Below, piece by piece: positions 1 through 64,000 of a stretch of DNA of 64,000 nucleotides. Made by a program: the position numbers and the translations under genes. Under the pieces are notes generated by a model. It ran no database searches and was not told the origin of the DNA. It saw only the letters and a program-made list of their open reading frames with translations. The stretch covers positions 5,220 through 69,219 of the forward strand of contig JAFXAU010000026.1 in assembly GCA_017516865.1 (NCBI GenBank), read 5' to 3'. The stretch's first letter is position 1; each line of letters opens with the position of its first letter. This DNA comes from Bacteroidales bacterium (GTDB lineage: Bacteria; Bacteroidota; Bacteroidia; Bacteroidales; UBA1715).

Positions 1-1776
1 GCCTGCAAAGCTTGTGCAAAGTTTAAAGATATTGAAGAATTACGTTCGATGGTTACTATAGAACGGAACAAAATTTATTTTGAAACAGCCGACTATAAAG
101 CATTGAAAAAATTATTGAAAGACCCGACCGACGCTATAGCTGTCGATATTGTCAATATGAAACAATATCCATGCAACGGCGAAAATCTTGTAAACACGCA
201 GTTGCCAAGCCGTGGTTTTATGACCAAGCCTATATTTGTGAAGGATTTTGACAAATTGAACATTTATGCTGGTCGTAATTCTTCGACAAAACTACGTTTG
301 TTGTTGGGAGAGTTGCCAGAGGGAGTAACCGATTATGAATATAATGTGTTGGTTATCAAAGATAAACACTTGTGTAGAACTATAACTCCAAGTTTTGACA
401 AGAAAATTGATGGTTTTGATATGCCAAAACTGCTTCCGTTCCCAGATACGGTAACACGTTACAACACATACATATACACACCAGTTGTAAAACGTGACAC
501 AATCAGTTTCATCATTCCGTTCGAAATTGGTCGTTCGCAGTATCGTGCATCGGATATTGCCGCTTTCGTTGATTCAATGAAACAACCTGATTTCAAACCT
601 GTTGCATTTATTGTAACTGCGTATTCTTCGGTTGACGGCAATCCAGAGAAAAATATGCAATTGCGTGGCGAAAGAATCAATAGCATTGTCAGTGCAATTG
701 GCACATATTCGGGCAATTCGGTTCCAATTTCAACAAAAAGCAAAGATTCGTGGGATTTGTTCTACACCGATATTGTTGCAACAGAGTGGCAATTTCTTAA
801 GACAAAATCTCACGAAGAGGTTCTTGCCTACATAAAACGTGGCGACAATCTTCGAAAAATGGACGGTCTGCTTTCGAAGCATCGTTTTGCAGAAGTGCAA
901 ATTGTGGTTGACTACGATATTTCGTCGGTTCGCAAGGAGCAAGCATATACTATTTATATGTTTCACAAAGCATTGAAGGAATATAACGAAGATTTGGCAT
1001 TGGCTATACAAAAGTTCATTATGCAACAGGTGTTGTCGGGACGTTATCCTAAAAATGCCGTGGATAAAATGCAAATTCCAGACAAGGCTGCGTACGTTGG
1101 CATGCAGGTGAACAAAATGTGGCTCAAATACACGGTAAATAACATGGAATGCGACGAGGCGTTTCTTAAAGAAATGCGACGTTTGAACACGTTGAATCCT
1201 GACAATTTCTATGTCCGTCGAAATTTGGTATTTGCTCGTCTGAAACTCGAAACAATCGATAATGAATATTATGTGTCGGATATGCAGAAGGAAATTGACG
1301 CACAGTTGATTTCGGTTCTTCCAAAGTATGCGATAGACCCGTTGAATTTGGAATTGCAGATTAAGTCGTTGCAAAATCTAAATAAGACGTTCAAAGTTGC
1401 GAGTGAAGAAGAATTTGTGAATGCGGCGTTTTTACGTATCCGCGATATTATTGAGATTGATGATTATGATTGGAAAGGAGCTTTGAATTTGGCGTCGATA
1501 TTTGTCGGTATGGGCGATTACGACTACCCGCTTAGTGTTATGTCGACAATGGTGAATTTGCCCGACGTAAGCGAAGAATTTATATTTGTATTCATTTCAA
1601 TGTGTACACATACCGATTATATGTTCCATACGCAGGCGTTTGTCGATGCGTTGAAACGTGCCGGCGAAATGAACAAGGCTCGTTTGTGTGAATTGGTCGA
1701 TACGGGGAAATTGTCCTTCCAAATGTTTGAAAATTCGGAAGTTAAAAAGACGTATTGTCCTGTTTGTAATCAGTAG
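1..1776 (+). CDS. hypothetical protein, 5'-partial (reading frame open to window edge), with OmpA_C-like central segment
   Basis: ORF 49..1776 has no in-frame stop back to nt 1. The segment VAFIVTAYSSVDGNPEKNMQLRGERINSIV resembles the OmpA-like core (TDxxGxxxxNxxLSxxRA). The remainder is helical and no family was recognised. Confidence 0.55.
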   Translation, partial: ACKACAKFKDIEELRSMVTIERNKIYFETADYKALKKLLKDPTDAIAVDIVNMKQYPCNGENLVNTQLPSRGFMTKPIFVKDFDKLNIYAGRNSSTKLRLLLGELPEGVTDYEYNVLVIKDKHLCRTITPSFDKKIDGFDMPKLLPFPDTVTRYNTYIYTPVVKRDTISFIIPFEIGRSQYRASDIAAFVDSMKQPDFKPVAFIVTAYSSVDGNPEKNMQLRGERINSIVSAIGTYSGNSVPISTKSKDSWDLFYTDIVATEWQFLKTKSHEEVLAYIKRGDNLRKMDGLLSKHRFAEVQIVVDYDISSVRKEQAYTIYMFHKALKEYNEDLALAIQKFIMQQVLSGRYPKNAVDKMQIPDKAAYVGMQVNKMWLKYTVNNMECDEAFLKEMRRLNTLNPDNFYVRRNLVFARLKLETIDNEYYVSDMQKEIDAQLISVLPKYAIDPLNLELQIKSLQNLNKTFKVASEEEFVNAAFLRIRDIIEIDDYDWKGALNLASIFVGMGDYDYPLSVMSTMVNLPDVSEEFIFVFISMCTHTDYMFHTQAFVDALKRAGEMNKARLCELVDTGKLSFQMFENSEVKKTYCPVCNQ

Positions 1777-1862
1777 ACATAAATTACAAAATATATAGTG
1801 TAAGATAGGGTGGGGACGATATGCTCATCGTTTCCATATAAGTTTTTTTTTCTACGTACAAA

Positions 1863-1900
1863 AACCTATTTTTATAAATCACCCACTGATTTAATAGGTT
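1863..1900 (+). promoter_or_regulatory. long-spacer palindrome AACCTATT-N22-AATAGGTT upstream of the pstC -7 box
   Basis: 8-bp arms are perfect reverse complements, with an inner AAATCA/TGATTT pair. It ends 17 nt upstream of the TAtgTTTG box at 1918-1925. Confidence 0.4.
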
Positions 1901-1928
1901 AATAGAATTTTAATCCGTATGTTTGCAT

Positions 1929-1949
1929 TACCTATTAAAATGATAGGTT
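1929..1949 (+). promoter_or_regulatory. 21-nt palindromic site tACCTA-N9-TAGGTt between the pstC -7 box and ATG
   Basis: tacctattaaaatgataggtt. Member of the AACCTA-N9-TAGGTT family seen at five promoter positions in this window. Confidence 0.45.
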
Positions 1950-1959
1950 GAATTAGAGT

Positions 1960-2847
1960 ATGAATAACTTACGGATAATCAAGGATAAAACGGCAAATGC
2001 GGCTATGCGGACGGTCACCGTCGTGGCACTGCTTTTTGTGTTGGTGATGGGCTGGGGGCTCTATCAGAAATCAGCTCCGATATTAGGCGAAATTCCACTC
2101 TGGAATTTACTGACCGATTCCACATGGCAGCCGTTCAAAAACCAATTCGGTTTTCTTCCGTTTGTGATGGGAACCATTTGGGTGACAATCATTGCCATTG
2201 TAATTTCGTTGCCGTTGTCGCTTTTCACGGCGATTTTCCTTACGGAGTATTCGCGCCGGTGCGTGAAAAAGATAGTGTATCCTGCACTCGACATTTTGGC
2301 TTCGCTGCCGTCGGTCATCTATGGTGTATGGGGCACATTGGTAATCGTACCGTGGATTTCGGACAAACTTGCACCGCATTTTGTTGACTTTTCGGCTGGT
2401 TACACCACATTGGCAGCGGGTATAGTGTTGAGTATTATGGTGTTGCCGTTGCTTGTGAGTCTGTTTGTGGAATTGTTTTCAAGCGTGTCGGTCGATTTGC
2501 GTGACACGGCATACGCATTGGGTTCAACTCGTTGGCAGACAGCCCAAAAGGTTGTTATGCGGAAGTCGTTGCCGGGCATTTTCGCTTCGGTGGTGCTTGC
2601 CGTTTCGCGTGCGTTGGGTGAAACCATTGCCGTGCTGATGGTTTGTGGAAACTTGCCGCAAGTACCGCAGTCGGTGTTCGACGCCTGTTATCCGTTGCCG
2701 GCACTCATTGCCAACAACTACGGCGAAATGCTGTCGTTGCCAATGTACGAGTCGGCACTGATGTTTGCCGCATTGTTGCTTTTTGTGGTGGTTTTGTTGT
2801 TCAATCTCGTTTCACGAATCATTTTGCGGAAAATAGAAGAAAATTAG
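1960..2847 (+). CDS. pstC: phosphate ABC transporter permease PstC
   Basis: 295 aa, multi-TM, with permease EAA-type loop ALGSTRWQTAQKVVMRKSLPGI. First gene in pstC-pstA-pstB order. Confidence 0.9.
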   Translation: MNNLRIIKDKTANAAMRTVTVVALLFVLVMGWGLYQKSAPILGEIPLWNLLTDSTWQPFKNQFGFLPFVMGTIWVTIIAIVISLPLSLFTAIFLTEYSRRCVKKIVYPALDILASLPSVIYGVWGTLVIVPWISDKLAPHFVDFSAGYTTLAAGIVLSIMVLPLLVSLFVELFSSVSVDLRDTAYALGSTRWQTAQKVVMRKSLPGIFASVVLAVSRALGETIAVLMVCGNLPQVPQSVFDACYPLPALIANNYGEMLSLPMYESALMFAALLLFVVVLLFNLVSRIILRKIEEN

Positions 2848-2907
2848 GAGTTAGGAATTATGAGTTGGTGGCTGAGCTTGTCGAAGCCTCGTTTGAAGTC
2901 AAAAAAA

Positions 2908-3756
2908 ATGAAGAAAAGTATTGTTAAAGAGCAGTTTGCACGTTTGTTGATGTATCTTTCGATAGTCATCGTGTTGATTTTGGTTGCGAGCATCATCTGG
3001 ACTATTTTCAGCCGTGGAGCGAAGTGCCTTACGTGGGAGATGGTCACATCGTTGCCGGGTGGCGGATTCTACATTGGGAAGGAGGGCGGCTTTTTGAATG
3101 CCATAGTCGGTTCGCTTTACATTGTGCTTGCATCTACGGCTATCGGGCTGATAATCAGTGTTCCTGTTGTCTTCTTTTTGAATGTGTATCTTAAAACAAA
3201 GTCAAAGTTGGCATACGTGGCGCGGTTGGCGTTCGACGTGCTATTTGGCATTCCGTCAATTGTTTATGGTGCGTTTGCCTTTACGCTGATGATATATTTC
3301 GGGCTCCGCACGTCGCTCTTGGGTGGTATTTTGGTGGAAACATTGCTGATAATTCCAATTCTCATCCGTTCGATGGACGAGGTGGCGAAGAATTTCCCTC
3401 GTGAATTGCTCGAAGCATCGTATTCGTTGGGGGCAACCCGTTGGGAAACTATGGGCGTGGTAATGAGACAGATTGCTCCCGGAATCGCCACGGCCACATT
3501 GTTGTCGGTCGGTCGTTCCATAGGCGACGCAGCTGGCGTGATGTTCACCGCAGGTTTTTCCGACACAATTCCCACGTCGCTCTCGCAACAGGTTGCCACA
3601 TTGCCGTTGTCAATCTTTTTCCAACTGAGCGCACCGCAGATTGAAGTGCAGAACCGAGCGTATGCGGCGGCATTGGTGCTTACGATTATAGTTCTTATTA
3701 TCAGTCTTTTAGGAAGATTTATTACAAACCGTTTTTCAAAACATAACTTACGATGA
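2908..3756 (+). CDS. pstA: phosphate ABC transporter permease PstA
   Basis: Multi-TM with EAA loop SLGATRWETMGVVMRQIAPGI. The ORF opens at 2860, but its first 16 codons (MSWWLSLSKPRLKS) read through an intergenic repeat, so ATG 2908 (MKKSIVKEQF) is preferred. Confidence 0.88.
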   Translation: MKKSIVKEQFARLLMYLSIVIVLILVASIIWTIFSRGAKCLTWEMVTSLPGGGFYIGKEGGFLNAIVGSLYIVLASTAIGLIISVPVVFFLNVYLKTKSKLAYVARLAFDVLFGIPSIVYGAFAFTLMIYFGLRTSLLGGILVETLLIIPILIRSMDEVAKNFPRELLEASYSLGATRWETMGVVMRQIAPGIATATLLSVGRSIGDAAGVMFTAGFSDTIPTSLSQQVATLPLSIFFQLSAPQIEVQNRAYAAALVLTIIVLIISLLGRFITNRFSKHNLR

Positions 3757-4595
3757 AACGTTTTCTTTTACGCAGATTTTTGGCAAACGACAGCAACGAA
3801 CCATTTGTCCCGAACGAGAAATTCCAGCATCCCGAGGTCGCTTCGGAGCTTGTGGTTGACCATTTCAACCTTTCGATTGATGGCTCGCCGATATTGAAAG
3901 ACGTGTCGGTGACGATTCCGGCGAATAAAATCACGTGTATTATCGGACCATCGGGCTGTGGAAAATCGACCTTGCTCAAAAGTTTGAACCGACTGTCGGA
4001 TTCGATTGAGGGCGTAAAAACTTCGGGCGACATACGTCTTGGCGACACCAGCATAGTGAACTGTTCCGATTCTGATTTGGTGGAGTTGCGCCGTCGTATT
4101 GGGCTTGTTCCGCAGCGTCCTACGCCGCTTCCGATGTCGATTTTCGGCAACATTGCCTATGGATGCAAGATTCACGGCGTGGGTGGACGGCGGCAGTTGC
4201 GACGGATTGTCCGTCATTATTTGAAAGTTGTGGGTTTGTGGGACGAGGTGAAAGACCGTCTGCATAGTCCTGCGGTAAAGCTCTCCATTGGTCAGCAGCA
4301 ACGTTTGTGTCTTGCCCGCAGTCTTGCCGTTGAGCCAGAGTTTATCCTTGCCGACGAGGCCACTTCGGCTCTCGACCCCGTTTCGAGCAAGATTGTGGAA
4401 GATTTGTTCGTCAAGTTGAAAGAGCAGTATTCCATAGTAATGGTGACACACACGCTCCGTCAGGCCTTGCGAATAGCCGATTATGTAATTTTCATTTATA
4501 TGGGCGAGGTGATTGAAGTTGGCGACGCACAACAAGTTTTTAAGAATCCACAGCATGAACTCACGCAGAAATATCTGTCGGGAGCGATAAGTTAG
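3753..4595 (+). CDS. pstB: phosphate ABC transporter ATP-binding protein PstB
   Basis: Walker A GPSGCGKST, ABC signature LSIGQQQRL, Walker B ILADEATSALD. ATGA start/stop overlap with pstA. Confidence 0.92.
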   Translation: MKRFLLRRFLANDSNEPFVPNEKFQHPEVASELVVDHFNLSIDGSPILKDVSVTIPANKITCIIGPSGCGKSTLLKSLNRLSDSIEGVKTSGDIRLGDTSIVNCSDSDLVELRRRIGLVPQRPTPLPMSIFGNIAYGCKIHGVGGRRQLRRIVRHYLKVVGLWDEVKDRLHSPAVKLSIGQQQRLCLARSLAVEPEFILADEATSALDPVSSKIVEDLFVKLKEQYSIVMVTHTLRQALRIADYVIFIYMGEVIEVGDAQQVFKNPQHELTQKYLSGAIS

Positions 4596-4652
4596 AATGG
4601 ATGTCACAGCGTGCCGAAACCGCCTTTAATTGAGAATTGACGACTGTTTAGT

Positions 4653-4684
4653 AAGGACGTGGCACGCCGCGTCCTTGTCTTTTA
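4653..4684 (+). terminator. rho-independent terminator after pstB
   Basis: GC-rich hairpin AAGGACGTGGC..GCCGCGTCCTT followed by a gtctttta T-tract. Confidence 0.6.
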
Positions 4685-4881
4685 TACACAATTGCGGATG
4701 CATTCAATGTGTCCCTACAAATATCCACATTCCCATCCGTAATTTTTTCCTTTTTTTTTCTTACTGCCCCCAATGCACGTCATTATCTCCATATGTAATT
4801 CACAATTTTAAAAATCGGGAATCTCGCGGAATACAGAATAAATGCTATCTTTGGGCAACCAATTTATAAAGAGTAGTAACG

Positions 4882-5365
4882 ATGAAAAAAGAAATGGATT
4901 CAAGCCCAAAGAGCGAAATAATCTTGTATCAACCCAACGAAACGGTGTCGTTGGAGGTGCGGTTAGACGAGGACACGGTGTGGCTTACGCAACAGCAGAT
5001 TGCGGAATTGTTTGGAACGCAAAGACCAGCGATAACAAAGCATCTGAATAATATATATGCTTCACAAGAGTTGGATGAGGCCAGCACATGTTCCATTTTG
5101 GAACTTATGGGTAATGACGGAAAACAAGTTTATAAGAAAAAGTTTTACAATTTAGATGCAATTTTATCTGTCGGCTATCGTGTCAATTCCCGAAACGCCA
5201 CATTGTTTCGCCAATGGGTAAACAAAGTATTGAAAGACTATCTTCTACGAGGATATTCGGTGAATCACGTCTGTTCGCATTCAACAAAATGGGATTGGAT
5301 AAGAATCTGATTCTTTCGGCTGTGAAAGGTGAATTTGAGAAACCGTAGGTGTTTCGGTATGATAA
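4882..5365 (+). pseudogene. RhuM-family protein, internally deleted copy
   Basis: The first ~126 codons parallel the full-length paralog at 12438..13349. At ~5267 the homology jumps to the paralog's last ~100 nt (13239 onward). This is a ~412-nt deletion, not a multiple of 3, giving a frameshift and a stop at 5308-5310. Confidence 0.8.
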
Positions 5366-5376
5366 TATACATAATA

Positions 5377-5397
5377 AACCTATTAAAGTAGTAGGCT
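5377..5397 (+). promoter_or_regulatory. 21-nt palindromic site AACCTA-N9-TAGGcT upstream of the racemase-mnmA-nadA promoter
   Basis: aacctattaaagtagtaggct. It ends 15 nt upstream of the TAtcTTTG -7 box at 5413-5420 and lies inside the duplicated RhuM module. Confidence 0.45.
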
Positions 5398-5443
5398 ATT
5401 TCGAAAATAGTTTATCTTTGCACAAGAAAACAATGTTGTGTTG

Positions 5444-6139
5444 ATGAAAAAAATAGGGCTAATCGGTGGTGTAGGACCTGTTTCCACGGTAAATTATTAT
5501 TTGGAACTCAATCGGTTGTATCATAATGATTTCGGTGTGAATGAATATCCTGAAATTGTGATTGACAGTCTGAGTTTGAACAAGGTAACTACGGCTCTTG
5601 CCGATGAACGCTATGATATTGTGTGTGAAATACTTAAAAAGAGTGCGGACATATTGCGGAATGCGGGGGCGGAATGTGTTGCAATTTGTTCAAATACGCC
5701 GCATATTGTTCTAAGTCAAATAGTTGATGAGTTGCCGTTGCCTATTGTGAGCATTGTTGATGCAAATGTGCAGGCAGTGAAAAACGGCGGCTACAAAAAC
5801 GTGTTGGTATTAGGTACGCTTGCTACAATGCAAAGTGGTATGTATCAGTCAGTTCTTGCGGAAAATGGCATTTCGGCGGTTACACCAAGCGTGGAAGACC
5901 AACAAACGATAGCCGACATTATTTTCCCCAATCTCGAAAACGGCATTGTTGACCCCGACGAACGTTTGGAAATGCTTGCTTTAGTTGAGAAATACGTTGC
6001 GTATCAATCAGTTGACGCGGTTTTACTTGCCTGCACGGAACTTCCGCTCATCATAAAACCAGCCGATTTGACTATCCCTGTGATTGATACGGCTCTGGTT
6101 CATGCAAAAGAAATCTATGAATTCGCTGTAAAACAATGA
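5444..6139 (+). CDS. aspartate/glutamate racemase family protein
   Basis: N-terminus KKIGLIGGVGPVST and two Cys-containing active-site regions, AICSNTPH and LLACTELPL. The ORF opens at GTG 5438; ATG 5444 is preferred. Confidence 0.8.
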   Translation: MKKIGLIGGVGPVSTVNYYLELNRLYHNDFGVNEYPEIVIDSLSLNKVTTALADERYDIVCEILKKSADILRNAGAECVAICSNTPHIVLSQIVDELPLPIVSIVDANVQAVKNGGYKNVLVLGTLATMQSGMYQSVLAENGISAVTPSVEDQQTIADIIFPNLENGIVDPDERLEMLALVEKYVAYQSVDAVLLACTELPLIIKPADLTIPVIDTALVHAKEIYEFAVKQ

Positions 6140-7290
6140 TTTACGAGATACAAAGTTTGCCCAAACGGGGCGATGTAGTTTTAGTTGGTTTGTCGGGCGG
6201 CATAGATTCCACGCTGACTGCCGTGATGCTGAAAGAAGCTGGTTGCAAGGTCATAGGCGTTACTATGTCGTTGTGGGACAGCCGTCTCCCGAAAATTGAC
6301 AGCAAAAAAGAATATTGTTTCGACGCAAACGAGTCGATGAGCATTGACGACTGTCGTGCGTTTTGCAAAAAGTATGATATTGAGTATCACGTAGTTGACT
6401 TGCACGAGGAGTACCGAAAAAACGTGTTGGAATATTTCAAGGCGGAGTATCGGGCGGGACGGACGCCGAATCCGTGTATTCGTTGTAATTCCACTATGAA
6501 ATTCGGCACAATGCTGTCGAGCGTGGAAAAATTGGGCGTTGACTACGATTATTTTTGTACGGGACATTATGCGAAAATTGTAAAGCCGACCGAAGGTTTG
6601 TTCGGTACCGAAAACCGTCCGTATATGGTCGCAAGCGCGTCGGACGCTTCGAAAGACCAGTCGTATTTTTTGTATCGCATACCTGGTTCCGTGCTGGAAA
6701 AAGTGCGTTTCCCGTTGGCGGAAATTTCCAAAAAAGAAGTATTTGAATTTGCGAAAAAGAACAACTTGTTTTCTGAAAAATATACTGAAAGTCAAGATTT
6801 TATAGATCCGCAATATTTTGACATTCTGTTTGCCGACAAACCATTTGCCGAAGGCGACATTGTTGATTTGGACGGAAAAGTTTTGGGCCGTCATAAAGGG
6901 ATTGAGCATTACACTATTGGGCAACGGAAAGGACTCGGCGTTGCACTTTCGTATCCTGTCTATGTGCATTCCATTGATGCAGAACGAAATAGAGTAGTGT
7001 TGGCTCCGATTGAGGCGTTGCGTTCGTCATGTTTTATAATCGACGACTGCGTGTGGGCAGGCGGAGTGGAACCGCAGTCGGCTTTCGAAGCCCGTGTAAA
7101 AATTCGGCTTGCGGGAGGTTTGCATAACGCGAAAATCGAAGGAACCAAATCTTCACAACCAGACAATGCCAAATTGTGGAGAATCACGTTCGATGAGCCG
7201 CAAACGGCCGTCACTCCTGGACAGTCGGCGGTGATATACGACGGCGACGTGATTGTGGGCGGAGGAGTGATTGCAAAGGTGGAAAATTGA
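6136..7290 (+). CDS. mnmA: tRNA 2-thiouridine(34) synthase MnmA
   Basis: PP-loop VLVGLSGGIDSTLTA and Cys region NPCIRCN; 384 aa. Overlaps the racemase stop. Confidence 0.88.
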   Translation: MIYEIQSLPKRGDVVLVGLSGGIDSTLTAVMLKEAGCKVIGVTMSLWDSRLPKIDSKKEYCFDANESMSIDDCRAFCKKYDIEYHVVDLHEEYRKNVLEYFKAEYRAGRTPNPCIRCNSTMKFGTMLSSVEKLGVDYDYFCTGHYAKIVKPTEGLFGTENRPYMVASASDASKDQSYFLYRIPGSVLEKVRFPLAEISKKEVFEFAKKNNLFSEKYTESQDFIDPQYFDILFADKPFAEGDIVDLDGKVLGRHKGIEHYTIGQRKGLGVALSYPVYVHSIDAERNRVVLAPIEALRSSCFIIDDCVWAGGVEPQSAFEARVKIRLAGGLHNAKIEGTKSSQPDNAKLWRITFDEPQTAVTPGQSAVIYDGDVIVGGGVIAKVEN

Positions 7291-7305
7291 AATTTACAGA
7301 AAAAT

Positions 7306-8226
7306 ATGTTGATACACGAAATTCAAGCGGAAATACGACGGCTCAAGCGTGAAAAGGGTATTTGCATTTTGGCACACGCATATCAGAGTCACGACATCTG
7401 GGAAGTGGCCGATTATGTGGGCGATTCGTTCGGATTGAGTCAAAAGGCGGCTGAATCCGATGCTGATACGGTTTTAATGTGCGGCGTGCGGTTTATGGCT
7501 GAAACGGTGAAGATTTTGTCGCCGCAAAAACGCGTGATTTTGGCGAATGGCGAGGCGGGCTGCCCTATGGCGGAACAAATTTCGGTGGATTTGTTGCGGA
7601 GTTTAAAAGAAAAATACCCCGACCATACGGTGGTTTCGTACATCAATACAACGATACAATTAAAAACATTGACCGACGTGTGCGTCACTTCGTCGTCGGC
7701 AGTGAAGATTGTGCAAAACATACAAAACGACAAGATTCTGTTCATACCAGATTGTAACTTAGGCAGTTGGGTACAAAAACAAATACCCGAAAAACAATTC
7801 CAGTTTGTTCCCGGCGGTTGTCCCACCCATTTGCTGATTACGCCGAAAAATGTTGAACAGGCACGCCAGAAGCACCCAAACGTATTGGTGCTTGTTCATC
7901 CCGAATGTGCCGAAAAAGTTGTGGAACTTGCTGATTATGTGGGTAGTACCACACAAATAATGGATTTTGCAAAACAAAGTCAGGCAACGGAATTTATCAT
8001 AGGTACGGAAAACAGCATTGTGCAGCATTTGCAGATTGATTGTCCCGAAAAGCGTTTTTACGCGTTGTCGAAAAATTGTGTCTGCCATAATATGAAAATG
8101 ACCACGTTAGGCGATGTGTATGAATGTGTAAGAGGTATCGGTGGCGAAGAAATCACGCTCGATGCCGATACGCTTCGCAATGCCAGACGTAGTATTGACG
8201 AAATGCTCAGGTTGGAAAAGATTTGA
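7306..8226 (+). CDS. nadA: quinolinate synthase NadA
   Basis: 306 aa with ILAHAYQ, VGDS, CGVRFMAETVK and VHPEC motifs typical of NadA. Confidence 0.88.
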   Translation: MLIHEIQAEIRRLKREKGICILAHAYQSHDIWEVADYVGDSFGLSQKAAESDADTVLMCGVRFMAETVKILSPQKRVILANGEAGCPMAEQISVDLLRSLKEKYPDHTVVSYINTTIQLKTLTDVCVTSSSAVKIVQNIQNDKILFIPDCNLGSWVQKQIPEKQFQFVPGGCPTHLLITPKNVEQARQKHPNVLVLVHPECAEKVVELADYVGSTTQIMDFAKQSQATEFIIGTENSIVQHLQIDCPEKRFYALSKNCVCHNMKMTTLGDVYECVRGIGGEEITLDADTLRNARRSIDEMLRLEKI

Positions 8227-8376
8227 GCGGATAGCCAACAAAAGAGGGGGGCACGCAAGTTCGCGGCATTGCACAATTCAGAAAACATGAATTGCGGCAT
8301 ATTAATTCATTTTGGTTTATGCTAAAGTAAAGTGTTTCAGAAATTTTTTATATTTGGAGAATAAATTTGTGAGATT

Positions 8377-8565
8377 ATGAGCGAACAGGAGTTAAATTCA
8401 TACCGGCTGACAAGTTTGGAAGAACCAACCGATGAAATGTTGGCTCAGATTATGCACGAGGCAGCCGAAGATGCAAAGCAGAAATCCGAAGAAGCACACA
8501 AACGATTCTTCGCTGAATTGTATGAAATGGCAAAACAAATAACCGCAAAAAATGACGGAGCATAA
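8377..8565 (+). CDS. putative antitoxin partner of the zeta-like toxin
   Basis: 62-aa acidic helical ORF overlapping the downstream P-loop gene by 14 nt, preceded by a TAtaTTTG box. Called from position only; no family recognised. Confidence 0.45.
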   Translation: MSEQELNSYRLTSLEEPTDEMLAQIMHEAAEDAKQKSEEAHKRFFAELYEMAKQITAKNDGA

Positions 8566-9151
8566 ACCAATATTGATTGTGATTGCAGGTCCGAACGGCT
8601 CTGGGAAAACCACCATCACTTCAAAAATATTGAAGCACGAATGGTTGGAGGATGCCGTTTACATAAATCCCGACACGATTGCACAGGAAAAATTCGGCGA
8701 TTGGAATTCCACTGAAGCAATTCTACAATCAATTCAATATTGTGAAAACTTACGAAACACGTGCTTGGGAAACAAACAAAGTCTGATTTTTGAAACGGTG
8801 CTTTCTTCCGAAAACAAAGTGGAATTCATAAAAAAAGCGATAGACGCAGGATATTTTGTGAGATTGTTTTTTGTCTGCACCAATTCTCCTGCGATAAACG
8901 CCTCGCGAATCGCAAACAGAGTTATTGAAGGCGGACACGATGTACCAATTTCAAAGATAATTTCACGATTTCAAAAATCAATAACAAACTGTTTGAAATT
9001 GCGTGATTCAGTTGACAGACTGTATGTTTACGATAATTCTGTTGAAAACGAGGATGCCACTTTGTTGTTCCGTTTTGCGAATGGAAATTTAATGAAAAAA
9101 TATATCACGGAAGTTCCCCAGTGGGCAGTTCCGCTTTTGTTGAATTCTTAA
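8552..9151 (+). CDS. zeta-toxin-like P-loop kinase (COG4185-type)
   Basis: Walker A IAGPNGSGKTTI; 199 aa. Overall pattern matches the zeta toxin / predicted ABC-type ATPase family. Confidence 0.7.
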   Translation: MTEHKPILIVIAGPNGSGKTTITSKILKHEWLEDAVYINPDTIAQEKFGDWNSTEAILQSIQYCENLRNTCLGNKQSLIFETVLSSENKVEFIKKAIDAGYFVRLFFVCTNSPAINASRIANRVIEGGHDVPISKIISRFQKSITNCLKLRDSVDRLYVYDNSVENEDATLLFRFANGNLMKKYITEVPQWAVPLLLNS

Positions 9152-9271
9152 TCTTTTTGCCTATGAAGCAGTAGCGAGTAAGCACATGTATAAAATAAGC
9201 GTTAAGTTGAAATCTTGAGTTTTCGAAAACTGGACACTTTTTTGAAAACCGACCAAGTTTTAAGCGGAAGC

Positions 9272-9304
9272 GTTCACGCATGCGTGGACTTTATTCGTTT
9301 TTTG
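9272..9304 (+). terminator. hairpin terminator downstream of the zeta-like gene
   Basis: GTTCACGCATGCGTGGAC palindrome followed by a tttattcgttttttt T-rich run. Confidence 0.45.
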
Positions 9305-9463
9305 GTTGGTTAAGGTAGTCCAGAAATCCTCAAGAAACTCAAAGAACAAAATATAAGTACCACGCTTTTTTTATGTGCATATATGAACTTTTGGTACTTC
9401 CGACAATCTGCCTATGGTCGTGAGAATAGATGGCAAGACAAGAATTAAAAACAAAACATTACA

Positions 9464-9910
9464 ATGAGTAAAAAATATTTTATCTGCGATTTTGCCCGTT
9501 CTGATTCGGGGAAAACCACGGTATTGAATCAATTGGCAAAAAAACTGAAACAACATAAAGAAATTGTTCAAGTCGATTCTGATGATTTGCGGAACGGCGA
9601 TATGTGGTATTTGTTTGAGTATAAGGGGAAAAAGATTTGCATAATAACAAGCGGCGACAATTCCAAAGATATGGAAGAATGGTATGGATGGGCGTTGGAT
9701 TACAAAGCCGACGTGATTGTTTGTGCTTCGCGAAGCAAAGGCGATACCATTGATTGTGTGAATGACTTTGCTGATAAAGGAGATTATTACGTTGTGTGGT
9801 TCTCGAATTATTACTGCAACAGTGACGAGGCTATAATCGACACGCTAAACGACAGTACGGTAGAGTCTATTTTGAATGTAATTGAAAAATTGTTAAACGT
9901 TAAATTTTAA
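9464..9910 (+). CDS. hypothetical small P-loop-like protein
   Basis: 148 aa with Walker-A-like ARSDSGKTTV and a hydrophobic-Asp stretch ICIITSGD. Its stop lies 4 nt before the LRR gene start. No family recognised. Confidence 0.5.
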   Translation: MSKKYFICDFARSDSGKTTVLNQLAKKLKQHKEIVQVDSDDLRNGDMWYLFEYKGKKICIITSGDNSKDMEEWYGWALDYKADVIVCASRSKGDTIDCVNDFADKGDYYVVWFSNYYCNSDEAIIDTLNDSTVESILNVIEKLLNVKF

Positions 9911-9914
9911 GATT

Positions 9915-12194
9915 ATGAAAAAGTTTTTGTTATTGGTCTTGATTTCTTTTTGTTGGATGAGTGTATGGGCTACTGATAATTTAAAATTTAGGTTTGATGA
10001 CAATTCTAATACAGCAACTGTAATAGGGTGTCTTTCTGGATATGCAGAGACTCTTATTATTCCAGAAACAGTGTCATATTCTGGTAAAATTTATACTGTT
10101 ACTTCTGTCGATCCTGACGTATTCTCGGATTTGTTTTTTGTTGAAACTATCACTATGCCAGAAAACTTAGATGTATCAGAAGCTTCACTGTATTTATACC
10201 CTGTGAATGAAGAGAATAAAAATATTTCCTATCATGTACTGAATGGACAAGAAATTGAACCAAGTGGACAAATTTATGTAGGGGGTAGTAGTCTACTAGA
10301 AATAAACACAACAACAATAACCGCAGGAAATACGTTTTCTGTAGTACCATTTCAAAAAGAAGTTGACCAGTGGGAATGGATTATTCCTGAAAACTGGGTT
10401 TCGCAAGAATTGATAAAAAAAGCACACAGTTCTTTATACTTTCAAAAAGACGGACTTCGTTATCGAATAATAAATGAAAGCGAAGTATCTGTTGCGTATT
10501 TTGGGGAAGATGTAATGCCTCGTCGTTCAGAATATAAAGGAGATATTGTAATACCCGGTACGATAACAACTTCCCAAGGAAACACGTTTCAAGTAACTTC
10601 AATTGATGAAGGTGCATTTTGTGATGAATCGGTACCTTATGAGTGGGGACCAGTTTACGAAGAAGGTAGTGGAGTGACATCTATAACATTTCCTGACAAT
10701 TTAAAAGGAATCAATACTGCAGGCATACATTTTAGAAAAAATGGCATTTGGTATCGAGTCTTGAATAACAATGATGTTTGTGTTGCTTTTTCTCCGTCGT
10801 ACACGGGTGATCTTATAATTCCAAGTACAGTGAGTGCGGGAAATACATTTACAGTTAAATCAATTGCACAATATGCTTTCGCATCTTGTAGTGGGGTAAG
10901 TTCAATAACAATACCAGAGTCGGTTACAAGTATCGGAGATGATGCATTTAGGGGTTGCAGTAATTTATCTTCTGCTACATTTGGAAATGTTGATGTTTCA
11001 AGGTCTGGCTTAACTTTCACAAAAAACAATATCACCTATCAGGTGTTGTCTAACAGCGAAGTGGCTGTAAGTGGATCAGAATCAACCATAACAGATGTAA
11101 GTATTCCTAATACGTTGACCGCAGGAAATATATTTGTCGTAAAATCTATTTACAAAAATGCCTTTGCAAATTGTAAAAACATAGAAACCGTAACAATTCC
11201 AGACAACATGGACGTATCAAAGTCTGGATTAACTTTCACAAAAGACAATATCACCTATAAGTTGTTGTCTAATAGTGAAGTGGCAGTATGTGGAGCAGAA
11301 TCAACTATAACAGATGTAACGATTCCAAGTACGATAACGGCAGGAATGTCTTTTTCTGTTAATTCTATAGAAGAGAATGCTTTTAAGAATTGTACTAGTT
11401 TAGCTTCAATTACTATTCCAAGTAGTGTTACTTCTATTGGTGGAAATGCTTTTTCTGGATGTTCCAAGTTAGCCAAAGTAACATGTTTAGCAACTACGCC
11501 ACCAGATGCGTCTGCAAAAACTTTCGAGAATTATAATGGCTACTTGTACATTCCATGTGAGAGCAAAGATGATTACGATATAGATGCCTGCTGGGGTTCA
11601 TTTAAGCACGTGGAATGTATTGGTTCCGAAACAGTGGAATTAACAAAAGACGAAGTAAAAGTTGAGCCAGAGAAAACCGAGGCGATATTTTCTATGCCAA
11701 TCAACGAATCGGCTAATTCCTACACGCTTACCATTCAAAACAACGGCGTAACGTTTTGCACACTCTCGTTCAACGCACAAGGACAGTTGGCAAACATAGA
11801 TTTCTCTACAACAAAGAGTTACGAATTAAAGGCAGATGTGGCAGGCTTCAAATTTACGGTAACAGGTCTCTCAACGGCAGAAGACTACGGCTATTCTTTC
11901 AAGGCATTGGCATCAAACAAATCCGTGCTTAAAGAATACACTGGCACGTTCACAACCAAAAACGAAGACGGCACAGGTGGTAGCGTTCAAGGTGGCGGAG
12001 AAGGCACGTTGGCTGTAGAGGCAGTTTCCAATAGTACGGCTGTTACAGTCGTAAACGCTCAAATCCTTGTAAATGGCGAAGCACCAGCATTCGTGGTAAC
12101 CGTTTCAGGTCAAAAAATTGCAAATGCAAACCTCAAGGCTGGGGTGTATTTTGCTGTTGTAGATGGCGAAATGGTTGGCGTTTCGGTTCGGTAA
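9915..12194 (+). CDS. BspA-type leucine-rich-repeat surface protein with T9SS C-terminal sorting domain
   Basis: Signal peptide MKKFLLLVLISFCWMSVWA. Repeated units ITIPxSVTSIGxxAFxxCxxL. The C-terminus LKAGVYFAVVDGEMVGVSVR is Por-secretion-tail-like. Confidence 0.85.
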   Translation: MKKFLLLVLISFCWMSVWATDNLKFRFDDNSNTATVIGCLSGYAETLIIPETVSYSGKIYTVTSVDPDVFSDLFFVETITMPENLDVSEASLYLYPVNEENKNISYHVLNGQEIEPSGQIYVGGSSLLEINTTTITAGNTFSVVPFQKEVDQWEWIIPENWVSQELIKKAHSSLYFQKDGLRYRIINESEVSVAYFGEDVMPRRSEYKGDIVIPGTITTSQGNTFQVTSIDEGAFCDESVPYEWGPVYEEGSGVTSITFPDNLKGINTAGIHFRKNGIWYRVLNNNDVCVAFSPSYTGDLIIPSTVSAGNTFTVKSIAQYAFASCSGVSSITIPESVTSIGDDAFRGCSNLSSATFGNVDVSRSGLTFTKNNITYQVLSNSEVAVSGSESTITDVSIPNTLTAGNIFVVKSIYKNAFANCKNIETVTIPDNMDVSKSGLTFTKDNITYKLLSNSEVAVCGAESTITDVTIPSTITAGMSFSVNSIEENAFKNCTSLASITIPSSVTSIGGNAFSGCSKLAKVTCLATTPPDASAKTFENYNGYLYIPCESKDDYDIDACWGSFKHVECIGSETVELTKDEVKVEPEKTEAIFSMPINESANSYTLTIQNNGVTFCTLSFNAQGQLANIDFSTTKSYELKADVAGFKFTVTGLSTAEDYGYSFKALASNKSVLKEYTGTFTTKNEDGTGGSVQGGGEGTLAVEAVSNSTAVTVVNAQILVNGEAPAFVVTVSGQKIANANLKAGVYFAVVDGEMVGVSVR

Positions 12195-12197
12195 GGA

Positions 12198-12343
12198 GGT
12201 CTCTCTCTTCGCTCCGCTTCATTCGAGATGACGGGGCATAGAGGGGATAAAGGAAAGAAAAGGGAAAAATGCTCCGCATTTTTTCCCTTTCTTTTTCTTC
12301 TCCCTACCATAAAAGTGCTTTTTCGAGCGAAGCGAGAAATCTG
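12198..12343. repeat. MITE-like element built around a terminator hairpin (family shared with 42118-42266)
   Basis: Its arms (ctcttcgctccgcttcattcgagatgacgg and ttcgagcgaagcgagaaatctg) flank the hairpin GGGAAAAATGC..GCATTTTTTCCC at 12262-12287. The right arm matches ttccgaccgtagggaggaatctg at 42244-42266. Confidence 0.5.
12262..12300 (+). terminator. rho-independent terminator after the LRR gene
   Basis: 11-12 bp stem followed by tttctttttcttc. Confidence 0.6.
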
Positions 12344-12437
12344 TTTTTGTATTTCTCAAATTCAAAAAATCAGGAATCTTGCGGAATACGGAATAAATAC
12401 TATCTTTGGGCAACCAATTTATAAAGAGTAGTAATCT

Positions 12438-13349
12438 ATGAAAAATGAAATGGATTCAAGCCCAAAGAGCGAAATAATCTTGTATCAACCTAACGAAACG
12501 GTTTCGTTGGAAGTGCGAATGGAAAGCGAAACCGTATGGTTGAATCGTAACCAAATTGCTATGTTGTTTGGTCGTGACGTAAAAACCATAGGGAAACACA
12601 TTAATAATGCCCTACGTGAAGAGTTGCAAAACATGGCAACTGTCGCAAATTTTGCGACAGTTCAAAACGAAGGCGGACGTGTTGTAAAACGAAGTGTGGA
12701 ATATTACAATCTTGACATGGTTTTGTCTGTAGGTTATCGTGTTAAATCGCCACAGGGTGTATTATTTCGTCAGTGGGCGAACAAAGTTCTAAAAGAATAT
12801 ATGTTGCGCGGATATTCGATAAATCAGCGTTTTGAACGATTGGAACAACGTGTAGCCCAAACAGAAAACAAGATAGATTTCTTCGTCCGTACTTCACTGC
12901 CACCAGTTGAAGGACTGATGCACGAAGGACAGATTTTCGACGCCCGTGTCTGCGTTGAGAATCTTATAAAACAGGCAAAGCGGGAAGTTATAATGATTGA
13001 TGGCTACGTTGACGCTGCAACGTTTGAAATTCTTGACGTTCGGCAGAAAGACGTTTCGGCAACGATTTATACGGAACGGGTTGGAGAATCATTGTTGAGA
13101 ATCAAGGAATTGCACGATTCGCAATATCCCGATAAAACTATAGAATTGAAAAAATATGCCGAGAATTTCCATGACCGTTTTCTCATAATTGACGACGTGG
13201 TCTATCATTTTGGAGCAAGTTTCAAAGATTTGGGCAACCGCCTGTTCGCATTCAACAAAATGGGGTTGGACAAGAATCTGATTCTTTCGGCTGTGAAAGA
13301 AAAATTTGAGAAACCGAAGGTGTTTCGGTATGGTAATCACTACGCATAA
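12438..13349 (+). CDS. RhuM-family DNA-binding/virulence-associated protein (full length)
   Basis: 303 aa. The N-terminus SEIILYQPNETVSLEVR..VWLNRNQIAMLFGRDVKTIGKHINN and YNLDMVLSVGYRVKS are typical of the RhuM family. Own TAtcTTTG box upstream. Confidence 0.75.
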   Translation: MKNEMDSSPKSEIILYQPNETVSLEVRMESETVWLNRNQIAMLFGRDVKTIGKHINNALREELQNMATVANFATVQNEGGRVVKRSVEYYNLDMVLSVGYRVKSPQGVLFRQWANKVLKEYMLRGYSINQRFERLEQRVAQTENKIDFFVRTSLPPVEGLMHEGQIFDARVCVENLIKQAKREVIMIDGYVDAATFEILDVRQKDVSATIYTERVGESLLRIKELHDSQYPDKTIELKKYAENFHDRFLIIDDVVYHFGASFKDLGNRLFAFNKMGLDKNLILSAVKEKFEKPKVFRYGNHYA

Positions 13350-13367
13350 AATCGTATTTTTAATATA

Positions 13368-13388
13368 AACCCACCAAATAGGTAGGTT
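13368..13388 (+). promoter_or_regulatory. 21-nt palindromic site AACCcA-N9-TAGGTT upstream of the cysD promoter
   Basis: aacccaccaaataggtaggtt. It ends 16 nt upstream of the TAcaTTTG -7 box at 13405-13412 and lies inside the duplicated RhuM module. Confidence 0.45.
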
Positions 13389-13432
13389 ATTTGCAAAATA
13401 TCCGTACATTTGCAATAGTAATTTATTGAAAT

Positions 13433-14326
13433 ATGAAAACGCATTTACAAGAACTTGAGGCAGAATCGATTTACATTCTTCGCGAGGTGGCGGCACAGTT
13501 CCAACGACCGGCAATCTTGTTTTCGGGGGGAAAGGACTCGATTGTGGTTACTCATTTGGCTTACAAGGCATTTTATCCTGCAAAGTTGCCGTTCCCGCTC
13601 GTGCATATTGATACGGGACATAATTTTCAGGAAACGCTCGATTATCGTGACGCATTGGTCAAAAAACTTGGTGCCGAACTGATTGTAGGTTCGGTGCAGG
13701 AATCAATCGACACGGGCAGGGTGAAGGAGGAGACTGGCTACAATGCGAGTCGTAACGCGTTGCAAACCACCACATTGCTCGATACTATAGAAAAATACAA
13801 GTTCGATGCCTGCATTGGCGGCGCACGCCGTGACGAGGAAAAAGCCCGTGCCAAGGAACGTATTTTCTCGCACCGTGACGATTTCGGACAATGGAATCCT
13901 AAGAATCAGCGTCCAGAATTGTGGAACATATTCAACGGACGCAAAAATATGGGCGAACATTTCCGCGTGTTCCCCATCAGCAACTGGACCGAAATGGACG
14001 TCTGGCAGTATATTTTACAGGAAAAGATAGAATTGCCGTCGTTGTACTATACGCACAAACGAAAGGTTTTCCAACGCGACGGACAGTGGCTCGCAGCCGA
14101 AGACTGCATCAAACGGAAACCCGACGAGGTTGTGGTTGAAAAAGAAGTCCGTTGCCGCACGATTGGCGATATCACGTGTACGGGGCTGACGCTTTCCACG
14201 GCTCATTCTCTCGAAGATATTGTTGCCGAAATTGCCGCCACACGCGTCACCGAGCGTGGTGGTCGTGCCGACGACAAACGGAGCGAAACAGCAATGGAGG
14301 ACAGAAAAAAATTAGGTTATTTTTAG
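13433..14326 (+). CDS. cysD: sulfate adenylyltransferase subunit 2 CysD
   Basis: 297 aa with PP-loop FSGGKDS. Followed by the GTPase subunit gene. Confidence 0.9.
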   Translation: MKTHLQELEAESIYILREVAAQFQRPAILFSGGKDSIVVTHLAYKAFYPAKLPFPLVHIDTGHNFQETLDYRDALVKKLGAELIVGSVQESIDTGRVKEETGYNASRNALQTTTLLDTIEKYKFDACIGGARRDEEKARAKERIFSHRDDFGQWNPKNQRPELWNIFNGRKNMGEHFRVFPISNWTEMDVWQYILQEKIELPSLYYTHKRKVFQRDGQWLAAEDCIKRKPDEVVVEKEVRCRTIGDITCTGLTLSTAHSLEDIVAEIAATRVTERGGRADDKRSETAMEDRKKLGYF

Positions 14327-14353
14327 TAGAGACGCGATTAATCGCGTCTCTAC
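14326..14353. repeat. 28-nt perfect palindrome GTAGAGACGCGATTAATCGCGTCTCTAC (copy 1)
   Basis: Exact 14+14 palindrome in the cysD-cysN spacer; its first base is the last base of the cysD stop codon. Confidence 0.9.
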
Positions 14354-14359
14354 AATTAA

Positions 14360-15646
14360 ATGAAGAAAAAATTACGAAAAATGAACAACGGATATTTGGA
14401 TATGCAGCTGCTCCGTTTTACAACGGCTGGCAGTGTTGACGATGGTAAAAGCACGTTGATTGGGCGTTTGCTCTACGACAGCAAATCTATTTTCGAAGAC
14501 CAGATGGAAGCGGTTGAAACTGCCTCGAAAAGTCGTGGAAACGAGGAAGTTAACCTTGCATTGCTCACCGACGGACTCCGTGCCGAACGTGAGCAGGGAA
14601 TCACCATCGATGTGGCGTACCGCTATTTTGCCACGCCAAAGCGTAAATTCATCATTGCCGACACGCCGGGGCATATCGAGTACACGAGAAATATGGTTAC
14701 GGGAGCATCTACAGCCGATTTGGCGGTGATTCTGGTCGATGCCCGACATGGCATTATGGAGCAGACTATCCGACACTCGTATGTCGCTGCGTTGCTGGCT
14801 ATCAAGCAGATAGTGGTGTGCGTGAACAAAATGGATTTAGTTGATTTTTCGCAAGAAGTTTTCGATAAAATTGTGGGTGACTACAAGCAGATGTCGGCTC
14901 ATTTACCCATTGGCAAAGTCGATTTTATTCCGATTTCTGCAAAAATGGGCGACAACGTGGTGAATCAGTCGGAAAATATGTCGTGGTATAAGGGGAAACC
15001 GCTTCTTGAATTTTTGGAAACAGTTGACCTTCAACTTGATACGGAAAATAAATTTAGAATGGCGGTGCAATATGTCATTCGACCAATATCGGACAAATTT
15101 GCTGATTTTCGAGGATACGCAGGTCGTGTTGCGAGTGGAAAAATCACAGTGGGAGAGAAGATTGCCGTTTTGCCGTCGGGACAGAAATCCGAAGTCGCTT
15201 CCTTATGGTTGGCCGACAAGGAGTTGACCGAAGCGTCGGCTGGCGATTCCGTTACCATTTGTTTGAAAGACGACATTGACATCAGCCGCGGCGATGTGCT
15301 TTGTACCGACAATGGACAAGTTCCCGAAGTTGGACAGGCAGTGTCGATGAACATTTGCTGGTTCCGCGAAACACCGTTGCAATTGGGCAAACGCTACATC
15401 ATCCGTCATGCGACACAGGAAGTGGTTGGAATGTTTAAGGCAATCGACTACAAAATCGATATCAATTCACAAGATAAGATAACTGGCGTCAATCAGTTGA
15501 CAATGAATGATATAGCATACGTGCAGCTGAAAACTGCCAGCCCGCTGGTTTTCGAACCATATCATACCAATAAGGTTATGGGCAGCGTGATAGTTGTTGA
15601 CCCCGACACGAACGACACGCTGGGGGCAGGAATGATTGAGAATTAA
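14360..15646 (+). CDS. cysN: sulfate adenylyltransferase subunit 1 CysN (GTPase), no fused APS kinase
   Basis: G1 GSVDDGKST, G3 DTPGH, G4 NKMD. The start is uncertain (ATG 14360, 14381 or 14402). Confidence 0.9.
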   Translation: MKKKLRKMNNGYLDMQLLRFTTAGSVDDGKSTLIGRLLYDSKSIFEDQMEAVETASKSRGNEEVNLALLTDGLRAEREQGITIDVAYRYFATPKRKFIIADTPGHIEYTRNMVTGASTADLAVILVDARHGIMEQTIRHSYVAALLAIKQIVVCVNKMDLVDFSQEVFDKIVGDYKQMSAHLPIGKVDFIPISAKMGDNVVNQSENMSWYKGKPLLEFLETVDLQLDTENKFRMAVQYVIRPISDKFADFRGYAGRVASGKITVGEKIAVLPSGQKSEVASLWLADKELTEASAGDSVTICLKDDIDISRGDVLCTDNGQVPEVGQAVSMNICWFRETPLQLGKRYIIRHATQEVVGMFKAIDYKIDINSQDKITGVNQLTMNDIAYVQLKTASPLVFEPYHTNKVMGSVIVVDPDTNDTLGAGMIEN

Positions 15647-15667
15647 GAAGTATGAATTAGAAATTAT

Positions 15668-15695
15668 GTAGAGACGCGATTAATCGCGTCTCTAC
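15668..15695. repeat. 28-nt perfect palindrome (copy 2)
   Basis: Identical to copy 1; lies in the cysN-cysH spacer. Confidence 0.9.
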
Positions 15696-15713
15696 GGTAA
15701 ATAATTAAAAGTC

Positions 15714-16409
15714 ATGGATATACAATCATTAAATGCGCAATTTGCCCATTCATCGGCAGAAGAGGTCTTGGCGTTTTTTCTTAATGAATACAAAGGTGCA
15801 ATCGCCCTTTCGTCAAGTTTGAGTTACGAAGACCAGGTGTTGACAGATATGATTTGTGAGATAGACAAGTCAACGAGGATTTTCACGCTCGACACGGGTC
15901 GTTGTTTTCCTGAGACGTATTCGCTCATTGAGCGCACCAACGAACGATACGGCATAAAACTGGAAGTCTATTTTCCTGATTATCAGAATGTTCAAAAAAT
16001 GGTTGCCGAACATGGCGTGAATTTGTTTTACGGCAGTGTGGAACTGCGTCATTTGTGTTGTAATGTGCGTAAAATAGAGCCTTTGCAACGGGCACTCAAA
16101 GGTCTGAAAGTTTGGATTTGCGGTCTTCGCCGTGAACAGAGCGTTACTCGAAAGGATATGCAGCTTGTGGAGTGGGATGCCAACAACAACCTTGTGAAGC
16201 TTAATCCGCTTATTCACTGGACCGAAGACGAAGTGAAAGCGTATGTGAAACAACATAGCGTGCCATATAACAAGTTGCACGACAAAGGATTTCCGTCAAT
16301 CGGCTGCCAGCCATGTACCCGTGCCGTTGAACCGGGCGAGGACATCCGCTCCGGCCGCTGGTGGTGGGAGAATCCCGAACATCGGGAGTGCGGGTTGCAC
16401 AGGAGGTGA
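15714..16409 (+). CDS. cysH: adenylyl-/phosphoadenylyl-sulfate reductase CysH (Fe-S APS-reductase type)
   Basis: C-terminal redox motif ECGLH. Extra cysteine pairs, CC (HLCCNVRK) and CxxC (GCQPCT), as in cluster-containing APS reductases. Confidence 0.88.
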   Translation: MDIQSLNAQFAHSSAEEVLAFFLNEYKGAIALSSSLSYEDQVLTDMICEIDKSTRIFTLDTGRCFPETYSLIERTNERYGIKLEVYFPDYQNVQKMVAEHGVNLFYGSVELRHLCCNVRKIEPLQRALKGLKVWICGLRREQSVTRKDMQLVEWDANNNLVKLNPLIHWTEDEVKAYVKQHSVPYNKLHDKGFPSIGCQPCTRAVEPGEDIRSGRWWWENPEHRECGLHRR

Positions 16410-16450
16410 TACCATACTTTTCCTGTGGTATAAAATCTTTGATATACTTG

Positions 16451-17308
16451 ATGGTAAGAGACTATTCAACATACGGCCCTGCATATCGTAATTTCAAGGT
16501 TAGGGATGGTGTGTATGTCCCTGAGCCTGATGTGGATTTTTCAGGTGAAAATCCGTTTACAAGGATGGCCCCCATACGCGGTAAAAATAAGAATATCAAA
16601 TTTGATGAGACGTACACCTATCTTGACAAATCACTGAAATTCAAAATATTACATTTTGCCATTTATCTGTTTGCTTGGACTGTGGCGTTCCCGATAAATC
16701 GAATCAGGTATGGTCTTAAGATTGAGGGCAGAGAGAAAATCCGTCGCAACCGCAAACTCATCGCCAACGGCGTGATGACTGTCTGCAACCATGTTCACCG
16801 TTGGGATATGATATGCGTTATGCAGGCAATGCGCTTCCGCAAGGCATGGATTCCTATGTATTCGCAGCCCTTCAACGGCAAAGACGGCTTCGTAATGAAA
16901 GCCGTTGGCGGCATTGCAATTCCTGATGAGTACAGCGGTCTTGCAAAGTTTGCCGGTGCTTTGGACGAACTGCATAAAGCCAAGCAGTGGATACACATTT
17001 TCCCGGAAAGTTGCAGTTGGAAATTCTACGCGCCTCTTCGGCCTTTCAAAATAGGAGCTTTTAATATGGCTTACAGATATTCGCTTCCTGTAATGCCGAT
17101 GGTGATTTCTTTCAGGCCTCGCACGGGCTGGCGCAGGTTTATCAGCAAAAACGATCCATTGCTTACCATTCATGTGGGCGACCCGATTGTTCCCAATCCT
17201 AAAGCGTCGCGAAGGGATGAACCCGCGCGAATGCGTGACATTGCACACAAGACGATGCTTGACATGGCGGGCATTGTCTCTAACCCTTGGCCGTCAGGCA
17301 TAGATTGA
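16451..17308 (+). CDS. glsA: lysophospholipid/1-acyl-glycerol-3-phosphate-type O-acyltransferase (glsA-like)
   Basis: HX4D motif NHVHRWD. The ORF opens at 16361, but its first 30 codons overlap cysH in another frame, so ATG 16451 is preferred. Adjacent to an N-acyltransferase gene, as in the Bacteroidales glycine-lipid locus. Confidence 0.65.
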   Translation: MVRDYSTYGPAYRNFKVRDGVYVPEPDVDFSGENPFTRMAPIRGKNKNIKFDETYTYLDKSLKFKILHFAIYLFAWTVAFPINRIRYGLKIEGREKIRRNRKLIANGVMTVCNHVHRWDMICVMQAMRFRKAWIPMYSQPFNGKDGFVMKAVGGIAIPDEYSGLAKFAGALDELHKAKQWIHIFPESCSWKFYAPLRPFKIGAFNMAYRYSLPVMPMVISFRPRTGWRRFISKNDPLLTIHVGDPIVPNPKASRRDEPARMRDIAHKTMLDMAGIVSNPWPSGID

Positions 17309-17320
17309 AACTTTTCCAGT

Positions 17321-18370
17321 ATGAATGCTATTATTGATCCCGTACCAGTTGAACTGATTAAGGCGGAACTCACAAAATCGAAGAAACTGCAAGACACGAA
17401 CAAGGGGCACAACGAGCTCTATATTGTTACATGGCAGGATTCCCCAAATGTTGTTACTGAAATAGGCCGGCTGCGTGAAGTTGCTTTCCGCCAGGCAGGC
17501 GGTTCCACAGGCAACGCCGTTGACCTTGATGAGTACGACAAGATGGAAAACCCGTATAAGCAACTGATTGTCTGGGACCCAGACAACGAGGTGATTATCG
17601 GCGGTTACCGTTTTCTTTTGGGGGCGGATGCCGCGTTTGACGAGAACGGTCAGCCGATTTTGGCAAGCTCGCACCAGTTCCGCTTCTCGCAGAAGTTTAT
17701 CGACAACTATCTGCCATACGCCATTGAACTCGGACGCAATTTTGTCGCACCTGAGTACCAGAGTTCCCGAAACGGTGCAAATTCCATATTTGCATTTGAC
17801 AATTTATGGGACGGTCTCGTGGCCATTATTATGAAGAATCCCAAACTGTTGTATTTCTTCGGAAAGATTACCATATACCCGTCATACGACCATATTTCAA
17901 GAGATTTGATTTACCACTTTCTTTGGAAGCATTTCGGTGATAAAGAAGAACTTATCCGCCCTTGGGACGACCTTTCGATAATGCCAGATTCCGATTCCGA
18001 CCTGATGAACCTGATAGTGAATAAAGATGATCTTGTGGAAGATTTCAAGTTGCTGAAGGCTGCTGTCAGGATGCGGGGAGTGAACGTTCCGCCGAATGTT
18101 ACCGCATATATTTCAGCGTCTTCGCGGATGATGATGTTCGGCACGGCTGTTAACCGGCTGATGCACAATATTGAGGACACGGGAATACTTATTCCTTTCG
18201 ATGCAGTCTATCGTGAAAAGATGTGGCGTCATATAGGTGCGTATTTTAGGTCGGAACAGCGCAACAAGGCGGATCTTGCTGATTATGAAATTGAAAATCA
18301 AATGATTGAGCATTGGCTTAATCTGCGAAGGCGTAGAATTAGACGCCTGCTTAGAAAGTTGGGCAAGTAA
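17321..18370 (+). CDS. glsB: hemolysin/OlsB-like GNAT N-acyltransferase (glsB-like, N-acyl amino-acid lipid synthase)
   Basis: 349 aa. The N-terminal half (VTEIGRLREVAFRQAGGSTGN..DEYD) resembles the N-acyltransferases that make glycine/ornithine lipids. Confidence 0.6.
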   Translation: MNAIIDPVPVELIKAELTKSKKLQDTNKGHNELYIVTWQDSPNVVTEIGRLREVAFRQAGGSTGNAVDLDEYDKMENPYKQLIVWDPDNEVIIGGYRFLLGADAAFDENGQPILASSHQFRFSQKFIDNYLPYAIELGRNFVAPEYQSSRNGANSIFAFDNLWDGLVAIIMKNPKLLYFFGKITIYPSYDHISRDLIYHFLWKHFGDKEELIRPWDDLSIMPDSDSDLMNLIVNKDDLVEDFKLLKAAVRMRGVNVPPNVTAYISASSRMMMFGTAVNRLMHNIEDTGILIPFDAVYREKMWRHIGAYFRSEQRNKADLADYEIENQMIEHWLNLRRRRIRRLLRKLGK

Positions 18371-18386
18371 TTGGGATTGGTGTCAT

Positions 18387-18425
18387 AATCCCGAACACAG
18401 AGAGTGCGGGTTGCATAGAAGATAG
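18387..18425 (+). pseudogene. orphan duplicate of the cysH 3' terminus (NPEHRECGLHRR-stop)
   Basis: 31/39 nt identical to 16371-16409. All 8 differences are synonymous (CAT/CAC, CGG/AGA, CAC/CAT, AGG/AGA x2, TGA/TAG). Confidence 0.8.
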
Positions 18426-18441
18426 CATCCAACGAAAGACT

Positions 18442-19536
18442 TTATTTTCCTGATTTTCGTCTGTTACATTCTTTGCAGAGCATTTGGCAATTTTCGGCAA
18501 CGGTGCGTCCGCCTTCGTGCCACGGGGTAATGTGGTCGGCTTCCATTTGCGAAAGTTCAAAATGTTCGTTGCAGACGGGACAAACGCCCAACTGACGTTC
18601 GTACGCCGCCAATTTTTGTGCGTCGGAAAATGCACGGATTGACAAATATTTTTCCTTTCTCGTGAGAACATACGGATAAATGCCCGTTTTCTTCGTCACA
18701 TCATCGTCGAGAACGAGTTTGCTGACTTCTTCGTCAACTTTTTTCGTGTCTATCACCTTGTCTTTGAACTCTTTGTAAAGACTACCCCAATCCACGCCTT
18801 TCATTATCTTTTTGCGTTCTTTGGTCGGCTTAAACGATGACTCTATCCACGTAATGACAGATTGGAAAAACTGCCACAACGGCGCCGCACTCGCGTCGTG
18901 CTGATGATTTGCCATGTGAGTTTCGATGTTTCCGTCGGAAATCCACGAAATTGCTGTTTCCAAGTAATCCTGACGGATTGCCGAACCTGTCAGATAATCC
19001 GAACCGATTCTTGTGGCGGCACAGCCGGGTTTGCTGAAATATCGTTTTGCATCGCTCACCCACGAACCATGATAGACTGCGTTGCGAAGTTCTTGGTCGG
19101 TAAGTTTTTCGCCTGCTATGTTGATGGTCTTGAACCACGCAAGTTTCTCGCTGTCAGTTCCTTCGCAAATGTAGATGGATAGCTTGTAGTCAAGAATTTT
19201 ATTTTGCTCGTCGTCTTGCAGATTGACAAAATACCGCATATCGAACGAAAAATCGCCGTTTACAAACTGGCATACGCTAATGGTACGTTGCTGACCGTCA
19301 ATTACTTCGAACGTTCCATCATCGCATTTTGCCCAATACATTACGTTGAGCGGGAAACTTTTTGTGATGGTGTCGATAACCGCCTGCCGCTGCGAATCGT
19401 TATAGACAAACTCTCGCTGATACGGCGGACGAATGTTGAGTTTTCCTCCGAAGCCAACTACGCTTCCGTCTTCTGGATTGTCAATGTAGCCGTTGGTCAA
19501 ATCCCGAACGGTGATTTCGTGAAGTTCTATTTTCAT
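18442..19536 (-). CDS. DUF262 (ParB-like NTPase) - HNH endonuclease fusion
   Basis: DUF262 hallmark FEVIDGQQRT. C-terminal zinc-HNH CPVCNEHF..EADHITPWHEGGRTVAENCQMLCKECNRRK. Confidence 0.8.
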   Translation of the reverse strand: MKIELHEITVRDLTNGYIDNPEDGSVVGFGGKLNIRPPYQREFVYNDSQRQAVIDTITKSFPLNVMYWAKCDDGTFEVIDGQQRTISVCQFVNGDFSFDMRYFVNLQDDEQNKILDYKLSIYICEGTDSEKLAWFKTINIAGEKLTDQELRNAVYHGSWVSDAKRYFSKPGCAATRIGSDYLTGSAIRQDYLETAISWISDGNIETHMANHQHDASAAPLWQFFQSVITWIESSFKPTKERKKIMKGVDWGSLYKEFKDKVIDTKKVDEEVSKLVLDDDVTKKTGIYPYVLTRKEKYLSIRAFSDAQKLAAYERQLGVCPVCNEHFELSQMEADHITPWHEGGRTVAENCQMLCKECNRRKSGK

Positions 19537-19548
19537 AATTTAATGTTT

Positions 19549-20634
19549 TTAGTTTTTACCATATTCCGCTTTTGGCTCTGCTGCAACAGATGATTTCGTT
19601 TCGGGAAATTCATATTCTTTATTTTTTTGACGACGACGGATGAGAATGCGACTATATGGACATTTGTTTACTCCATTAATACATAGGGCTATATCGGTTC
19701 TTCCACGATAGTTTTTCTTAACACCAATTTTCTTTGCCAAATCACCACTTCCAACTCCAATAAGTTCAAATTGTTCGGGATTGTAAACATCCACAAAAGT
19801 GTCAGGAACACCCATTATTCCATCATAGTCTATAGGAATATCTTGTACGGAATTAACATTTATTGCATCAAAATTCTGATATTTGGGATAATCGGTATCA
19901 GAATATAATTTGTACAATATTATTTCTTCGTGACGTTTTGCTATATCTAAATTTGTAAACCAAGTTATACCCGGAACTTTCCCAACCTTCTTCGTTTCTA
20001 GTCTATCCCCTTGTCTAATCTCTTTTGATTCACCTTCATAATTATCAGGCATAGCAAATAACATAGTTTGATTTGTATTATATCCTAACCAAATTTTATC
20101 AGTTTTTATATAAGGGAATATTTCAGAATAATGAATTGCATTATGACTTCCAATTATCACAAATTTCTTCTCATATTTCATCAATTGTGCAACATATTCG
20201 CGAAACAACGAAAACGGAGGATTGGTAACAACAATATCGGCTTGTTTGAGTAGATCAATACATTCATCGGAACGGAAATCGCCGTCGCCCTTAAAATAGT
20301 GAATGCCAATTTCGTCGGGGTCGGGAACACGGTTGTTGTTTTTGTCTCCATAGTATTCAAGCCAAATGGCACGTTCGGAATTGTTTTGGCTGAACAAATC
20401 ACGTTCTTGGTTTTTGTAGCACGTGGTTATGAGTTTTTTCAAGCCCAACTGCTCAAAATTGTAACTAAAATAGTGGAAGAAATTTGAAACACGTGGGTCG
20501 TCGCAGTTGCACAGTACGGTTTTCCCTTTGAAATGTTCTTTGTAATGCCGTAGTTCGTTTTCAATATCAGCGAGTTGCGTGTAGAACTCGTCTTTCTTGG
20601 CACTCTTTGCTTGGTTTAGATTTTTGTTTGCCAT
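19549..20634 (-). CDS. amino (N6-adenine-type) DNA methyltransferase, EcoRI-methylase-like family
   Basis: N-terminal KKDEFYTQ motif and catalytic IVVTNPPFSLFREY (NPPF). Its stop is 12 nt upstream of the nuclease gene. Confidence 0.8.
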   Translation of the reverse strand: MANKNLNQAKSAKKDEFYTQLADIENELRHYKEHFKGKTVLCNCDDPRVSNFFHYFSYNFEQLGLKKLITTCYKNQERDLFSQNNSERAIWLEYYGDKNNNRVPDPDEIGIHYFKGDGDFRSDECIDLLKQADIVVTNPPFSLFREYVAQLMKYEKKFVIIGSHNAIHYSEIFPYIKTDKIWLGYNTNQTMLFAMPDNYEGESKEIRQGDRLETKKVGKVPGITWFTNLDIAKRHEEIILYKLYSDTDYPKYQNFDAINVNSVQDIPIDYDGIMGVPDTFVDVYNPEQFELIGVGSGDLAKKIGVKKNYRGRTDIALCINGVNKCPYSRILIRRRQKNKEYEFPETKSSVAAEPKAEYGKN

Positions 20635-20637
20635 CGT

Positions 20638-20667
20638 GATTGATAGTTAGTGCATTCACTATCAATC
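20638..20667 (-). promoter_or_regulatory. perfect 10-bp inverted repeat abutting the MTase start codon
   Basis: GATTGATAGT-N10-ACTATCAATC, starting 3 nt from the ATG (20632-20634). Could be an operator or a 5'-UTR hairpin. Confidence 0.4.
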
Positions 20668-20989
20668 TTTATCGGCAACAAGAAAGGTGCGAGCCTTTCC
20701 ATCATATTCACGAGGAGCGTCGCTTGAACCCCGCTGCACTGTTAGAATAGCCCACACCTTATCAGCGTGAGCATTAACTCAAAATACAGTGCAACGGAAT
20801 AAACGCTTCCGTAAATGATATTATCCGATAATTCTAATCTTCAGTTTGCGACGCTTTTGATTCGAATATGAATAATAGCTAATGCTGTATGTTAAACTTT
20901 ATATTTTTTTCTAATTCATACTTTTTGTTTTGTATTATTTGGTTTCAAAAGTATTAAAAAAGTTTGGGAATGACAAAAAGAATCAGAAA

Positions 20990-21109
20990 ATGTCGTTGAG
21001 GAATTACAAATACGTGGCAGGGCAAAAGGTACAAAATAAGGCATCCTTGCCAACTGGTACGTATTTCGTGCATTATGGAACGCAAGTGAAAAAGGTTGTG
21101 GTGCGGTAA
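20990..21109 (+). pseudogene. stump of a T9SS cargo gene (C-terminal sorting domain only)
   Basis: 39 codons ..NYKYVAGQKVQNKASLPTGTYFVHYGTQVKKVVVR-stop, which match Por-secretion-tail endings. No upstream coding body. Confidence 0.6.
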
Positions 21110-21198
21110 TGCAGGTTGTATATGTTGTTTATGCTAAAAAAATGATATTACGCACAAAAACGTATTCCCATTAGTTCAAAATCGTAATTTTTGAAAAT

Positions 21199-21219
21199 AA
21201 CCTATCTGATTGGTAGGTT
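21199..21219 (+). promoter_or_regulatory. 21-nt palindromic site AACCTA-N9-TAGGTT upstream of the porin-pstS promoter
   Basis: aacctatctgattggtaggtt. It ends 16 nt upstream of the TAtgTTTG -7 box at 21236-21243. Confidence 0.5.
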
Positions 21220-21252
21220 ATGTTAAAATTTCCTGTATGTTTGTACTCGAAT

Positions 21253-21273
21253 AACCTATCAAAATGGTAGGTT
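21253..21273 (+). promoter_or_regulatory. second AACCTA-N9-TAGGTT site between the -7 box and the porin ATG
   Basis: aacctatcaaaatggtaggtt. Same two-site layout as the pstC promoter. Confidence 0.5.
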
Positions 21274-21293
21274 AATAACTAAAACAAATAAAT

Positions 21294-22364
21294 ATGAAAA
21301 GAACAAAACTAATTATTTCAGCATTGTTGCTTGCAGGAGTAGGGGCTTTTGCCCAGCAAGCGGAACAACCAGCAGCCGACAAACCGGCTGTTGAACAAGA
21401 AAAGAAGTTGGTGACACCTTCGGGATTTTTGCAGGCGGGCTACACGTACACCGATGCAAATACATCGACGTTTTTGCTTCGTCGTGCGAGAATTGTGTTG
21501 CAAGGCGACCTTTACAAAGGCAAAGCAGGCAAGTTTGACTACAAGTTGCAGCTTGAAGTTACGGGTACTCCGAAAATTCTTGACTTGCAATTGCGTTATC
21601 GTCCAATCGACGAGTTTGGCATCAAGTTGGGACAATATAAGTCACCGCTTTCAATTGAAAACTCGGAATACAATCCCGCAAGATTGGAATTTATCAACTA
21701 CTCGCTTGTAGTTCAGCGACTTGCACGTATGAGTAAGAGCGATTTGTCTGGCTACAACGAAAATGGTCGTGACATCGGTTTGGATTTTGTCGGAAGTGCG
21801 TTCAAACAAGACGGATATTCGTTGTTGAACTACGAACTTGCCATTTTCAATGGCTACAAACTGAATACGAACGACGACAACCAGTCAAAAGACATTGTAG
21901 GCCGTTTGATAGTGAATGCAACCAAGGAATTGTCATTTGCTGGTTACTACCAGTGGGGCGAAGGAAATTTGCCTGAATATGTTGACTCACTTCACAAATA
22001 TGTGGCTCAAACAACCGATTTCTACGTGCCTTTGCAACGCTACGGCGGCGGAGTTGCCTATAAGGCCGACAAGGCATTCGCACGTGCTGAATATATTGCA
22101 GGAAAAACGGGCGACATAAATGCAGGCGGTTTCTACGTTGCCGGCGGCTACGAATTTGTGAAACATTTTATGTTGACTGCCCGCTACGACTACTTCAGCG
22201 ACAATACCGACGACAAAGACTACAATGTTGAACAAGATTATACCGTTGGTTTGAACTACACCCCGCTAAAGTCGCTTAACTTCAAACTGAACTATACGCA
22301 TCATAATTACAATAGTAAGACTGATTTGAATGGTTTGTATTTGATGGCAACTGTAAAATATTAA
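21294..22364 (+). CDS. phosphate-selective porin O/P family outer-membrane protein
   Basis: Signal peptide and a beta-strand-rich sequence (LRRARIVLQGDL, GIKLGQYKSPLSIEN). Immediately upstream of pstS. Confidence 0.75.
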   Translation: MKRTKLIISALLLAGVGAFAQQAEQPAADKPAVEQEKKLVTPSGFLQAGYTYTDANTSTFLLRRARIVLQGDLYKGKAGKFDYKLQLEVTGTPKILDLQLRYRPIDEFGIKLGQYKSPLSIENSEYNPARLEFINYSLVVQRLARMSKSDLSGYNENGRDIGLDFVGSAFKQDGYSLLNYELAIFNGYKLNTNDDNQSKDIVGRLIVNATKELSFAGYYQWGEGNLPEYVDSLHKYVAQTTDFYVPLQRYGGGVAYKADKAFARAEYIAGKTGDINAGGFYVAGGYEFVKHFMLTARYDYFSDNTDDKDYNVEQDYTVGLNYTPLKSLNFKLNYTHHNYNSKTDLNGLYLMATVKY

Positions 22365-22371
22365 AATAAAC

Positions 22372-22399
22372 GTAGAGACGCGATTAATCGCGTCTCTAC
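22372..22399. repeat. 28-nt perfect palindrome (copy 3)
   Basis: Identical sequence in the porin-pstS spacer. Confidence 0.9.
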
Positions 22400-22422
22400 C
22401 AAACAATTAAATTTATATAACA

Positions 22423-23400
22423 ATGAAAAAATTAGTAAACATTATTTTACCATTTGTTGTAGCAGCTGCAACATTGGTTTCGTGCGGCGGAAGTTCGTCG
22501 AACAACAAAGTTGAGAATGACGGAAAGTTGAAAGGCGAATTGTCGCTTTCGGGTGCGTTCGCGCTCTATCCGTTGGCAGTGGTTTGGGCTGAAGAGTTCC
22601 AAAAATTGAACCCCGATGTGAAAGTCGATGTGTCGGCTGGTGGTGCGGGAAAAGGTATGACCGACGTGCTTGCCGGCGTAGTTGATTTCGGTATGGTTTC
22701 GCGCGAGGTGTATCCACAGGAACAAGAAAAAGGTGCGGTAGGATTTCCGTCTGCCAAAGATGCCGTTGTGCCTACAATCAACGCGAATAACCCTGCTCTT
22801 GACAAAATTCTTGCTCACGGAATCACAAAAGAGATTGCGCACAAAATTTGGATTGACGGAAATGTGAAAACGTGGGGCGACGTGCTTGGCACCGACGACC
22901 AAACGCCAATTCACGTCTATACTCGTAGCGATGCTTGTGGCGCTGCCGAAACATTTGCAAACTGGTTCGGCGCAAAACAAGAAGATTTGGGCGGCACAGC
23001 TGTGTTTGGCGATCCGGGACTTGCCGCTGCAATTCAGAAGGATATTTACGGAATCGGTTTCAACAACATTGGCTACGCTTATGACAACGATAGCCATAAA
23101 TTGAACGCCGATTTGCAGATTTTCCCTGTCGATGTTGACGGAAACGGTTCAATTTCTGACGATGAACAATTCTACGATTTGAAGGACAATGTGACGAAAG
23201 CTATCGCCGAAGGCAAATATCCTTCGCCACCAGCACGCGACTTGTATCTTGTAACCAAAGGCGTTCCAACCGACCCTGTTGTGATTGCGTTCTTGAAATA
23301 CGTTTTGACCGACGGTCAGAAAAAGAACGAACCAGTTGGCTACATAGAAATCACACAGGATAAGATAGACAAAGCATTAAATCTGTTGGAAAACAAATAA
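22423..23400 (+). CDS. pstS: phosphate ABC transporter substrate-binding lipoprotein PstS
   Basis: Lipobox LVSCGG and PBP-type motifs SAGGAGKGMTDV and YTRSDACGAAETF. Confidence 0.85.
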   Translation: MKKLVNIILPFVVAAATLVSCGGSSSNNKVENDGKLKGELSLSGAFALYPLAVVWAEEFQKLNPDVKVDVSAGGAGKGMTDVLAGVVDFGMVSREVYPQEQEKGAVGFPSAKDAVVPTINANNPALDKILAHGITKEIAHKIWIDGNVKTWGDVLGTDDQTPIHVYTRSDACGAAETFANWFGAKQEDLGGTAVFGDPGLAAAIQKDIYGIGFNNIGYAYDNDSHKLNADLQIFPVDVDGNGSISDDEQFYDLKDNVTKAIAEGKYPSPPARDLYLVTKGVPTDPVVIAFLKYVLTDGQKKNEPVGYIEITQDKIDKALNLLENK

Positions 23401-23418
23401 TAAAACTTTTTTCAGAAG

Positions 23419-23455
23419 AACCGCCGTATGGGAATGCCTGTACGGCGGTTTTTTT
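23419..23455 (+). terminator. rho-independent terminator after pstS
   Basis: AACCGCCGTA..TACGGCGGTT stem followed by TTTTT. Confidence 0.75.
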
Positions 23456-23536
23456 GAAAATAATTCGTCTATATTTTCTATAAAAATTACCGACGATTTA
23501 TGAAAATCAATATTTTCGCACAAAAAATAATAAAAA

Positions 23537-24283
23537 ATGAACGAATTCGGAATCTTCAAAAAAATTGATGCTCACACGCATATCGGGGCATTCGGTAGCC
23601 CGTTCAACATTGATTTCAACGTTGAACGTCTGCTTGAGCAAATGAAGGAATACAACATTGAAAAAACGGTGCTTTGTGCGGCAAGTGCCTACTCGAACGA
23701 CGATACGCTTGCGGCGTTCAAGGCGCACCCCGACAAGATTGTACCGCTTATGTGGGTGAATTGCGCGCAAGGTCAGCCAGCCTACGATTTGTTGGAACAT
23801 TACATTCGCGATGAACATTTTGCCGGAGCAAAACTGCAATCGTTGTTCGACGGCTACACCGCCGATGCTCCCTGCGTTGACCCCGTTGCCGAAATCTGCG
23901 AGAAATATGGCAAGCCGTTGTTTGTACATTCGGGACATCCGCCATTTTCACTCCCATGGCAAATTGGACTTTTGGCAGAACGTCATCCGCATTTGCCAAT
24001 CGTGATGATTCACATGGGACACGCCCACGGGGTGTATGTGGATGCGGCAATCACTATGGCAAAACGCTACGACAACATTTGGCTCGAAACGTCGGGGACG
24101 TCAATGAGTTGCCAAATTAAAAATGCTTACGAAACCGTCGGTCACGACCGTGTGATGTTCGGCATTGACTCGCCGTTCCATCATCCAACCGTTGAAATTC
24201 AGAAAGTTCAAGCCTGTGGTGTTGATGACAAAGGTCTTGAAAATATTTTTTACAACAATGCGGCAAAATTCTTGGGAATTTAG
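23537..24283 (+). CDS. amidohydrolase-family metal-dependent hydrolase
   Basis: HxH motif IDAHTHIG, with later ligand-like VHSGH, MIHMGH and GIDSPF. Confidence 0.7.
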   Translation: MNEFGIFKKIDAHTHIGAFGSPFNIDFNVERLLEQMKEYNIEKTVLCAASAYSNDDTLAAFKAHPDKIVPLMWVNCAQGQPAYDLLEHYIRDEHFAGAKLQSLFDGYTADAPCVDPVAEICEKYGKPLFVHSGHPPFSLPWQIGLLAERHPHLPIVMIHMGHAHGVYVDAAITMAKRYDNIWLETSGTSMSCQIKNAYETVGHDRVMFGIDSPFHHPTVEIQKVQACGVDDKGLENIFYNNAAKFLGI

Positions 24284-24389
24284 AATGAGGGATAAAAATA
24301 AGGACAGATTTCTCTTATCTGTTTTTTGAAGTCTGCATTATTTTTTTATTTTTGTCACGAAATTCAGTTATCAATAAAAAAAACGAAAA

Positions 24390-24953
24390 ATGATTAATTC
24401 ACAGGACATTAAGAAAGGTGTTGCTATCCGTATGGATGGTAAAATATACGTGTGTATCGACTTCTTGCACGTAAAACCAGGTAAAGGAAATACAATTATG
24501 AGAACTACGTTGAAAGACGTGGTAAACGGTCGCGTGTTGGAACGCCGATTCAACATTGGTGAAAAATTGGAAGACGTTCGCGTTGAGCACCGTCCGTATC
24601 AATATTTGTATCAAGAAGGTACAGAATATGTGTTCATGAATCAAGAAACGTTCGAGCAAATCAACGTTATTCACGATTTGATTACAGGTGTTGATTTCAT
24701 GAAGGAAGGCGACGTTGTTGACGCTGTTTTCGATGCTTCAACGGAAACATTGTTGTTCGCCGAAATGCCACAGTCTGTAGTTTTGGAAATTACATACACA
24801 GAACCTGGCGTTAAAGGTGATACTGCAACAAATGCAATGAAACCAGCAACGGTTGAAACTGGTGCCGAAATTCGTGTTCCGTTGTTCATCAACACAGGCG
24901 ACAAAGTAAAAATCGACACAACAGACGGTTCTTACAAAGAACGTGTAAAATAA
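24390..24953 (+). CDS. efp: translation elongation factor P
   Basis: 187 aa with the loop HVKPGKGNTIMRT. Confidence 0.92.
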   Translation: MINSQDIKKGVAIRMDGKIYVCIDFLHVKPGKGNTIMRTTLKDVVNGRVLERRFNIGEKLEDVRVEHRPYQYLYQEGTEYVFMNQETFEQINVIHDLITGVDFMKEGDVVDAVFDASTETLLFAEMPQSVVLEITYTEPGVKGDTATNAMKPATVETGAEIRVPLFINTGDKVKIDTTDGSYKERVK

Positions 24954-24961
24954 GACACGCC

Positions 24962-26203
24962 GTGCCGACAAACGAGGAGCTGCAGCAACAGTTGAAACTT
25001 GCTCAATACAAGTTGAAGGCATTGCTGGGGATTACCTTGGCAATCAACAAAAATATGCCGGCACACGATTTATTGGAGAAATACCGCGATATTCTTTGCG
25101 AGGGTCTGAATGTAGGAACTTTGGTAGTTTTCACCATTCAGGATAATTTATGGAACAAAGTCTTGTCGTATGGTGTTTCGGAAGAATTTGGCAACAATGC
25201 TGATGAGGTCTCGTCGGCATTGTTGTCTTTTGTTACCATCACCCAAGTAACCGACCGAACCGATTCATTTTTTGCCGATTTCGACATAATTATTCCCGTG
25301 TATCACAAGAGCAGGCCATTGGCGTATGTACTATTAGGGAAAGTCAAGGGCAACGAAGAATTATTCGGAAAATCTTCGGTGTTCAATCATCTAAATACGA
25401 TTCGAGCATTGTCGAATATTGTTGTTTCTGCATTGGAAAACAAGCGGCTTTACAAAAAGTCGTTGGAGCAGGAAATTCTCAAGAAAGAACTTGAAGTTGC
25501 TTCAAGAATGCAGGCGATGTTGATTCCGTCGGTCGACGCTTTGCCCAACAATGATTTTTTGCGGGTGAATGTGTTTTACAAACCGCACCAGATGGTGGGA
25601 GGCGATTATTATGATTTTCTGAAATTGAACGACTACGAATACGGCTTCTGTATTGCCGACGTGTCGGGAAAAGGAATTCCTGCTGCCATACTGATGGCAA
25701 ATTTTCAGGCAAATATTAGAATCTTGTTTAAACGGAGTGTTTCACTGAAACATCTTGTCAATGAACTGAATGAGAATGTAAATGAAAACGTTAGAGGCGA
25801 TAGCTTTGTCACCTTTTTCATTGCAAAATATAATGCACAAAATAAAATTCTCCACTATGTAAATGCCGGACATAATCCGCCTCTGTTGTATGACAGCCCT
25901 ACAAAAACTGTTTCGGAACTGACGCTCGGTTGCGTTGGATTGGGAATGTTGGACGATATTCCTCAAATTACAATGGGGACGGTAGAAATTTCTTCGGGCG
26001 ACAAGTTGATTTGTTTTACCGACGGGCTTGTGGAAGGTATGAACGAACAGGGTGTGCAATTTGGCACGGAACCAATAGTGACGGCGCTCAAAGAAAACGA
26101 AAGCGCTTCGTCGGCGGTGGACTGTTTGAGCAAGACGCTACATGATTACACAAATGGAAAATTCTCCGACGACGTGTCGATTTTTGGGATAGATTTTCTA
26201 TAA
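24962..26203 (+). CDS. SpoIIE/PP2C-family serine phosphatase with N-terminal GAF-like sensor
   Basis: GGDYYDF, CIADVSGKGIPAAILMA and CFTDGLVE motifs. GTG start. Confidence 0.8.
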   Translation: MPTNEELQQQLKLAQYKLKALLGITLAINKNMPAHDLLEKYRDILCEGLNVGTLVVFTIQDNLWNKVLSYGVSEEFGNNADEVSSALLSFVTITQVTDRTDSFFADFDIIIPVYHKSRPLAYVLLGKVKGNEELFGKSSVFNHLNTIRALSNIVVSALENKRLYKKSLEQEILKKELEVASRMQAMLIPSVDALPNNDFLRVNVFYKPHQMVGGDYYDFLKLNDYEYGFCIADVSGKGIPAAILMANFQANIRILFKRSVSLKHLVNELNENVNENVRGDSFVTFFIAKYNAQNKILHYVNAGHNPPLLYDSPTKTVSELTLGCVGLGMLDDIPQITMGTVEISSGDKLICFTDGLVEGMNEQGVQFGTEPIVTALKENESASSAVDCLSKTLHDYTNGKFSDDVSIFGIDFL

Positions 26204-26230
26204 ATTCCCTCTACTATACATGCTATGTTT

Positions 26231-26494
26231 TTACGATCCTGCTTTCTTGGCCAAAACTTTCTTCAGTGCAACTGCAAGTTGGTCAGGGCATGATGTGGAT
26301 TTCATTCCGCAAGGGATTCCCTCAAGTCTTTTGATAACTTCTTGAGCAGGAAGTCCCTCGACTAATTTTCCTATACCTTTTAGATTGCCATTGCAACCGC
26401 CGTAGAACTGGACATTCGAAAGAATGTTGTTGTCGTCCAATTCAAAGTCAATTTGCTGGCTACAGGTGCCAACTGTTTTATACCGATACTTCAT
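26231..26494 (-). CDS. TSCPD-domain protein (TIGR03905-like)
   Basis: GTCS, YGGCNGN and STSCPDQ motifs. MKYRYKT at 26494 is preferred over the ORF start at 26542. Confidence 0.7.
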   Translation of the reverse strand: MKYRYKTVGTCSQQIDFELDDNNILSNVQFYGGCNGNLKGIGKLVEGLPAQEVIKRLEGIPCGMKSTSCPDQLAVALKKVLAKKAGS

Positions 26495-26572
26495 AGTCAG
26501 AAATTTATTCAAATATACAGAATTATTTTTTCGTTGTGGCAAGTGTCGAAAAATTATATCTTTGTGCTGAAT

Positions 26573-27421
26573 ATGGAACAGAACGAAGAATATACGGTCA
26601 TAAAACCCATGTCGAGTTTGCTACAGCTAAACTTGAAGGACGTGTGGCGTTATCGCGACTTGATGATGATGTACGTGAAACGTAACATTGTCACAGTCTA
26701 TAAACAGACGATTTTGGGACCGTTGTGGTTGATTGTTCAGCCAGTGCTGACGACCATAATGTTCATGTTTGTGTTCGGAAATCTTGCTGGTCTTTCTACC
26801 GACGGCATTCCTGGAGCATTGTTTTATTTCTCGGGAATTATTTTGTGGAATTATTTTTCGCAATGTCTGACGGGGACTTCGGGCGTGTTCATCAACAATC
26901 AGGGCGTTTTTGGAAAAGTGTATTTCCCTCGTCTTGTCGTTCCTATGGCCACGACAATTTCAAATCTTATTCAGTTCTGCATTCAATTCTGCGTATTCCT
27001 TGTTATATACGTATACTATTATGTTACGATGGAAGTTCCGATTACGCCGAATGTGTACGCATTTCTTTTGCCTGTTCTGGTGTTGCTTTGTGCGGGATTG
27101 AGTTTGGGTTTTGGTATTGTATTTTCGTCGTTGACAACAAAATACCGCGATTTGGTCTTTTTGCTTCAATTTGGCGTTCAGTTGTGGATGTATGCCACAC
27201 CAGTCATTTATCCATTAAATTCCATTCCTGTTGACAAGCAATGGATATTCCAATTGAATCCGATGACGTCGATAATCGAGACGTTCAAATATGGTGCACT
27301 CGGCGTTGGAGTTTTTTCGTGGGGGGCATTATTGTATAGCGCAATATTTATGTTTTTTTTGTTGTTCGTTGGAATAATCATATTCAATAGAATTGAAAAA
27401 TCCTTTATGGATACGGTGTAA
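26573..27421 (+). CDS. ABC-2 type polysaccharide/teichoic-acid exporter permease (Wzm/TagG-like)
   Basis: About 6 TM. The N-terminal LNLKDVWRYRDLMMMYVKRNI pattern is typical of ABC-2 permeases. ATG 26573 is preferred. Confidence 0.7.
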   Translation: MEQNEEYTVIKPMSSLLQLNLKDVWRYRDLMMMYVKRNIVTVYKQTILGPLWLIVQPVLTTIMFMFVFGNLAGLSTDGIPGALFYFSGIILWNYFSQCLTGTSGVFINNQGVFGKVYFPRLVVPMATTISNLIQFCIQFCVFLVIYVYYYVTMEVPITPNVYAFLLPVLVLLCAGLSLGFGIVFSSLTTKYRDLVFLLQFGVQLWMYATPVIYPLNSIPVDKQWIFQLNPMTSIIETFKYGALGVGVFSWGALLYSAIFMFFLLFVGIIIFNRIEKSFMDTV

Positions 27422-27470
27422 TTTTTTGCAGAGACGTTGCGTGTAAAGTCGCGAAATCAAGGAAGTTGCA

Positions 27471-29579
27471 TCAACTTATATCTCGCCACGAGACTTTGTC
27501 AACTCTTCGTTCGAGTAAGCCTTTGCGAAGTCGTGAATTTTCTGGTTGTTCCAGCAACGGGTCGTTGTCGATTATTCTAAAGGCGGCATTTCTGGCAAGA
27601 TTTATTATTTGTCCGTCTTGGGCAAGATTGGCCAATTTAAAAGTTATTGGCAGTCCGCTTTGTTGCGTTCCCTCAATGTCGCCTGGACCACGTAGTTTCA
27701 TATCCATTTCGGCAAGTTGGAATCCGTCTGTTGTTTGAACCATTGCTCCAAGTCGTGATTCGCCGTCCGAAGAAATTTTGTTGCCAGCCATAAGGACGCA
27801 GAAAGACAAATCGGCACCTCGTCCTACGCGGCCTCTGAGCTGATGAAGTTGCGACAAACCGAATCGTTCTGCACTTTCGATAACCATTACCGTGGCATTC
27901 GGCACATTCACGCCAACTTCGATGACGGTGGTGGCGACCATAATTTGTGCATTTCCCGAGGCAAATTGCTGCATGGCCTCGTCTTTTTCGGCAGGTTTCA
28001 TTTTCCCATGAACCATGATGGTTTTGTATTTCGGCTCGGGAAAAACTGTCGTGATAGTTTTGTAGCCGTCTTCAAGATTTTTAAAATCCATTCGTTCCGA
28101 CTCCTGAATAAGCGGATATACGATATAAATCTGTCGACCTTGGGCAATTTGTTCTTTGATGAGGTCGTACATTTTTTGTCGCTGCGTGTCGCGGAGCATG
28201 GTTGTCCGTATTGGTTTACGACCCGGTGGCAGTTCGTCGATGACGGATACGTCCAAATCGCCGTACAACGTCATTGCGAGTGTTCGTGGAATTGGCGTAG
28301 CGGTCATTACAAGCACATGAGGCATGACGTTGTTCTTTTTCCAAAGTTTTGCCCGTTGAGCCACGCCGAATCTGTGTTGCTCGTCAATCACGCATAGTCC
28401 GATATTTTGAAACTGTACGGTATCTTCCAAAAGTGCGTGTGTTCCGACAATCATGTTAATGCTGCCATTTGTCAGTCCTTCGGCAATTTCGGCTCTTCTT
28501 TTTTTGGTTGTCGAACCAGTAAGTAGGGCAATGTTTATCGGCAGATCGCCTAAAAAATCCTGCAAAGATTTTGCATGTTGCTGTGCAAGTATTTCCGTCG
28601 GGGCCATGAGACAGGCCTGATAGCCATTGTCAATAGCCATCAGCATAGATAAGACGGCAATCAATGTTTTCCCGCTTCCCACATCGCCTTGAATAAGTCT
28701 GTTCATGTGCTTTCCCGATTCCACATCTTTTCGAATCTCCGACATGACGCGGATTTGAGCCTTGGTAAGCGGGAATGGCAAATGTTCTTTGAAAAAACGT
28801 GTGAGAAGCTTGTCACGAGAACGGACAAATGGAATGCCTTGAATTTCGCGTGCGTCCTTTTGTTTTCGCGATGCCATGACTAACTGGACCCAAAACAGTT
28901 CCTCGAATTTTATTCTGAATTGCGCCATTGAAACTTGGCTGAGATTCGTAGGCATGTGCAAAGTTCGGATTGCCGTCTCTAAATTTGGCAGTTTAAAATC
29001 GTCGAGAATATATTGAGGAAGTGTTTCGGCAATAGCATTCGGACCGATTTTTTCAAAAATATTTTCGACAAGATTACGGATGACTTTCCCGTTTATGTTT
29101 GCGTTTCGGGTTTTTTCCGTCGCGGGATACACGCCGATGAAATTCTGTTGTTGGTGCTCACGGAATTTTTGAAGTGTTTCCATTTCGGGGTGTGTCATGG
29201 AAAGGGTGCCGTGAAATTCATTCACTTTCCCGAAAAGTACATAGTCGACGTTTGGTTTTATTGCAGGTTCAATCCATTTTATTCCTTTGAACCACGTGAC
29301 TTCCATGCGTCCCGTGCCGTCGGTGAATATTGCTTTGAGATATGCTTTTGCACCATATCCCGAAGTCTGTTTAGAAATGAATCTACCCTGAACTTGTACG
29401 GCATTTTGTGTCGGCATGAGTTCCGAAATCGAGAAAAATTTACTTCGGTCGATGTAGCGGAACGGCAGAAAATTGAGTAAATCCCACAGCGTGAAAATCC
29501 GAAGTTCTGTTTTGAACAAGTCGGCACGTTTGGGACCTACGCCGGGAAGGAATTGTATGTCGTCGTATAACGTACTCAT
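27471..29579 (-). CDS. recG: ATP-dependent DNA helicase RecG
   Basis: 702 aa with GDVGSGKT and DEQHRFG helicase motifs and an N-terminal wedge/OB region. Confidence 0.92.
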   Translation of the reverse strand: MSTLYDDIQFLPGVGPKRADLFKTELRIFTLWDLLNFLPFRYIDRSKFFSISELMPTQNAVQVQGRFISKQTSGYGAKAYLKAIFTDGTGRMEVTWFKGIKWIEPAIKPNVDYVLFGKVNEFHGTLSMTHPEMETLQKFREHQQQNFIGVYPATEKTRNANINGKVIRNLVENIFEKIGPNAIAETLPQYILDDFKLPNLETAIRTLHMPTNLSQVSMAQFRIKFEELFWVQLVMASRKQKDAREIQGIPFVRSRDKLLTRFFKEHLPFPLTKAQIRVMSEIRKDVESGKHMNRLIQGDVGSGKTLIAVLSMLMAIDNGYQACLMAPTEILAQQHAKSLQDFLGDLPINIALLTGSTTKKRRAEIAEGLTNGSINMIVGTHALLEDTVQFQNIGLCVIDEQHRFGVAQRAKLWKKNNVMPHVLVMTATPIPRTLAMTLYGDLDVSVIDELPPGRKPIRTTMLRDTQRQKMYDLIKEQIAQGRQIYIVYPLIQESERMDFKNLEDGYKTITTVFPEPKYKTIMVHGKMKPAEKDEAMQQFASGNAQIMVATTVIEVGVNVPNATVMVIESAERFGLSQLHQLRGRVGRGADLSFCVLMAGNKISSDGESRLGAMVQTTDGFQLAEMDMKLRGPGDIEGTQQSGLPITFKLANLAQDGQIINLARNAAFRIIDNDPLLEQPENSRLRKGLLERRVDKVSWRDIS

Positions 29580-30583
29580 TTTTTGAATTTTCCGCCTATG
29601 CGGGCACGCAAATATATTTGTTGAGAGTTGTCAATCACGCCGTCAACGTAGTGCAGACAGAATCTGAAACTTGCCTGAACTTGCGGATTGTTGAACACAT
29701 ACAGCACCATGTCGGCACGTCCGTAGTTTCCACATCGGAAAAGTGGGTCGCCCCATGGAAGATGTGTTCCGCCGCCATTGTAGTACACTGCGTCGAGGGC
29801 AAGGAATTTCTTTTGAATGTAAAACGTTGAATACAAAGCCATTGAACGGAGTGGACTGTTGATAGTCGTATCTTTTTTGTTGGCGTACCATGTCTTTATG
29901 AATCCGACCGAAGCCGACAGCGAATCAAGCCAGGAAATATTTGCATCGTAGCCGAGATTGAGGGCAAATCCACCATTGTCGGCTACGGATTTTTGTCCGC
30001 GGTTGCCTTCGGCGTGGTGGCGGTAGTAGAACATGTCTGTCAGAAAAATGTTCCACAACTGAGTTTTACCGCTGAATCCCGTAATGAATTTTTCACAATA
30101 GCCTGCATTTACTTGCGTATGCCAGTCAAACAATAATGTTTGTTCACCGTATTTGTGCGAGAAAACGGCACGTGCACCTTGATAATTCGGTCGGTAATAC
30201 AACAACGAATCGGTGTAAAGCACGTTTGCAAATGTGTTTTTTTCGATAGGAAATGAACCTAACTGAAAATGAATCCACGGAGTTTTATATTGGTAATAAA
30301 TGGACAGCACAGGCGTGTGGGCGAACATTTTTTCTCCATGTTCCACCATGTAGCTTCCTCCTCCGTGAATACTCTGAATGCTGTCAATCTGGTAGCCGAT
30401 AGTCCCCGAAAGCCGTGAACCTAAAATTGTTTCGGGGAAACCATAGTACGTTGTAAATTCTCTATTGTCACCAATAAAATCGTAACCAATGTTCCAAACG
30501 AAATTTTGTGCCAGTGCTGACCATGCCGTCATAACGCAAATGGCGGTGGAAAGAATGACTTTTTGTAACAACGAACGTCGCAT
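29576..30583 (-). CDS. hypothetical outer-membrane beta-barrel-like protein
   Basis: Signal peptide MRRSLLQKVILSTAICVMTAWSALAQ and an aromatic-rich alternating pattern. 4-nt overlap with the recG start. Confidence 0.5.
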   Translation of the reverse strand: MRRSLLQKVILSTAICVMTAWSALAQNFVWNIGYDFIGDNREFTTYYGFPETILGSRLSGTIGYQIDSIQSIHGGGSYMVEHGEKMFAHTPVLSIYYQYKTPWIHFQLGSFPIEKNTFANVLYTDSLLYYRPNYQGARAVFSHKYGEQTLLFDWHTQVNAGYCEKFITGFSGKTQLWNIFLTDMFYYRHHAEGNRGQKSVADNGGFALNLGYDANISWLDSLSASVGFIKTWYANKKDTTINSPLRSMALYSTFYIQKKFLALDAVYYNGGGTHLPWGDPLFRCGNYGRADMVLYVFNNPQVQASFRFCLHYVDGVIDNSQQIYLRARIGGKFKK

Positions 30584-30663
30584 ATCTAAAAATTTGAGTG
30601 TATAAAAGTAAATCATTTTTGCCAAAGAACGGTAAAAATCATATTTTTGTGTAAAAGTTATAC

Positions 30664-30846
30664 ATGATGGTGAAACGAAGTTTGTTTATATTGATGTTCT
30701 TTGTCTCGTTGTGTGCGGTGTCGTGCAAAACGCCGACCAATGCCCAGAAAGCATCAAAAATGGCAAAGGAACGATACAAATACATTAAGCACGATTGTCA
30801 TTGTCATTCCTTTGTGGAACCCGTTCAGGAGGAAAAAAATATATGA
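30664..30846 (+). CDS. small putative lipoprotein
   Basis: 60 aa with lipobox LCAVSC. ATGA overlap with the downstream methyltransferase start suggests translational coupling. Confidence 0.4.
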   Translation: MMVKRSLFILMFFVSLCAVSCKTPTNAQKASKMAKERYKYIKHDCHCHSFVEPVQEEKNI

Positions 30847-31631
30847 ATTTTTTCTTGGCAAAGAAAACCTTGCTGTATGTGCTATTGTCCGGTCATAAAT
30901 ATGGGCATCGGATTCATTCCCCCTTTGTTTATGACTTGATAACAACCGTTTTTCGGGCAAAATCCGACAAATCGCAATTCAAAAAAATTGAGAAAAGACG
31001 TGCGGAGCTTAAGGCAGACAATACCGAAATCGAAATTCAAGATTTTGGTGCCGGATCGGTGCGGAATGCTTCGAATGTCAGAAAAATTTCGTACATCGCA
31101 CGGACAAGTCTTTCGCAAGGAAAATATGCTCGATTGCTTTTTAATTTGGTAAATCGCTACAAGCCGTCTACAATTCTTGAATTGGGCACGTCGTTGGGAA
31201 TCAGCACCGCCTATCTTGCTACGGCAAATCCATCGGCACGGGTGGTGAGTCTCGAAGGTTCTCCGGCCATTGCGGCAATTGCAGATAAAACCATGCTCGA
31301 TTGCTCTGCGGGAAATGTAGAAATTCGTGTCGGAAATTTCAACGACACATTGTCCCAGGCATTGACAGACTTACAAAACGTAGATTTTGCCTTTATTGAC
31401 GGCAATCATACAAAAGACGCGACTTTGCGGTATTTTGAGCAGATATATCCATATTGCACAGAGCAATCAATTTTAATTTTCGACGACATTTCGTGGAGCG
31501 AAGGAATGCGCGAGGCATGGGAACAAATTGCCGCCGACCAACGCGTAAGCATAAGTATTGATTTGTGTAAACAAGGAATAGTGTTTTTCCGAAAAGGAAT
31601 AGAAAAGCAGAATTTTGTGGTTCGGTATTGA
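30843..31631 (+). CDS. class I SAM-dependent (O-)methyltransferase
   Basis: SAM-binding ILELGTSLGISTAYLA and later FIDGNH. Confidence 0.75.
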   Translation: MNFFLAKKTLLYVLLSGHKYGHRIHSPFVYDLITTVFRAKSDKSQFKKIEKRRAELKADNTEIEIQDFGAGSVRNASNVRKISYIARTSLSQGKYARLLFNLVNRYKPSTILELGTSLGISTAYLATANPSARVVSLEGSPAIAAIADKTMLDCSAGNVEIRVGNFNDTLSQALTDLQNVDFAFIDGNHTKDATLRYFEQIYPYCTEQSILIFDDISWSEGMREAWEQIAADQRVSISIDLCKQGIVFFRKGIEKQNFVVRY

Positions 31632-31642
31632 GTCCCCGACGT

Positions 31643-32311
31643 TTACTTCATTTTCACTTTAATCAATGGGCTGTCGGAAATAGGGAACACCTTGGTAAAC
31701 AAGAGTTGCGAGCCCAGTGCAATCAAAAATCCTAAAATTGAACCGACGTAAATGTCAATGAAAAAATGTTGGAGCAGATAAATTCTCGAGAATGCGGCTC
31801 CAAGAGCGATGATAAAGCACACAATGCCAATCCATTTTTTCTTTGAAAACATTGCAAGCAAGGCCATTATGGTAAACGAAAACATTGAATGTCCCGACGG
31901 AAAGGAATATTGTTCTTTATACACCGAAATGTCCGATAAAATATGCTTGTACGCCGAAAGCGGGAATAATTTTGTAGGTCGCGGAACGTTTCCGAACAAA
32001 ATGTCTTTACACAGCATGGTAATGAGGAAACACAATATGCCTGCGGTTATGAATACAAGCATTTCGCGTTTCGAGACAAAGGCAAAAAACAGAATCACAA
32101 ATCCTATGCACCAACCTTCGAACAGCAATGAATACCAGATGAAAAATGGGTCAAGACTTTCGCAGGCAATGTTTTCGTTTACCCAAAAGTTTGCAAAATG
32201 TTTGGTCCATTGCACAAGCGGATAGATTCCGAGCAAAATGAATGCATACATACAATACGAAAATGTATGTTTTGTAAGAAAATCCTTTGTCGAAACCAAT
32301 GACAATTCCAT
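31643..32311 (-). CDS. PAP2-family membrane phosphatase
   Basis: Tripartite motif KDILFGNVPRP / FPSGHS / SRIYLLQHFFID. Confidence 0.8.
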   Translation of the reverse strand: MELSLVSTKDFLTKHTFSYCMYAFILLGIYPLVQWTKHFANFWVNENIACESLDPFFIWYSLLFEGWCIGFVILFFAFVSKREMLVFITAGILCFLITMLCKDILFGNVPRPTKLFPLSAYKHILSDISVYKEQYSFPSGHSMFSFTIMALLAMFSKKKWIGIVCFIIALGAAFSRIYLLQHFFIDIYVGSILGFLIALGSQLLFTKVFPISDSPLIKVKMK

Positions 32312-33438
32312 CAGTATTTTTTTATTACAGAATACATTGTATCGCGCTCCACAGGCGTTTTGTTGCTTTCTTTTATCAACGCAATCATTTCCTCTTTCGT
32401 CAGTATTGGCCGTTTTTCAACGGAACCTGCCATGGAATAGATTTTTGTTGAATCGTTGATTGTGCCGTCGAAATCGTCAACGCCGTAATCGAGTGTGATT
32501 TGTGAAAAATCCTTGCCGAGCATCGGCCAGTACACTTTCAAGTGAGGGATATTGTCGAGAAACAGACGTGAAATCGAGAAATTTCTCAAGTCTTCGGTCC
32601 AGGGAAGTTCTCGCTCTATTCCCAACACGTTGTTTTCTTTCTTATATTTTAATGGTATGAACGCGTTGAATCCGTGTGTTTCGTCTTGCAAAGTCCGCAA
32701 ACGGTTCAAGTGGTCTACACGTTGGGCGAATGTTTCTTTATGTCCATATAAAATTGTAGCATTCGTCTGAATGCCAAGCAAATGTGCTTCTTTGTGAATG
32801 GCAAGCCAGTCGGCACTTTTGGTTTTTGACGGACACATTTCTGCACGAAGTTTTTCGTCGAAAATTTCCGCTCCGCCGCCGGGCATCGCGTCAAGACCGC
32901 ATTGTTTCAATTTAGTAAGCACTTCTGTTACAGAAAGATGGTTCATCTTCGCCATGTATTCAATTTCAACTGCCGTAAAAGCTTTTATAAATACGTGCGG
33001 CAAAACTTGTTTCACCGTTTTCAGCAAATCGCAGTAATAGTCTATAGTTCGTGTCGGGTGACAGCCGCCCACAATGTGGACTTCGGTCAGTGCCTCGGCG
33101 GGAATTGTCCGAAGTTGTTCCGCAATTTCTTCAATGGAATATTCCCAACTTTCCTGTGAGCCTGATTCACGATAATACGAGCAGAATCGACACTTGTGCA
33201 CACATACGTTCGACGGCTCCACGTGTATGTTTTTATTGAAAAAAACCGAAGAACCGAACTTTTTCGTCTTGACAAAATTTGCCAACAGACCGACAAAATT
33301 CAAGTCAGCCTTTTCGTACAGTTTCAACGCCTCGTCGCAGGTAATCCGTTCTTCCTGAAATACTTTGTCTGCTATAGATTGCAAGTCTTTGGCGACCGAT
33401 GTCTTTACAATAATATCTTGTATTTCTGCTGTATTCAT
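32311..33438 (-). CDS. radical SAM enzyme of the CofH/MqnC/MqnE family
   Basis: CxxxCxxC cluster motif CVHKCRFCSY; ~375 aa. I cannot tell MqnC from MqnE by eye. Confidence 0.65.
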   Translation of the reverse strand: MNTAEIQDIIVKTSVAKDLQSIADKVFQEERITCDEALKLYEKADLNFVGLLANFVKTKKFGSSVFFNKNIHVEPSNVCVHKCRFCSYYRESGSQESWEYSIEEIAEQLRTIPAEALTEVHIVGGCHPTRTIDYYCDLLKTVKQVLPHVFIKAFTAVEIEYMAKMNHLSVTEVLTKLKQCGLDAMPGGGAEIFDEKLRAEMCPSKTKSADWLAIHKEAHLLGIQTNATILYGHKETFAQRVDHLNRLRTLQDETHGFNAFIPLKYKKENNVLGIERELPWTEDLRNFSISRLFLDNIPHLKVYWPMLGKDFSQITLDYGVDDFDGTINDSTKIYSMAGSVEKRPILTKEEMIALIKESNKTPVERDTMYSVIKKY

Positions 33439-33613
33439 CTTTCGTTTTTTACGGCACAAAGATACGGTTTCTCATTTTATTTTCATTACCATATTGCACA
33501 TTCTATCAAGACAAATTGGCATATTTTAATGAATGATTCAGCCATTCTGTCCGTAAAAACAGGTTGGCAATCCTTTTGATAGAAATGATTTTGAATTTTA
33601 AAACAATAAAATT

Positions 33614-36202
33614 ATGGACTTCAATCAATTCACTATCAAAGCACAAGAGGTTATGCAGCAGGCGGTCAAGATTGCCAATGCAAATAACCAGCAGGCCGTG
33701 GAGACGGGACATATACTTGAGGCTTTGTTTGAAAAAGCCGACAGTATTACTTCGTTTCTGCTGAAGAAGTTGGACGTCAACACGAGTGCGTTGTCGTCGG
33801 CTCTTCAAAGAATTATTTCATCGTATCCGAAAGTTTCGGGAGGCGAGGCATATTTGTCATCGGCAGCCAATAAAGCCATGTTGGAAGCCGAGAATCAGTT
33901 AAAATCGTTTGGCGACCAGTATGTTTCTGTAGAACATTTGTTGATAGGTATTTTTAAGTGCGGTGACCAAGTTTCGCAATTGCTCAAAGACAGCGGAATC
34001 ACCGAAAAAAATCTTCTTGCAGCCATACAAGAACTGCGAAAAGGTTCTAAAGTGACAAGCCAGTCTGCCGAAGATACTTACAATGCCTTGCAACGGTTCG
34101 CCATAAACTTGAACGCACAGGCGCGTGCGGGAAAACTCGACCCTGTAATCGGCCGTGACGACGAAATTCGTCGTGTACTGCAAATTCTTTCGCGTCGTAC
34201 GAAAAACAACCCAATCTTGATTGGTGAGCCGGGTGTCGGTAAAACCGCCATAGCCGAAGGTTTGGCACATAGAATCATAAAAGGCGATGTACCTGAAAAT
34301 CTGAAAACGAAACAAATTTTCTCGCTCGACATGGGTGCGCTGATTGCCGGTGCAAAATACAAAGGCGAATTTGAGGAAAGACTTAAATCTGTCGTGAATG
34401 AGGTTATTTCTGCAAATGGGGAAATAATTCTGTTCATCGACGAAATTCATACGCTGGTCGGTGCCGGTCAGAGCGAAGGCGCAATGGACGCCGCAAACAT
34501 TCTAAAACCTGCTCTTGCCCGTGGCGAACTCCGTGCTATTGGTGCCACAACGTTGGACGAATATCAAAAATATTTCGAAAAAGACAAGGCGCTGGAACGT
34601 CGTTTCCAGACTGTGATGGTGGACGAACCGAGTGTTGAAAATACCGTTTCGATTTTGCGTGGTTTGAAGGAACGCTACGAGAATCACCACAAAGTGCGTA
34701 TTCTCGACGAGGCTATTGTCGCTGCCGTGGAACTTTCGCACCGATACATCACCAGCCGTTTTTTGCCTGATAAAGCCATAGACTTGATGGACGAGGCGGC
34801 TGCAAAACTTCGTATGGAAATGAATTCCGTGCCAGAGGAAATTGATGAACTGAATCGAAAAATCCGTCAGTTGGAAATTGAACGCGAGGCAATCAAACGT
34901 GATGGCGAAACTGCCCGTACTGAGACAATCGACAAGCAAATCGCCGACCTTCAGGCGGAATTGACCAAATACATGGCAACATGGAATTCCGAAAAAGAAA
35001 TTGTGGCAAAAATTCATGCCAACAATCAAGAAATTGAAAATCTGAAATTCGAAGCCGAAAAAGCCGAACGTGACGGCGACTACGGCAAAGTTGCCGAAAT
35101 TCGCTATGGTAAACTGAAGAATTTGGAAGAGGAGTCGAAAAAACTCACCGAAGAACTGAAAGACAAACAAGTGAACGGCGGCTTAATCGACGAGGAAGTC
35201 AGTGCCGACGACATTGCCGACGTGGTTTCGCGTTGGACGGGAATACCTGTGAGCAAAATGCTTCAGGCGGAAAAGGACAAGCTGCTGAATCTTGAAACGG
35301 AACTTCACAAACGTGTTGTGGGACAAGATGAAGCAATTACCGCCATTGCCGATGCGGTGCGTCGTAGCCGTGCCGGTTTGCAAGACGAAAAACGACCGAT
35401 TGGCTCGTTCATTTTCTTGGGAACCACGGGTGTAGGTAAGACTGAATTGGCAAAGGCTCTTGCCGAATTTTTGTTCGACGACGAAAACCTGATGACACGT
35501 ATTGATATGTCTGAATATCAGGAACGTCACTCCGTGTCGCGTTTGATTGGAGCGCCTCCGGGATACGTCGGCTACGACGAGGGAGGTCAGCTGACCGAAG
35601 CTGTCAGACGGAAACCATATTCCGTTGTGTTGCTTGACGAAATCGAAAAAGCGCACCCCGATGTGTTCAACATTTTGCTGCAAGTGCTCGACGATGGTAA
35701 ACTGACCGACAACAAAGGTCGTACGGCAAGTTTCAAGAACACCATTATTATAATGACTTCGAACATCGGTTCCGACATTATTCAGGAACGTTTCGAAAAT
35801 ATGAACGAGAGCAACAAATTGGAAACGATTGAATCGACGAAAAACGAAGTGTTCAATTTGCTGAAAAAGAGCGTCCGTCCAGAGTTTTTGAACAGAATTG
35901 ACGAAACAATCATGTTCACTCCGTTGACGAAGAACGACATCACTTCGATTGTCCGTATGCAGTTCAACCGTCTCGCAAAGCGACTCGAGGCAATGGATAT
36001 TCAAATCGACATTACCGAAAAGGCAGTTGACGAGTTGGCTCGGTTGGGCTACAATCCACAGTTCGGCGCACGTCCTGTAAAACGTATCATTCAAAAAGAA
36101 TTGCTGAACGAGTTGTCGAAAAAATTGCTGTCGGGCGAGGTCGTGAAAGATTCTAAAATTCTTGTAGACGTAGTGAACGGAGAGATAGTGTTTAAGAATT
36201 AA
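33614..36202 (+). CDS. clpB: ATP-dependent chaperone/disaggregase ClpB
   Basis: 862 aa with two AAA+ modules ([18 protein letters not shown]) and a coiled-coil middle domain. Confidence 0.95.
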
Positions 36203-36234
36203 TTTGTTGTATTTTTGCCACAAATTAATACGAG

Positions 36235-37680
36235 ATGGAAACGAATGTTCAGATTCTGGTCGTAATGGTGGTATATGCCTTGTTCCTCTTTATGTGGGGA
36301 CTTTGGCAGGGGCGTAAGGTGAAAAACTCGCAGGATTTTGCCATTGCGGGACGGTCGTTGTCGGGAGTGGTTGCCTCGCTGTCGGAACGTGCCACGGGAG
36401 AATCGTCGTGGGCTTTGCTCGGACTTCCTGGTGCGGCATACGCCACGGGACTTCTGGAAATTTGGACAGCAATTGGTTGCGTGGTGGGAATCATTCTCGC
36501 ATGGACAATTCTCGCATGGAGAATCCAACGCGAGGCTCAGAATCTCGACGCAACCACGTTCACCGACTTCATAGCGAAACAGCATGGCGACAAGGCGCAA
36601 CTTATTCGTGTCACGGGAAGCATCACCATTGTGTTCTTTTTCTTCTTTTACATTGGTGCTCAATTCATTGGCGGTGCAAAAACGCTCAACAACCTGTTCG
36701 GATTAGACCCCACGTGGGGAATGATAGCACTGGTGATTTTGGTGATCCCATACACAATCTACGGCGGATTTCGGAGCGTGGCTTACACCGACGTGATTCA
36801 AGCCGTAGTTATGATTGTAACTCTGATAGTCACGCCAATCGTGGGACTTATCTACATTGCCAACCAGCCCGACGGTGCCATTTACGCACATTCCATCACT
36901 GAAGCATTGAGCAAGGCAGGACCGCAGTTTACCGATTTAAGCGGAGGACTCGACGGTTTTGGCGCAGGCTGTCTTATAGGCGGCTCGCTTGCGTGGATGT
37001 TCGGCTACTTGGGCGGACTTCCGCAACTTACCACCCGTTTTATTTCCATCCGCGACGTGAAACAGGCAAAAATCGGACGTAACGTGGGCATTGTCTGGAC
37101 AATATTTGCATACGTCGGAGCACTTAGCATAGGTTGGATAGGCATTGCGATTTTCGGTCCCGATGCGATTTCCGACCGCGAAAACATTATGCCTATTTTG
37201 CTTACGACGCTGTTTCCGCCAATAATTGTGGGCGTTCTGGTCACGGGTATTTTGGCGGCAGTCATTTCCACGGCAAATTCCGTACTGATTCTTTCGGCCA
37301 CGGAACTCTCCGAAAATCTTATCAAACCATTGCAGAAAAACCAGCACGACAGTCTCCGACTCTCGCGGATTGTAACCGCCGTGCTCTCGATTTTAGCACT
37401 TTTGGTCGCATTTTTCTCGTCGTCGGAATTTGTTTACACAATTGTGGGCTACGTGTGGGCAGGCATTGGCTGCACGTTTTCGGTGGTGATTTTGCTCACG
37501 CTGTTCTGGAAACGGTTCAGCGGCGGGGCGGCAGTGCTCACAATCGTTACGGGAATGCTCTTTACCATTGTGTGGATAACCACGGGAATGGACAAAATCG
37601 TAACCGTACGGCTTATGACATTCATTGTCGCCGCAGTGGTGGCAATTGCCGGAAGTTACATTTTCCCACGCAAAGGGTAG
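36235..37680 (+). CDS. sodium:solute symporter (SSF) family transporter
   Basis: 481 aa, ~13 TM, with N-terminal GRSLSG..ATGESSWALLGLPG typical of the SSF family. Confidence 0.75.
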   Translation: METNVQILVVMVVYALFLFMWGLWQGRKVKNSQDFAIAGRSLSGVVASLSERATGESSWALLGLPGAAYATGLLEIWTAIGCVVGIILAWTILAWRIQREAQNLDATTFTDFIAKQHGDKAQLIRVTGSITIVFFFFFYIGAQFIGGAKTLNNLFGLDPTWGMIALVILVIPYTIYGGFRSVAYTDVIQAVVMIVTLIVTPIVGLIYIANQPDGAIYAHSITEALSKAGPQFTDLSGGLDGFGAGCLIGGSLAWMFGYLGGLPQLTTRFISIRDVKQAKIGRNVGIVWTIFAYVGALSIGWIGIAIFGPDAISDRENIMPILLTTLFPPIIVGVLVTGILAAVISTANSVLILSATELSENLIKPLQKNQHDSLRLSRIVTAVLSILALLVAFFSSSEFVYTIVGYVWAGIGCTFSVVILLTLFWKRFSGGAAVLTIVTGMLFTIVWITTGMDKIVTVRLMTFIVAAVVAIAGSYIFPRKG

Positions 37681-37689
37681 GGTAGACGT

Positions 37690-38508
37690 CTATGATTTTT
37701 CGTGCCGCCAGTTCCACAACGCAATCACACCCCATACAATAAACGGCAGACTGAGAATCTGTCCCATATTGAGCGGAAGTCCCTGTTCAAAATTGACTTG
37801 CGGCATTTTTAGAAATTCTATCAAAAATCGACCTCCGAAAACCCACACGCCGAACATTCCTATGATAAACGAATCCGACAGTGATTTGCCGTGCGTCAGT
37901 CTTTTCCAGCAATATACCATATATACTGCAAACAGCGAAACGTAGCAAATCATTTCGTAAATCTGCGTGGGATGCCGGGGAACAGCCTGCTCAACGCCGC
38001 GAAGCACCTCGGGACTTTGCACAAACACAAATCCCCACGGAAGATTTGTCGCCGTGCCGTAAATCTCCGAATTCATAAGATTACCCATTCTGAAAAATAC
38101 GCCGGCAAGCGGCACCACCAATAAAATCCGTGCAAGAATGGTTTTATACGGCAGTTCCTTTTTTGAAATAAATAAGATGGCAATTAAAACGCCTAAGGCA
38201 CCGCCGTGGCTTGCCATTCCGCCTTCCCAAAGATGAAGAATTTTTGCAGGATTGCCGAAATAGTAGGCCGGCTCGTAGAACAGACAATGACCGAGCCTTG
38301 CTCCGATTACGCCCCCGAGCACGCTCGCAATTGCAATTATGTTGACTGTCCGTTCCGAAAAATTTTCTTTTCTACATATATAATAAGCAACATAGTAAGA
38401 AAGTACAAACGCAAGTGCGAACAAAATCCCGTACCACCGAATGGCGTATGTCTCGGAAAATCTGTATACGTACGGACTTACGTTCCATACAATTGATAGA
38501 ATGTCCAT
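37690..38508 (-). CDS. lgt: prolipoprotein diacylglyceryl transferase, paralog 1
   Basis: IRWYGILFA, WEGGMASHGGALG, RMGNLMNSEIYG, LPWGFVF and HPTQIYE. The MDILSIVWN start at 38508 is preferred over 38556. Confidence 0.85.
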   Translation of the reverse strand: MDILSIVWNVSPYVYRFSETYAIRWYGILFALAFVLSYYVAYYICRKENFSERTVNIIAIASVLGGVIGARLGHCLFYEPAYYFGNPAKILHLWEGGMASHGGALGVLIAILFISKKELPYKTILARILLVVPLAGVFFRMGNLMNSEIYGTATNLPWGFVFVQSPEVLRGVEQAVPRHPTQIYEMICYVSLFAVYMVYCWKRLTHGKSLSDSFIIGMFGVWVFGGRFLIEFLKMPQVNFEQGLPLNMGQILSLPFIVWGVIALWNWRHEKS

Positions 38509-38509
38509 G

Positions 38510-39529
38510 CTACTTGGTTGTTTCCTGTTGTTTGCTTTCGCGGATTGCCAAAACAATGAATACGAATCCCGCCAAAATAAACGGCACGCTGAGCCATTGC
38601 CCCATGTCGAATGTCATATTTTTTTCGAAATCGACTTGGTTGTTTTTTATGAATTCAATGCAGAACCGTGTGGCAAAGCACATAAGAAGTATGATTGCCA
38701 TGATTACATATTCCGAGATTGGCTTGTTGTGTTTTGCCCTGAGTTGATAATATGCAATGAGAATGATGCCGGTTGTGAGATACGTAAGAGCCTCGTAAAT
38801 CTGCGTAGGGTGGTTTGTGGTGAGCAAGCCTGACTGTACGCACGCGTCGACAAAGGCTTTTTTCTGACTTACGTCCAAAAATCCGTGTTCGAGCAGTATG
38901 TTGCGCAGACTTTCGAACGTCACCGCCGTGTGGGGCAGGCAATTCGACAAAAATGCCTCCAACGAAGGAACCGTGTCGGCAGTCACAAGTCCCGCCTGAG
39001 CCATTATTCCGCTTAATTCATGTGCATTGGTTTGAATAAGAGCGTCGCGGACGAATACGAATCCCCACGGCAAGTTCGTCGCCACGCCGTATATCTCGGA
39101 ATTCATCAAATTTCCCATTCTCACGAAGAATGCGGTGATGGGAACTACGATTGCGACTCTCGCCATAAGCCAGAGAAATTTCTTTCCCGAGCGTTTCGAA
39201 AACCACAAAAATCCGCACAGCAGACCAACGGCGCCGCCGTGACTCGCCAATCCACCTTCCCAGACAAAGAGAATTTTAATGGGGTTCGCCAAATATTCCG
39301 CAGGTTCGTAAAGCAAACAATGTCCCAACCGCAGACCGACAAGCAGAAAAAGAAACAGACCGAATGCAAAGTCGTCGACTTCGCTTGCCGACAAGCCGTC
39401 GCGCTTAAAAATTTTCTTTGCAAAAATGTATGACAGGAAAAAACCTATGCCGAAAAACAACCCGTACCACCGAACGTGGAAACCGTCTATAATTGCCGGC
39501 GAAACGTCCCAAATAATATAGTTGAGCAT
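38510..39529 (-). CDS. lgt: prolipoprotein diacylglyceryl transferase, paralog 2 with ~64-aa insertion
   Basis: Same motif set (VRWYGLFFG, WEGGLASHGGAVG, RMGNLMNSEIYG, LPWGFVF, HPTQIYE). It has 79 aa between WGFVFV and HPTQ, versus 15 aa in paralog 1. Confidence 0.85.
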   Translation of the reverse strand: MLNYIIWDVSPAIIDGFHVRWYGLFFGIGFFLSYIFAKKIFKRDGLSASEVDDFAFGLFLFLLVGLRLGHCLLYEPAEYLANPIKILFVWEGGLASHGGAVGLLCGFLWFSKRSGKKFLWLMARVAIVVPITAFFVRMGNLMNSEIYGVATNLPWGFVFVRDALIQTNAHELSGIMAQAGLVTADTVPSLEAFLSNCLPHTAVTFESLRNILLEHGFLDVSQKKAFVDACVQSGLLTTNHPTQIYEALTYLTTGIILIAYYQLRAKHNKPISEYVIMAIILLMCFATRFCIEFIKNNQVDFEKNMTFDMGQWLSVPFILAGFVFIVLAIRESKQQETTK

Positions 39530-39533
39530 CGTT

Positions 39534-39908
39534 TTAGTATTCGATGAATGTAAAGTTCAATTTCAAGAATTTTGAATATTGGTTACCCGACATGAGCATG
39601 TCGAGGTCTTCTTTTTCGTAGAACCAGTTGATGTTGATTTTGTGTTTCTCGACGTATTTTTCTATAAGAAGGAAAAATTTTGCGAGTTGTTTCGACGACG
39701 AGGTGTTGAAATATTCAATTTTAATTTCGAACACGAAAGATGTCGGTTCGGCTTCGTCTAACGTTTTGTCAACCCATTCTAAAACAGGGGCGTAGAACTC
39801 GATGGCGTTTTCGGGAAGCGAACGTCCCGAAATCGTAAAAACCTTTGATTCTGCGTTAAAATCAATATTTGGGGTGTCTTCTGTCTCTGCAATCTTAAAG
39901 TTTTCCAT
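39534..39908 (-). CDS. DUF1987 / SiaC-like partner-switching phosphoprotein
   Basis: TPNIDF..ISGRSLPENAIEFYAPVLEWV..YFNTSSSKQL parallels the SiaC layout. MENFKI start at 39908. Confidence 0.75.
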   Translation of the reverse strand: MENFKIAETEDTPNIDFNAESKVFTISGRSLPENAIEFYAPVLEWVDKTLDEAEPTSFVFEIKIEYFNTSSSKQLAKFFLLIEKYVEKHKININWFYEKEDLDMLMSGNQYSKFLKLNFTFIEY

Positions 39909-40076
39909 ATCAATCTGTTTTAGAATATTGAACCCTTCGTAAAGGAAAATCATGACAAAAATAGTAAATTACTTGAAAAAGAAATAAATATATGAAGAAA
40001 AAGAAATCCAGAATTGTCCGTGGCGGGGAACGTGTTTTTGGAAAAATCGTCTAATATGCTGATTGTCAATTATTTT

Positions 40077-40104
40077 GTAGAGATGCGATTAATCGCGTCT
40101 CTAC
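40077..40104. repeat. 28-nt palindrome (copy 4, one mismatch)
   Basis: GTAGAGAtGCGATTAATCGCGTCTCTAC in a divergent promoter region. Confidence 0.85.
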
Positions 40105-40326
40105 GGTCATATTCCGCCACAAAATACCTATCCATTTGCACCTGTAAAACATTGTTGCGTTAAAAATTCTCGTAACACGAAACATTTATTTTGTTTCATT
40201 TTGAAATACCCGAAACACCTACTCCTTAGGCATATTTTTGTAAAAAATAACAGGTTTGTATAAAAAAAATCAAATATTTCTTGATTTCTGCGTCTAATTT
40301 TTATTTATTTGCAAAGATATATTTGT

Positions 40327-42108
40327 ATGAGAACGAACATGTTACATAGTAACCTACTTGGCAGATTGGGCAACGGTTTGCTGAAATTTGTTGTGCTTGT
40401 TGTAATGGTGTGCAACATGAGCGGAGCGTTTGCAGAAACAATTTCTACAAACACAACACTTTCTTCTGCAAAAACATACTCGGGCGATGTAACCGTTAAA
40501 CAGGGTGTTACGCTAACCATTACAACAACTGATACGGTAAAAATAAACGGTAATCTTATTAACAATGGAGGTACTATTGTTGTTAATGGCGGTATTTTGA
40601 TTGTTAATAGGAATGTGACGAATACGAGTGTGTCAAAATCAAAGGTTACTACAACAGAGACTACATTTGACCCATCTACTGCTGCCGGTAACCCCCAAAA
40701 AAATGACCACAAATTTATTGTTGAAACATCTATAAATTATGACTTAGGAACTATTTCTCTTACTAATGGTGGACAAGTTAATGTAAATGGAAATTTTACT
40801 AACAATAGTGCAGAGGTAACGGTTACAACACAGGCGTCAGATGCTATTTCTCGTATATCAGTAAAGGGTAATTTCATAAATAGCACACCATCAGTTACGG
40901 GTGAAAAAAGAATACAAGAGACAAGATATACATGGTCTAAATCATGGGGAAAATATGATTGGCGAGATGCAAGGGAGTCAAATAAAACAGAACCATTAAC
41001 TTCAAAGATTACCCTTACAAATGGCTATCTACTTGTAGATGGGAATATGGAATTGCAAGACAATTCAACCGTAACATTTGCAGGAACAGGAATTGGAGAA
41101 GATATTGAATCAACCATTCGTGTAAGAAAGAAAAAAGATGGGAGCGGTGGTAATATGACCCAATCTGCTAACGCAGTAATTTCACTTGCTTCGGGAGCAA
41201 AAGGTACTATTGTCATAGAAAATAGGATTACAGACAAAACTACTTCTGATTCAAAACATCCGTGGACAATATCAGATGAAGGAGAACTAACAGTAAACTC
41301 TGGATTTAGTTTATATGTTTCAACATATCAATCTGATAAACTTAATGCACTCATAGATGAATCCCTAAGTGATAAAACAATAGATGAGTTACAAGAGAGA
41401 TTAGATTTAATTGATGATGTAGATATAGAAGAATACTTGCAAGTTACATACCCCGATGAATACGCAGAATATTTAGCAAGTGGTTCGTCGAAAGCGTTTA
41501 GTAAATATCTTAAAGACAAAGGAACTTCTGTAGTTGGCGGTTTTCTTGAAGGTCTCGCAAGTTTTTTTGTTGGATATGATGCTTATGGACAGTTTAAAAA
41601 AGCAGTTCAACAAGCAATGAATGAAGAAATTGAAAATTTAGAAACAACAATAAGTATAAAAGAATTGATAGAAAAAGGAATTCAAGCAGCGTTTATAGCA
41701 AGACAAAGCGAGGGTATTAGTACCCTTCTCCCCATCGAACTCATCTCATTCACTGCCACGGCTACTGAATACGGCTATACGTTCAATTGGGTAACGGCTT
41801 CGGAGGTTGAGAATGACTATTTCACTTTGGAATATTCAATAAACGGTGTAGATTTCAACGAGATAGACTACGTTCACGGAGCGGGTACGACCTCGGAAAC
41901 GTCGGAATACGAATATCGTTGGGACGAGGCTCCAGAATTTGATGTGGTATATTTCCGCCTAAAACAAACCGATTACAACGGCGAATATTCGTATTCTGAT
42001 GTAATTGTTGCATCGCGCAAGAAATCTTCGGGTGCAAACGGCACGTTCCGTTACGGTCCGCTGAATTTGCAGATTCAAGACGGAGAATTGCGGTATATCC
42101 AAAAATAA
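40327..42108 (+). CDS. secreted hypothetical protein: beta-helix-like N-terminal region plus conserved C-terminal beta-sandwich-like domain
   Basis: Signal-like N-terminus (..VVLVVMVCNMSGAFA) and T/N/G/V-rich repeats (VTLTITTTDTVKINGNLINNGGTIVVNGG). The C-terminus is LPIELISFTA..FNWVTASEVENDYFTLEYS..YFRLKQTDYNGEYSYS. The start could be 40327 or 40339. Confidence 0.6.
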   Translation: MRTNMLHSNLLGRLGNGLLKFVVLVVMVCNMSGAFAETISTNTTLSSAKTYSGDVTVKQGVTLTITTTDTVKINGNLINNGGTIVVNGGILIVNRNVTNTSVSKSKVTTTETTFDPSTAAGNPQKNDHKFIVETSINYDLGTISLTNGGQVNVNGNFTNNSAEVTVTTQASDAISRISVKGNFINSTPSVTGEKRIQETRYTWSKSWGKYDWRDARESNKTEPLTSKITLTNGYLLVDGNMELQDNSTVTFAGTGIGEDIESTIRVRKKKDGSGGNMTQSANAVISLASGAKGTIVIENRITDKTTSDSKHPWTISDEGELTVNSGFSLYVSTYQSDKLNALIDESLSDKTIDELQERLDLIDDVDIEEYLQVTYPDEYAEYLASGSSKAFSKYLKDKGTSVVGGFLEGLASFFVGYDAYGQFKKAVQQAMNEEIENLETTISIKELIEKGIQAAFIARQSEGISTLLPIELISFTATATEYGYTFNWVTASEVENDYFTLEYSINGVDFNEIDYVHGAGTTSETSEYEYRWDEAPEFDVVYFRLKQTDYNGEYSYSDVIVASRKKSSGANGTFRYGPLNLQIQDGELRYIQK

Positions 42109-42117
42109 TCAAACAAA

Positions 42118-42266
42118 AGATTCCTTGCCTTGCTTCGCGCGGCTGCGGAAAGACGAACGGTTGATACTAAAAAATGTAAGAGGGAAAAAGCAACGCTTTT
42201 TCCCTCTTACATTTTCCATCCCCCCCCATACGAAACCGTCATTCCGACCGTAGGGAGGAATCTGTG
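42118..42266. repeat. MITE-like element built around a terminator hairpin (second family member)
   Basis: Inverted ends AGATTCCT..GACGAACGG and CCGTCATTCC..AGGAATCT flank a 16-17 bp stem (TGTAAGAGGGAAAAAG..CTTTTTCCCTCTTACA, 42175-42211). Contains a C8 tract at 42220-42227. Confidence 0.5.
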
Positions 42267-42384
42267 TGCTGCCCCCATTATTATTTTCAATAAATCTTGA
42301 CAAAACGATATTGTTGTTGTATATTTGCCTCAACGATTCCGTAGCTAATGACTACCGATTCGTTGCCAGAATGAGGAATGATTT

Positions 42385-42894
42385 TCATTCCTCAAACTTT
42401 TTATAGAGCAGCGATAAACACTCCTTATTTGAAATCCAAATTTCTGTTATTTCCTGTCCCTCTTTAATACGTTGTCGAATGACACGTTTCATATATGCCT
42501 CTGTCAATTCTGGTGCTTCGATTATTAGCCTCGAAGCCTGTTTCAATCCATGCGTCAGCATATTTCGGAAAGCATTTTTGGGATTGTTGGACGTAAATCC
42601 TTCGTGTTCGTACCATTTGCCGTCAATGAGCATATCGGGGCATTTACCTTCGTACTTCGTTCCACGGAGCGAACCATATATACGGGAGTATTCAAAATTA
42701 GGAGAACGCGTCAGTTTAGGCGTGAGAGCCACTTGCCTACCATGTTTTGCAAAAAACAAACCTACGGCAAGTAATTTCTGATAATCAGAATCATGTTCCG
42801 ATACATTTTCATGAACGGCAACCCGCCCTCCATTTTCAAACGTGACTACAATACGAAAAGGCTCCTTTTCATCTTTTCCAATGAGGTTCTCCAT
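42385..42894 (-). CDS. hypothetical protein with possible PD-(D/E)xK-like nuclease core
   Basis: 169 aa. The CPDMLIDGKWYEHEG segment followed by a GLKQASRLII helix is reminiscent of restriction-endonuclease-fold toxin domains, but it is not assignable by eye. Confidence 0.45.
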   Translation of the reverse strand: MENLIGKDEKEPFRIVVTFENGGRVAVHENVSEHDSDYQKLLAVGLFFAKHGRQVALTPKLTRSPNFEYSRIYGSLRGTKYEGKCPDMLIDGKWYEHEGFTSNNPKNAFRNMLTHGLKQASRLIIEAPELTEAYMKRVIRQRIKEGQEITEIWISNKECLSLLYKKFEE

Positions 42895-43144
42895 TGATTA
42901 TGTGTCATAAATGTGATGGGCAAAGATAAAAAATAATGAATAGGTTGTCGCCATTTCCTACAGATACGTTTGCGTTTCCGAAAACATCGCACAATTATAC
43001 ACACATTTGCATTTACGTTTCTACAATATAATTGTGTGAATATCTGCAATTTGGTATTTTTACAGGACTAACGAAGGGTAAATCTATAAAAAATTGTACC
43101 TTTGAAACGTTATTTTTTGAATAGTAACTTTTAATCTTTATTGT

Positions 43145-45541
43145 ATGCAATACGGCTATTTTGATGACGAGCACAAGGAATACGTCATCACCAAACCCGA
43201 CACTCCCACTTCGTGGAGCAATTATCTTGGCGACACTCGCTATGGTGCAATCATTACAAACAACGCTGGCGGATATTCGTTTTTCCGCTCGTCGGTGCAA
43301 GGTTGTTTTCTTCGGATTAAATTCAACAACGTGCCGCTCGACCAGCCCGGTCGCTATTTGTACATCCACGACTGCGAAAGCAAGGATTTCTGGTCGGGTT
43401 CGTGGCAACCAGTAGGAAAACCGCTTGACAAATACAAGAGCGAATGCCGTCACGGTTCGGCCTACACGAAAATTTCGTCGGAATATAGCAACATAAAGAC
43501 CGAAACGCTTTATTTCGTGCCGATGGGACAGGAATTCGAGGTGTGGAACGTAAAAATCACCAACACAGGCAAGAAAGCCCGTAAACTACGTGCGTTCACC
43601 TACGTTGAATTTGCGTCGAACTGGAATATGAACGACGACAGCAACAATCTGCAATATACGCAGTACATTATTAAGACTGCCTACAAAAACGGTTTCGTTG
43701 ACCACGGCAGCAACTTGTATATGCCCGAAGACCCCGACAATTTCCAGAACAAAGATCAGGCGCGTCACTCGTTCATTGGCGTTGTGGGACAAAAAGTTAC
43801 GGGTTACGACAGCGACCGTGCCAAATTCTTGGGAGCATACCGCACGTATGCAAATCCGCAAGTTGTGGCTAACGGAAAATGTAACAATTCCCTTACCGAA
43901 GGCGACAACGGTTGCGGTACGTTGCAAGTAGATGTTGACCTGCAACCGGGCGAGACAAAGGAATTTTCCGTTGTTCTTGGTATCGGCAAGGCGTGGGAAG
44001 AAGGTAAAAAAGCGGCAAAAATGGTTGCAACGCCAGCCAAGGTCGAAGCCGAATTCAACAAAATTGTGAAATACTGGCACGGACGTATCGAAGGTCTTTC
44101 GGCACAAACACCCGATGCGGCTTTCAATAGCATGATAAATATGTGGAATCCGTTCAACAACCTGATTACGTATGCGTGGAGCCGTGCGGCCTCGCTCATC
44201 TACCGTGGCGAACGCGACGGAATGGGCTACCGCGACACGATTCAGGATATGCTCGGCATTATCCACAACATTCCAGATGAAGTTGTTGACCGTCTTGAAC
44301 TTATGTTGACAGGACAAAACTCCAACGGTGGCGCAATGCCTGTTGTGAAACCGTTTGCACACAATCCGGGACACGAGGCACCGACTCCCGAAGCCGACTT
44401 CCGTTCCGACGACTGCATGTGGTTGTTCAACACGGTTCCTACATACGTGAAGGAATTGGGCGACATCAATTATTACAACAAGGTTCTTCCGTTCTCCGAC
44501 AAGGGCGAAGGCACCGTTTTGGAACACTTGAAACGTGCCATCCAGTTCAACCTCGACCGTCGTGGTAAAAACGGGTTGCCGTGCGGCCTGAAAGCCGACT
44601 GGAACGACTGTCTTGTCCTCGGCGCAAAAGGCGAAACGGTGTTCGTGGCAATGCAACTTCGCTATGCGTTGACGGTTTATATCGACATTTGTACCCGTTT
44701 GAACAAGAAAGACGAAGTGAAATGGGCGGAAGGTCATTTGACCACGTTGACGAAGACCATCGACAAAGTTGCATGGGACGGCGAATGGTACGTGCGTGCA
44801 ATCAAGGAAGACGGCTACATTTTCGGTACGAAAAATGACCCATTGAACGAAGGAAAGATTTGGCTGAACCCGAACTCGTGGGCAATCATTTCCGGTCAGG
44901 CAACCGGCGAACGTGCCGAAACGGTTATGAACAGCGTTGAGAAACATTTGGCTATAAAATACGGTTTGGTTCTGTGCGATCCTCCATACGAAAAAACAGA
45001 GGCGTCGGTTATCAAGGCACCGTTGTTCAACAAAGGTATGAAGGAAAATGCCGCCGTGTTCCAGCACACGCAAGGTTGGGGAATTATGGCCGACTGTATT
45101 TTGGGACACGGAAAACGTGCGTTCAAAAACTACAAGAACTATCTTCCTGCCGCATACAACGAAAAAGCGGAAGTTCGTCAGATTGAACCGTATGTATATG
45201 CACAAACCACCTGTTCGACATACAACATGCGTGCTGGTCAAAGCCGTTGCCCGTGGTTGAGCGGTACGGCTTCGTGGGCATATTTCACGGCGGCGCAATA
45301 CATTCTCGGCATTCGTCCCGACTACGACGGTCTGTTGATTGACCCATGTATTCCGGGATGGAAAGGATTCACGGCGACACGTAAATTCCGTGGGAAAATC
45401 GCGAACATCACCGTAAAGAATCCTAAGAAGGTAGAAAAAGGCGTGGTTTCCATCACATTGAACGGCAAAGCTGTTGAAGGCAACGTGGTTCCGTTCGACA
45501 AGATGAAGAAAGAAAATGAGATTGTGGTGGTAATGGGGTAA
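43145..45541 (+). CDS. GH94-family glycoside phosphorylase (cellobiose/chitobiose phosphorylase-like)
   Basis: 798 aa. The N-terminus MQYGYFDDEHKEYVITKPDTPTSWSNYLG..NNAGGYSF closely parallels cellobiose phosphorylases. Confidence 0.8.
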   Translation: MQYGYFDDEHKEYVITKPDTPTSWSNYLGDTRYGAIITNNAGGYSFFRSSVQGCFLRIKFNNVPLDQPGRYLYIHDCESKDFWSGSWQPVGKPLDKYKSECRHGSAYTKISSEYSNIKTETLYFVPMGQEFEVWNVKITNTGKKARKLRAFTYVEFASNWNMNDDSNNLQYTQYIIKTAYKNGFVDHGSNLYMPEDPDNFQNKDQARHSFIGVVGQKVTGYDSDRAKFLGAYRTYANPQVVANGKCNNSLTEGDNGCGTLQVDVDLQPGETKEFSVVLGIGKAWEEGKKAAKMVATPAKVEAEFNKIVKYWHGRIEGLSAQTPDAAFNSMINMWNPFNNLITYAWSRAASLIYRGERDGMGYRDTIQDMLGIIHNIPDEVVDRLELMLTGQNSNGGAMPVVKPFAHNPGHEAPTPEADFRSDDCMWLFNTVPTYVKELGDINYYNKVLPFSDKGEGTVLEHLKRAIQFNLDRRGKNGLPCGLKADWNDCLVLGAKGETVFVAMQLRYALTVYIDICTRLNKKDEVKWAEGHLTTLTKTIDKVAWDGEWYVRAIKEDGYIFGTKNDPLNEGKIWLNPNSWAIISGQATGERAETVMNSVEKHLAIKYGLVLCDPPYEKTEASVIKAPLFNKGMKENAAVFQHTQGWGIMADCILGHGKRAFKNYKNYLPAAYNEKAEVRQIEPYVYAQTTCSTYNMRAGQSRCPWLSGTASWAYFTAAQYILGIRPDYDGLLIDPCIPGWKGFTATRKFRGKIANITVKNPKKVEKGVVSITLNGKAVEGNVVPFDKMKKENEIVVVMG

Positions 45542-45567
45542 CAACAACCCTTTTGCTTACGAACGAC

Positions 45568-45604
45568 AAGAAAGAGATGTAGCAATGCATCTCTTTCTTT
45601 TTTG
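45568..45604 (+). terminator. rho-independent terminator after the GH94 gene
   Basis: AAGAAAGAGATG..CATCTCTTTCTT stem followed by a T-run. Confidence 0.75.
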
Positions 45605-45721
45605 CAAGATTATTCCACAATAAAGGGATTCCCGCAAGGGAGTCCCTTTTTTCTTGCCTACATACCGGAATCCAAGAGAAATCGTATATCTTTGCATTGT
45701 AATCAATACATAAAAAGTATA

Positions 45722-46075
45722 ATGCAAATGATAAAAATTGAAGACGTGCAGGACAAGGTCTTGCAACTTCGCAATGAAAATGTGATTATCGATAGTGATG
45801 TGGCTACGCTGTATGGCGTGGAAACCAAACGAATCAACGAAGCGGTGAAAAACAATCCAGAAAAGTTTCCAGAAGGGTATGTCTTTAAACTGACTCAACA
45901 AGAGAAAATAGAGGTGGTCGAAAATTTCGACCACCTTAATCAGTTGAAATACAGTAAGGTAGAACCTGCCGCTTTCACAGAACGAGGTTTGTATATGCTT
46001 GCCACCATACTCAAAGGCGGCAGAGGGGCTTGTAATAAGTATTTTCCCCATTTTAATCTAAAAAGAAGTATATGA
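45722..46075 (+). pseudogene. ORF6N (KilA-N-related) DNA-binding protein, probably C-terminally truncated
   Basis: IEDVQDKVLQLRNENVIIDSDVATLYGVETKRINEAVKNNPEKFPEGYVFKL..FTERGLYMLATILKG matches the ORF6N core. The sequence then degenerates (GRGACNKYFPHFNLKRSI-stop). Confidence 0.6.
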
Positions 46076-46152
46076 ATCTTTTTTTTCTTGAAAATTTTCT
46101 TTTCTTTGTAGAAATTATACGATATAAAATTCCGAATACAAATTGTACTATT

Positions 46153-47184
46153 ATGAAAAAAATTCTTTTATCCTTGATGGCATTGGTTGGCACGATTGCA
46201 GCTATTGCACAGATTTCCGACGGTGTGTCGGCAACGCTCCAAAATGGTGAAACAACTTCAGTGTTTTATGGCTATGATTCCTTCAAAGATGCAGTGGCAA
46301 CCGCTCCTAACGAAGGTGGTGTTATCACGCTCTCTCCCGGTGCATTTAGTAATCCCGGAGCCATCACAAAAAGTATGAAAATCTATGGTGCCGGATTTGA
46401 AAAAGATGCGTCCAATAACATTAGCGAGACGCGCGTTAATGGCGACCTGACCATTACAAGTACGGATGAATTCTCCCCTATTGTACGTATAGAGGGAATT
46501 TACTATACAGGGCAAGCAGTAATTAACGGAACGCAACTTGTAGCTAATACGGAAATAATTAAATGTAGTTTTGGTTATTTTTATAACCGAGTGGAAACAA
46601 ATAATATCATTATCCGTCAATGCTATATTCGCAATTGGGTTGATGGACAAAGCAAGAAAACAACTTCCTTTGTTGTTGCCAATTGTTGGCTTCGTGGCAT
46701 AGAAAAATTTGCGGCAGGTAGTCAGGTAAGTATTGACCATAGTATTATAGTTGATGATTATTACAGCCAGGGACCATATTATTATACTAATAATATTATT
46801 AATCCATCTCATGGATATCGTTTTTCTGCGGGTGCTACATGCTATAACAACGTGTGTAGCAACAATAAACTTGATGTTGGAGGAAACAATGTCTGTGAAG
46901 GAAATTATGACCAATCTCTTTGGACTGATTGTAAAACCTTATTCGCTGATGGACAGGATAATTGGGACTACGCTACAGAGGACGGGACACCTCGTACTTG
47001 GGAACTCGCAAATCCTGAAACATACGTAGGAACTGACGGAACACCATGTGGCGTTACTGGCGGCAATTTCCCGTGGAACCCGATACCTTCCACCCCACGT
47101 ATTATCAGCACGTCGGTTGACTCGAAGAGCGAACCGGGCAAACTGAAAGTGTCTATCAAAGCTGAAGCAAGACCATTGGAGTAA
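46153..47184 (+). CDS. secreted hypothetical protein
   Basis: Signal peptide MKKILLSLMALVGTIAAIAQ. Asn/Gly-rich and possibly beta-helical. No T9SS tail. Confidence 0.55.
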   Translation: MKKILLSLMALVGTIAAIAQISDGVSATLQNGETTSVFYGYDSFKDAVATAPNEGGVITLSPGAFSNPGAITKSMKIYGAGFEKDASNNISETRVNGDLTITSTDEFSPIVRIEGIYYTGQAVINGTQLVANTEIIKCSFGYFYNRVETNNIIIRQCYIRNWVDGQSKKTTSFVVANCWLRGIEKFAAGSQVSIDHSIIVDDYYSQGPYYYTNNIINPSHGYRFSAGATCYNNVCSNNKLDVGGNNVCEGNYDQSLWTDCKTLFADGQDNWDYATEDGTPRTWELANPETYVGTDGTPCGVTGGNFPWNPIPSTPRIISTSVDSKSEPGKLKVSIKAEARPLE

Positions 47185-47205
47185 TTTCTCCCAAAGAGAC
47201 CGACT

Positions 47206-49563
47206 ATGAACAGAACGAAACATATAGTACTGTCCATATTGACATTGCTCTGTTGCTTGACGACAACGGCACAAGTTTCCGTTACGACGTGCGAATATTG
47301 GTTTGACCAACAATTTGACAGTCGTACTACGGCAGAAATGACAAGTTCCACTTGGAGCGAAGAACTTGACGTGGCAACGTTGTCCCCTGGTCTGCACAAT
47401 GTGGCATTTCGCGTGCTTGCGGTTGACGATACTAAAACGCTCTACAGCCCTGTCGTGACGAAATTCTTTATGCTTTTTGAAACAACACCGAGTGGCGAGA
47501 ATTCTTTACAAACCTATGAATATTGGATTGACCAAAAATTCGGCGAACGTGTAAGTGGCACAATGGACGCAAGCGGCATTGTCAATCTCGACATTGACGT
47601 TGCCTCGCTTAATCCTGGTCTTCACAACATTGCCATGCGTGTGATAGACGCCGTTGGCAAGGTTAGTCCCGTGATGGTGAAGAATTTTATGCTGTTTGAA
47701 ACGACGCAGAGTGGCGAGAATTCTCTCCAAACCTACGAATATTGGATTGACCAAAAATTCGACGAACGTGTAAGTGGCACAATGGACGCAAGTGGCATTG
47801 TCAATCTCGACATCGACGTTGCCTCGCTCAATCCGGGGCTTCACAACATCGCCATGCGTGTGATAGACGCCGTTGGCAAGGTTAGTCCCGTAATGGTGAA
47901 GAATTTTATGTTGTTTGAAACGACGCAGAGTGGCGAGAATTCTTTACAAACCTATGAATATTGGATTGACCAAAAATTCGGCGAACGTGTAAGTGGCACA
48001 ATGGACGCAAGCGGCATTGTCAATCTCGACATTGACGTTGCCTCGCTCAATCCGGGGTTTCACAACATCGCCATGCGTGTGATAGATGCCGTTGGCAAGG
48101 TTAGTCCCGTGATGGTGAAGAATTTTATGTTGTTTGAAACGACGCAGAGTGGCGAAAATTCATTGTTGACTTACGAATACTGGCTTGACAGCAATTTTGA
48201 CGAGCGGGAGACTGCGATTATACCTGAAGATGGCACGGTGATGCTTGACATTGATATTTCAACGCTTAACTATGGTCTGCATACATTTAATTATCGTACC
48301 ATTGACAAAGCGGGACACACATCCGCCGTTGTATTCAAGTCGTTTATGGTGACGAAAATCGAGGGACCCTCAAAACTTGTCGGTGTGGATTATTGGTTTA
48401 ACGACGAGCCACGTACCCGAATTGTCATAGATCCTGCCCAACAAAGCATTGATTTGGATGACATTGTCATTCCTTTGGAAAACGTCAAACCACGAAGTAT
48501 TGATGCGGAATATGTTTTCGACGTGGAAACGATGACAGTGACCACGAAGGAAACGATAACAGTTGGTATTCAAGTGTTTAACAACGATGAAATTGGTTCT
48601 GAAGCCATAGTTGACACGTTGGAAGATATGAGTCTTACCGTAGAGCCAGTGTTTGTGGAACTTGGCAACGAGAAAACAGAAACAATAAGTGCGCCACAAG
48701 GTGGTCAGGTTCAAGGATTTAGTTATACAGGATTTGCGGAGGATTCACTCCATTGGGAAATTACAGGAACCGATGCTCAGTTTGACTTCTTTGATGCCGA
48801 TGGCAATCGCATTGCGCCGGAGACGAAGACGATAAACGAGAAAGATGTGTTTGTAATGACAATGCCGACCCCCACGGTTTATATACTTTCGTACGGAGCA
48901 ACGGAAACGGGCGACTTTACCATAAAGGTTGCTCAACCTATTGAACTTATTGTAAACGATGTTTCGCGTCAGTACGGCGACGAAAATCCTGAATTTACCT
49001 ATAATAGAGTTGGTGCCGATGTTTTGGGCGAAGTTGCGTTTGTCACGGATGCCGATATTTCCTCACCAGTAGGCGAATACGATGTGGAGCTAAATCTTGA
49101 TGGTGTGGAAAATTCGTATGTGACGGTGAGAAATGGAACGCTGACCATTACGAAAAGTCCGCTGACGGTGAACGTGGATAATGCCACGATTACTGAGGGC
49201 GACGAACTGCCGACGTTTGCGGTGTCGTTCGATGGTTTCAAGAATGGCGAGGACGAAAACGTGCTGACAACAATTCCTACTGTAACGACCGAAGCAACGA
49301 ATGCGTCTTCCGCTGGCGAATATGACTTGGTGATTAGTGGTGGCGAAGCGGAAAATTATGATTTCACGTATTCCAACGGGAAACTCATAATTCAGTCAAA
49401 AACAGGAATCCCAATTCTTTCAATGCTTCAAATTGACAAACCGACAAACGTATATACCATAACAGGAGCTTTGATACGCCAAAATGCCACATCACTTGAC
49501 GGCCTTCCTTATGGCATTTATATTGTCAATGGAAAGAAAGTGTTGCATGTAAAGAAGGAATAA
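47206..49563 (+). CDS. repeat-rich surface protein with MBG-like domains and T9SS C-terminal sorting domain
   Basis: Signal peptide and five or more ~73-aa YEYWxDxxF modules. YGDENPEFTY / ITEGDELPTF MBG-like units. Tail YTITGALIRQNATSLDGLPYGIYIVNGKKVLHVKKE. Confidence 0.8.
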   Translation: MNRTKHIVLSILTLLCCLTTTAQVSVTTCEYWFDQQFDSRTTAEMTSSTWSEELDVATLSPGLHNVAFRVLAVDDTKTLYSPVVTKFFMLFETTPSGENSLQTYEYWIDQKFGERVSGTMDASGIVNLDIDVASLNPGLHNIAMRVIDAVGKVSPVMVKNFMLFETTQSGENSLQTYEYWIDQKFDERVSGTMDASGIVNLDIDVASLNPGLHNIAMRVIDAVGKVSPVMVKNFMLFETTQSGENSLQTYEYWIDQKFGERVSGTMDASGIVNLDIDVASLNPGFHNIAMRVIDAVGKVSPVMVKNFMLFETTQSGENSLLTYEYWLDSNFDERETAIIPEDGTVMLDIDISTLNYGLHTFNYRTIDKAGHTSAVVFKSFMVTKIEGPSKLVGVDYWFNDEPRTRIVIDPAQQSIDLDDIVIPLENVKPRSIDAEYVFDVETMTVTTKETITVGIQVFNNDEIGSEAIVDTLEDMSLTVEPVFVELGNEKTETISAPQGGQVQGFSYTGFAEDSLHWEITGTDAQFDFFDADGNRIAPETKTINEKDVFVMTMPTPTVYILSYGATETGDFTIKVAQPIELIVNDVSRQYGDENPEFTYNRVGADVLGEVAFVTDADISSPVGEYDVELNLDGVENSYVTVRNGTLTITKSPLTVNVDNATITEGDELPTFAVSFDGFKNGEDENVLTTIPTVTTEATNASSAGEYDLVISGGEAENYDFTYSNGKLIIQSKTGIPILSMLQIDKPTNVYTITGALIRQNATSLDGLPYGIYIVNGKKVLHVKKE
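47470..48126 (+). repeat. 3 x 219-nt near-identical in-frame tandem repeat
   Basis: Unit starts at 47470, 47689 and 47908 (and 48127 for a diverged copy). Period is exactly 219 nt = 73 codons. Confidence 0.9.
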
Positions 49564-49586
49564 CTTATTTCTATGAATACAAATTC

Positions 49587-50360
49587 ATGGCCTTAACAAA
49601 CATAGAAAAGCATTACAACAAGCACAACGAAGACCTTCGCTTGTGCCGACGGCACGGCATTGTGGAGTTCGAAACCACTATGTACCATCTGCATCGGTTC
49701 TTGCAGCAGGGGCAGACAATCCTCGACGTTGGAGCTGGCTCTGGACGGTATTGTTCGGCACTGATAGCCGAGGGTTATCGGGTGAAAGCCGTGGAACTCG
49801 TCCGCCGCAATATTGAAATGTTTCTCAAACGTGAACCAACGGCCGATGTGATTCAGGGCGATGCCAGAAATATGTCGTCTATAGCGACGGACTTTGCCGA
49901 TGTTACGCTTCTGCTCGGACCGCTGTACCATCTTATAGGCGACGGCGAGAAACTAAAGGCACTGAACGAGGCAAAACGCGTGACCAAGTCGGGAGGACTG
50001 ATTTTTGTGGCGTATCTGATGAATGAATACAGCATTCTTTCGTATTGCTTCGACGAGGAAAGAATCGAGGGACTTTTGGCGCAAGGAGCCGTGGATAAGG
50101 ATTTTCACGTGAGAGTTCAGGAGGGGGAATTGTACGACTACGTGCGTCTGGAAGACATAAACCGTCTTAACGAGAAAGCTGGTTTGGAGCGTGTCACTAT
50201 CTTTTCTCCCGAAGGAGCCGCCGACTATATGCGTACCCGCATCAATCACATGAGCGACCAGACATTTGCCCGTTTCATCGAATACCAAAAATGCGTGTCG
50301 GAACGGCAGGAACTCATTGGGGCAGGCAGCCACGTGGTAGATGTGGTGCGTTGTTCGTAA
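49587..50360 (+). CDS. class I SAM-dependent methyltransferase
   Basis: Motif I ILDVGAGSGRY; 257 aa. Confidence 0.75.
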   Translation: MALTNIEKHYNKHNEDLRLCRRHGIVEFETTMYHLHRFLQQGQTILDVGAGSGRYCSALIAEGYRVKAVELVRRNIEMFLKREPTADVIQGDARNMSSIATDFADVTLLLGPLYHLIGDGEKLKALNEAKRVTKSGGLIFVAYLMNEYSILSYCFDEERIEGLLAQGAVDKDFHVRVQEGELYDYVRLEDINRLNEKAGLERVTIFSPEGAADYMRTRINHMSDQTFARFIEYQKCVSERQELIGAGSHVVDVVRCS

Positions 50361-50375
50361 GTCGTATTTGGCGTT

Positions 50376-51665
50376 TTACAGAAATTCAAGCAGGCGTTTT
50401 ACAATTTTTTCCGAAGCTCCTTTGCTTGCGTAGAGAAAATCATGGTTTTTCTGTCCCGATTCTTTTCTAAATTGTTCGTTATCAACTAATTTCGAAAGAA
50501 TTTCGTAACATTCCTTTTCGTTAGAAATTGGAAAACCGCCGGCAATTTTTTTCAACTGCATTGCCTCAAAAGAATTGACATGTTTTGGGCCATAAATCAC
50601 AGGATTTCCAAATGCCGAAGGTTCCGCAACATTATGGACACCTGTCGAGAATGCGCCGCCGACGTAGGCTATATCCGTATTTTTATACAATTTTGCAAGC
50701 ATTCCAATTGTGTTGACTATTGCAACACGGCAAGCCGTTTTTCCACTTTGCGTATTCACAAAATCTGTATAGCGTTGCGTTTCAATTCCTTCTTGACGAA
50801 AAGTCTGCTCTATTGCCTGAATATGTGTTTCGTGTAATTCGTGAGGAACCAAAATCAGTTGTAGATTGTCGTGTTCTTTGAAAACGCGGAGCAATGCAGG
50901 AAACAAATGTTTTTCGTCTGCCGGCCACAAACTGCCACCAATAAATGTTATCGGCAATGGATTTTCAAACAATTCAACATCAGGTTGTAGCATAACCGCC
51001 TCAGCCTTTGCTATAATTTGATCGTAACGGGCATCACCCACAACTTCCAATCTGTTTTCGAATGGAAAAATATTCAAAAATCGTTGTTTATAGTCCTCCG
51101 AAACAGGAAGGATGTATTGTATATATTTATAGAATAATCTGTTAATCACAGCATTAAGCCCTTTATACCGTGCCGAATCTTCTGCCAGTTCTGCAGAGCA
51201 AAGCAGTACGGGAACCTTTGACCAGTGTGCCGCCATAAGTATTCCTGGCCACACGTCGTATTTAGCTATCACCCATGCTTTTGGTTTTAATCGTTTGAAA
51301 AACAAATAGTTAGTAACACATACATCGAATGGCAAATAAATTGACAAATCAACGTCTTCCTTTCGTCCGTGATTCATGCCCGACGGAGAAAAAAACGACG
51401 CAACAATCTTTAAATCGGGATGTGTTTTCTTCAGAGCTTTAATTATCTGTATGGATTGCTCCCATTCTCCAACCGATGCACTATGGAAAAATACAATTTT
51501 CTGTCCAGCATTTTCTTTGGCAAATTTACGGATTCGTTTGGGTTGTGTGATTCGTCCTATCAATCCCTCGCGCATCTTGGCATTGAATAATGCACCGATA
51601 CAAAATACAGGTATCACCAAACAAACATAGATAAGAGTATAGAAACACAAAAAGACGTATACCAT
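50376..51665 (-). CDS. waaA: 3-deoxy-D-manno-octulosonic acid (Kdo) transferase
   Basis: FFHSASVGEWEQ (KdtA hasSvGE motif) and a GT30-like C-terminal half. The MVYVFLC start at 51665 is preferred. Confidence 0.8.
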   Translation of the reverse strand: MVYVFLCFYTLIYVCLVIPVFCIGALFNAKMREGLIGRITQPKRIRKFAKENAGQKIVFFHSASVGEWEQSIQIIKALKKTHPDLKIVASFFSPSGMNHGRKEDVDLSIYLPFDVCVTNYLFFKRLKPKAWVIAKYDVWPGILMAAHWSKVPVLLCSAELAEDSARYKGLNAVINRLFYKYIQYILPVSEDYKQRFLNIFPFENRLEVVGDARYDQIIAKAEAVMLQPDVELFENPLPITFIGGSLWPADEKHLFPALLRVFKEHDNLQLILVPHELHETHIQAIEQTFRQEGIETQRYTDFVNTQSGKTACRVAIVNTIGMLAKLYKNTDIAYVGGAFSTGVHNVAEPSAFGNPVIYGPKHVNSFEAMQLKKIAGGFPISNEKECYEILSKLVDNEQFRKESGQKNHDFLYASKGASEKIVKRLLEFL

Positions 51666-51853
51666 GTCAGCAAAATTTTCTATGCAAAAGTAGTGAGTTT
51701 TCTTTGATTGGCATAGAGAAACAAGCAAGTTTGTGAAAACATTCCAAGCCGACTGTCGGTCGAATTTCGTCTTTTTTTCAAAAAAATGATACTATAATTT
51801 GCGAGTAATAAAAAAATAAGTACTTTTGCATCGTCTTTTAAAGGAAGATGGAT

Positions 51854-51927
51854 TGATTCAGTAGCTCAGCAGGTAGAGCACATCCCTTTTAAGGATGGGG
51901 TCATGGGTTCGAGCCCCATCTGGATCA
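51854..51927 (+). tRNA. tRNA-Lys (anticodon UUU)
   Basis: Cloverleaf folded by hand: acceptor GATTCAG/CTGGATC, D arm GCTC-AGCAGGTA-GAGC, anticodon arm CATCC-CTTTTAA-GGATG, T arm ATGGG-TTCGAGC-CCCAT. TActTTTG box at 51821-51828. Confidence 0.9.
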
Positions 51928-51930
51928 CGA

Positions 51931-51960
51931 GAGGAGGACGAAAGTCTTCCTCTTTTTTTT
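51931..51960. terminator. terminator hairpin after tRNA-Lys (convergent with the miaA end)
   Basis: GAGGAGGAC-GAAA-GTCTTCCTC followed by T8. Confidence 0.75.
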
Positions 51961-52861
51961 ATTTAATGCACTGCTCTATATATGCGATTATTCCCGTTGT
52001 CTCCATTGGCGAAAACCATCTGTAATCGTTACTCCGCTTAATCCATGTGATTTGTTTTTTGGCGTATTTCCTTGTGTTTTGTTTTATCTTTTCGATTGCT
52101 TCTTCGCGAGTACATTTCCCATCAAAATAATCGAAAAACTCTCTGTAACCGACGGTTTTGAGAGCCGTGCAGTCTTTATACTTTGTTAGGGAACGGACTT
52201 CTGCCTCCAGTCCTTCTTCAATCATGACATCAACACGTTTATTGATTCTTGAATAGAGTTCTTCGCGAGGAAGATTCAACGCAATTTTTATAATAGAAAA
52301 TGGTCTATCTGCTTTTTGTTCCTTTCTCTGCTGGGAATATGGTTTTCCTGTCTGTATGCAAATCTCAATTGCTCGTTTCAATCTAGCAGGATTTGACAAG
52401 TCTACAATTTCGTAATATTCAGGATCTAAATGTTTTAACGTCTGGCGAAGGTGTTCAATTCCATTTTCTTCGAACTGACGATTGATGTTTTCCCGCAATT
52501 CTGCATCAATATCAGGAATTTCGTCAATGCCGTTGCATACAGCGTCAATGTAGAGTCCCGAGCCGCCGGCAAGAACGACTACATCGTGATTTACAAATAA
52601 CTTCTCGGCAATTCCTAATGCTTCGTGTTCAAATTTCCACGCATTGTAGTATTCGGTAACGTGGTGATTTCCAACCAGATGATGTGTAACCGCAGACAAT
52701 TCTTCGTCAGACGGATAAGCTGTCCCTATCCGTGGTTCTGTATAAATTTGCCGCGAGTCGGCCGAAATAATTTCCGTTTTGAAATGTTGGGCGACGCGTA
52801 TAGCCGTTTGGGTTTTACCAACGGCTGTCGGACCAGCAATTACGACGAGTGTTTTCATCAA
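51959..52861 (-). CDS. miaA: tRNA dimethylallyltransferase MiaA
   Basis: P-loop VVIAGPTAVGKT; 300 aa. Confidence 0.9.
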   Translation of the reverse strand: MMKTLVVIAGPTAVGKTQTAIRVAQHFKTEIISADSRQIYTEPRIGTAYPSDEELSAVTHHLVGNHHVTEYYNAWKFEHEALGIAEKLFVNHDVVVLAGGSGLYIDAVCNGIDEIPDIDAELRENINRQFEENGIEHLRQTLKHLDPEYYEIVDLSNPARLKRAIEICIQTGKPYSQQRKEQKADRPFSIIKIALNLPREELYSRINKRVDVMIEEGLEAEVRSLTKYKDCTALKTVGYREFFDYFDGKCTREEAIEKIKQNTRKYAKKQITWIKRSNDYRWFSPMETTGIIAYIEQCIK

Positions 52862-53418
52862 TAATCGTAGTCGTTTCCGCCACCGAAGTCATCGTAACCA
52901 CTGCCAAATTCGTCTCCAAAGCCAAGCTCGTCACGGTCTTCGTTGCTGAAAAGGTCATCGTCGTCCAAACCGGTTTCGTTGAACATTTCGCTAAAATCTT
53001 CCGAAGAATCGTCCATTGTTTGCAACGGCGGATTTCCCGTGGAATGCGAACAGAGCGGATATTTTTTCTTCGGATCCTTGTCCATTATGTCTATCAACGT
53101 ACAGAATAAAGCACGGTCGCCAAAAAAGTCAAATTGATAAATCACTTTGTCCTCTTTGTTTTCCAAAAAATCTTTCAATTTAGCCTTCTGCATGGGGATT
53201 GTTCCAGTGTCTTCTTCTCCCATGTCGAACAACGTAATCTCTTGTTCTTTGTCCCATTCGTCGTTAGAAACAAAGAACGAACTCATTTCCGAATCTTTAA
53301 AATCGCAGGCTTTGATGATAGCCTTGTGAAAACTAAGAAACGTATCGTCTTCCGAAATTTCGATTATTCTATTGAAAAGTTCGTTTTCGTCGCTTATGAT
53401 TCTGAATTTGTATATCAT
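52858..53418 (-). CDS. pRiA4b ORF-3-like family protein with acidic C-terminus
   Basis: IYKFRIISDENELFNRIIEISEDDTFLSFHKAI and YQFDFFGD resemble the PRiA4_ORF3 fold family. Low-complexity D/G/F tail. Confidence 0.5.
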   Translation of the reverse strand: MIYKFRIISDENELFNRIIEISEDDTFLSFHKAIIKACDFKDSEMSSFFVSNDEWDKEQEITLFDMGEEDTGTIPMQKAKLKDFLENKEDKVIYQFDFFGDRALFCTLIDIMDKDPKKKYPLCSHSTGNPPLQTMDDSSEDFSEMFNETGLDDDDLFSNEDRDELGFGDEFGSGYDDFGGGNDYDY

Positions 53419-54455
53419 ATTGTTAAATGTGTTAAAAAGTTAAGTGTCTCCGTTAATTCATTCTTTTGAATTTCCGTTGCCATTCCGAATGGGATTGCAT
53501 CGGGCAAAAGAGCTGTTTTGTTACTGATAATATTTTTGATTTTATTCCTGTTTTCTTGTACTATTTTTTGAACTTGTGAAATATCGGAATATTTTTCATA
53601 AAATACAACAGCTACGGGAGATTTCAGTTCAGAATCGTTTTTTAAAATGAGAAAACCGTTGTCAAGGTGCTCTAGTCGCGAGATAAGGTAAATCGACTTG
53701 TTGTATTCGTAATTGTTCATGTACTTGAAGTGCATTGAAACGGTGTTGAACGGTTCCACGGCTTCGAAAATCCGTGTAATTTCAAAATCTTCGGGGACAA
53801 AAATTTTCGAGACATTTTTTGTACTGAGACCATAGAAATTAAAAATGTCTTTTCCCAGTTTAGAAAGTTTTTCTGCATTTTCGGTTCCGTCCAATACGGC
53901 TATCGAAGTTTTTTCGTCTCTCAGTAAATTCGGACGTTTTGTTGCATAACGGGCAAACAGTTCATTGGTGTTTTCTGCAATAATAGCATCGAACGGGTGC
54001 AGTATCGCATCGTCTATTTCAATGTAGTCCGCAAATTCAGGTTCGATTTCTTTCAATTTTTTTAGGACAAACCATGTGACGAAATCTTTTTCCGTCGGAC
54101 GGACAATGGCATGATTTCCAGTGAGTAAGATACAAACAATATCGGAGAAGCATTCCAACGGAATTCTGTCTGTCAACACAGCGGCAATACGTTTATCCGT
54201 ATTTTCGGGACAAGGAAAATTTTGTACGGCAGCCGACAGGTTTTCTTTTGTCAGCAGTTGCGAATGATTCAAAAAAGCCAATTTGATGTTATCCGTCGAG
54301 TACCATGGATTTTTGAATTTTGCCCGATTGAAAAGTTGTAACAAATCAATTTCGGCATCTGTATCGCTTTGTTGCGAGGCAGTGTAAAGATACTGCCCTA
54401 ACGATACAAATGCCGAAATCCGTTGTTGTAGATTCATAAAATTAACGTTCGTCAA
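53415..54455 (-). CDS. acyl-CoA reductase (LuxC-like) family protein
   Basis: 346 aa. The N-terminal LQQRISAFVSLGQYL pattern is recalled from Bacteroidota LuxC-like proteins located near lolA/ftsK. Confidence 0.5.
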   Translation of the reverse strand: MTNVNFMNLQQRISAFVSLGQYLYTASQQSDTDAEIDLLQLFNRAKFKNPWYSTDNIKLAFLNHSQLLTKENLSAAVQNFPCPENTDKRIAAVLTDRIPLECFSDIVCILLTGNHAIVRPTEKDFVTWFVLKKLKEIEPEFADYIEIDDAILHPFDAIIAENTNELFARYATKRPNLLRDEKTSIAVLDGTENAEKLSKLGKDIFNFYGLSTKNVSKIFVPEDFEITRIFEAVEPFNTVSMHFKYMNNYEYNKSIYLISRLEHLDNGFLILKNDSELKSPVAVVFYEKYSDISQVQKIVQENRNKIKNIISNKTALLPDAIPFGMATEIQKNELTETLNFLTHLTI

Positions 54456-55089
54456 TTACCTTTACGCCAGGATTTTTTGCCTTATCGAACACAAACGAAG
54501 CGTCGGGAATTTGTTCGTTAACTTTGAATGTATTGACGGTGATTGTGTACTTGTTTCCGTCTTTTGCGAAATATTCTGCTTTCCAAAGTTGAGATTTATC
54601 CTTGTCAATTGAAAGACGGACTTTAGAATATTCACTTTTCTCTACGTTTTCTGGATACAAATCAATTACGTAGATTGCACGACTGCCTTCGAAACGGTCT
54701 TGAATGAATTTATATTTGAATCCCTTTTCGTACATAGTTAATACGGTTGAAGGATTCAACATTCCTGAATCGTCGTTGTCGGCTTTAGAAACAACAACTT
54801 CTTTCTCTTCGACCATGTGTGTCCAAAGAGTCATGCCGTCGCAGTAGAGAACATTGTCGAGAATGGAAAGTTTGTATTTTTTCCCTTTCATTAACATTGT
54901 TCCAGTAGTCTTGTCGTTTGCACCGTCGGGAGACGTGTGAACGAGGGAATACGTAAGATTGATTGTGCTATAACTTTTTGTTTTTTGAGAAACCTTGTCA
55001 AGAATTTCTTTTGCATTCTTTGTGTTTTGTCCGAATACAACTGCTGTGCAGATTGTAAGCATTGATAGTACCGAAATTATTTTTTTCAT
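54442..55089 (-). CDS. lolA: outer-membrane lipoprotein carrier protein LolA
   Basis: Signal peptide; 215 aa. LolA-like beta-trough pattern, downstream of ftsK as commonly seen in Bacteroidota. Confidence 0.75.
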   Translation of the reverse strand: MKKIISVLSMLTICTAVVFGQNTKNAKEILDKVSQKTKSYSTINLTYSLVHTSPDGANDKTTGTMLMKGKKYKLSILDNVLYCDGMTLWTHMVEEKEVVVSKADNDDSGMLNPSTVLTMYEKGFKYKFIQDRFEGSRAIYVIDLYPENVEKSEYSKVRLSIDKDKSQLWKAEYFAKDGNKYTITVNTFKVNEQIPDASFVFDKAKNPGVKVIDER

Positions 55090-55143
55090 ACTTGTAAAAT
55101 TTTATAATGACAAATGTCGGTTATCCAATAATTGTTCCAAAAT

Positions 55144-57891
55144 TTAAAATCCCTTTAAAATACCGTTTTCACGGAGATTATTTAGTATCTGTTCCAGACC
55201 GATAGAGTCGGTTGCAATTTCGCGTGCTTTGCTACCGTTGTATGCCCCCACGACTTTATATCGTTCCAATTGATCCATAATTCGGCCGGCACGGTTGTAT
55301 CCAACTTGGAACTTTCGTTGTATTGCCGAAGTAGAAGCCGTTCCCGATTCTATAATTGTCCGTGCTGCGTCTTCAAACAATGGGTCGAGGTCGCCGGCGC
55401 CCTTGTCGCTGTCGCCTCCGCCAGAATAGCCGCTGTCTTGATTTTTCTCCTTGACTTCAGGCAGTTGCATCGGTTGTCCGTACCCTTGTTGGTTGCCAAT
55501 GAAATCGACAATCCGTTCCACTTCTGGTGTATCGACAAACGCACATTGTACGCGTTCCAACGCATTTCCTGCGTACGAAACGAGCAAATCTCCCTTGCCG
55601 ACCAAACCTTCGGCCCCCGGCGTTCCCAAAATAATCATACTGTCGGTGTTCGATGCGGTACGGAACGCAATTCGTCCTGGAATATTCGCTTTGATGACGC
55701 TGGTGACGATTTTCACGCTCGGCTGTTGCGTGGCAAGAATCAAGTGCATACCAACGGCACGGGCTTTCTGGGCAATACGTGCGATAGGCGTTTCAATTTC
55801 TTTTCCTGCCTGCATCATAAAATCACCATACTCGTCTATTATAATAACAATGTATGGTAAATATTTGTGTCCCTGTGTCGGCAACAAATGGCGATGAATG
55901 AATTTGTCGTTGTATTCAATGATGTTTCTGCATCGGGCGTTCATCAACAGTTTGTAGCGTTCTTCCATTTCTTCGACAAGGGAATTCAACGTGGTGATTA
56001 CCTTCATGCAGTCGGTCAAAATAATGTTTTCTTCGCCGGGATACTGTGCCATGTAATGTTTTTCCAAACCGCCGTAAATGCTGAATTCCACCATTTTCGG
56101 ATCGACCATCACAAATTTAAGCTGTGACGGATGTTTTTTGTATAACAACGAAGTGACAATTGCGTTCAATCCGACCGATTTCCCTTGTCCTGTTGAACCA
56201 GCAACCAATAAGTGCGGCATTTTTGCAAGGTCGAACATATACACATCGTTGGTGATTGTTTTTCCCAATGCCACAGGCAATTCCATTTTCGATTCCTTGA
56301 ATGCTTTGGAGTTGATAACGGAGTACATCGACACCGTTTGTCGGTTTTTGTTCGGCACTTCAATACCAACCGTTCCCTTACCCGGAATCGGTGCAATGAT
56401 ACGGATACCAAGAGCGGAGAGGCTCATCATTATGTCCTTTTCGAGCGACTGGATTCTTGAAATTTTTGTTCCCGCCTTTGGCACGATTTCGTAAAGCGTG
56501 ATGGTCGGTCCGACCGTAGCCTTAATCGTTTCTATTTCGATGCCAAAATCTGAAAGTGTTTTTTCAATAAGATTTTGGTTTCTGATTTGTTCGTCGTAGT
56601 CAACTTCAACGGCTTGTTCGTCGTTTGGATATATTTTGAGCAAATCAGTTCCTGGCTGTTTGAAATGCGACAAGTCCGCTTTCGGGTCGTAGTCCTGCAT
56701 TTCCATTTCAATGTGACTGGTGTCCTCAACAGCAGTATTTGTGTTGGTTATTTGCATTTTCCCGTCAGGAATATGAGGTGGAGTTATAGTTTGCTGAGGT
56801 CCAACTGGTGTGTCAACATCTGCAACAGTTGTTCCGTCGTCTTGGGGCTCGTCATCTTTTGGTTGATCATTTTCAGGTTCGTCTTCATCGTTCGGGTCAA
56901 GCGTTGTTTCGTCGTCGTCATCCTCATCTTCTTCCTCTTCATCGTTGTCGTCGGAATTTTCGTCGTCGCTAAAATCCTCGTTTTTATTTTCGTCTTCGTT
57001 TTCGTCCGATTCTTCTACTGGTTCTTGTTCTTCGGTATGTTCGTCTTCTGTTTCATTCGTCGGGTTCTCATCTTCTGGCGTTTCAACAGGATTTTCTGCC
57101 TCTGTTACTTCAGAAATTTCGGCTGTAAACTCTTCTTCGTGTGGGGTATCTTTCGTAATTTCTTCAGGCTGAGAAATTTCTTGATTTACAACTTGTTCTA
57201 CTTGAGGAACAACAGGTTCGGTATTGTCAGCAGGCGTTTCTTCTTGGGTATTTTCTTCCGTAGCCTCTTCAGCTTCTTTCTTGCTGGAAAGGAAATTGCG
57301 GATTTTTGTCAGTACCCAGTTGTGGATAGAATTAAACGTACAGAATACATAAATTATATCGAATGCGACAATAAGCAGACCTGTGACGAATTTCCCTAAA
57401 AGATTTGGCAACAGTTGGTAACTCAAATAGTAACCGAGACAGCCGCCAATGTTGCCGTCCCACACGTCGTTGAAGAAGAACCCGAACGTAATGGACGACA
57501 CTATCATCAACGAAATCGCAATACAAAGGTATCGATAGACAGATGTTTCTTTAAAGAAATTGAGTGCACGCAACATGCAATAGAAACAAAGGAACACGAT
57601 TGCAAACGAACCGATTCCAAACCAGTCGTGAATGAACTTTTTCGATACAATTGCCCCGATTTTTCCTGCTCTATTTTGAATTTCCGATGGCGGAAGTTCC
57701 GTGATAGACGGGTCTATAGCCGAAATTTCCGCCGTTGTATCACGGAGAACGCTTTGGTCATTTTCCCACGAGGAGAAAAACGATATGAATGCTATGGTCA
57801 GAAATACACCAACGACAAGAAGCACGCCAGCCAACGCCAGTCGTCCTTTGGTGTCTTCAATATGGAATAGTTGTTTTAATCTTTCAATCAT
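55144..57891 (-). CDS. ftsK: DNA translocase FtsK with hyper-acidic linker
   Basis: N-terminal TM segments, motor Walker A VAGSTGQGKSV and a C-terminal gamma winged helix (ASTSAIQRKFQVGYNRAGRIMDQLE). Confidence 0.92.
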   Translation of the reverse strand: MIERLKQLFHIEDTKGRLALAGVLLVVGVFLTIAFISFFSSWENDQSVLRDTTAEISAIDPSITELPPSEIQNRAGKIGAIVSKKFIHDWFGIGSFAIVFLCFYCMLRALNFFKETSVYRYLCIAISLMIVSSITFGFFFNDVWDGNIGGCLGYYLSYQLLPNLLGKFVTGLLIVAFDIIYVFCTFNSIHNWVLTKIRNFLSSKKEAEEATEENTQEETPADNTEPVVPQVEQVVNQEISQPEEITKDTPHEEEFTAEISEVTEAENPVETPEDENPTNETEDEHTEEQEPVEESDENEDENKNEDFSDDENSDDNDEEEEDEDDDDETTLDPNDEDEPENDQPKDDEPQDDGTTVADVDTPVGPQQTITPPHIPDGKMQITNTNTAVEDTSHIEMEMQDYDPKADLSHFKQPGTDLLKIYPNDEQAVEVDYDEQIRNQNLIEKTLSDFGIEIETIKATVGPTITLYEIVPKAGTKISRIQSLEKDIMMSLSALGIRIIAPIPGKGTVGIEVPNKNRQTVSMYSVINSKAFKESKMELPVALGKTITNDVYMFDLAKMPHLLVAGSTGQGKSVGLNAIVTSLLYKKHPSQLKFVMVDPKMVEFSIYGGLEKHYMAQYPGEENIILTDCMKVITTLNSLVEEMEERYKLLMNARCRNIIEYNDKFIHRHLLPTQGHKYLPYIVIIIDEYGDFMMQAGKEIETPIARIAQKARAVGMHLILATQQPSVKIVTSVIKANIPGRIAFRTASNTDSMIILGTPGAEGLVGKGDLLVSYAGNALERVQCAFVDTPEVERIVDFIGNQQGYGQPMQLPEVKEKNQDSGYSGGGDSDKGAGDLDPLFEDAARTIIESGTASTSAIQRKFQVGYNRAGRIMDQLERYKVVGAYNGSKAREIATDSIGLEQILNNLRENGILKGF

Positions 57892-58589
57892 TAGAATTCC
57901 ATTTTTAAGTATTCATCAAAGATAGCGTTCATAGTATCAACTTCGACATTCACAAAATCTTTCGGCACATAGAATTTAGACGAATCGACCGCATTTTCCG
58001 AAATACCGCTCAGGCTTATGTGCATAGAAATGCCCTTGAGTGCAACTCGGTAGTCTAACAAAACTCCGTCAATCTCTTTGTAAGGATTAGGCCAGTTAGG
58101 ATCATGAATTTTTATGTCGTTTGTATACCATATATCATATTCTTCCTTCGACTTGTCTTCGAACGAAACGTGGACTTTGTGGGCGGTAAAACCAAGAATT
58201 TCTTTTTCTTCGTCCGTCGGGGTGAGGATTAAACCAGGGAGCGGGTCGAATCCAATCATTCTTTCTCCGAATTTTGCTTTACAAGTGTATTTTTTCGGCA
58301 TGAAATAGAAGAGAACGCTGTTCGTCTTTTCCTGAACATTTGAAATATACGCTGCGCGGAACATTCCAAAGGCACTGATTTCTGCCGTGGAACTGCCGTT
58401 TTTGTAATAGTATTTCAAAGTTTCGGGCAATAGTCCGATGATTTCCCTTTCTGCTTTTTCCTGCTCGTCGTATTCAACAGCAAAGGTAAGAGTGCCTTCG
58501 TTCGTTCCTTTTTTACAAGACGACAACAAAAGCATTGCTCCAATGAGCGTTAACGCTATGATTCTAAACGATTTATATAAATTCATCAA
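57891..58589 (-). CDS. hypothetical lipoprotein
   Basis: Lipobox LLSSCKK. Its stop shares one base with the ftsK start (TAATG). Confidence 0.6.
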   Translation of the reverse strand: MMNLYKSFRIIALTLIGAMLLLSSCKKGTNEGTLTFAVEYDEQEKAEREIIGLLPETLKYYYKNGSSTAEISAFGMFRAAYISNVQEKTNSVLFYFMPKKYTCKAKFGERMIGFDPLPGLILTPTDEEKEILGFTAHKVHVSFEDKSKEEYDIWYTNDIKIHDPNWPNPYKEIDGVLLDYRVALKGISMHISLSGISENAVDSSKFYVPKDFVNVEVDTMNAIFDEYLKMEF

Positions 58590-58639
58590 GAAGTTCCACT
58601 AAAATCACGCAAAGGTATAAAAAAAGATGATAAGAGGGG

Positions 58640-59683
58640 TTAACTTTCTATCTCAAAGAATACTTTATAAAAACTTTTTCCTCGATTTTCGTCGTAACCG
58701 CGTTCCAAGAACTCAGGACGGGAATGGACGTAGATGTGAAAATTTTTATCAAGTTTGATGACGCTCCGCAAATATCGTTTGGATTTTTTCACTGCGGTTT
58801 CGTCTATGTCGAAACTATTGGGAGCTTCGATTTCGTGAATGCGGCTGTAGTGTTGTTTGAAATTATCGAATGCCTCAATAACTTCTGGATTTCCAATGGT
58901 TTCTTGCGTAAATTGTTTTTCGTCGAATGTCTGGTTTGTTTGGAAGTAGTTCAAAGAATTTTGCAAAAATTTTACTCTTTCATCGTTTTTAACCGATTCG
59001 TTTTGAGCCAAAATCTCTTCGTTGAATTCTTTACAGATTTTCAAAAATGATTCTGTGTTAAAGTATTCATTTTCAATAACTTTTGCTTCGATGAATTTAT
59101 CTATCCAATATACATTGTCGCCTTTTGAACTGTCCTGTGCTTTAATGAGATAGCCATATTCTGGTTCGATATTGAAAATGAAACAGCCTTTTTCTATTTT
59201 TTTGAGGCTGATTCCGCTTTCTGCTTGAAAATTGACTTCGTTTTCGTTTTGGAGAATTTTCAAAAACGTCTCTTTGGATTCGGATTTGAAAAGTCCCACG
59301 GCATCGACCATGTTGTCATCGACCATGCAGTTTGAAAAATACACGACGTAAAATTCGCTGTAAGTCTGGTCGTTTTCGTCGAGTACGTTGTAAAGTTTTT
59401 CAGCTAATTTTATCGATGAACTGTAGAATTCGCCTTTTTGCTGAAAAATACGTGCCACTTCTTCTTTTACGGCAAAACTATCGTCCCTGAAACGGTACAA
59501 TTCCGGAGCCTTGAGAGACAGCGAAAAAAATGAATTTAAAATATACTGTGTCTGTTCGTCAATGAACTGAATTTCGTGTTTTGAATAAAAGTTCTGACGC
59601 TTAGGGTCTTCTTCCGCAGCCGCTTTCATTCCAATTTTATGAATGACAAGCGATTCTATGTTTGCATTTGAAATATCTATCAT
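58640..59683 (-). CDS. nucleoid-associated protein (NdpA/YejK-like, NA37 family)
   Basis: The N-terminal IESLVIHKIG pattern and ~340-aa size are typical of the NA37 family. Own TActTTTG box upstream. Confidence 0.55.
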   Translation of the reverse strand: MIDISNANIESLVIHKIGMKAAAEEDPKRQNFYSKHEIQFIDEQTQYILNSFFSLSLKAPELYRFRDDSFAVKEEVARIFQQKGEFYSSSIKLAEKLYNVLDENDQTYSEFYVVYFSNCMVDDNMVDAVGLFKSESKETFLKILQNENEVNFQAESGISLKKIEKGCFIFNIEPEYGYLIKAQDSSKGDNVYWIDKFIEAKVIENEYFNTESFLKICKEFNEEILAQNESVKNDERVKFLQNSLNYFQTNQTFDEKQFTQETIGNPEVIEAFDNFKQHYSRIHEIEAPNSFDIDETAVKKSKRYLRSVIKLDKNFHIYVHSRPEFLERGYDENRGKSFYKVFFEIES

Positions 59684-59815
59684 TGTATTGAAATTTCTTG
59701 ATATGCAAAAGTAATAATTTCGACGTCGGAAATGAGAATTAAGAGTTAAAAATTAAGAATTAAGAATTAGGAGTTATTGGTTATGAGGAACATTTTGTCG
59801 ATTTCAAATCGTGTG

Positions 59816-60808
59816 TTACCGTTTAAACACGTTTTTCAGTTTTTGCACGAGTGATTTTTCCTGTTTTACTTGATATTCCTGAATGAGCGTTGCTACGTAC
59901 TGGCTCATTTCGTCGGCAGACTGGAAACGAAGTTTTTGTGCATTGTAGAAAAATTTCAGCCGAGCTTCGGGCTTGTAGCGCATGGGCGGAGTTTTGAAAA
60001 TGTGCTTTGCCGTTGCTTTTTGGAGCATTTCAAATATCGATTTGTCTACTCGGTGGTGTGGTTTCAACGGGAAAGACAATTGCATGTTCAGAATCAGGTT
60101 TTTGTCGTCGTTTTCGCAAATAAAGGCGTGCTCGCGGGCAAAAGCTTCGAACAACGTTATACCTAAGCTATACAAATCGCAGGAAGCGTTTATCAACGGA
60201 TTTGCTTGCAATACCAATTCGGGAGCCGAGTAATAGAGTGAATACGGTGTTGAAGTAAAACCGAGTATGTTTTGACTGTTGATTTGTGCGTATTCAAGGT
60301 TGAGCAGTTTTACCGTCGGATTTTCTATGTCGATTTGTCCTGCATTGTTGGCGACCAGAAAGATTGTGTTTGGCTGTATTCGCCTGTGTATTATTTTGTT
60401 ATGGTGGAGTGTTTCGAGGGTTTTACAGACTTTTTCGGCAACGGTGAGAAAAAATTTTGTATTTCGTAGATGAGGATAATCGCCGGTAAAAATAACTTGT
60501 TGTAAGTCAATGCCTTGTAAATGCTCACGAATAATATACAGCCCGTTTTCATCGACAATGCAGTCGAATGTTTTTACTAATCCTTCGTCTAATTTATTGA
60601 AACTGAGAAAGATATTTTGTACAAGCTGCAAATGCTGCGGACTTTTAATCAATTGTTTGTTTCTCAAGTAACGAACAATAACGGGCGTTCCGTCCTGTTC
60701 GCACTTTCCACGGAATACAAGACCGAAATCTTCGGCATTTTCGCTTTCTTCGGGTTCCACGAATTCGAAAACGTACGAATGATTCTGTCCGACAAGTCGT
60801 TTTTGCAT
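59816..60808 (-). CDS. protein-kinase-fold protein with degenerate catalytic motifs (putative pseudokinase)
   Basis: The C-lobe is retained (YSAPE, DLYSLGITLFE). However, VAIK is VIVRYL, HRDLKPxN is HRRIQPNT, and DFG is NLE. Confidence 0.65.
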   Translation of the reverse strand: MQKRLVGQNHSYVFEFVEPEESENAEDFGLVFRGKCEQDGTPVIVRYLRNKQLIKSPQHLQLVQNIFLSFNKLDEGLVKTFDCIVDENGLYIIREHLQGIDLQQVIFTGDYPHLRNTKFFLTVAEKVCKTLETLHHNKIIHRRIQPNTIFLVANNAGQIDIENPTVKLLNLEYAQINSQNILGFTSTPYSLYYSAPELVLQANPLINASCDLYSLGITLFEAFAREHAFICENDDKNLILNMQLSFPLKPHHRVDKSIFEMLQKATAKHIFKTPPMRYKPEARLKFFYNAQKLRFQSADEMSQYVATLIQEYQVKQEKSLVQKLKNVFKR

Positions 60809-61345
60809 AAATGAATTGTTTTAGGCAAAAATAAAAAATTTGAATGAGGTTAAAAACAATTCCGTGTAGATGTTAAAAATTTTTTAAATACCTTTTAAAC
60901 GGCTCTACATACGCATTTGAATAAAATCGCTTATTGCATTAAGCGATTTTTGGATAAAAATGGTTATTGTATTAAGCGATTTTTTATAATCGATTCTTAT
61001 TTTGTTATAAGCCAGATAATTATGCTTGCAAGAACACCTGTTGTTAATCCTAGAATCCTTATCTCAGTATTGCGGCGATTTCTGAATTGATTTCTTGTGA
61101 GGAAAGCAAACTGTTTCGTAAAACATTTCCTCTTCCTATTGTGGGAAATTCCGAAAGAAAAGTTAATCGTTTTTTCTTTTTTCGCTCAATAAAATCTCGA
61201 AATTCTTCTGGTGAAAAATCTTTTAGTTGCGCAGAAGTCAACCCCGTACGACTTCTATGTGTCTTACATTTTCAATTGATAACATGTGTATTCTTTTTTA
61301 CGAAAAATAAAAAAATCCCTTACACAACGTATGTAGCAAAATTTT

Positions 61346-61385
61346 TCAAAACAAAAAATCGCCAGTCCGATGAGGATTGGCGATT
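61346..61385 (-). terminator. rho-independent terminator after the PLD gene
   Basis: 12-bp stem AATCGCCAGTCC/GGATTGGCGATT, followed on the minus strand by TTTTTTGTTTTG. Confidence 0.7.
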
Positions 61386-61421
61386 AAAATATAGGCATTG
61401 ATATGGTGCTTTTTGATTTTA

Positions 61422-62240
61422 TCAATAATCGTCATAGTAATCGTCGTAATCATCATAAAAGTCATCATCATAAAAGTCATCATCGTAGTCGTCATCGTAG
61501 AAATCATCATTGTCATCATAAAAATCCTCTTCATCGTCCCAACTGTTTCTGTCATGAAAGCAATCACTACACTCTGGTTTTGCATACGAGATTCCGATAT
61601 CTTCTTCTCCGCATTTGTGACAATAGTTTTCCTTGTAATCGGGATTTTGATAATAACTCCATGTTTCATAACAATCTTCACACAATGGTCTTGATGGATT
61701 GTATGCTATTGGTTTTCTACATCTAATACAAAAGCCAGAATGAGGTACTTTATCATGTGTTTCTTGCTTTTCTCTATTATTTTCGGGGAATAAAAGTAAT
61801 TGGTCTTCGTTTTTTATTGGGTCAGATAGGGAGAATATTTCTGAGCATTCCATCTCACATTTTTCGTAAATTTCATTGTCTTTTGGGTCAGATTTAGAAA
61901 GTCGAGTTCCAAATTCTCTGTTTTTTTCAGATGCTTCATACATATTCATTGATGTAATCACCATCTCTTTTTCGTTATAATAACATTTGCCATGCAAATC
62001 TTCATAGAAATAAAACGAAGCCCAATCTTTTAAATCATGAAATGTTTCCAAATCCATTTTTTTGTTTTTACCCAAAAGGATGGACACTTCAACGCCCCTT
62101 TGTGCCGCTGTCTTTAAACGTTCTCTATACGTTTTAGAAATTTTCAAAAAAGGAGAGACAATAAAGATTTCCTTTTTTGCATATTTTATGATGTCATCAA
62201 TTGCTGAAATAATCCCTTTAGTTGTTAGAAATTCTGCCAT
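61422..62240 (-). CDS. single-HKD PLD-family (Nuc-like) nuclease + zinc-ribbon region + Asp/Tyr/Phe tail
   Basis: HKD-type motif LHGKCYYNEKEMVITSMN (HxK-x4-E-x6-TSxN). Cys pairs CIRC..CEDC and CHKC..CSDC. C-terminal ~39 aa are DDEEDFYDDNDDFYDDDYDDDFYDDDFYDDYDDYYDDY. MAEFLTT start at 62240. Confidence 0.7.
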   Translation of the reverse strand: MAEFLTTKGIISAIDDIIKYAKKEIFIVSPFLKISKTYRERLKTAAQRGVEVSILLGKNKKMDLETFHDLKDWASFYFYEDLHGKCYYNEKEMVITSMNMYEASEKNREFGTRLSKSDPKDNEIYEKCEMECSEIFSLSDPIKNEDQLLLFPENNREKQETHDKVPHSGFCIRCRKPIAYNPSRPLCEDCYETWSYYQNPDYKENYCHKCGEEDIGISYAKPECSDCFHDRNSWDDEEDFYDDNDDFYDDDYDDDFYDDDFYDDYDDYYDDY

Positions 62241-62402
62241 ATAATTCCAAATTATAAGCAAAAATAAAAATTTCTCAATATTTCTACAGTTATAAATCAG
62301 CAAACATCCATGATTGAAAACATTTTGTTAAACATTGCATTTCCCCTCTTGTTTGCACGTCAAATTTTATTATTTTTACCTCACATGTAAATGGAAGGCT
62401 TT

Positions 62403-62894
62403 ATGTATAAAAAACATATTATAGGGTTACTCATTGGACTGATGGTCGGGGTGAATTGTTTCTCGCAAGTTGAGTTGGGAGGAACAATTGGCTTTGGAAT
62501 TACAAACAACTGCATGACAATCGATTTGAATCCCGAAGCGGCTCTTGCATTGGGAACGAACAAAAATTTCAAACTTGGATTTTCACCTTTCTTTATGTAC
62601 AATAAGACCATAGGCAATTCGTATTGGACTGCCATGTACGGTACTCGGGAATTTGTGGAGTTTCACTTCAATTTTAATATTTTCCTTCATGGAGAACTGG
62701 AATCTGCAAAAATTGTGGATTCCGAAGGAAACAAAGCCTCGCTTTTGGCTTTGCCTTTGGGACTTGGCGGAACAACGCACATTTCGGAAAAGTTGGACGC
62801 ATATTTCATGGTGCTGTATGATTTTCTCTATGACGAATCGTGGGCAGTACGTTCGAATCCACAATTCAGAGCAGGAGTACGATATAGGTTATAA
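62403..62894 (+). CDS. small outer-membrane beta-barrel-like protein
   Basis: Signal peptide MYKKHIIGLLIGLMVGVNCFSQ and alternating beta pattern; ends RAGVRYRL. Confidence 0.5.
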   Translation: MYKKHIIGLLIGLMVGVNCFSQVELGGTIGFGITNNCMTIDLNPEAALALGTNKNFKLGFSPFFMYNKTIGNSYWTAMYGTREFVEFHFNFNIFLHGELESAKIVDSEGNKASLLALPLGLGGTTHISEKLDAYFMVLYDFLYDESWAVRSNPQFRAGVRYRL

Positions 62895-62897
62895 AAC

Positions 62898-62919
62898 TAG
62901 AGACGCAATTGCGCCTCTA
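62898..62919. repeat. degenerate relative of the 28-nt palindrome
   Basis: TAGAGACGCAATTGCGCCTCTA, an imperfect palindrome between convergent genes. Confidence 0.5.
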
Positions 62920-63004
62920 TAATAAGTTGGTGATTTGAAATTCAAAGGTTGAAACTGTTCGGAGGTCTTTGTGACTTCGACAAATTCAGTCTCCATGTTG
63001 TGTT

Positions 63005-64000
63005 TTAATTGAAACTTTTCAAGCCCTCGAAATCAAGTGTCGCAAAGTAATCGTTAACCGTTTCGGCACGACGAATCATTTTTACCGAGCCGTCGGTGCG
63101 GAGAAGCAATTCAGCCGAGCGAAGTTTTCCGTTGTAGTTGAATCCCATAGCATGACCGTGTGCACCGGCATCGTGAATGGCAAGAATGTCGCCAATCTCG
63201 ATTTCTGGCAGATTACGTTGGATTGCAAACTTGTCGTTGTTTTCGCACAGCGAGCCTGTCACGTCATATACGTGGTCGCATGGCTGATTTTCCTTGCCCA
63301 ACACGGTTATATGATGATATGCTCCGTACATTCCCGGACGCATAAGGTTGTTCATGCTTGCGTCGCAGCCGACGTATTCGCGGAATGTGTGTTTCAAGTG
63401 ACGAACCGTCGTCACCAAATATCCGTAAGGACCTGTGATGAAACGACCAGATTCTAAATATAATTTCACTGGTGCAAGTCCATTAGGAACAAGAATCGAT
63501 TCGTATTCCTTGCGAATGCCTTCGCTGATTTTGAACACGTCGAGTTTCTTCTGCTCAGGGCGATACGGAATGCCGAGTCCTCCACCAAGGTTGATGAAAT
63601 CGAAGCGAATGCCCAATTGTTTGTGGATTTTTACGACAAGATTGAATAAAATTCGTGCCGTTTCGGCAAAATAATCCTCGTTCAACTCGTTGGAAGCCAC
63701 CATAGTATGAATGCCGAAACGTTTCACGCCGCGTTCCATCAACATTTTGTAGCCATCGAAGAGTTGATTTTCCATAAAACCATATTTTGCTTCTTCGGGA
63801 GTGCCGATAATGGCATTCCCCGATTTCAGATTTCCCGGGTTATAACGGAACGAAACCAATTCGGGCAAACCGGCAACTTTGTCTAAATAGTCAATGTGAG
63901 TAATGTCGTCGAGATTGATGATTGCACCCAATTCCTTGGCTTTCTTGAACTCGTAGTCGCCCGTGTCGTTCGATGTGAACATAATATTTTCGCCGAGATT
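63005..64000 (-). CDS. lysA: PLP-dependent Orn/DAP/Arg decarboxylase family, likely diaminopimelate decarboxylase (5'-partial at window edge)
   Basis: NLGGGLGIPY, ESGRFITG and GSLCENNDKF motifs. The reading frame continues past nt 64000. Confidence 0.7.
   Translation of the reverse strand, partial: NLGENIMFTSNDTGDYEFKKAKELGAIINLDDITHIDYLDKVAGLPELVSFRYNPGNLKSGNAIIGTPEEAKYGFMENQLFDGYKMLMERGVKRFGIHTMVASNELNEDYFAETARILFNLVVKIHKQLGIRFDFINLGGGLGIPYRPEQKKLDVFKISEGIRKEYESILVPNGLAPVKLYLESGRFITGPYGYLVTTVRHLKHTFREYVGCDASMNNLMRPGMYGAYHHITVLGKENQPCDHVYDVTGSLCENNDKFAIQRNLPEIEIGDILAIHDAGAHGHAMGFNYNGKLRSAELLLRTDGSVKMIRRAETVNDYFATLDFEGLKSFN

What the first reader, a model, noticed from the sequence alone, without database searches (positions are those of the whole stretch)
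1863..21273. Recurrent AACCTA-N9-TAGGTT palindrome at a fixed offset from -7 boxes of four + strand operons
Seen: five 21-nt sites fit the pattern.
- tACCTAttaaaatgaTAGGTt at 1929-1949.
- AACCTAttaaagtagTAGGcT at 5377-5397.
- AACCcAccaaataggTAGGTT at 13368-13388.
- AACCTAtctgattggTAGGTT at 21199-21219.
- AACCTAtcaaaatggTAGGTT at 21253-21273.
- A long-spacer version lies at 1863-1900.

Position relative to promoters:
- The upstream sites end 15-17 nt before TAnnTTTG boxes at 1918, 5413, 13405 and 21236. That centres them roughly 40 nt upstream of the expected TSS.
- Both phosphate promoters (pstCAB and porin-pstS) carry a second copy between the -7 box and the ATG.
- I found no copy outside promoter regions in this window.

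Established knowledge: dimeric CRP/FNR-type activators work from palindromes centred near -41.5. Classical PhoB boxes are direct repeats, so this is not a canonical Pho box.

Inference: this could be the binding site of an uncharacterised dimeric regulator or a portable promoter cassette. The downstream copies could act as operators or 5'-UTR hairpins.

Caveat: the 5377 and 13368 copies lie inside the duplicated RhuM module, so they are not independent occurrences.
Basis: partly seen in the sequence, partly recalled or inferred. Interest (0 to 1): 0.6.

Follow-up and report, generated by a model that had tools for sequence, protein, structure and literature searches.

The report
Sulfur-regulon operator of an Rrf2 regulator
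The repeated palindrome is real and is most likely the DNA docking site of an iron-sulfur (Rrf2/IscR-CymR type) regulator that switches a sulfur-assimilation gene cluster in rumen Bacteroidales. The "phosphate" transporter genes it controls look like a mis-annotated sulfate uptake system.

Summary
Six strong sites lie at four + strand promoters: 1880-1900, 1929-1949, 5377-5397, 13368-13388, 21199-21219 and 21253-21273. There are none elsewhere in the 64 kb.

From 42 distinct sites in the window and relatives, the full consensus is a 23-bp 11-1-11 palindrome, TAACCTAYCAA-W-TTGRTAGGTTA.

Sites hold two fixed positions. One ends 14-17 nt before the TAnnTTTG box; the other starts 9 nt (3 nt at pstC) after it.

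Evidence that this is an Rrf2-family operator:
- In relatives, nadA, cysDNH, the porin, the pstS-like gene, pstCAB, racX and mnmA form one cluster, with a site before each transcription unit.
- In some relatives an Rrf2 regulator with three conserved cysteines sits inside that cluster.
- Orthologous rrf2 genes lie in cysK-rrf2 or metY-cysK-rrf2 operons, each preceded by the only strong site in 10-16 kb.
- A motif-only metagenome scan hit rrf2, cysK, metY, iscS, cysDNH and mnmA.
- In Firmicute-type hits the site embeds a TTGACA -35 box, which points to repression.

The PstS-like protein lacks the Ser/Thr residues found at the aligned positions of solved phosphate-binding proteins and always sits with cysDNH or a probable cysE (serine acetyltransferase-like) gene, so it is probably a sulfate importer.

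Verdict: a new member of a known kind. It is neither a Pho box nor an RNA hairpin.

The parts
1856..1873 (+). Conserved upstream block GTACAAAAACCTATTTTT of the pstC-like promoter. Function unknown: UP-like element or a second factor's site.
   Evidence: 3 hits in the window against 0.25 expected, each 6-7 nt upstream of a distal operator. Also seen in relatives.
1880..1900 (.). Distal operator of the pstCAB-like operon (CACCCActgatttaaTAGGTT). It ends 17 nt before the -7 box.
   Evidence: PWM 25.1 bits; offset; orthologous site in L001, L002, L004, L007, L009, L016 and L017.
1918..1925 (+). Bacteroidetes-type -7 box, TATGTTTG.
   Evidence: Sequence; consensus TAnnTTTG is established knowledge.
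1929..1949 (.). Proximal operator between the -7 box and the pstC-like ATG.
   Evidence: PWM 27.4 bits; conserved in relatives, where it starts 9 nt after the box.
1960..4595 (+). pstC-, pstA- and pstB-like ABC permease and ATPase genes, probably the membrane part of a sulfate importer.
   Evidence: NCBIfam: PstC 254.6 bits (cut-off 196); PstA 189 bits and PstB 312 bits, both just below cut-off. Always linked to cysDNH in relatives.
5377..5397 (.). Operator of the racX-mnmA-nadA operon. It ends 15 nt before the box at 5413-5420.
   Evidence: PWM 25.1 bits; offset; gene identities.
5438..8226 (+). racX (Asp/Glu/cysteate-type racemase), mnmA (tRNA 2-thiouridine synthase) and nadA ([4Fe-4S] quinolinate synthase).
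   Evidence: The same genes sit in the cluster in L002, L010-L013, L026 and L142.
13344..13361 (+). Conserved upstream block GCATAAAATCGTATTTTT of the cysD promoter.
13368..13388 (.). Operator of the cysD-cysN-cysH(-glsA-glsB) operon. It ends 16 nt before the box at 13405-13412.
   Evidence: PWM 24.7 bits. Orthologous near-consensus sites before cysD in L006, L008 and L010-L013.
13433..18370 (+). cysD, cysN, APS/PAPS reductase, an O-acyltransferase and the glycine N-acyltransferase GlsB.
21174..21191 (+). Conserved upstream block GTTCAAAATCGTAATTTT of the porin promoter.
   Evidence: alignment A3.
21199..21219 (.). Distal operator of the porin-pstS-like operon. It ends 16 nt before the box at 21236-21243.
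   Evidence: CCTA/TAGG are invariant in 11 orthologous promoters while the flanks diverge.
21253..21273 (.). Proximal, near-consensus operator. It starts 9 nt after the -7 box and lies 20 nt before the ATG.
   Evidence: PWM 33.7 bits. ATAACCTA...TAGGTT is invariant in 11 orthologues.
21294..23400 (+). OprO/P-family anion porin and a PstS-like (PBP_like_2) binding protein with an altered anion pocket.

Best explanation
**Identity.** The palindrome is the operator of a dimeric winged-helix regulator of the Rrf2 family. The regulator is an IscR/CymR-like protein with three conserved cysteines, so it probably carries an Fe-S cluster. Its gene lies outside this window.

**Regulon.** It controls a sulfur-assimilation / Fe-S-linked set of genes:
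- sulfate uptake (OprP-like porin, PstS-like binding protein, PstCAB-like permease);
- sulfate activation and reduction (cysD, cysN, cysH);
- sulfur- or Fe-S-dependent enzymes (mnmA, nadA);
- in relatives also cysK, metY and rrf2 itself.

**Mechanism, most likely repression.** One dimer binds a site covering roughly -48 to -28, over the -33 region. At the two transporter promoters a second dimer binds a higher-affinity site just downstream of the -7 box, around the start site. Together they block RNA polymerase when sulfur or Fe-S supply is adequate. Loss or change of the sensing cluster or cofactor would release the operators when sulfur is limiting.

**Shown:** motif, positions, conservation, gene linkage and linkage to rrf2.
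**Inferred:** actual binding, the direction of regulation, the signal sensed and the transporter's substrate.
For: 1. **Specific sites.** Six sites score 24.7 bits or more, only at four promoters; the best shuffle scores 20.0.
2. **Operator architecture.** The 23-bp 11-1-11 dyad matches the size of an Rrf2 operator; NsrR has a 23-bp consensus (PMC9338935). [quoted passage not shown]
3. **Phylogenetic footprint.** In 11 orthologous porin promoters (porin identity down to about 70%) the invariant columns cluster in the two sites and the -7 box.
4. **One cluster in relatives.** The regulated genes form a single cluster with a site before each transcription unit. L011-L013 read: cysK, site, nadA-rrf2, site, Cys-rich lipoprotein, site, GNAT, site, cysDNH, site, porin-pstS-pstCAB-racX-mnmA. 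The regulator there matches Pfam Rrf2 at 1.5e-36.
5. **Autoregulation pattern.** Orthologous rrf2 genes (72-73% identical) lie in cysK-rrf2 and metY-cysK-rrf2 operons. Each is preceded by the only site above 12 bits in 10-16 kb, ending 15-17 nt before a -7 box.
6. **Motif-only metagenome scan.** Among 120 loci, genes found within 4 kb of the site were rrf2 (14 loci), iscS/nifS (11), cysK (10), metY (10), cysH (4), cysDN (3) and mnmA (3).
7. **Cluster ligands.** Three cysteines (C-x7-C-x5-C) are conserved in site-linked Rrf2 proteins.
8. **Repression.**
   - Proximal sites lie downstream of the -7 box.
   - In Firmicute-type hits the operator reads TAACCTA-TTGACA-..-TAGGTTA, with a -10-like hexamer 17 nt after TTGACA.
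   - In C. perfringens the rrf2-iscS-iscU-trmU operon is derepressed under cysteine limitation (PMC2940859).
   - C. acetobutylicum Rrf2 proteins are predicted to repress cysK, cysDN and a cystine ABC transporter (PMC3828012).
Against: - No rrf2 gene was found in the 64-kb window (tblastn), so the cognate regulator of this genome is inferred from relatives.
- No binding or expression data exist for this lineage.
- The regulator falls below the NCBIfam equivalog cut-offs for both IscR (113-119 bits against 207.55) and CymR (88-95 against 195).
- The inner specificity positions of the motif (CCTAY) differ from IscR type 2 (CCxYA).
- All single-site promoters place the site in one very tight register centred near -38/-40. 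That is what a class II activator would need, so activation from the distal site is not excluded.
- About a third or more of the exact-pattern metagenome hits belong to two unrelated transposase-associated palindromes or are unexplained. The bare pattern is therefore not specific outside this context.
- Rikenellaceae carry the same transporter-cysDNH operon with a paralogous Rrf2 (30% identity) and a different palindrome.
Confidence: 0.8

Rival explanations
1. The distal site is a class II-type activator site. The same Rrf2 protein (as IscR does at suf) or another dimeric factor contacts RNA polymerase from about -40 and switches the operons on under sulfur limitation. The proximal copies would act as separate operators.
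For: - The register of distal sites is very tight: 14-17 nt before the -7 box in 36 contexts.
- No TTTG -33 element is visible at these promoters (sequence).
- All single-site promoters use this position.
- E. coli IscR activates suf from a type 2 site (PMC4055776).
Against: - The strongest sites at the two transporter promoters lie downstream of the -7 box, where binding can only hinder transcription.
- In Firmicute-type promoters the operator is centred about 8 nt closer to the start site and covers the -35 hexamer itself.
- Experimentally characterised or predicted relatives act as repressors.
Confidence: 0.17
2. It is a phosphate-regulon operator: a non-canonical Pho box or the site of another phosphate-responsive regulator controlling pstCAB and porin-pstS.
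For: - The genes are annotated as Pst-like. PstC passes the TIGR02138 cut-off, and public sources name the binding protein PstS.
- The porin belongs to the OprO/P family.
Against: - The site is a palindrome, not 11-bp direct repeats.
- The same site precedes cysD, cysK, metY, nadA, mnmA, iscS and rrf2.
- No PhoB, PhoR or PhoU gene appears in any locus table.
- The binding protein scores 135 bits against a cut-off of 206.6 for TIGR02136.
- It has AFA, GAG and CGA where solved phosphate binders have S/T-rich motifs.
- The transporter is co-operonic with cysDNH in Alistipes and other lineages.
Confidence: 0.03
3. The palindromes act as RNA (or DNA) hairpins: 5'-UTR stabilisers, attenuators or processing sites.
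For: - The proximal copies would lie at the 5' end of the mRNA and fold at -6 to -10.5 kcal/mol.
- In L011-L013 a copy lies between cysH and the porin ATG with no recognisable -7 box.
Against: - The distal copies lie upstream of the -7 box and would not be transcribed from these promoters.
- The arms are conserved in sequence rather than in pairing. Covariation is no better than column shuffles (166 of 500 reach the observed score) and 14% of cells are unpaired.
- There is no Rfam match.
- The same sequence is kept between Bacteroidales and Firmicute-type contigs.
Confidence: 0.05
4. It is only a dispersed repeat or a duplicated promoter cassette (for example carried with RhuM modules) with no dedicated regulator.
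For: - Three promoters share an extra 18-nt block and the same spacing.
- RhuM cassettes end just upstream of two sites.
Against: - The sites lie outside the RhuM duplication.
- They are conserved at orthologous promoters in genomes without RhuM there.
- They occur without the block at cysK, metY, nadA and rrf2 promoters.
- They are linked to rrf2 genes far more often than chance would allow.
Confidence: 0.03

Closest known systems
IscR (E. coli) and clostridial or Thermincola IscR-like Rrf2 regulators with their type 2 operators
   Same: - Rrf2 fold; the best solved match is 4CIC, an Rrf2-family regulator, at E 3e-26.
- Three conserved cysteines in the cluster-binding region.
- A dyad operator with the W4-CC-N13-GG-W4 frame.
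- The regulon includes Fe-S and thiolation genes (iscS, mnmA/trmU, nadA), as in the C. perfringens rrf2-iscSU-trmU operon.
   Different: - Below the IscR equivalog cut-off.
- Cysteine spacing is C-x7-C-x5-C, against C92/C98/C104 in E. coli IscR.
- The inner motif bases are CCTAY...RTAGG, not CCxYA...TRxGG.
- The regulon here is dominated by sulfate uptake and assimilation rather than isc/suf genes.
- The promoter context is the Bacteroidetes -33/-7 type.
CymR (Bacillus subtilis, Staphylococcus aureus), master repressor of cysteine metabolism
   Same: - Rrf2 family repressor.
- Regulon of cysK, sulfur-source uptake and assimilation genes.
- The regulator gene is adjacent to cysK, as with C. acetobutylicum CAC2236-cysK and as seen in L028-L035.
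   Different: - Below the CymR equivalog cut-off: 88-95 bits against 195.
- Most members here keep three cysteines, which suggests an Fe-S cluster. From my own knowledge, not tested here, CymR lacks them and uses CysK plus O-acetylserine as its signal.
NsrR / RsrR operators
   Same: A roughly 23-bp, nearly palindromic operator bound by one Rrf2 dimer.
   Different: The half-site sequence and the regulon are different.
PhoB Pho box
   Same: It sits where a -35-type element would be, at promoters of Pst-like genes.
   Different: - An inverted repeat, not a direct one.
- No Pho genes are linked.
- The regulon is sulfur-related.
PstSCAB phosphate transporter with OprO/P porin
   Same: Homologous components in the same gene order.
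   Different: - The binding protein has invariant SGAFALYP, AGGAGKG and TRSDACGAA where solved phosphate binders have GSTS/GSDT, GSS and SGT.
- There is no phoU.
- The transporter is co-operonic with cysDNH.
- It is probably a sulfate importer.

Membership tests
Rrf2-family operator (IscR / CymR / NsrR kind) | A dyad-symmetric site of about 23-29 bp suited to one winged-helix dimer | tested here: met
   An 11-1-11 palindrome, TAACCTAYCAA-W-TTGRTAGGTTA, from 42 distinct sites. Size reference: the NsrR 23-bp consensus.
Rrf2-family operator (IscR / CymR / NsrR kind) | A cognate Rrf2 gene linked to the sites, and a site upstream of its own operon | tested here: met
   Met in relatives: L011-L013, L028-L035, and 14 of 120 motif-only metagenome loci. 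Not met inside the window itself; tblastn found no rrf2.
Rrf2-family operator (IscR / CymR / NsrR kind) | The regulator physically binds the site | not testable with these tools
   Needs EMSA, DAP-seq or ChIP.
Rrf2-family operator (IscR / CymR / NsrR kind) | A regulon of sulfur, cysteine or Fe-S metabolism genes | tested here: met
   cysDNH, cysK, metY, iscS/nifS, mnmA, nadA, radical-SAM genes and a cystine-type binding protein flank the sites.
[quoted passage not shown] | The frame WWWWCC-N13-GGWWWW | tested here: met
   TTAACC-N13-GGTTAA compared with the motif quoted in PMC4055776.
[quoted passage not shown] | Inner bases CCxYA...TRxGG | tested here: not met
   Here they are CCTAY...RTAGG.
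IscR equivalog (TIGR02010) | Score above the curated cut-off of 207.55 bits | tested here: not met
   113-119 bits for L011 Rrf2, P0019 and P0014.
IscR equivalog (TIGR02010) | Three conserved cluster-ligand cysteines | tested here: met
   C-x7-C-x5-C is conserved in 10 of 12 aligned site-linked or orthologous Rrf2 proteins. Two lack them.
CymR equivalog (NF047409) | Score above the curated cut-off of 195 bits | tested here: not met
   88-95 bits.
PhoB Pho box | Two direct repeats with 11-bp periodicity, and linkage to phoBR/phoU | tested here: not met
   The sites are inverted repeats. No PhoU or PhoB family appears in the locus gene tables.
CRP/FNR class II activator site | A 5-N6-5 palindrome (TGTGA-N6-TCACA kind) centred at -41.5 and bound by a CRP/FNR protein | tested here: not met
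   The motif is 11-1-11 with different half-sites. The position is roughly similar (centre about -38 to -40, inferred from the -7 box). No CRP/FNR gene is linked; the linked regulator is Rrf2.
Canonical PstS phosphate-binding protein | Score above the TIGR02136 or TIGR00975 cut-offs | tested here: not met
   135.1 bits against 206.6, and 66.7 against 205.
Canonical PstS phosphate-binding protein | Ser/Thr-rich anion-binding motifs (GSTS/GSDT, GSS, SGT) | tested here: not met
   AFA, GAG and CGA stand at the aligned positions against 4GD5, 4Q8R and 4PQJ. They are invariant in 116-119 of 120 homologues.
Cis-regulatory RNA hairpin | Pairing maintained by compensatory changes, or a match to a known RNA family | tested here: not met
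   The covariation score of 0.167 is reached by 166 of 500 shuffles. No Rfam hit at the sites.

The most novel reading that the evidence does not exclude
A whole subfamily of 'PstS/PstCAB plus OprO/P porin' systems in Bacteroidales (rumen clades, Alistipes, Rikenellaceae) is not a phosphate transporter. It would be a Pst-derived sulfate (or thiosulfate) importer that feeds CysDN-CysH and is repressed by Fe-S-type Rrf2 regulators through lineage-specific palindromes. Public annotations of these genes as phosphate transport, and metabolic models built on them, would then be wrong.
Probability: 0.55. Interest if true: 0.6.

Novelty: new member of a known kind. Interest (0 to 1): 0.45.

Why it matters
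- It gives a concrete, testable operator sequence and regulon for sulfur assimilation in uncultured rumen and gut Bacteroidales. I found no description of such a regulon in the paper library.
- It shows that essentially the same operator is used with Bacteroidetes-type (-33/-7) and Firmicute-type (-35/-10) promoters.
- It flags a probable systematic mis-annotation. A conserved Pst-like ABC system with an anion porin, co-operonic with cysDNH, is currently labelled a phosphate transporter. This affects how phosphate and sulfur cycling are read from gut and rumen metagenomes.

Tried and rejected
- **Pho-box literature**. Nothing relevant to Bacteroidetes.
- **Pho-box reading.** Rejected on gene content and motif symmetry.
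- **Long-spacer site at 1863-1900.** Rejected in favour of a normally spaced degenerate site plus a separate upstream block.
- **RhuM-borne repeat.** Rejected; the sites lie outside the duplication and are conserved without RhuM.
- **RNA hairpin.** Rfam, folding and covariation give no support.
- **Regulator inside the window.** tblastn with the L011 Rrf2 and CysK proteins found nothing.
- **Same operator in Alistipes / Rikenellaceae loci** (L156-L161). No PWM hit of 10 bits or more in L156-L158, nor of 12 bits or more in L159-L161. Instead there is a paralogous Rrf2 and a different palindrome, CCTAATCTACA-N9-TGTAGATTAGG.
- **Exact-pattern metagenome scan.** It also pulled in two unrelated transposase-associated palindromes (TAACCTATCTAWTAGATAGGTTA and TAACCTACCTWWWWGGTAGGTTA), a site upstream of rex in gut Firmicutes, and scattered phage-like hits. 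The pattern alone is not diagnostic.
- **Papers on a Bacteroidetes Rrf2 cysteine regulon or a Pst-like sulfate transporter.** Nothing found. This shows only absence from that library.

Full report
**Observation**

AACCTA-N9-TAGGTT with up to two mismatches gives 7 hits against 1.66 expected, and no shuffle in 100 reaches 7.

I built a symmetrised weight matrix from 42 distinct sites in the window and its relatives. It scores six window sites at 24.7-33.7 bits:
- 1880-1900 and 1929-1949;
- 5377-5397;
- 13368-13388;
- 21199-21219 and 21253-21273.

The best score in 100 composition-preserving shuffles was 20.0 bits, and the next real hit is 10.8 bits. Nothing comparable lies in the remaining 43 kb.

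The 'long-spacer' copy at 1863-1900 is really a normally spaced site with a degenerate left arm (CACCCA, like AACCCA at cysD). The AACCTA at 1863 belongs to another conserved block. The spacer is not free: the consensus is the 23-bp palindrome TAACCTAYCAA-W-TTGRTAGGTTA.

**Genes served**

| Site(s) | Downstream genes |
|---|---|
| 1880-1900, 1929-1949 | pstC-, pstA- and pstB-like genes (1960-4595) |
| 5377-5397 | racX-mnmA-nadA (5438-8226) |
| 13368-13388 | cysD-cysN-APS/PAPS reductase, then an acyltransferase and glsB (13433-18370) |
| 21199-21219, 21253-21273 | OprO/P-family porin and a PstS-like binding protein (21294-23400) |

**Source and relatives**

The porin protein retrieved 26 related loci, all from uncultured Bacteroidales, mostly from ruminant or horse gut; the 27th was a weak match (37% identity, E 9e-6) in a Phycisphaerales MAG. 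L001, a yak-reticulum MAG, is nearly identical to the window but arranged differently.

In these relatives nadA, cysDNH, glsAB, porin, pstS-like, pstCAB-like, racX and mnmA form one cluster in varying orders. A site precedes each transcription unit. This already argues against a phosphate regulon.

**Promoter geometry**

Across 68 distinct site contexts in 466 kb:
- 36 have a TAnnTTTG box starting 14-17 nt after the 21-nt core, against 0.2% of random positions;
- 21 have a box ending 9 nt (19 cases) or 3 nt (2 cases) before the core.

The single-site promoters examined (cysD, racX, nadA, cysK, metY) use the upstream position. The two transporter promoters add a second, nearer-consensus site after the box.

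An alignment of 11 orthologous porin promoters shows the invariant columns concentrated in both sites and the -7 box, while the flanks drift.

Three window promoters (pstC, cysD, porin) also share an 18-nt block, GTAYAAAAWCSTATTTTT, 6-7 nt upstream of the distal site. It gives 3 hits against 0.25 expected. Its role is unexplained.

**The regulator**

In L011-L013 the cluster reads, in order:
- cysK
- site
- nadA-rrf2
- site
- a Cys-rich lipoprotein on the minus strand
- site
- a GNAT gene on the minus strand
- site
- cysDNH
- site
- porin-pstS-pstCAB-racX-mnmA

That is five intergenic sites in 6 kb (four in L012) around a 145-aa Rrf2-family gene, which matches Pfam Rrf2 at 1.5e-36.

Orthologues of that protein at 72-73% identity lie in cysK-rrf2 operons (L028-L031, from a 'Salinivirgaceae' MAG, the same label as the window's relatives) and in metY-cysK-rrf2-methylthiotransferase operons (L032-L035). 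In each of these 10-16 kb loci the matrix finds exactly one site above 12 bits. It lies just upstream of that operon and again ends 15-17 nt before a -7 box.

The window itself contains no rrf2 gene, so in this genome the regulator must be encoded elsewhere.

**Independent test by motif alone**

I scanned public metagenome contigs for TAACCTAYYN5RRTAGGTTA, which returned 120 loci. Genes found within 4 kb of the site:

| Gene | Loci |
|---|---|
| rrf2 | 14 |
| iscS/nifS | 11 |
| cysK | 10 |
| metY | 10 |
| cysH | 4 |
| cysDN | 3 |
| mnmA | 3 |
| radical-SAM genes | 3 |
| amino-acid binding protein | 3 |
| this porin | 3 |

Rrf2 genes are only a handful per genome, so 14 of 120 is far above what adjacency by chance would give. 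That baseline is my own estimate.

The scan also showed the limits of the bare pattern:
- at least 22 hits flank one of two unrelated transposase families, each with its own distinct spacer, and further spacer-identical copies lie at contig ends;
- 5 hits lie upstream of rex;
- some are phage-like or unexplained.

**Kind of regulator**

The protein is Rrf2 superfamily. It falls below the curated cut-offs for IscR (113-119 bits against 207.55) and CymR (88-95 against 195). The best solved relative is 4CIC, followed by CymR and IscR structures.

Ten of twelve aligned site-linked or orthologous proteins keep three cysteines (C-x7-C-x5-C) in the region where IscR ligates its cluster (IscR ligands C92/C98/C104 quoted). 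I therefore infer an Fe-S-sensing Rrf2 protein. That is not shown.

[quoted passage not shown] It has the 23-bp size of the NsrR operator.

**Direction of regulation**

I favour repression, for these reasons:
- The best sites at the transporter promoters lie downstream of the -7 box.
- In L011-L013 a site persists between cysH and the porin ATG without any -7 box. This fits a roadblock or a relic operator.
- In Firmicute-type metagenome hits the operator reads TAACCTA-TTGACA-nn-RTAGGTTA, with a -10-like hexamer 17 nt after TTGACA. It therefore covers the -35 element, about 8 nt closer to the start site than in Bacteroidales. A conserved activation geometry would not shift like this; occlusion of the -35/-33 region would.
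- The C. perfringens rrf2-iscS-iscU-trmU operon is derepressed under cysteine limitation.
- C. acetobutylicum Rrf2 proteins are predicted repressors of cysK, cysDN and a cystine transporter.

The very tight register of distal sites keeps class II-type activation alive as a rival, at about 0.17.

**RNA rival**

- The palindromes fold, as any palindrome does, at -5 to -12 kcal/mol.
- The arms vary independently. The covariation score of 0.167 is matched by 166 of 500 column shuffles, and 14% of cells do not pair. One caveat: the CCTA/TAGG core was fixed by how the sites were collected.
- No Rfam family matches.
- Distal copies lie upstream of the promoter.

**The 'phosphate' genes**

- PstC passes its equivalog cut-off. 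PstA and PstB fall just below theirs.
- The binding protein scores 135 bits against a cut-off of 206.6 for the PstS family.
- Aligned to solved phosphate-binding proteins (4GD5, 4Q8R, 4PQJ), it has GAFAL for GSTSV/GSDTL, GGAGKG for GSSAG/GSSTA, and RSDACGA for REDGSGT/RNSVSGT. The Ser/Thr residues at these positions are gone and a cysteine appears.
- These motifs are invariant in 116-119 of 120 homologues down to 66% identity, including Alistipes and Rikenellaceae.

Five further loci carrying this subfamily were examined:

| Locus | Arrangement |
|---|---|
| L157, L158 (Alistipes; L158 lies on a 3.6-Mb contig) | rrf2, divergently transcribed from porin-SBP-permease-permease-ATPase-cysD-cysN-cysH |
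| L160 | the same arrangement, with an rrf2 gene upstream on the same strand |
| L161 | SBP-permeases-ATPase-cysDNH-radical SAM-porin |
| L159 | porin-SBP-permeases-ATPase, followed by a hexapeptide transferase (probably CysE) |

No PhoU appears anywhere in these loci. The inference is a Pst-derived sulfate importer, with probability about 0.55-0.6.

The Rikenellaceae loci use a paralogous Rrf2 (30% identity) and a different palindrome, CCTAATCTACA-N9-TGTAGATTAGG. The theme recurs, but the operator is lineage-specific.

**Novelty and verdict**

The kind is known: an Rrf2 regulator with a palindromic operator controlling a cysteine / Fe-S regulon. Clostridial counterparts have been predicted before.

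I found no description of this regulon, operator or transporter reassignment for Bacteroidetes in the searchable library. That shows absence from that library only.

I rate it a new member of a known kind, with moderate interest. The idea of a dimeric regulator is right. The phosphate framing and the activator analogy are not the best reading.

Noticed in passing
window 14326-14353, 15668-15695, 22372-22399, 40077-40104: A perfect GC-rich 28-nt palindrome, GTAGAGACGCGATTAATCGCGTCTCTAC, occurs four times (three exact copies, one with 1 mismatch; 0 expected). Three copies lie in intergenic gaps inside the sulfur operons: cysD/cysN, cysN/cysH and porin/pstS-like. It looks like a REP-like or intra-operon hairpin element.
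   Followed up: partly
window 1856-1873, 13344-13361, 21174-21191: A conserved 18-nt block, GTAYAAAAWCSTATTTTT, lies 6-7 nt upstream of the distal operator at three promoters, and also in relatives. It is absent at the racX, cysK and metY promoters. It could be an UP-like element, a second factor's site or a trace of promoter duplication.
   Followed up: partly
window 4804-5366 and 12359-13337; also L002, L004, L005, L007, L142: RhuM/Bro-N gene cassettes (one truncated, one full length, 80-92% identical, each with its own -7 box) end 11 and 31 nt before operator sites. RhuM genes also recur between operons of this cluster in several relatives. This may reflect a preferred insertion spot.
   Followed up: partly
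window 22423-23400; P0121-P0240: A PstS-like binding-protein subfamily carries invariant SGAFALYP, AGGAGKG and TRSDACGAA motifs in place of the Ser/Thr-rich motifs of solved phosphate-binding proteins. It is annotated publicly as a phosphate-binding protein.
   Followed up: yes
L158:8854-8884; L160, about 7900-7925: Alistipes / Rikenellaceae versions of the porin-transporter-cysDNH operon sit next to a paralogous Rrf2 gene (30% identical) and carry a different palindrome, CCTAATCTACA-N9-TGTAGATTAGG, near the -7 box.
   Followed up: partly
L011:2017-2280 (minus strand), also L012 and L013: An 87-aa predicted lipoprotein with about 20 cysteines (CCNC..., CGCC..., ACCK...) is transcribed from a promoter that carries an operator site. 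It may be a cysteine-rich sulfur or metal storage or sensing protein.
   Followed up: no
L036-L155 (for example L055:3963, L068:3969): Two unrelated palindromes fit the same outer pattern. TAACCTATCTAWTAGATAGGTTA lies about 150 nt from a 350-aa transposase-like gene in low-GC sediment contigs. TAACCTACCTWWWWGGTAGGTTA lies 11 nt before a 433-aa transposase-like gene. They are probably IS-element ends.
   Followed up: partly
L043, L069, L094, L095, L140: TAACCTATCACTAGGATAGGTTA lies 65 nt upstream of a rex (redox repressor) gene and next to a nifS-like gene in human-gut contigs. This may be another target of the same operator family in Firmicutes.
   Followed up: no
window 18442-20634 (minus strand): A restriction-modification pair (an EcoRI-type adenine methyltransferase plus a GmrSD/HNH endonuclease) is inserted between the cysDNH-glsAB operon and the porin promoter. 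Zeta-toxin and BspA-LRR genes lie at 8552-12194. Together these explain why the sulfur cluster is split in this genome.
   Followed up: no

Follow-up and report, generated by a model that had tools for sequence, protein, structure and literature searches.

A BanLI-type restriction-modification pair of a Bacteroidales genome, with variable methyltransferase cassettes and a candidate structured leader RNA

Introduction

BanLI, a restriction-modification (R-M) system of Bifidobacterium animalis subsp. lactis, methylates one strand of the asymmetric sequence RTCAGG and gives an approximately 10-fold restriction of phage P1 (O'Connell Motherway et al., 2014; PMC3990576). Premethylation by M.BanLI raises the efficiency of transformation and relieves restriction, and its authors treated the system as Type II/IIS, namely as an incomplete Type IIS system from which the second methylase was lost (PMC3990576). 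In REBASE, the DUF262 gene of B. animalis is described as a Type II REase for RTCAGG (PMC13091528). DUF262 is also found in GmrSD, BrxU and SspE, in which it is a sensor of modified DNA (PMC12065111; PMC12707154). In the open-access literature we found no mechanistic description of a DUF262-HNH nuclease paired with an EcoRI-type methylase. The Type II label by definition assumes an independent endonuclease, and in the 2003 nomenclature of Roberts such an enzyme reportedly reads a defined sequence without the methyltransferase, has a fixed cut and hydrolyzes no NTP.

In this work we analyzed a pair of this kind in 64,000 nucleotides of contig JAFXAU010000026.1 of a Bacteroidales bacterium (the window). 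An initial annotation had read it as an operonic methyltransferase-nuclease R-M module of an atypical, possibly novel architecture, not assignable to a named defence system. As described below, the locus is a real restriction-modification pair, already catalogued and related to BanLI of Bifidobacterium.

Results

The two genes are located on the minus strand, the methyltransferase gene (M, 19549-20634, 361 aa) and the nuclease gene (R, 18442-19536, 364 aa) being separated by a spacer of 12 nt (19537-19548). An ORF check reproduced these coordinates and the gap as initially annotated, and the motifs NPPF, DGQQR and CPVCN..DH..LCKECNRRK were all found where expected in the translations. Searches with Pfam and PADLOC and the comparison with M.BanLI identify the M product as an N6-adenine DNA methyltransferase of the EcoRI_methylase family: its residues 5-334 match PF13651 (E 4e-136; 454 bits, Pfam gathering threshold 26.4) in an alignment that spans positions 1-344 of the 345 in the profile, the protein has the NPPF motif required of this family, and the PADLOC model MTase_II (PDLC03297) matches it end to end (E 2e-121). 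This NPPF is the catalytic motif IV (aa 138-141; 20212-20223, minus strand), and its residues N138, P139, P140 and F141 showed no variation across 50 aligned homologues. The AlphaFold model of the methyltransferase was of moderate quality (pLDDT 70); with it, Foldseek recovered only generic Rossmann methyltransferases from the PDB, and a PDB profile search with the protein gave no match.

The R product is a DUF262 (ParB-like)-HNH nuclease according to Pfam, PADLOC and the comparison with R.BanLI. Pfam placed GmrSD_N (PF03235) at aa 35-155 (E 4e-19) and HNH at aa 319-362, the C-terminus matching PF01844 and PF14279 (51.7 bits for PF01844, threshold 21.4), and returned no match to DUF1524 (PF07510). 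The PADLOC model REase_II (PDLC03418) was aligned over positions 1-372 of 372 (E 7e-134), whereas the PADLOC models of other DUF262-containing defence proteins matched in the N-terminal domain only. The DGQQR motif of the DUF262 domain (aa 80-84; 19285-19299, minus strand) is kept in all 66 family members (66/66), as are C319, C322, D334, H335, N349, C354 and N358 of the zinc-ribbon HNH domain (aa 319-362; 18451-18582, minus strand). Position 357 is C in 42 of these members and D in the other 24; a degenerate zinc site had been considered as the reason for the weak activity of BanLI, and it was ruled out because Asp357 occurs in 24 of the 66. The HNH domain matches structure 4h9d (E 1e-5) and a PDB profile search with the nuclease returned HNH domains only; its AlphaFold model was poor (pLDDT 60, pTM 0.36). 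Domain searches of both window proteins detected no ResIII or helicase domain; a Type III Res subunit would contain a superfamily-2 helicase/ATPase domain.

Compared with BanLI, the window nuclease shares 54% identity with R.BanLI (364 of 372 aa aligned, E 2e-148) and the methyltransferase 47% with M.BanLI (E 1e-104), the M gene lying adjacent, upstream and on the same strand. The BanLI genes were retrieved by means of the published primer sequences, with which the ORF termini agree; no named B. animalis protein was among the results of a protein database search started from a Bifidobacteriaceae homologue, and looking up the clusters yielded no names either. The family is large: one scan gave 577 confirmed matches among GTDB species genomes, its members form 510 clusters at 50% identity (E<=1e-30), and the pair is found in hundreds of species of several phyla and also on plasmids. 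Its carriers include Fibrobacter intestinalis ATCC 43854, Chryseobacterium taklimakanense, Macrococcus canis, Aeromonas caviae and plasmids of Lactiplantibacillus and Pediococcus. The methyltransferase gene was directly upstream of the nuclease gene in 75 of 80 fetched loci, or in 75 of 77 informative ones, since three of the five exceptions were truncated at the end of a contig. The arrangement of the two genes in most relatives is either a 4-nt overlap, as seen in many loci, or a gap of less than 30 nt. Intact solitary nucleases with no EcoRI-type methyltransferase nearby occur at two loci (L068 and L078), one natural M-R fusion (P0263) carries a degenerate NPPF motif, and at some loci M and R are separated by inserted accessory genes (Fic, AIPR-like, RhuM or ORF6N).

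The proposal of an operonic R-M module is thus supported by the M-then-R order in 75 of the 80 loci and by a homologue, BanLI, that both methylates and restricts. The claim of an architecture without a name finds no support in view of the full-length PADLOC models, the REBASE entry and the homology to BanLI; the neighbouring genes match both REase_II and MTase_II, which makes the pair a Type II system in PADLOC terms. Novelty fell with it, because the pair is widespread and already annotated as R-M, a finding that the annotation itself had named as decisive on this point.

Regarding the surroundings of the cassette, the GC content is 0.360 in the methyltransferase gene, 0.343 in the upstream non-coding DNA, 0.459 in the nuclease gene and 0.46-0.47 in the flanks. 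Both genes had been described as AT-rich, which is correct for the methyltransferase but not for the nuclease, whose GC content equals that of the flanks. The cassette 3' end is adjoined by a displaced copy of the cysH 3' end with its stop codon (18378-18425, plus strand), as initially proposed; its translation, WCHNPEHRECGLHRR followed by the stop, shares 82% identity with the end of the true cysH. On the other side, the gene-less stretch, estimated before at about 650 nt, measures 659 nt (20635-21293). A stump of a T9SS C-terminal sorting domain had been located in it (20990-21109, plus strand); its sole match was to TIGR04183, at E 0.008 and 16 bits, under the cut-off of 23, and the Pfam search gave no match at E<=1, so that this remnant is a doubtful one. 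Among the contigs carrying the neighbouring GNAT protein there was no sister genome without the insert, every one of them containing the cassette, and the flanks of other loci showed no shared synteny. The recognition site was also sought through k-mer avoidance; GATC, CTAG, GGCC and CCGG are strongly avoided in the window, but this is not attributable to the cassette.

Comparison of the methyltransferases revealed two segments of low identity with discrete types, VR1 (aa 183-224; 19963-20088, minus strand) and VR2 (aa 290-329; 19648-19767, minus strand), which are putative target-recognition segments. Mean pairwise identity is 0.71 in the methyltransferase core, 0.28 in VR1 and 0.19 in VR2. 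Among 66 loci, VR1 falls into 18 and VR2 into 33 discrete types, in 50 combinations; the sequence is kept inside each type, the same types occur across phyla and they recombine independently. Over the 66 systems there is no correlation between VR1 and VR2 (rho -0.09), and nuclease divergence correlates with neither of them (0.01 for VR1 and 0.08 for VR2). The VR2 type of the window, for instance, is also present at two other loci (L010 and L021), both with a different VR1, and nucleases that are 98-99% identical are partnered with unalignable VRs (e.g., L003, L004 and L005). At the DNA level, identity falls to 20-45% at the VRs only, abruptly so at VR2, against 80-100% in the rest of the same operons. 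VR1 and VR2 could alternatively be surface loops, but on the aligned sequences their pattern is typical of target-recognition modules and unlike that of neutral loops. We infer from it that VR1 and VR2 are two independently exchangeable cassettes holding the sequence specificity. Since near-identical nucleases pair with quite different cassettes, the nuclease itself would probably not read sequence, and the comparative pattern of a constant nuclease with shuffled methyltransferase cassettes argues against independent recognition by the former.

A second finding concerns the region directly 5' of the methyltransferase start codon, where a conserved, putatively structured leader of about 270 nt was identified (20632-20903, minus strand). 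In 34 of the loci examined, an nhmmer profile of this leader matched, solely at the leader position and nowhere else in about 1 Mb; it is found only upstream of BanLI-family methyltransferases, in three phyla, and precedes the operon in the gut and rumen clade that contains the window. Compensatory changes were observed in 23 of 30 consensus pairs, 91.5% of leader cells are paired against 31-41% in slid controls, none of 500 shuffles reached the observed value (0/500), and the folding z-score is -4.5. Rfam searches gave nothing meaningful at E<=10 for the window leader and nothing at E<=1 for that of a relative (L013). The predicted fold has two main long-range helices with strong covariation (5' strands within 20847-20869, 3' strands within 20704-20724, minus strand): L1, in which 20862-20869 pairs with 20704-20710, and L2, in which 20847-20853 pairs with 20718-20724. 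The share of paired cells is 94-95% in L1 and L2, where both sides have changed in 11 of 13 pairs, as they have in 14 of the 16 pairs of the long variable outer stem P1, inside which lies hairpin P2 (GCUCRCRC / GYGYGRGC; 20751-20771, minus strand). Hairpin P4 (GGAAAGG-N6-CCUUUC followed by a U-rich run; 20682-20700, minus strand) is terminator-like and appears in independent MFE folds of most of 22 leaders, whereas the MFE fold of the window itself pairs this stretch otherwise; a simple terminator scan did not call it.

The perfect 10-bp inverted repeat that had been noted beside the methyltransferase start, GATTGATAGT-N10-ACTATCAATC (20638-20667, minus strand), was recovered 3 nt before the ATG and in none of 100 shuffles (0/100); in the predicted fold it is the last hairpin, P5, of the conserved leader. 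Its position is kept in relatives, with compensatory arms GATTGATAG/CTATCAATC, GCGGATAAT/GTTATCCG and GTTTGATGG/CCATCAAAC. A small ORF as explanation of the leader was ruled out, as the sequence behind the invariant AUG is not conserved and forms stems. Our findings give good support to the leader as a new candidate for a structured RNA associated with an R-M operon; it most likely controls expression of the operon via the terminator-like hairpin and occlusion of the start codon. The leader is absent from most family members, BanLI included, and for this reason it is considered accessory.

Discussion

Taken as a whole, these results suggest a mobile, two-gene R-M cassette of the BanLI family, with specificity set by the methyltransferase, a nuclease free of specificity and control by the leader, a reading to which we assign a probability of roughly 0.6. 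According to this hypothesis, the methyltransferase would supply sequence specificity through VR1 and VR2 and the nuclease would be a restriction subunit without specificity of its own, acting on DNA recognised by the methyltransferase and still unmethylated, or receiving some other licensing from it. Cutting or nicking may be done by the zinc-ribbon HNH domain, and the ParB-like DGQQR domain may be a communication module or a switch governed by NTP, while the leader, whose last hairpin adjoins the start codon, would regulate the operon. Such a division of labour resembles that of Type III systems, with the helicase absent, and would explain the tolerance of single-strand methylation after replication. 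The real activity and role of the nuclease are uncertain, since restriction by BanLI is only about 10-fold.

A conventional Type II (IIS-like) system, in which the nuclease alone reads a fixed sequence, all the methyltransferases protect the same site and the VRs are neutral, is the reading implied by the PADLOC labels REase_II and MTase_II and by the classification as Type II or IIS in REBASE and by the authors of BanLI, and isoschizomers would indeed show uniformly high nuclease conservation, as seen. We nevertheless consider it rather unlikely, because the VR types are discrete, internally conserved, shared across phyla and independently recombining, because one-strand methylation of an asymmetric site would leave one daughter duplex open to a free-standing enzyme, and because intact solitary nucleases occur (L068 and L078). 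The explanation of BanLI as an incomplete Type IIS system that lost its second methylase does not fit the family either, a single methyltransferase being its norm.

The locus might instead be of the toxin-antitoxin or abortive infection kind, with contact by the methyltransferase restraining the nuclease, phage perturbation freeing it and methylation serving other ends. The tight translational coupling of M and R, the weak restriction by BanLI, the insertion of Fic, AIPR-like, RhuM or ORF6N genes, which are of defence or abortive-infection type, into some of the operons and the degenerate NPPF of the P0263 fusion would agree with this, but NPPF is invariant in 50 aligned homologues, transformation efficiency goes up after M.BanLI premethylation, and recognition cassettes that diversify and recombine are expected where R-M specificity is under frequency-dependent selection, all of which makes it improbable. 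Even lower is the probability that we give to a GmrSD-like Type IV nuclease that attacks modified phage DNA next to a functionally unrelated methyltransferase. The N-terminal DUF262 with DGQQR matches Pfam GmrSD_N, and this domain is described as a modified-DNA sensor in GmrSD, BrxU and SspE; against this, the nuclease is linked to one methyltransferase family in 75 of 77 informative loci, lacks DUF1524, has about half the size of GmrSD and matches in full length the Type II model of PADLOC, other DUF262 defence matches being N-terminal only, and M.BanLI methylation relieves restriction.

A broader proposal, which we advance only tentatively and would sooner doubt than accept, is that the Type II label of BanLI-type systems is mistaken and that they form a separate, helicase-free R-M class with a riboswitch-like leader. 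In such a class, two swappable cassettes of an EcoRI-family methyltransferase would give all the specificity, with one strand methylated, and the ParB-like NTP-switch/HNH protein would restrict only once recruited or licensed by the methyltransferase, two sites being possibly required; in gut and rumen bacteria, the new riboswitch-like leader RNA would move with the cassette across phyla.

As a restriction system, the locus is ordinary, one more BanLI-type cassette in an uncultured rumen/gut Bacteroidales genome. The only studied member of the family, BanLI, has been dismissed as a decayed Type IIS system. Being very widespread, the BanLI family deserves more notice than its Type II label has brought it. 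The comparative pattern predicts a specificity programmable via two exchangeable methyltransferase cassettes, the nuclease working without any sequence reading of its own. Should this prediction be true, the single-strand methylation by BanLI would be explained, and the family would offer a compact model of the coupling between ParB-like DUF262 domains and HNH nucleases, as well as a small, retargetable scaffold for methylation and restriction. Cis-acting RNA control, as suggested by the candidate leader, is poorly documented for R-M operons.

Among known systems, the window pair shares with BanLI the same two protein families and their order, as well as the NPPF, DGQQR and HNH motifs, in proteins of similar size; it differs in its VR1 and VR2 cassettes, so that its recognition site is probably other than that of BanLI, and in the structured leader, which BanLI, located behind an integrase, does not have. 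GmrSD, BrxU and SspE (Type IV) present likewise an N-terminal ParB-like DUF262 with DGQQR followed by a C-terminal His-Me finger nuclease, but the window nuclease is about half as long, has a canonical zinc-ribbon HNH (PF01844) in place of DUF1524 and, unlike the stand-alone GmrSD, belongs to a family encoded directly behind a methyltransferase gene in 75 of 77 informative loci; in contrast to those enzymes, it would presumably be blocked by modification and not depend on it. The methyltransferase belongs over its full length to PF13651, as does M.EcoRI, whose partner is, in contrast, a PD-(D/E)xK enzyme and whose site is palindromic. The nuclease resembles KpnI, Hpy99I and PacI in its active site, which is of the beta-beta-alpha-Me / HNH type and has CxxC motifs as zinc ligands; these classical HNH Type II enzymes are not known to carry a DUF262 domain. 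Type III systems (Mod/Res, e.g., EcoP15I) have no EcoRI-family methyltransferase as Mod and depend on a helicase/translocase (ResIII) and a PD-(D/E)xK nuclease, both absent from the window pair, for which the dependence of R on M is a proposed one; they resemble it in the variable recognition region of the methyltransferase, the conserved restriction subunit with an NTP-binding domain and, as judged from the BanLI prototype, the methylation of one strand of an asymmetric site. What appears unusual at the family level is a constant nuclease combined with swapping, putatively DNA-reading segments of the methyltransferase, together with an undescribed, folded candidate RNA leader.

Identity of the cassette

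The module recognised in the initial annotation as two minus-strand genes lying 12 nt apart proved to be as described. The methyltransferase gene M (19549-20634, minus strand) encodes a 361-aa protein with a full-length match to Pfam EcoRI_methylase (E 4e-136) and the NPPF motif at aa 138-141, and the downstream nuclease gene R (18442-19536, minus strand) encodes a 364-aa protein in which, according to Pfam and the translation, a GmrSD_N/DUF262 domain (aa 35-155, DGQQR occupying aa 80-84) precedes a zinc-ribbon HNH (aa 319-362). The proposed AT-richness of both genes applies to M (GC 0.360; upstream non-coding DNA, 0.343) but not to R, whose GC of 0.459 equals that of its flanks. The reading as an operonic restriction-modification (R-M) module was upheld, since an EcoRI-family methyltransferase lies directly upstream of R on the same strand in 75 of the 80 loci kept (three of the other five are cut by a contig end), usually with a 4-nt M/R overlap, and the PADLOC Type II REase model PDLC03418 (1-372 of 372, E 7e-134) and MTase model PDLC03297 (E 2e-121) match R and M end to end. 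Matches to the DUF262-containing PADLOC models NsnA, PD-T4-2_A and HEC-05/06 were confined to the N-terminal domain of R.

These models, together with a characterised prototype, dispose of the view that the architecture belongs to no named system. [quoted passage not shown] In this BanLI system, M.BanLI (41.7 kDa) was aligned to M.EcoRI, R.BanLI (43.5 kDa) is encoded downstream, and SMRT sequencing revealed m6A on only one strand of the asymmetric site 5'-RTC(6mA)GG-3'; P1 plaquing dropped about 10-fold in the presence of the cloned system, transformation was 1.8-fold higher after premethylation, and the authors took BanLI for a Type IIS system left incomplete by the loss of a second methylase (PMC3990576). 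We obtained the banLI locus from a human-gut contig via a published primer sequence, and the ORF termini on that contig (MATPLNR... and ...EEAQGK*) agree with the primers. Full-length comparison gave 54% identity between the window R and R.BanLI (E 2e-148), and the window M is 47% identical to M.BanLI (E 1e-104); therefore the window carries a BanLI-family cassette, and the locus is a new member of that family. The published RM.BanLI forward primer (atggcgaagcgagagac) corresponds to the start of a tyrosine-integrase ORF upstream of banLI.M (L095:2200-3420, a B. animalis-type contig), so that the phage-assay construct of PMC3990576 apparently included the integrase too.

The pair is also widespread and already annotated as R-M, and its presumed novelty falls. 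Close homologues in a metagenomic protein collection exceed 8000 for M and 8000 for R, an exhaustive HMMER search returned 510 clusters at 50% identity (E<=1e-30), nearly all of 360-420 aa, and a scan of species-representative genomes gave at least 577 confirmed matches, spanning Bacteroidota, Spirochaetota, Planctomycetota, Acidobacteriota, Firmicutes, Actinobacteria, Patescibacteria and one archaeon. Plasmids carry the pair too, under the NCBI names "DUF262 domain-containing protein" and "adenine-specific methyltransferase EcoRI family protein".

A variable methyltransferase beside a constant nuclease

An alignment of 66 M/R pairs, from the fetched loci plus the window, revealed that R is evenly conserved (mean pairwise identity 0.68), with all DGQQR, catalytic and zinc-binding residues invariant except position 357 (C in 42, D in 24). 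The core of M (0.71) is broken by two hypervariable segments, VR1 (aa 183-224, mean identity 0.28) and VR2 (aa 290-329, 0.19), which fall into 18 and 33 discrete types, respectively, well conserved within a type and common to different phyla, with 50 combinations among the aligned pairs. VR1 and VR2 similarities are uncorrelated (Spearman -0.09), and R divergence correlates with the M core (0.47) but with neither segment (0.01 and 0.08); indeed, R proteins 98-99% identical adjoin M proteins whose VR segments cannot be aligned. The loci L003 and L004 have VR1 in common (97%) but not VR2 (26%), whereas neither segment is shared between L004 and L005 (17% and 15%), and the VR2 type of the window recurs in L010 and L021, three different VR1s accompanying it. 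In such operons DNA identity falls to 20-45% at the VR segments only, the rest being 80-100% identical, which points to cassette exchange by recombination.

In Type I (HsdS) and Type III (Mod) systems, a constant restriction subunit beside a variable methyltransferase or specificity subunit means that the target is set by the latter, whereas Type II enzymes that recognise their sites independently are expected to change along with their methyltransferase. From this comparative pattern we infer that VR1 and VR2 are target-recognition modules and that the DUF262-HNH protein probably does not itself read sequence. The single-strand methylation of an asymmetric site by the BanLI prototype fits this reading, as does a single methyltransferase being the family norm. 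Structure prediction was of no help in placing the VR segments or in testing an M-R complex.

Exceptional loci are consistent with the same reading. Two intact solitary DUF262-HNH genes (L068:6001-7086 and L078:6001-7086), have no EcoRI-type methyltransferase within 6 kb; a cell would not be expected to tolerate a Type II endonuclease standing alone like this. The L078 gene lies beside a complete C5-methylase/NgoFVII-type R-M system. One natural fusion, the 688-aa protein P0263, unites both enzymes, EcoRI-family methyltransferase and DUF262-HNH nuclease, in a single polypeptide and has FPSF in place of NPPF, so its methyltransferase half may serve DNA recognition only.

In other genomes the M-R junction is a hotspot for insertion and has captured extra genes. 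These are Fic-domain proteins with HTH (L001:1222-2160 and L015:4878-5987; the only two assignments checked with Pfam), 326-aa and 657-aa RhuM- and ATPase-like ORFs with an ORF6N-like ORF (L025:1398-6032, by eye), AIPR-like (L059:4285-5967) and Bro/KilA-N-like (L060:5134-5997) ORFs, and a small two-gene pair (L009:5415-5986); in L026 (3918-5273) a transposase disrupts the methyltransferase.

A structured leader upstream of the methyltransferase

The 10-bp inverted repeat noticed at the methyltransferase start is exact (20638-20667, minus strand, 3 nt from the ATG) and occurred in none of 100 shuffles. In many relatives an inverted repeat likewise abuts the start codon (0-4 nt away), its arms varying between lineages with pairing kept. 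The repeat at 20638-20667 forms the last hairpin, P5, of a leader directly 5' of M (20632-20903, minus strand, nhmmer profile match), where conservation extends for about 270 nt. The profile matched 34 of the loci searched plus the window, among them L002-L021, L037, L038, L045, L049, L051, L063, L067 and L076, always directly 5' of the methyltransferase and nowhere else in about 1 Mb; the matches come from three phyla and include Bifidobacteriaceae, Eggerthellaceae and Clostridium loci.

One architecture is common to 22 leaders folded independently (MFE), the window leader giving a folding z of -4.5. RNAalifold (26 sequences) predicted four main helices, namely P2, P5 and the long-range helices L1 (20862-20869 with 20704-20710, minus strand) and L2 (20847-20853 with 20718-20724, minus strand). 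Compensatory double changes occur in 23 of 30 consensus pairs, 91.5% of cells are paired as against 31-41% with partners slid, and covariation scores 0.494, compared with 0.124 at most; none of 500 shuffles attains the observed values. The long outer stem P1 (14 of 16 pairs covarying) and the terminator-like hairpin P4, followed by a U-run, are supported too. G-U pairs are frequent on the methyltransferase-sense strand, which points to an RNA transcribed along with the operon. The order of a closed multi-helix domain, a terminator-like hairpin and a start-site hairpin resembles that of a riboswitch-like or protein-binding leader, and Rfam 15 holds no matching family. Since BanLI and most of the distant relatives, unlike the window's operon, lack it, the leader is an accessory of one mobile lineage. 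It is a well-supported, previously undescribed structured RNA candidate.

Borders, insertion site and neighbouring elements

Between loci, conservation reaches from the R stop codon to about position 20903 and no further, and the flanking genes are unrelated from locus to locus, so that the mobile unit comprises leader, M and R (about 2.46 kb). No empty site was found, every contig found of this species having the cassette at the same place. The displaced cysH fragment is real: a duplicated 3' end, stop codon included (18378-18425, reading WCHNPEHRECGLHRR*), matches the genuine end (16362-16405) at 82% identity and abuts the R stop, beyond two acyltransferase genes from the genuine end, which suggests arrival of either the cassette or the acyltransferase pair by recombination beside a cysH gene. 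The T9SS stump described near the cassette dwindled to a sub-threshold match. Half of P5 together with its loop (TGCATTCACTATCAA; 20651-20665) recurs 1.2 kb away inside the porin gene (21906-21920) as an exact inverted copy of 15 nt, which may be due to chance (about 0.04 expected in this 9-kb region) or be a recombination scar.

Three intergenic sites, each following a gene, carry the same perfect 28-bp palindrome (GTAGAGACGCGATTAATCGCGTCTCTAC): before cysN (14326-14353), after cysN (15668-15695) and after the porin gene (22372-22399); the palindrome may act as a terminator or be REP-like. Upstream of the Porin_O_P/PstS genes, a 25-nt unit (AATAACCTATC-N4-GGTAGGTTA) is present in two copies 54 nt apart (21196-21220 and 21250-21274), each itself an inverted repeat; this is a candidate site at which a regulator of the phosphate operon binds. 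Over the whole window, several 4-bp palindromes are strongly depleted relative to Markov expectation (observed/expected: CTAG 7/58, GATC 25/169, GGCC 48/177, CCGG 74/195), which suggests that this genome has a past with other R-M systems; the depletion is not to be put down to the BanLI-type cassette.

Proposed mechanism and comparison with known systems

That M is an m6A methyltransferase and R an HNH nuclease, that the two are co-transcribed and that restriction by the prototype is modest is established directly or by homology. Beyond this, we hypothesize that VR1 and VR2 would let M recognise an asymmetric site, of which it would methylate one strand, and that R would act only at or from unmethylated sites that M has recognised. 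A two-site requirement, the logic of which is known for Type III enzymes, or nicking only, would square single-strand methylation with the survival of replicated self DNA. The analogy of BrxU, GmrSD and SspE (PMC12707154; PMC12065111) suggests that the ParB-like DGQQR domain of R could serve to switch it in response to NTP. The family-level evidence calls the Type II classification of the BanLI family into question, and, as judged from its sequences, this family appears to depart from the textbook Type II system.

Follow-up and report, generated by a model that had tools for sequence, protein, structure and literature searches.

Single-HKD nucleases of the PLD superfamily, such as Nuc, BfiI and Zucchini, form one active site from a homodimer. 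Nuc from the Salmonella plasmid pKM101 (1byr) and NucT from Helicobacter pylori (6ehi) are endonucleases of this type; both are exported, and neither contains a zinc module or an acidic tail. The restriction enzymes BfiI and SauUSI combine a PLD catalytic domain with a separate DNA-recognition or motor domain, and PLD nuclease domains also occur in anti-phage systems, as exemplified by DrmC and MkoB/MkoC. The regulation of nucleic-acid-binding proteins by acidic tails is known from other protein families. In HMGB1, an acidic autoregulatory tail competes with nucleic acid. Acidic autoregulatory tails are also formed by the C-terminal domain of Hfq (PMC5606850) and the C-terminus of T7 gp2.5 (PMC12339929), and the C-terminus of E. 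coli SSB binds to the OB fold of the same protein (PMC3936761). These tails are disordered, strongly acidic and C-terminal, often have a critical aromatic residue at or near the end, and compete for the binding site of their own protein or dock on partners. None of the four is located on a PLD nuclease.

We analyzed a 64,000-nucleotide stretch of DNA from an uncultured member of the Bacteroidales, here called the window, which encodes a three-part protein consisting of a single-HKD PLD domain, a tandem 4-Cys zinc module and a 39-residue C-terminal tail. The features of the gene and its surroundings are:

62251..62278, minus strand: promoter-like match just upstream of the ATG (TTGAGA, 16-nt spacer, TATAAT; 11/12 in the scan), a match to the sigma-70-type consensus only, from which Bacteroidota promoters differ
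61422..62240, minus strand: complete CDS of 272 amino acids plus stop codon, starting with the ATG at 62240
61791..62240, minus strand: PLD-superfamily catalytic domain with a single HKD unit, residues 1-150 (Pfam, AlphaFold, Foldseek)
61944..61997, minus strand: HKD-type motif LHGKCYYNEKEMVITSMN, residues 82-99 (conservation in 114 sequences)
61737..61790, minus strand: variable linker, predicted to be partly disordered, residues 151-168 (AlphaFold and alignment)
61542..61736, minus strand: tandem 4-Cys zinc module, residues 169-233 (conservation, module modelled alone)
61425..61541, minus strand: acidic-aromatic tail, predicted to be disordered, residues 234-272 (translation, AlphaFold, relatives)
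61449..61484, minus strand: perfect 15-nt unit GATGATGACTTTTAT encoding DDDFY, 2.4 copies (Tandem Repeats Finder)
61347..61385, minus strand: intrinsic terminator with an 11-bp stem containing one mismatch, a 5-nt loop and a U-run (RNA fold)
61062..61285, minus strand: disrupted copy of a conserved 75-aa ORF, located downstream of the PLD gene and carrying a 1-nt deletion near 61246
60886..62894, no strand assigned: 2.0-kb block with a 167-aa outer-membrane-like ORF, the PLD gene and the small ORF

The open reading frame and its translation agree with those given in a first-pass annotation of this DNA. All 114 homologues share the MAEFLTT N-terminus, which identifies the ATG at 62240 as the true start and rules out the upstream TTG at 62303. 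The identical protein (P0001) is encoded on 13 contigs. The gene had been described as AT-rich with a terminator of its own, and both features were recovered. The GC content is 33%, as compared to 42% for the window and 44-46% for the flanking lysA and ftsK genes, and the terminator is formed by a hairpin (61357-61385) and a subsequent U-run (61347-61356), with a centroid structure of -15.1 kcal/mol. A simple consensus terminator scan missed this hairpin; in the alignment with the related locus L003, the stem is conserved and the loop is different. Rfam gave nothing credible in the PLD gene or in the downstream gap.

In the AlphaFold monomer model, residues 1-150 form the PLD alpha/beta sandwich fold (pLDDT >90), and residues 16-117 match the Pfam family PLDc_2 (PF13091) above the gathering score (E=1.2e-9; 38.5 bits, cut-off 27). 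Foldseek returned a probability of 1.00 for 1byr, 6ehi, 7clg and 4ggj. The best fold matches were Nuc and NucT (E=9e-8, target TM 0.74 and 0.73), in agreement with the earlier description of the domain as Nuc-like with a single HKD motif, and the PLD domain of SauUSI and Zucchini were also among the top matches. As in Nuc and NucT, there is one HKD unit in a domain of ~150 residues and the catalytic His and Lys are conserved, but the sequence identity to these proteins is only 13-14%, and the score against the NucT equivalog (NCBIfam NF010490) was 15.9 bits with a cut-off of 211. A search of PDB sequences with the protein gave nothing at E<=1. The motif is a variant of HxK(x)4D(x)6GSxN, with an invariant N89 and a conserved E90 (at least 90% of 114 sequences) at the canonical Asp position and Thr at the Gly position, whereas H83, K85, S97 and N99 are invariant. 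The linker columns are not conserved and residues 154-164 have pLDDT values below 50. The core is under purifying selection (dN/dS 0.07-0.11). By analogy with Nuc and NucT, an enzyme with a single HKD unit should need dimerisation, and the product is most likely a homodimeric DNA or RNA endonuclease, like Nuc, BfiI and Zucchini.

The first-pass annotation had also proposed a double zinc module, which is supported by conservation: the cysteines of all four pairs (C171/C174, C187/C190, C207/C210, C224/C227) are invariant or present in at least 90% of the sequences, and R173, P185, W194 and G211 are conserved as well. When the module was modelled alone, each half was predicted to form a knuckle and a hairpin followed by a helix (pLDDT 91.7). 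The match to the double zinc ribbon family DZR_2 (Pfam PF18912) stayed below the cut-off (15.7 versus 27 bits), and the comparison with PDB folds gave no match better than E=0.59. The overall logic of the protein is similar to that of BfiI and SauUSI, but here the second module is a tandem 4-Cys zinc domain lacking a PDB counterpart, and neither a methyltransferase nor a helicase accompanies the protein. When the zinc module alone was used as the query, a word-indexed search found one match only, and a profile search of all representatives found 1546 cluster representatives. The module also occurs in fusions with NERD domains (P0173, P0232, P0213) and, in P0267, with an HNH domain, which speaks for nucleic acid as the substrate. 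The zinc module most likely binds nucleic acid.

Judged from its homologues, the combination of PLD domain and zinc module is not unusual, but belongs to a large, uncharacterised family of stand-alone genes with a horizontally scattered distribution. Its members make up about 1,500 sequence clusters and were found in at least 595 species genomes from Bacteroidota, Spirochaetota, Chloroflexota and several archaea. The family signature consists of an N-terminal PLD domain of the MAEFLTT type, a variable linker and the pattern CxRC..PxCxxC..W..NPxYxE..CHxCG..PxCxxC. The window protein has all signature columns, and over 84% of its length it is 35-48% identical to more than 100 proteins. In 79 homologous loci, no neighbouring gene is conserved, as expected for a gene previously described as standing alone; the search for an operon partner in these 79 genomes gave a largest neighbour cluster of three loci, made up of paralogous PLD genes.

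The suggestion that the gene might lie in a defence island received little support. The window locus is situated among lysA, ftsK, lolA and miaA, with lysA, a pseudokinase gene, the gene for an NA37 protein and ftsK as neighbours of the PLD gene, and of the 136 proteins encoded immediately beside family members, only a few are of a defence type. The best NCBIfam/PADLOC matches were partial, to DrmC of DISARM (30.1 bits) and MkoB of Mokosh (33.5 bits). The DrmC score is far below the cut-off of 133 bits (NF038319), which argues against membership in DISARM. The MkoB match covers 64 residues only and no helicase is found near the window PLD gene, which argues against Mokosh. Neither DISARM nor Mokosh partner genes were detected in the window or in the 79 homologous loci, and the matches in PADLOC-DB v2 were limited to partial DrmC/Mko hits, placing the protein outside the known anti-phage defence systems in that database. 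The first-pass annotation knew of no described example, and protein, structure and literature searches returned no characterised one. A scan of JGI metagenomes for close relatives found nothing.

The part of the protein that appears to be new is the tail. It consists of a Trp followed by 38 residues (22 Asp, 9 Tyr, 4 Phe, 2 Glu and 1 Asn), ends in ..YDDYYDDY and has a net charge of about -23 to -24 in the window protein. It had been described as a 39-residue tail of Asp, Tyr and Phe only, which is nearly correct for the composition, the exceptions being the Trp, the two Glu and the Asn. No second stretch of this type occurs elsewhere in the 64-kb window. Within the family, the tail was present only in nine closely related sequences from uncultured gut Bacteroidales, which limits the power of comparative analyses, and on this distribution it is a clade-specific add-on, not a family-wide feature. 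The nine tails are 22-41 residues long and all end in Tyr (DDY, FYY or DYY). A protein search with the tail by itself yielded 159 candidates that shared words with it, none of which scored. Compared with the tails of Hfq, SSB, gp2.5 and HMGB1, which are rich in Asp and Glu and have one or two aromatic residues, the window tail is a repeat with a 60:35 ratio of Asp to aromatic residues. Tandem Repeats Finder reported periods of 12, 15, 24 and 27 nt in the tail region. The alignment with L003 placed a five-residue length difference between strains at the unit at 61449..61484, giving proteins of 272 and 267 amino acids. This difference corresponds to exactly one 15-nt unit, which the 267-aa allele lacks, and the earlier expectation that tail length varies between strains by slippage was thus confirmed.

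We consider the best explanation, at a probability of roughly 0.4, to be that the gene encodes a cytoplasmic PLD nuclease with a tandem zinc module and a selected tail, which autoregulates the enzyme by mimicking nucleic acid. The tail would probably serve to damp or steer the nuclease. According to this scenario, the short and slightly basic C-terminal end that is typical of the family was replaced in one Bacteroidales clade by a polyanionic-aromatic tail of 22-41 residues, which arose as GAT/GAC/TAT/TTT codon repeats expanded and whose composition has been maintained by selection. Acting in cis or between the two subunits, the tail would compete with DNA or RNA for the binding surface of the enzyme, as the acidic tails of Hfq, SSB, gp2.5 and HMGB1 do for their own proteins, and would lower non-specific, self-damaging activity. 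A better substrate or a competing binder would displace the tail and restore activity. Tail-less homologues end about 6 residues past the last CxxC and have a mean net charge of +0.6, with values up to +6, whereas the C-terminal charge in the tail-bearing clade is -16 to -23. This reversal of sign relative to the slightly basic end that is usual in the family is consistent with a tail that counteracts the binding of nucleic acid instead of assisting it.

The folded core is itself net acidic (-4 for the PLD domain and -4 for the zinc module), more so than in the tail-less homologues, which argues against a simple electrostatic docking of the tail, and the core shows nothing that would point to a basic landing surface having co-evolved with the tail. 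The first-pass annotation had proposed auto-inhibition by a DNA mimic and raised the prospect that the tail docks in the DNA-binding groove. This idea gained no direct support, and the AlphaFold monomer model left the tail undocked and disordered (pLDDT 45-52).

The acidic core also speaks for a less likely but serious rival, a role of the tail as a docking peptide, in which the acidic run and the C-terminal aromatic residue with its free carboxylate would fit a basic or hydrophobic pocket of another protein. Like the SSB tip, T7 gp2.5 or gp4, the tail might recruit the nuclease to the replication or repair machinery or to proteins of an invader, or it might compete with SSB for SSB clients. 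The Tyr at the end of all nine tails is consistent with such a role, as are acidic-aromatic tips that occur independently elsewhere in the family. P0072, with a PLD domain that is 61% identical and a different C-terminal domain, ends in ..EEENNDAENTLPF; P0105 ends in ..SDTPF, P0125 in ..DEDDEDDLSW, P0075 in ..CDDDY and the L073 paralogue in ..DDIADLPF. Such tips were found in 6 of 290 family proteins as compared to 3 of 634 control neighbour proteins (Fisher p=0.03), but this enrichment is based on very small counts, and in the family as a whole, proteins end in an aromatic residue no more often than the background (9% versus 9.9%). The idea of a decoy of the SSB tip was not supported, as the motif D-D-D-[IL]-P-F is absent and the tail ends in DDY, with no Pro-Phe. 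Moreover, a docking tip needs 6-10 residues rather than 22-41 residues of repeated Asp and Tyr.

Alternatively, the tail could be a tolerated low-complexity expansion, generated by slippage in a repeat rich in GAT and TAT and serving at most as a generic solubility "bristle". This reading fits the clear repeat structure, the gain or loss of a 15-nt unit between strains, the restriction of the tail to one small clade and its predicted disorder, and also the codons used in this AT-rich gene, since a single nucleotide change leads from Asp (GAT) to Tyr (TAT) and another from Tyr to Phe (TTT). However, the composition and reading frame have been kept across lineages in which synonymous sites are saturated (pS 0.78 between the window and L001). 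The synonymous codons are mixed within the tail, and one tail allele contains a Trp, which is not a single mutational step away from Asp or Tyr. Asn, the product of a common G-to-A transition in GAT, is rare, the other single-step neighbours of Asp and Tyr (Gly, His and Val) are almost absent, and the last residue is invariably Tyr. The retention of Asp together with Tyr, Phe or Trp despite saturation at synonymous sites suggests that the tail is under selection, and from these comparisons we conclude that selection acts on its composition. Slippage as the sole explanation is accordingly a doubtful one.

The gap of ~600 nt towards the pseudokinase gene, previously described as non-coding, is not empty, since it contains the frameshifted remnant of the 75-aa ORF. 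This ORF is intact in L003, L169 and L170, where the sequences are 100% identical to each other, and in L167 and L168 (88%), and its dN/dS of 0.13 in the relatives indicates purifying selection. No Pfam family was found for it. The surrounding 2.0-kb block has 95.6% identity with contigs that have unrelated flanks. The PLD gene and the small ORF might then constitute a mobile two-gene cassette, toxin/antidote-like or regulatory, in which the tail would matter mainly for contact with the small protein. In three tail-bearing lineages the ORF comes after the PLD gene, and none of the distant loci of the PLD and zinc family contains it, so that its clade distribution matches that of the tail; the low GC content of the block and its presence in different genomic contexts also fit. 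We nevertheless regard this arrangement as improbable, since a terminator separates the two genes and the small ORF carries a frameshift, shared by the window and L004-L009, in seven independent assemblies of the window lineage that retain an intact PLD gene. The ORF is also missing in L001 although the tail is present there, and the small protein belongs to no recognised family and is about neutral in charge rather than basic.

Still less probable is a scheme in which the Asp/Tyr tail is a DNA-mimic decoy that keeps the stand-alone nuclease switched off, in a guard/decoy immune switch made of a single polypeptide. DNA-binding proteins of the invader, such as a phage SSB, a polymerase or proteins that target DNA mimics, would bind to the tail and pull it off, so that infection would release the nuclease, and the SSB-like tips ..DLPF or ..TLPF in other family members would represent simpler forms of this switch. 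That the enzyme is not a nuclease but a PLD-superfamily phosphodiesterase or transferase acting on lipids or other small molecules is very improbable: although there are weak matches to the cardiolipin synthase and phosphatidylserine synthase models and PssA structures are among the Foldseek matches, the synthase scores are far below the cut-offs (25.7 versus 290 bits and 15.1 versus 314 bits), there is no membrane segment, the single HKD unit of 150 residues is as in Nuc, and the accessory domains are shared with nucleases of the NERD, HNH and PD-(D/E)XK types.

If the tail regulates the enzyme as in the preferred reading of autoregulation by mimicry, this would be the first case in which a nuclease of the PLD family is under the control of a fused peptide that mimics nucleic acid. 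Because strains differ by whole DDDFY units, it would also provide a natural example of a repeat-tunable tail and would illustrate a simple design principle for restraining a potentially self-toxic nuclease. The practical weight is limited by the occurrence of the tail in a handful of sequences from uncultured Bacteroidales only. A separate gain is that the analysis brings out a large cross-domain family of PLD and tandem zinc proteins of which no member has been studied.

Two further roles of the tail were considered and set aside. Secretion, or the binding of calcium or minerals by the poly-Asp run, was judged unlikely because the N-terminus, read by eye, does not resemble a signal peptide and no secretion domain could be recognised in the protein. 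A connection of the Tyr-rich tail with the adjoining kinase-like gene was rejected, as the product of that gene has neither the catalytic Lys nor the Asp residues of HRD and DFG, and the gene adjoins the PLD gene only in the window lineage. The product matches the Pfam family Pkinase, and the earlier reading of it as a pseudokinase agrees with its translation (VAIK to R, HRD to HRR, DFG to NLE).

A sister clade of PLD proteins, also uncharacterised, is found on conjugative plasmids and in small Vibrio phages, where the proteins are annotated as "phospholipase D family protein" or "DNA repair protein". In type, their PLD domain corresponds to that of the window protein (MAKFLNT...NLHAKCY...ITSLNLYEFS), with ~32% identity over residues 1-143, and the proteins are similar in size (231-233 amino acids). 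They have no acidic tail. A winged-helix-like C-terminal domain replaces the zinc module. This domain matches the N-terminus of the PADLOC candidate PDC-S69 and also occurs beside DUF2726 and PD-(D/E)XK-like domains, a further point in favour of a nucleic-acid substrate. The sister clade was identified on 620 plasmids, 576 of which are conjugative.

The PLD gene translates exactly into the 272-aa protein of the first-pass annotation, whose description of the gene and protein was confirmed overall, with the exception of a downstream non-coding gap. A longer ORF from a TTG at 62303 was rejected as the gene, because M1, A2, F4, L5, T6 and T7 of the MAEFLTT N-terminus are near-invariant in an alignment of 114 homologues. 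The gene is AT-rich as described, with a GC content of 33% versus 42% for the window and 44–46% for the flanking housekeeping genes, and RNA folding supported its terminator.

Features of the PLD gene
61422–62240 (−): PLD gene CDS, 272 aa
61425–61541 (−): acidic-aromatic tail, residues 234–272, from the translation
61347–61385: terminator hairpin with U-run, from RNA folding

The single HKD motif, LHGKCYYNEKEMVITSMN, was recovered with H83, K85, N89, S97 and N99 invariant and E90 kept in at least 90% of the 114 homologues, and Pfam PLDc_2 covers residues 16–117 with a score above the gathering score. The proposed cysteine pairs (171/174, 187/190, 207/210 and 224/227) are all invariant or almost so in the homologue alignment. 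AlphaFold, run with the 114-sequence alignment, gave two confident domains (residues 1–150 and 170–235, pLDDT >90) and a disordered linker at 154–164 between the PLD domain and the zinc module. The best fold matches of the first domain were Nuc (1byr) and NucT (6ehi), in agreement with the suggested Nuc-like fold, followed by the PLD domains of SauUSI, Zucchini and PLD3 and by some non-nuclease PLD folds. Modelled alone, the zinc module (pLDDT 91.7) consists of a knuckle, a hairpin and a helix, twice over, and the fold search returned no PDB match for it better than E=0.59. The protein genuinely belongs both to the PLD superfamily and to a large, unnamed PLD+2xZn family. Membership of the Nuc/NucT family was rejected. 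The nearest sequence models of the PLD domain were DISARM DrmC and Mokosh MkoB, with scores so far under the cut-offs that the protein belongs to neither family.

A word-indexed search yielded 131 relatives, most of 220–255 aa with 35–48% identity across 84% of the query, and most have the PLD+zinc core in common and no tail. The zinc-module profile, run against 1.84 billion representatives, matched 1,546 proteins at E≤1e-3 and 1,065 at E≤1e-10, mostly PLD+zinc proteins; in some representatives the module is present twice, and it also follows a NERD domain (homologues P0173, P0232 and P0213) or an HNH domain (P0267). The substrate of the family is predicted to be nucleic acid, mainly because PLD, NERD, HNH and PD-(D/E)XK-like catalytic domains swap accessory domains. 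When one genome was scanned for each species, the family was found in at least 595 genomes, including Bacteroidota, Spirochaetota, Chloroflexota (Dehalococcoidia) and Proteobacteria among the bacteria, and Asgard, Methanoperedens, Thermoplasmatota and Nanoarchaeota among the archaea. This patchy, cross-domain distribution and the low GC content suggest that the gene has been horizontally transferred.

Single-HKD enzymes must dimerise, and tandem paralogous PLD or PLD+zinc genes in Dehalococcoidia and Desulfococcaceae (loci L073 5130–6741, L078 5198–6750 and L079 5248–7724) might therefore encode heterodimers. In a sister PLD clade of 231–233 aa (L098 5001–5702; L099 5001–5696; plasmid hits H23–H33; phage hits H1–H7), with approximately 32% identity over residues 1–143, the place of the zinc module is taken by a winged-helix-like domain at the C-terminus, with a match to the N-terminus of the PADLOC candidate PDC-S69. 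This clade, which appears to be uncharacterised, occurs on 620 plasmids, 576 of them conjugative (Klebsiella 378, E. coli 109, Salmonella 77), and on seven Vibrio phages of about 10 kb, annotated as 'DNA repair protein'.

The 39-residue tail had been described as Asp/Tyr/Phe-only; its length stands and these residues dominate (22 D, 9 Y and 4 F), but it also contains an initial W, two E and one N. Tandem Repeats Finder confirmed that it is repeat-encoded, with periods of 12 to 27 nt and a perfect 15-nt unit in 2.4 copies, and no comparable stretch was found elsewhere in the window. The suspected slippage in length is real, since exactly one 15-nt DDDFY unit separates the 272-aa from the 267-aa allele. 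Tails were found on nine distinct sequences (P0001, P0269, P0270, P0272, P0002, P0271, P0003, P0273 and the fragment P0004), the closest relatives only, all from metagenomes or MAGs labelled Bacteroidales, and were absent from all 147 representatives and all 79 genome homologues. The nine tails are 22–41 residues long, with about 60% Asp and 35% aromatic residues, and Tyr is last in every one.

Tail-less homologues stop approximately six residues past the last CxxC with a mean net charge beyond the zinc module of +0.6 (maximum +6), as compared to −16 to −23 in the tailed clade. This reversal of the C-terminal charge sign suggests that the tail would oppose, not assist, nucleic-acid binding. 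Tails with such an effect are documented for the Hfq acidic tip (PMC5606850) and gp2.5 (PMC12339929), and the SSB C-terminus binds its own OB fold (PMC3936761). Acidic autoregulatory tails are well established for other nucleic-acid-binding proteins; for a PLD nuclease, the literature searched held no described example, as had been stated, nor any D/Y repeat tail. Docking of the tail in the DNA-binding groove had been suggested as a check; AlphaFold leaves the tail unplaced (pLDDT 45–52), and the folded core is net acidic, at −4 per domain, and exceeds the rest of the family in this respect; both findings count against simple docking. The proposal of a built-in DNA mimic that auto-inhibits the nuclease, or of an SSB-tip decoy, is a plausible hypothesis, although the acidic core partly conflicts with it.

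Alternatively, the tail could be a partner-docking tip, as the invariant terminal Tyr would fit. Acidic-aromatic ends have arisen independently in other homologues (..ENTLPF in P0072, ..SDTPF in P0105, ..DEDDEDDLSW in P0125 and ..CDDDY in P0075), a Dehalococcoidia paralogue has an SSB-like ..DDIADLPF end, and ends of this kind were counted 6 times among 290 family proteins, as against 3 times among 634 controls (p=0.03). However, the canonical SSB motif (SSB-Ct) is absent from the protein, and the family as a whole shows no enrichment of aromatic residues at the last position.

The core of the tailed clade is under purifying selection (dN/dS 0.07–0.11). Synonymous sites have reached saturation between the window and locus L001 (pS 0.78), and both tails are still D/Y/F only; synonymous codons are mixed inside each tail, one allele uses Trp, and the remaining residues one mutational step away from Asp and Tyr (Asn, Gly, His and Val) hardly occur. 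Based on these comparisons we conclude that the composition of the tail, rather than its exact sequence, is kept by selection. The same observations make a purely neutral expansion unlikely.

The gene order lysA, a 163-aa outer-membrane-like ORF, PLD gene, pseudokinase, NA37 nucleoid protein, 214-aa ORF, ftsK and lolA is fixed in the window and six other assemblies of its lineage. With lysA, NA37, ftsK and lolA as neighbours, the locus is not a defence island. The gene is truly stand-alone, as claimed, since no neighbour family occurs in more than three of 79 homologous loci and most neighbours are ordinary metabolic genes; defence or mobile-element types (three HNH_2, two McrBC, two NERD, DNA methylases, a type I specificity subunit, YhcG and DUF932) are a minority of the 136 immediate neighbours. 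The defence context is weak, and 'defence nuclease' is a putative label for the protein. The kinase-fold protein at 59816–60808 (−) matches Pfam Pkinase (E=5e-20), PADLOC mad6, PD-T4-6 and MkoA; it is probably a pseudokinase, because it has lost the catalytic Lys and also the Asp of both the HRD motif (here HRR) and the DFG motif (here NLE). Its gene, followed by the NA37 nucleoid-associated protein gene (58640–59683), adjoins the PLD gene in the window lineage only, and the tailed clade as a whole occupies four differing contexts.

Contexts of the tailed-clade PLD gene and associated features
Context 1: lysA and pseudokinase (window)
Context 2: GH94 and cyclase-HD gene (contigs L003, L169, L170)
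Context 3: PAP2 gene and winged-helix/PD-(D/E)XK-like nuclease, with an MNT gene further along
Context 4: LepA on one side, MNT-HepT pair and RelB on the other
Window 60886–62894: shared low-GC block of 2.0 kb, with the 167-aa outer-membrane-like ORF, the PLD gene and a small ORF
Window 61062–61285 (−), frameshifted; L003 5785–6012; L169 8943–9170; L167 8879–9106: 75-aa ORF

The block is 95.6% identical to L003, L169 and L170, contigs with unrelated flanks in which GH94 and cyclase-HD replace lysA and the pseudokinase, and its sharp junctions suggest cassette-like transfer or rearrangement. Near the block end, at about 60930–61000, lie two adjoining copies of approximately 33 nt, AAAAATCGCTTAATACAATAACCATTTTTATCC and AAAAATCGCTTAATGCAATAAGCGATTTTATTC, of which the second forms a hairpin.

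The gap downstream of the PLD gene, regarded as non-coding, holds a frameshifted copy of a small ORF whose reading frame is uninterrupted in relatives. In three of the four tailed lineages, this conserved 75-aa ORF, MLSIENVRHIEVVTGLTSAQLKDFSPEEFRDFIERKKKKRLTFLSEFPTIGRGNVLRNSLLSSQEINSEIDAILR, lies 100–140 nt after the PLD gene; it has a dN/dS of 0.13 and matched no Pfam family. In the window lineage it is broken by a 1-nt deletion near 61246, the same in seven independent assemblies.

In L167, a 290-aa protein (7017–7889) directly upstream of the tailed PLD gene has two winged-helix-like repeats of the plasmid PLD clade's C-terminal type, with an ANT/KilAC match, and its C-terminal part is PD-(D/E)XK-like; downstream are the 75-aa ORF, a 189-aa protein that has a hydrophobic segment at its C-terminus, and a nucleotidyltransferase of the MNT type. 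In L169, genes for a guanylate-cyclase-plus-HD protein (443 aa) and a 213-aa unknown protein (9559–11534) hold the place of the pseudokinase and NA37 genes of the window lineage.
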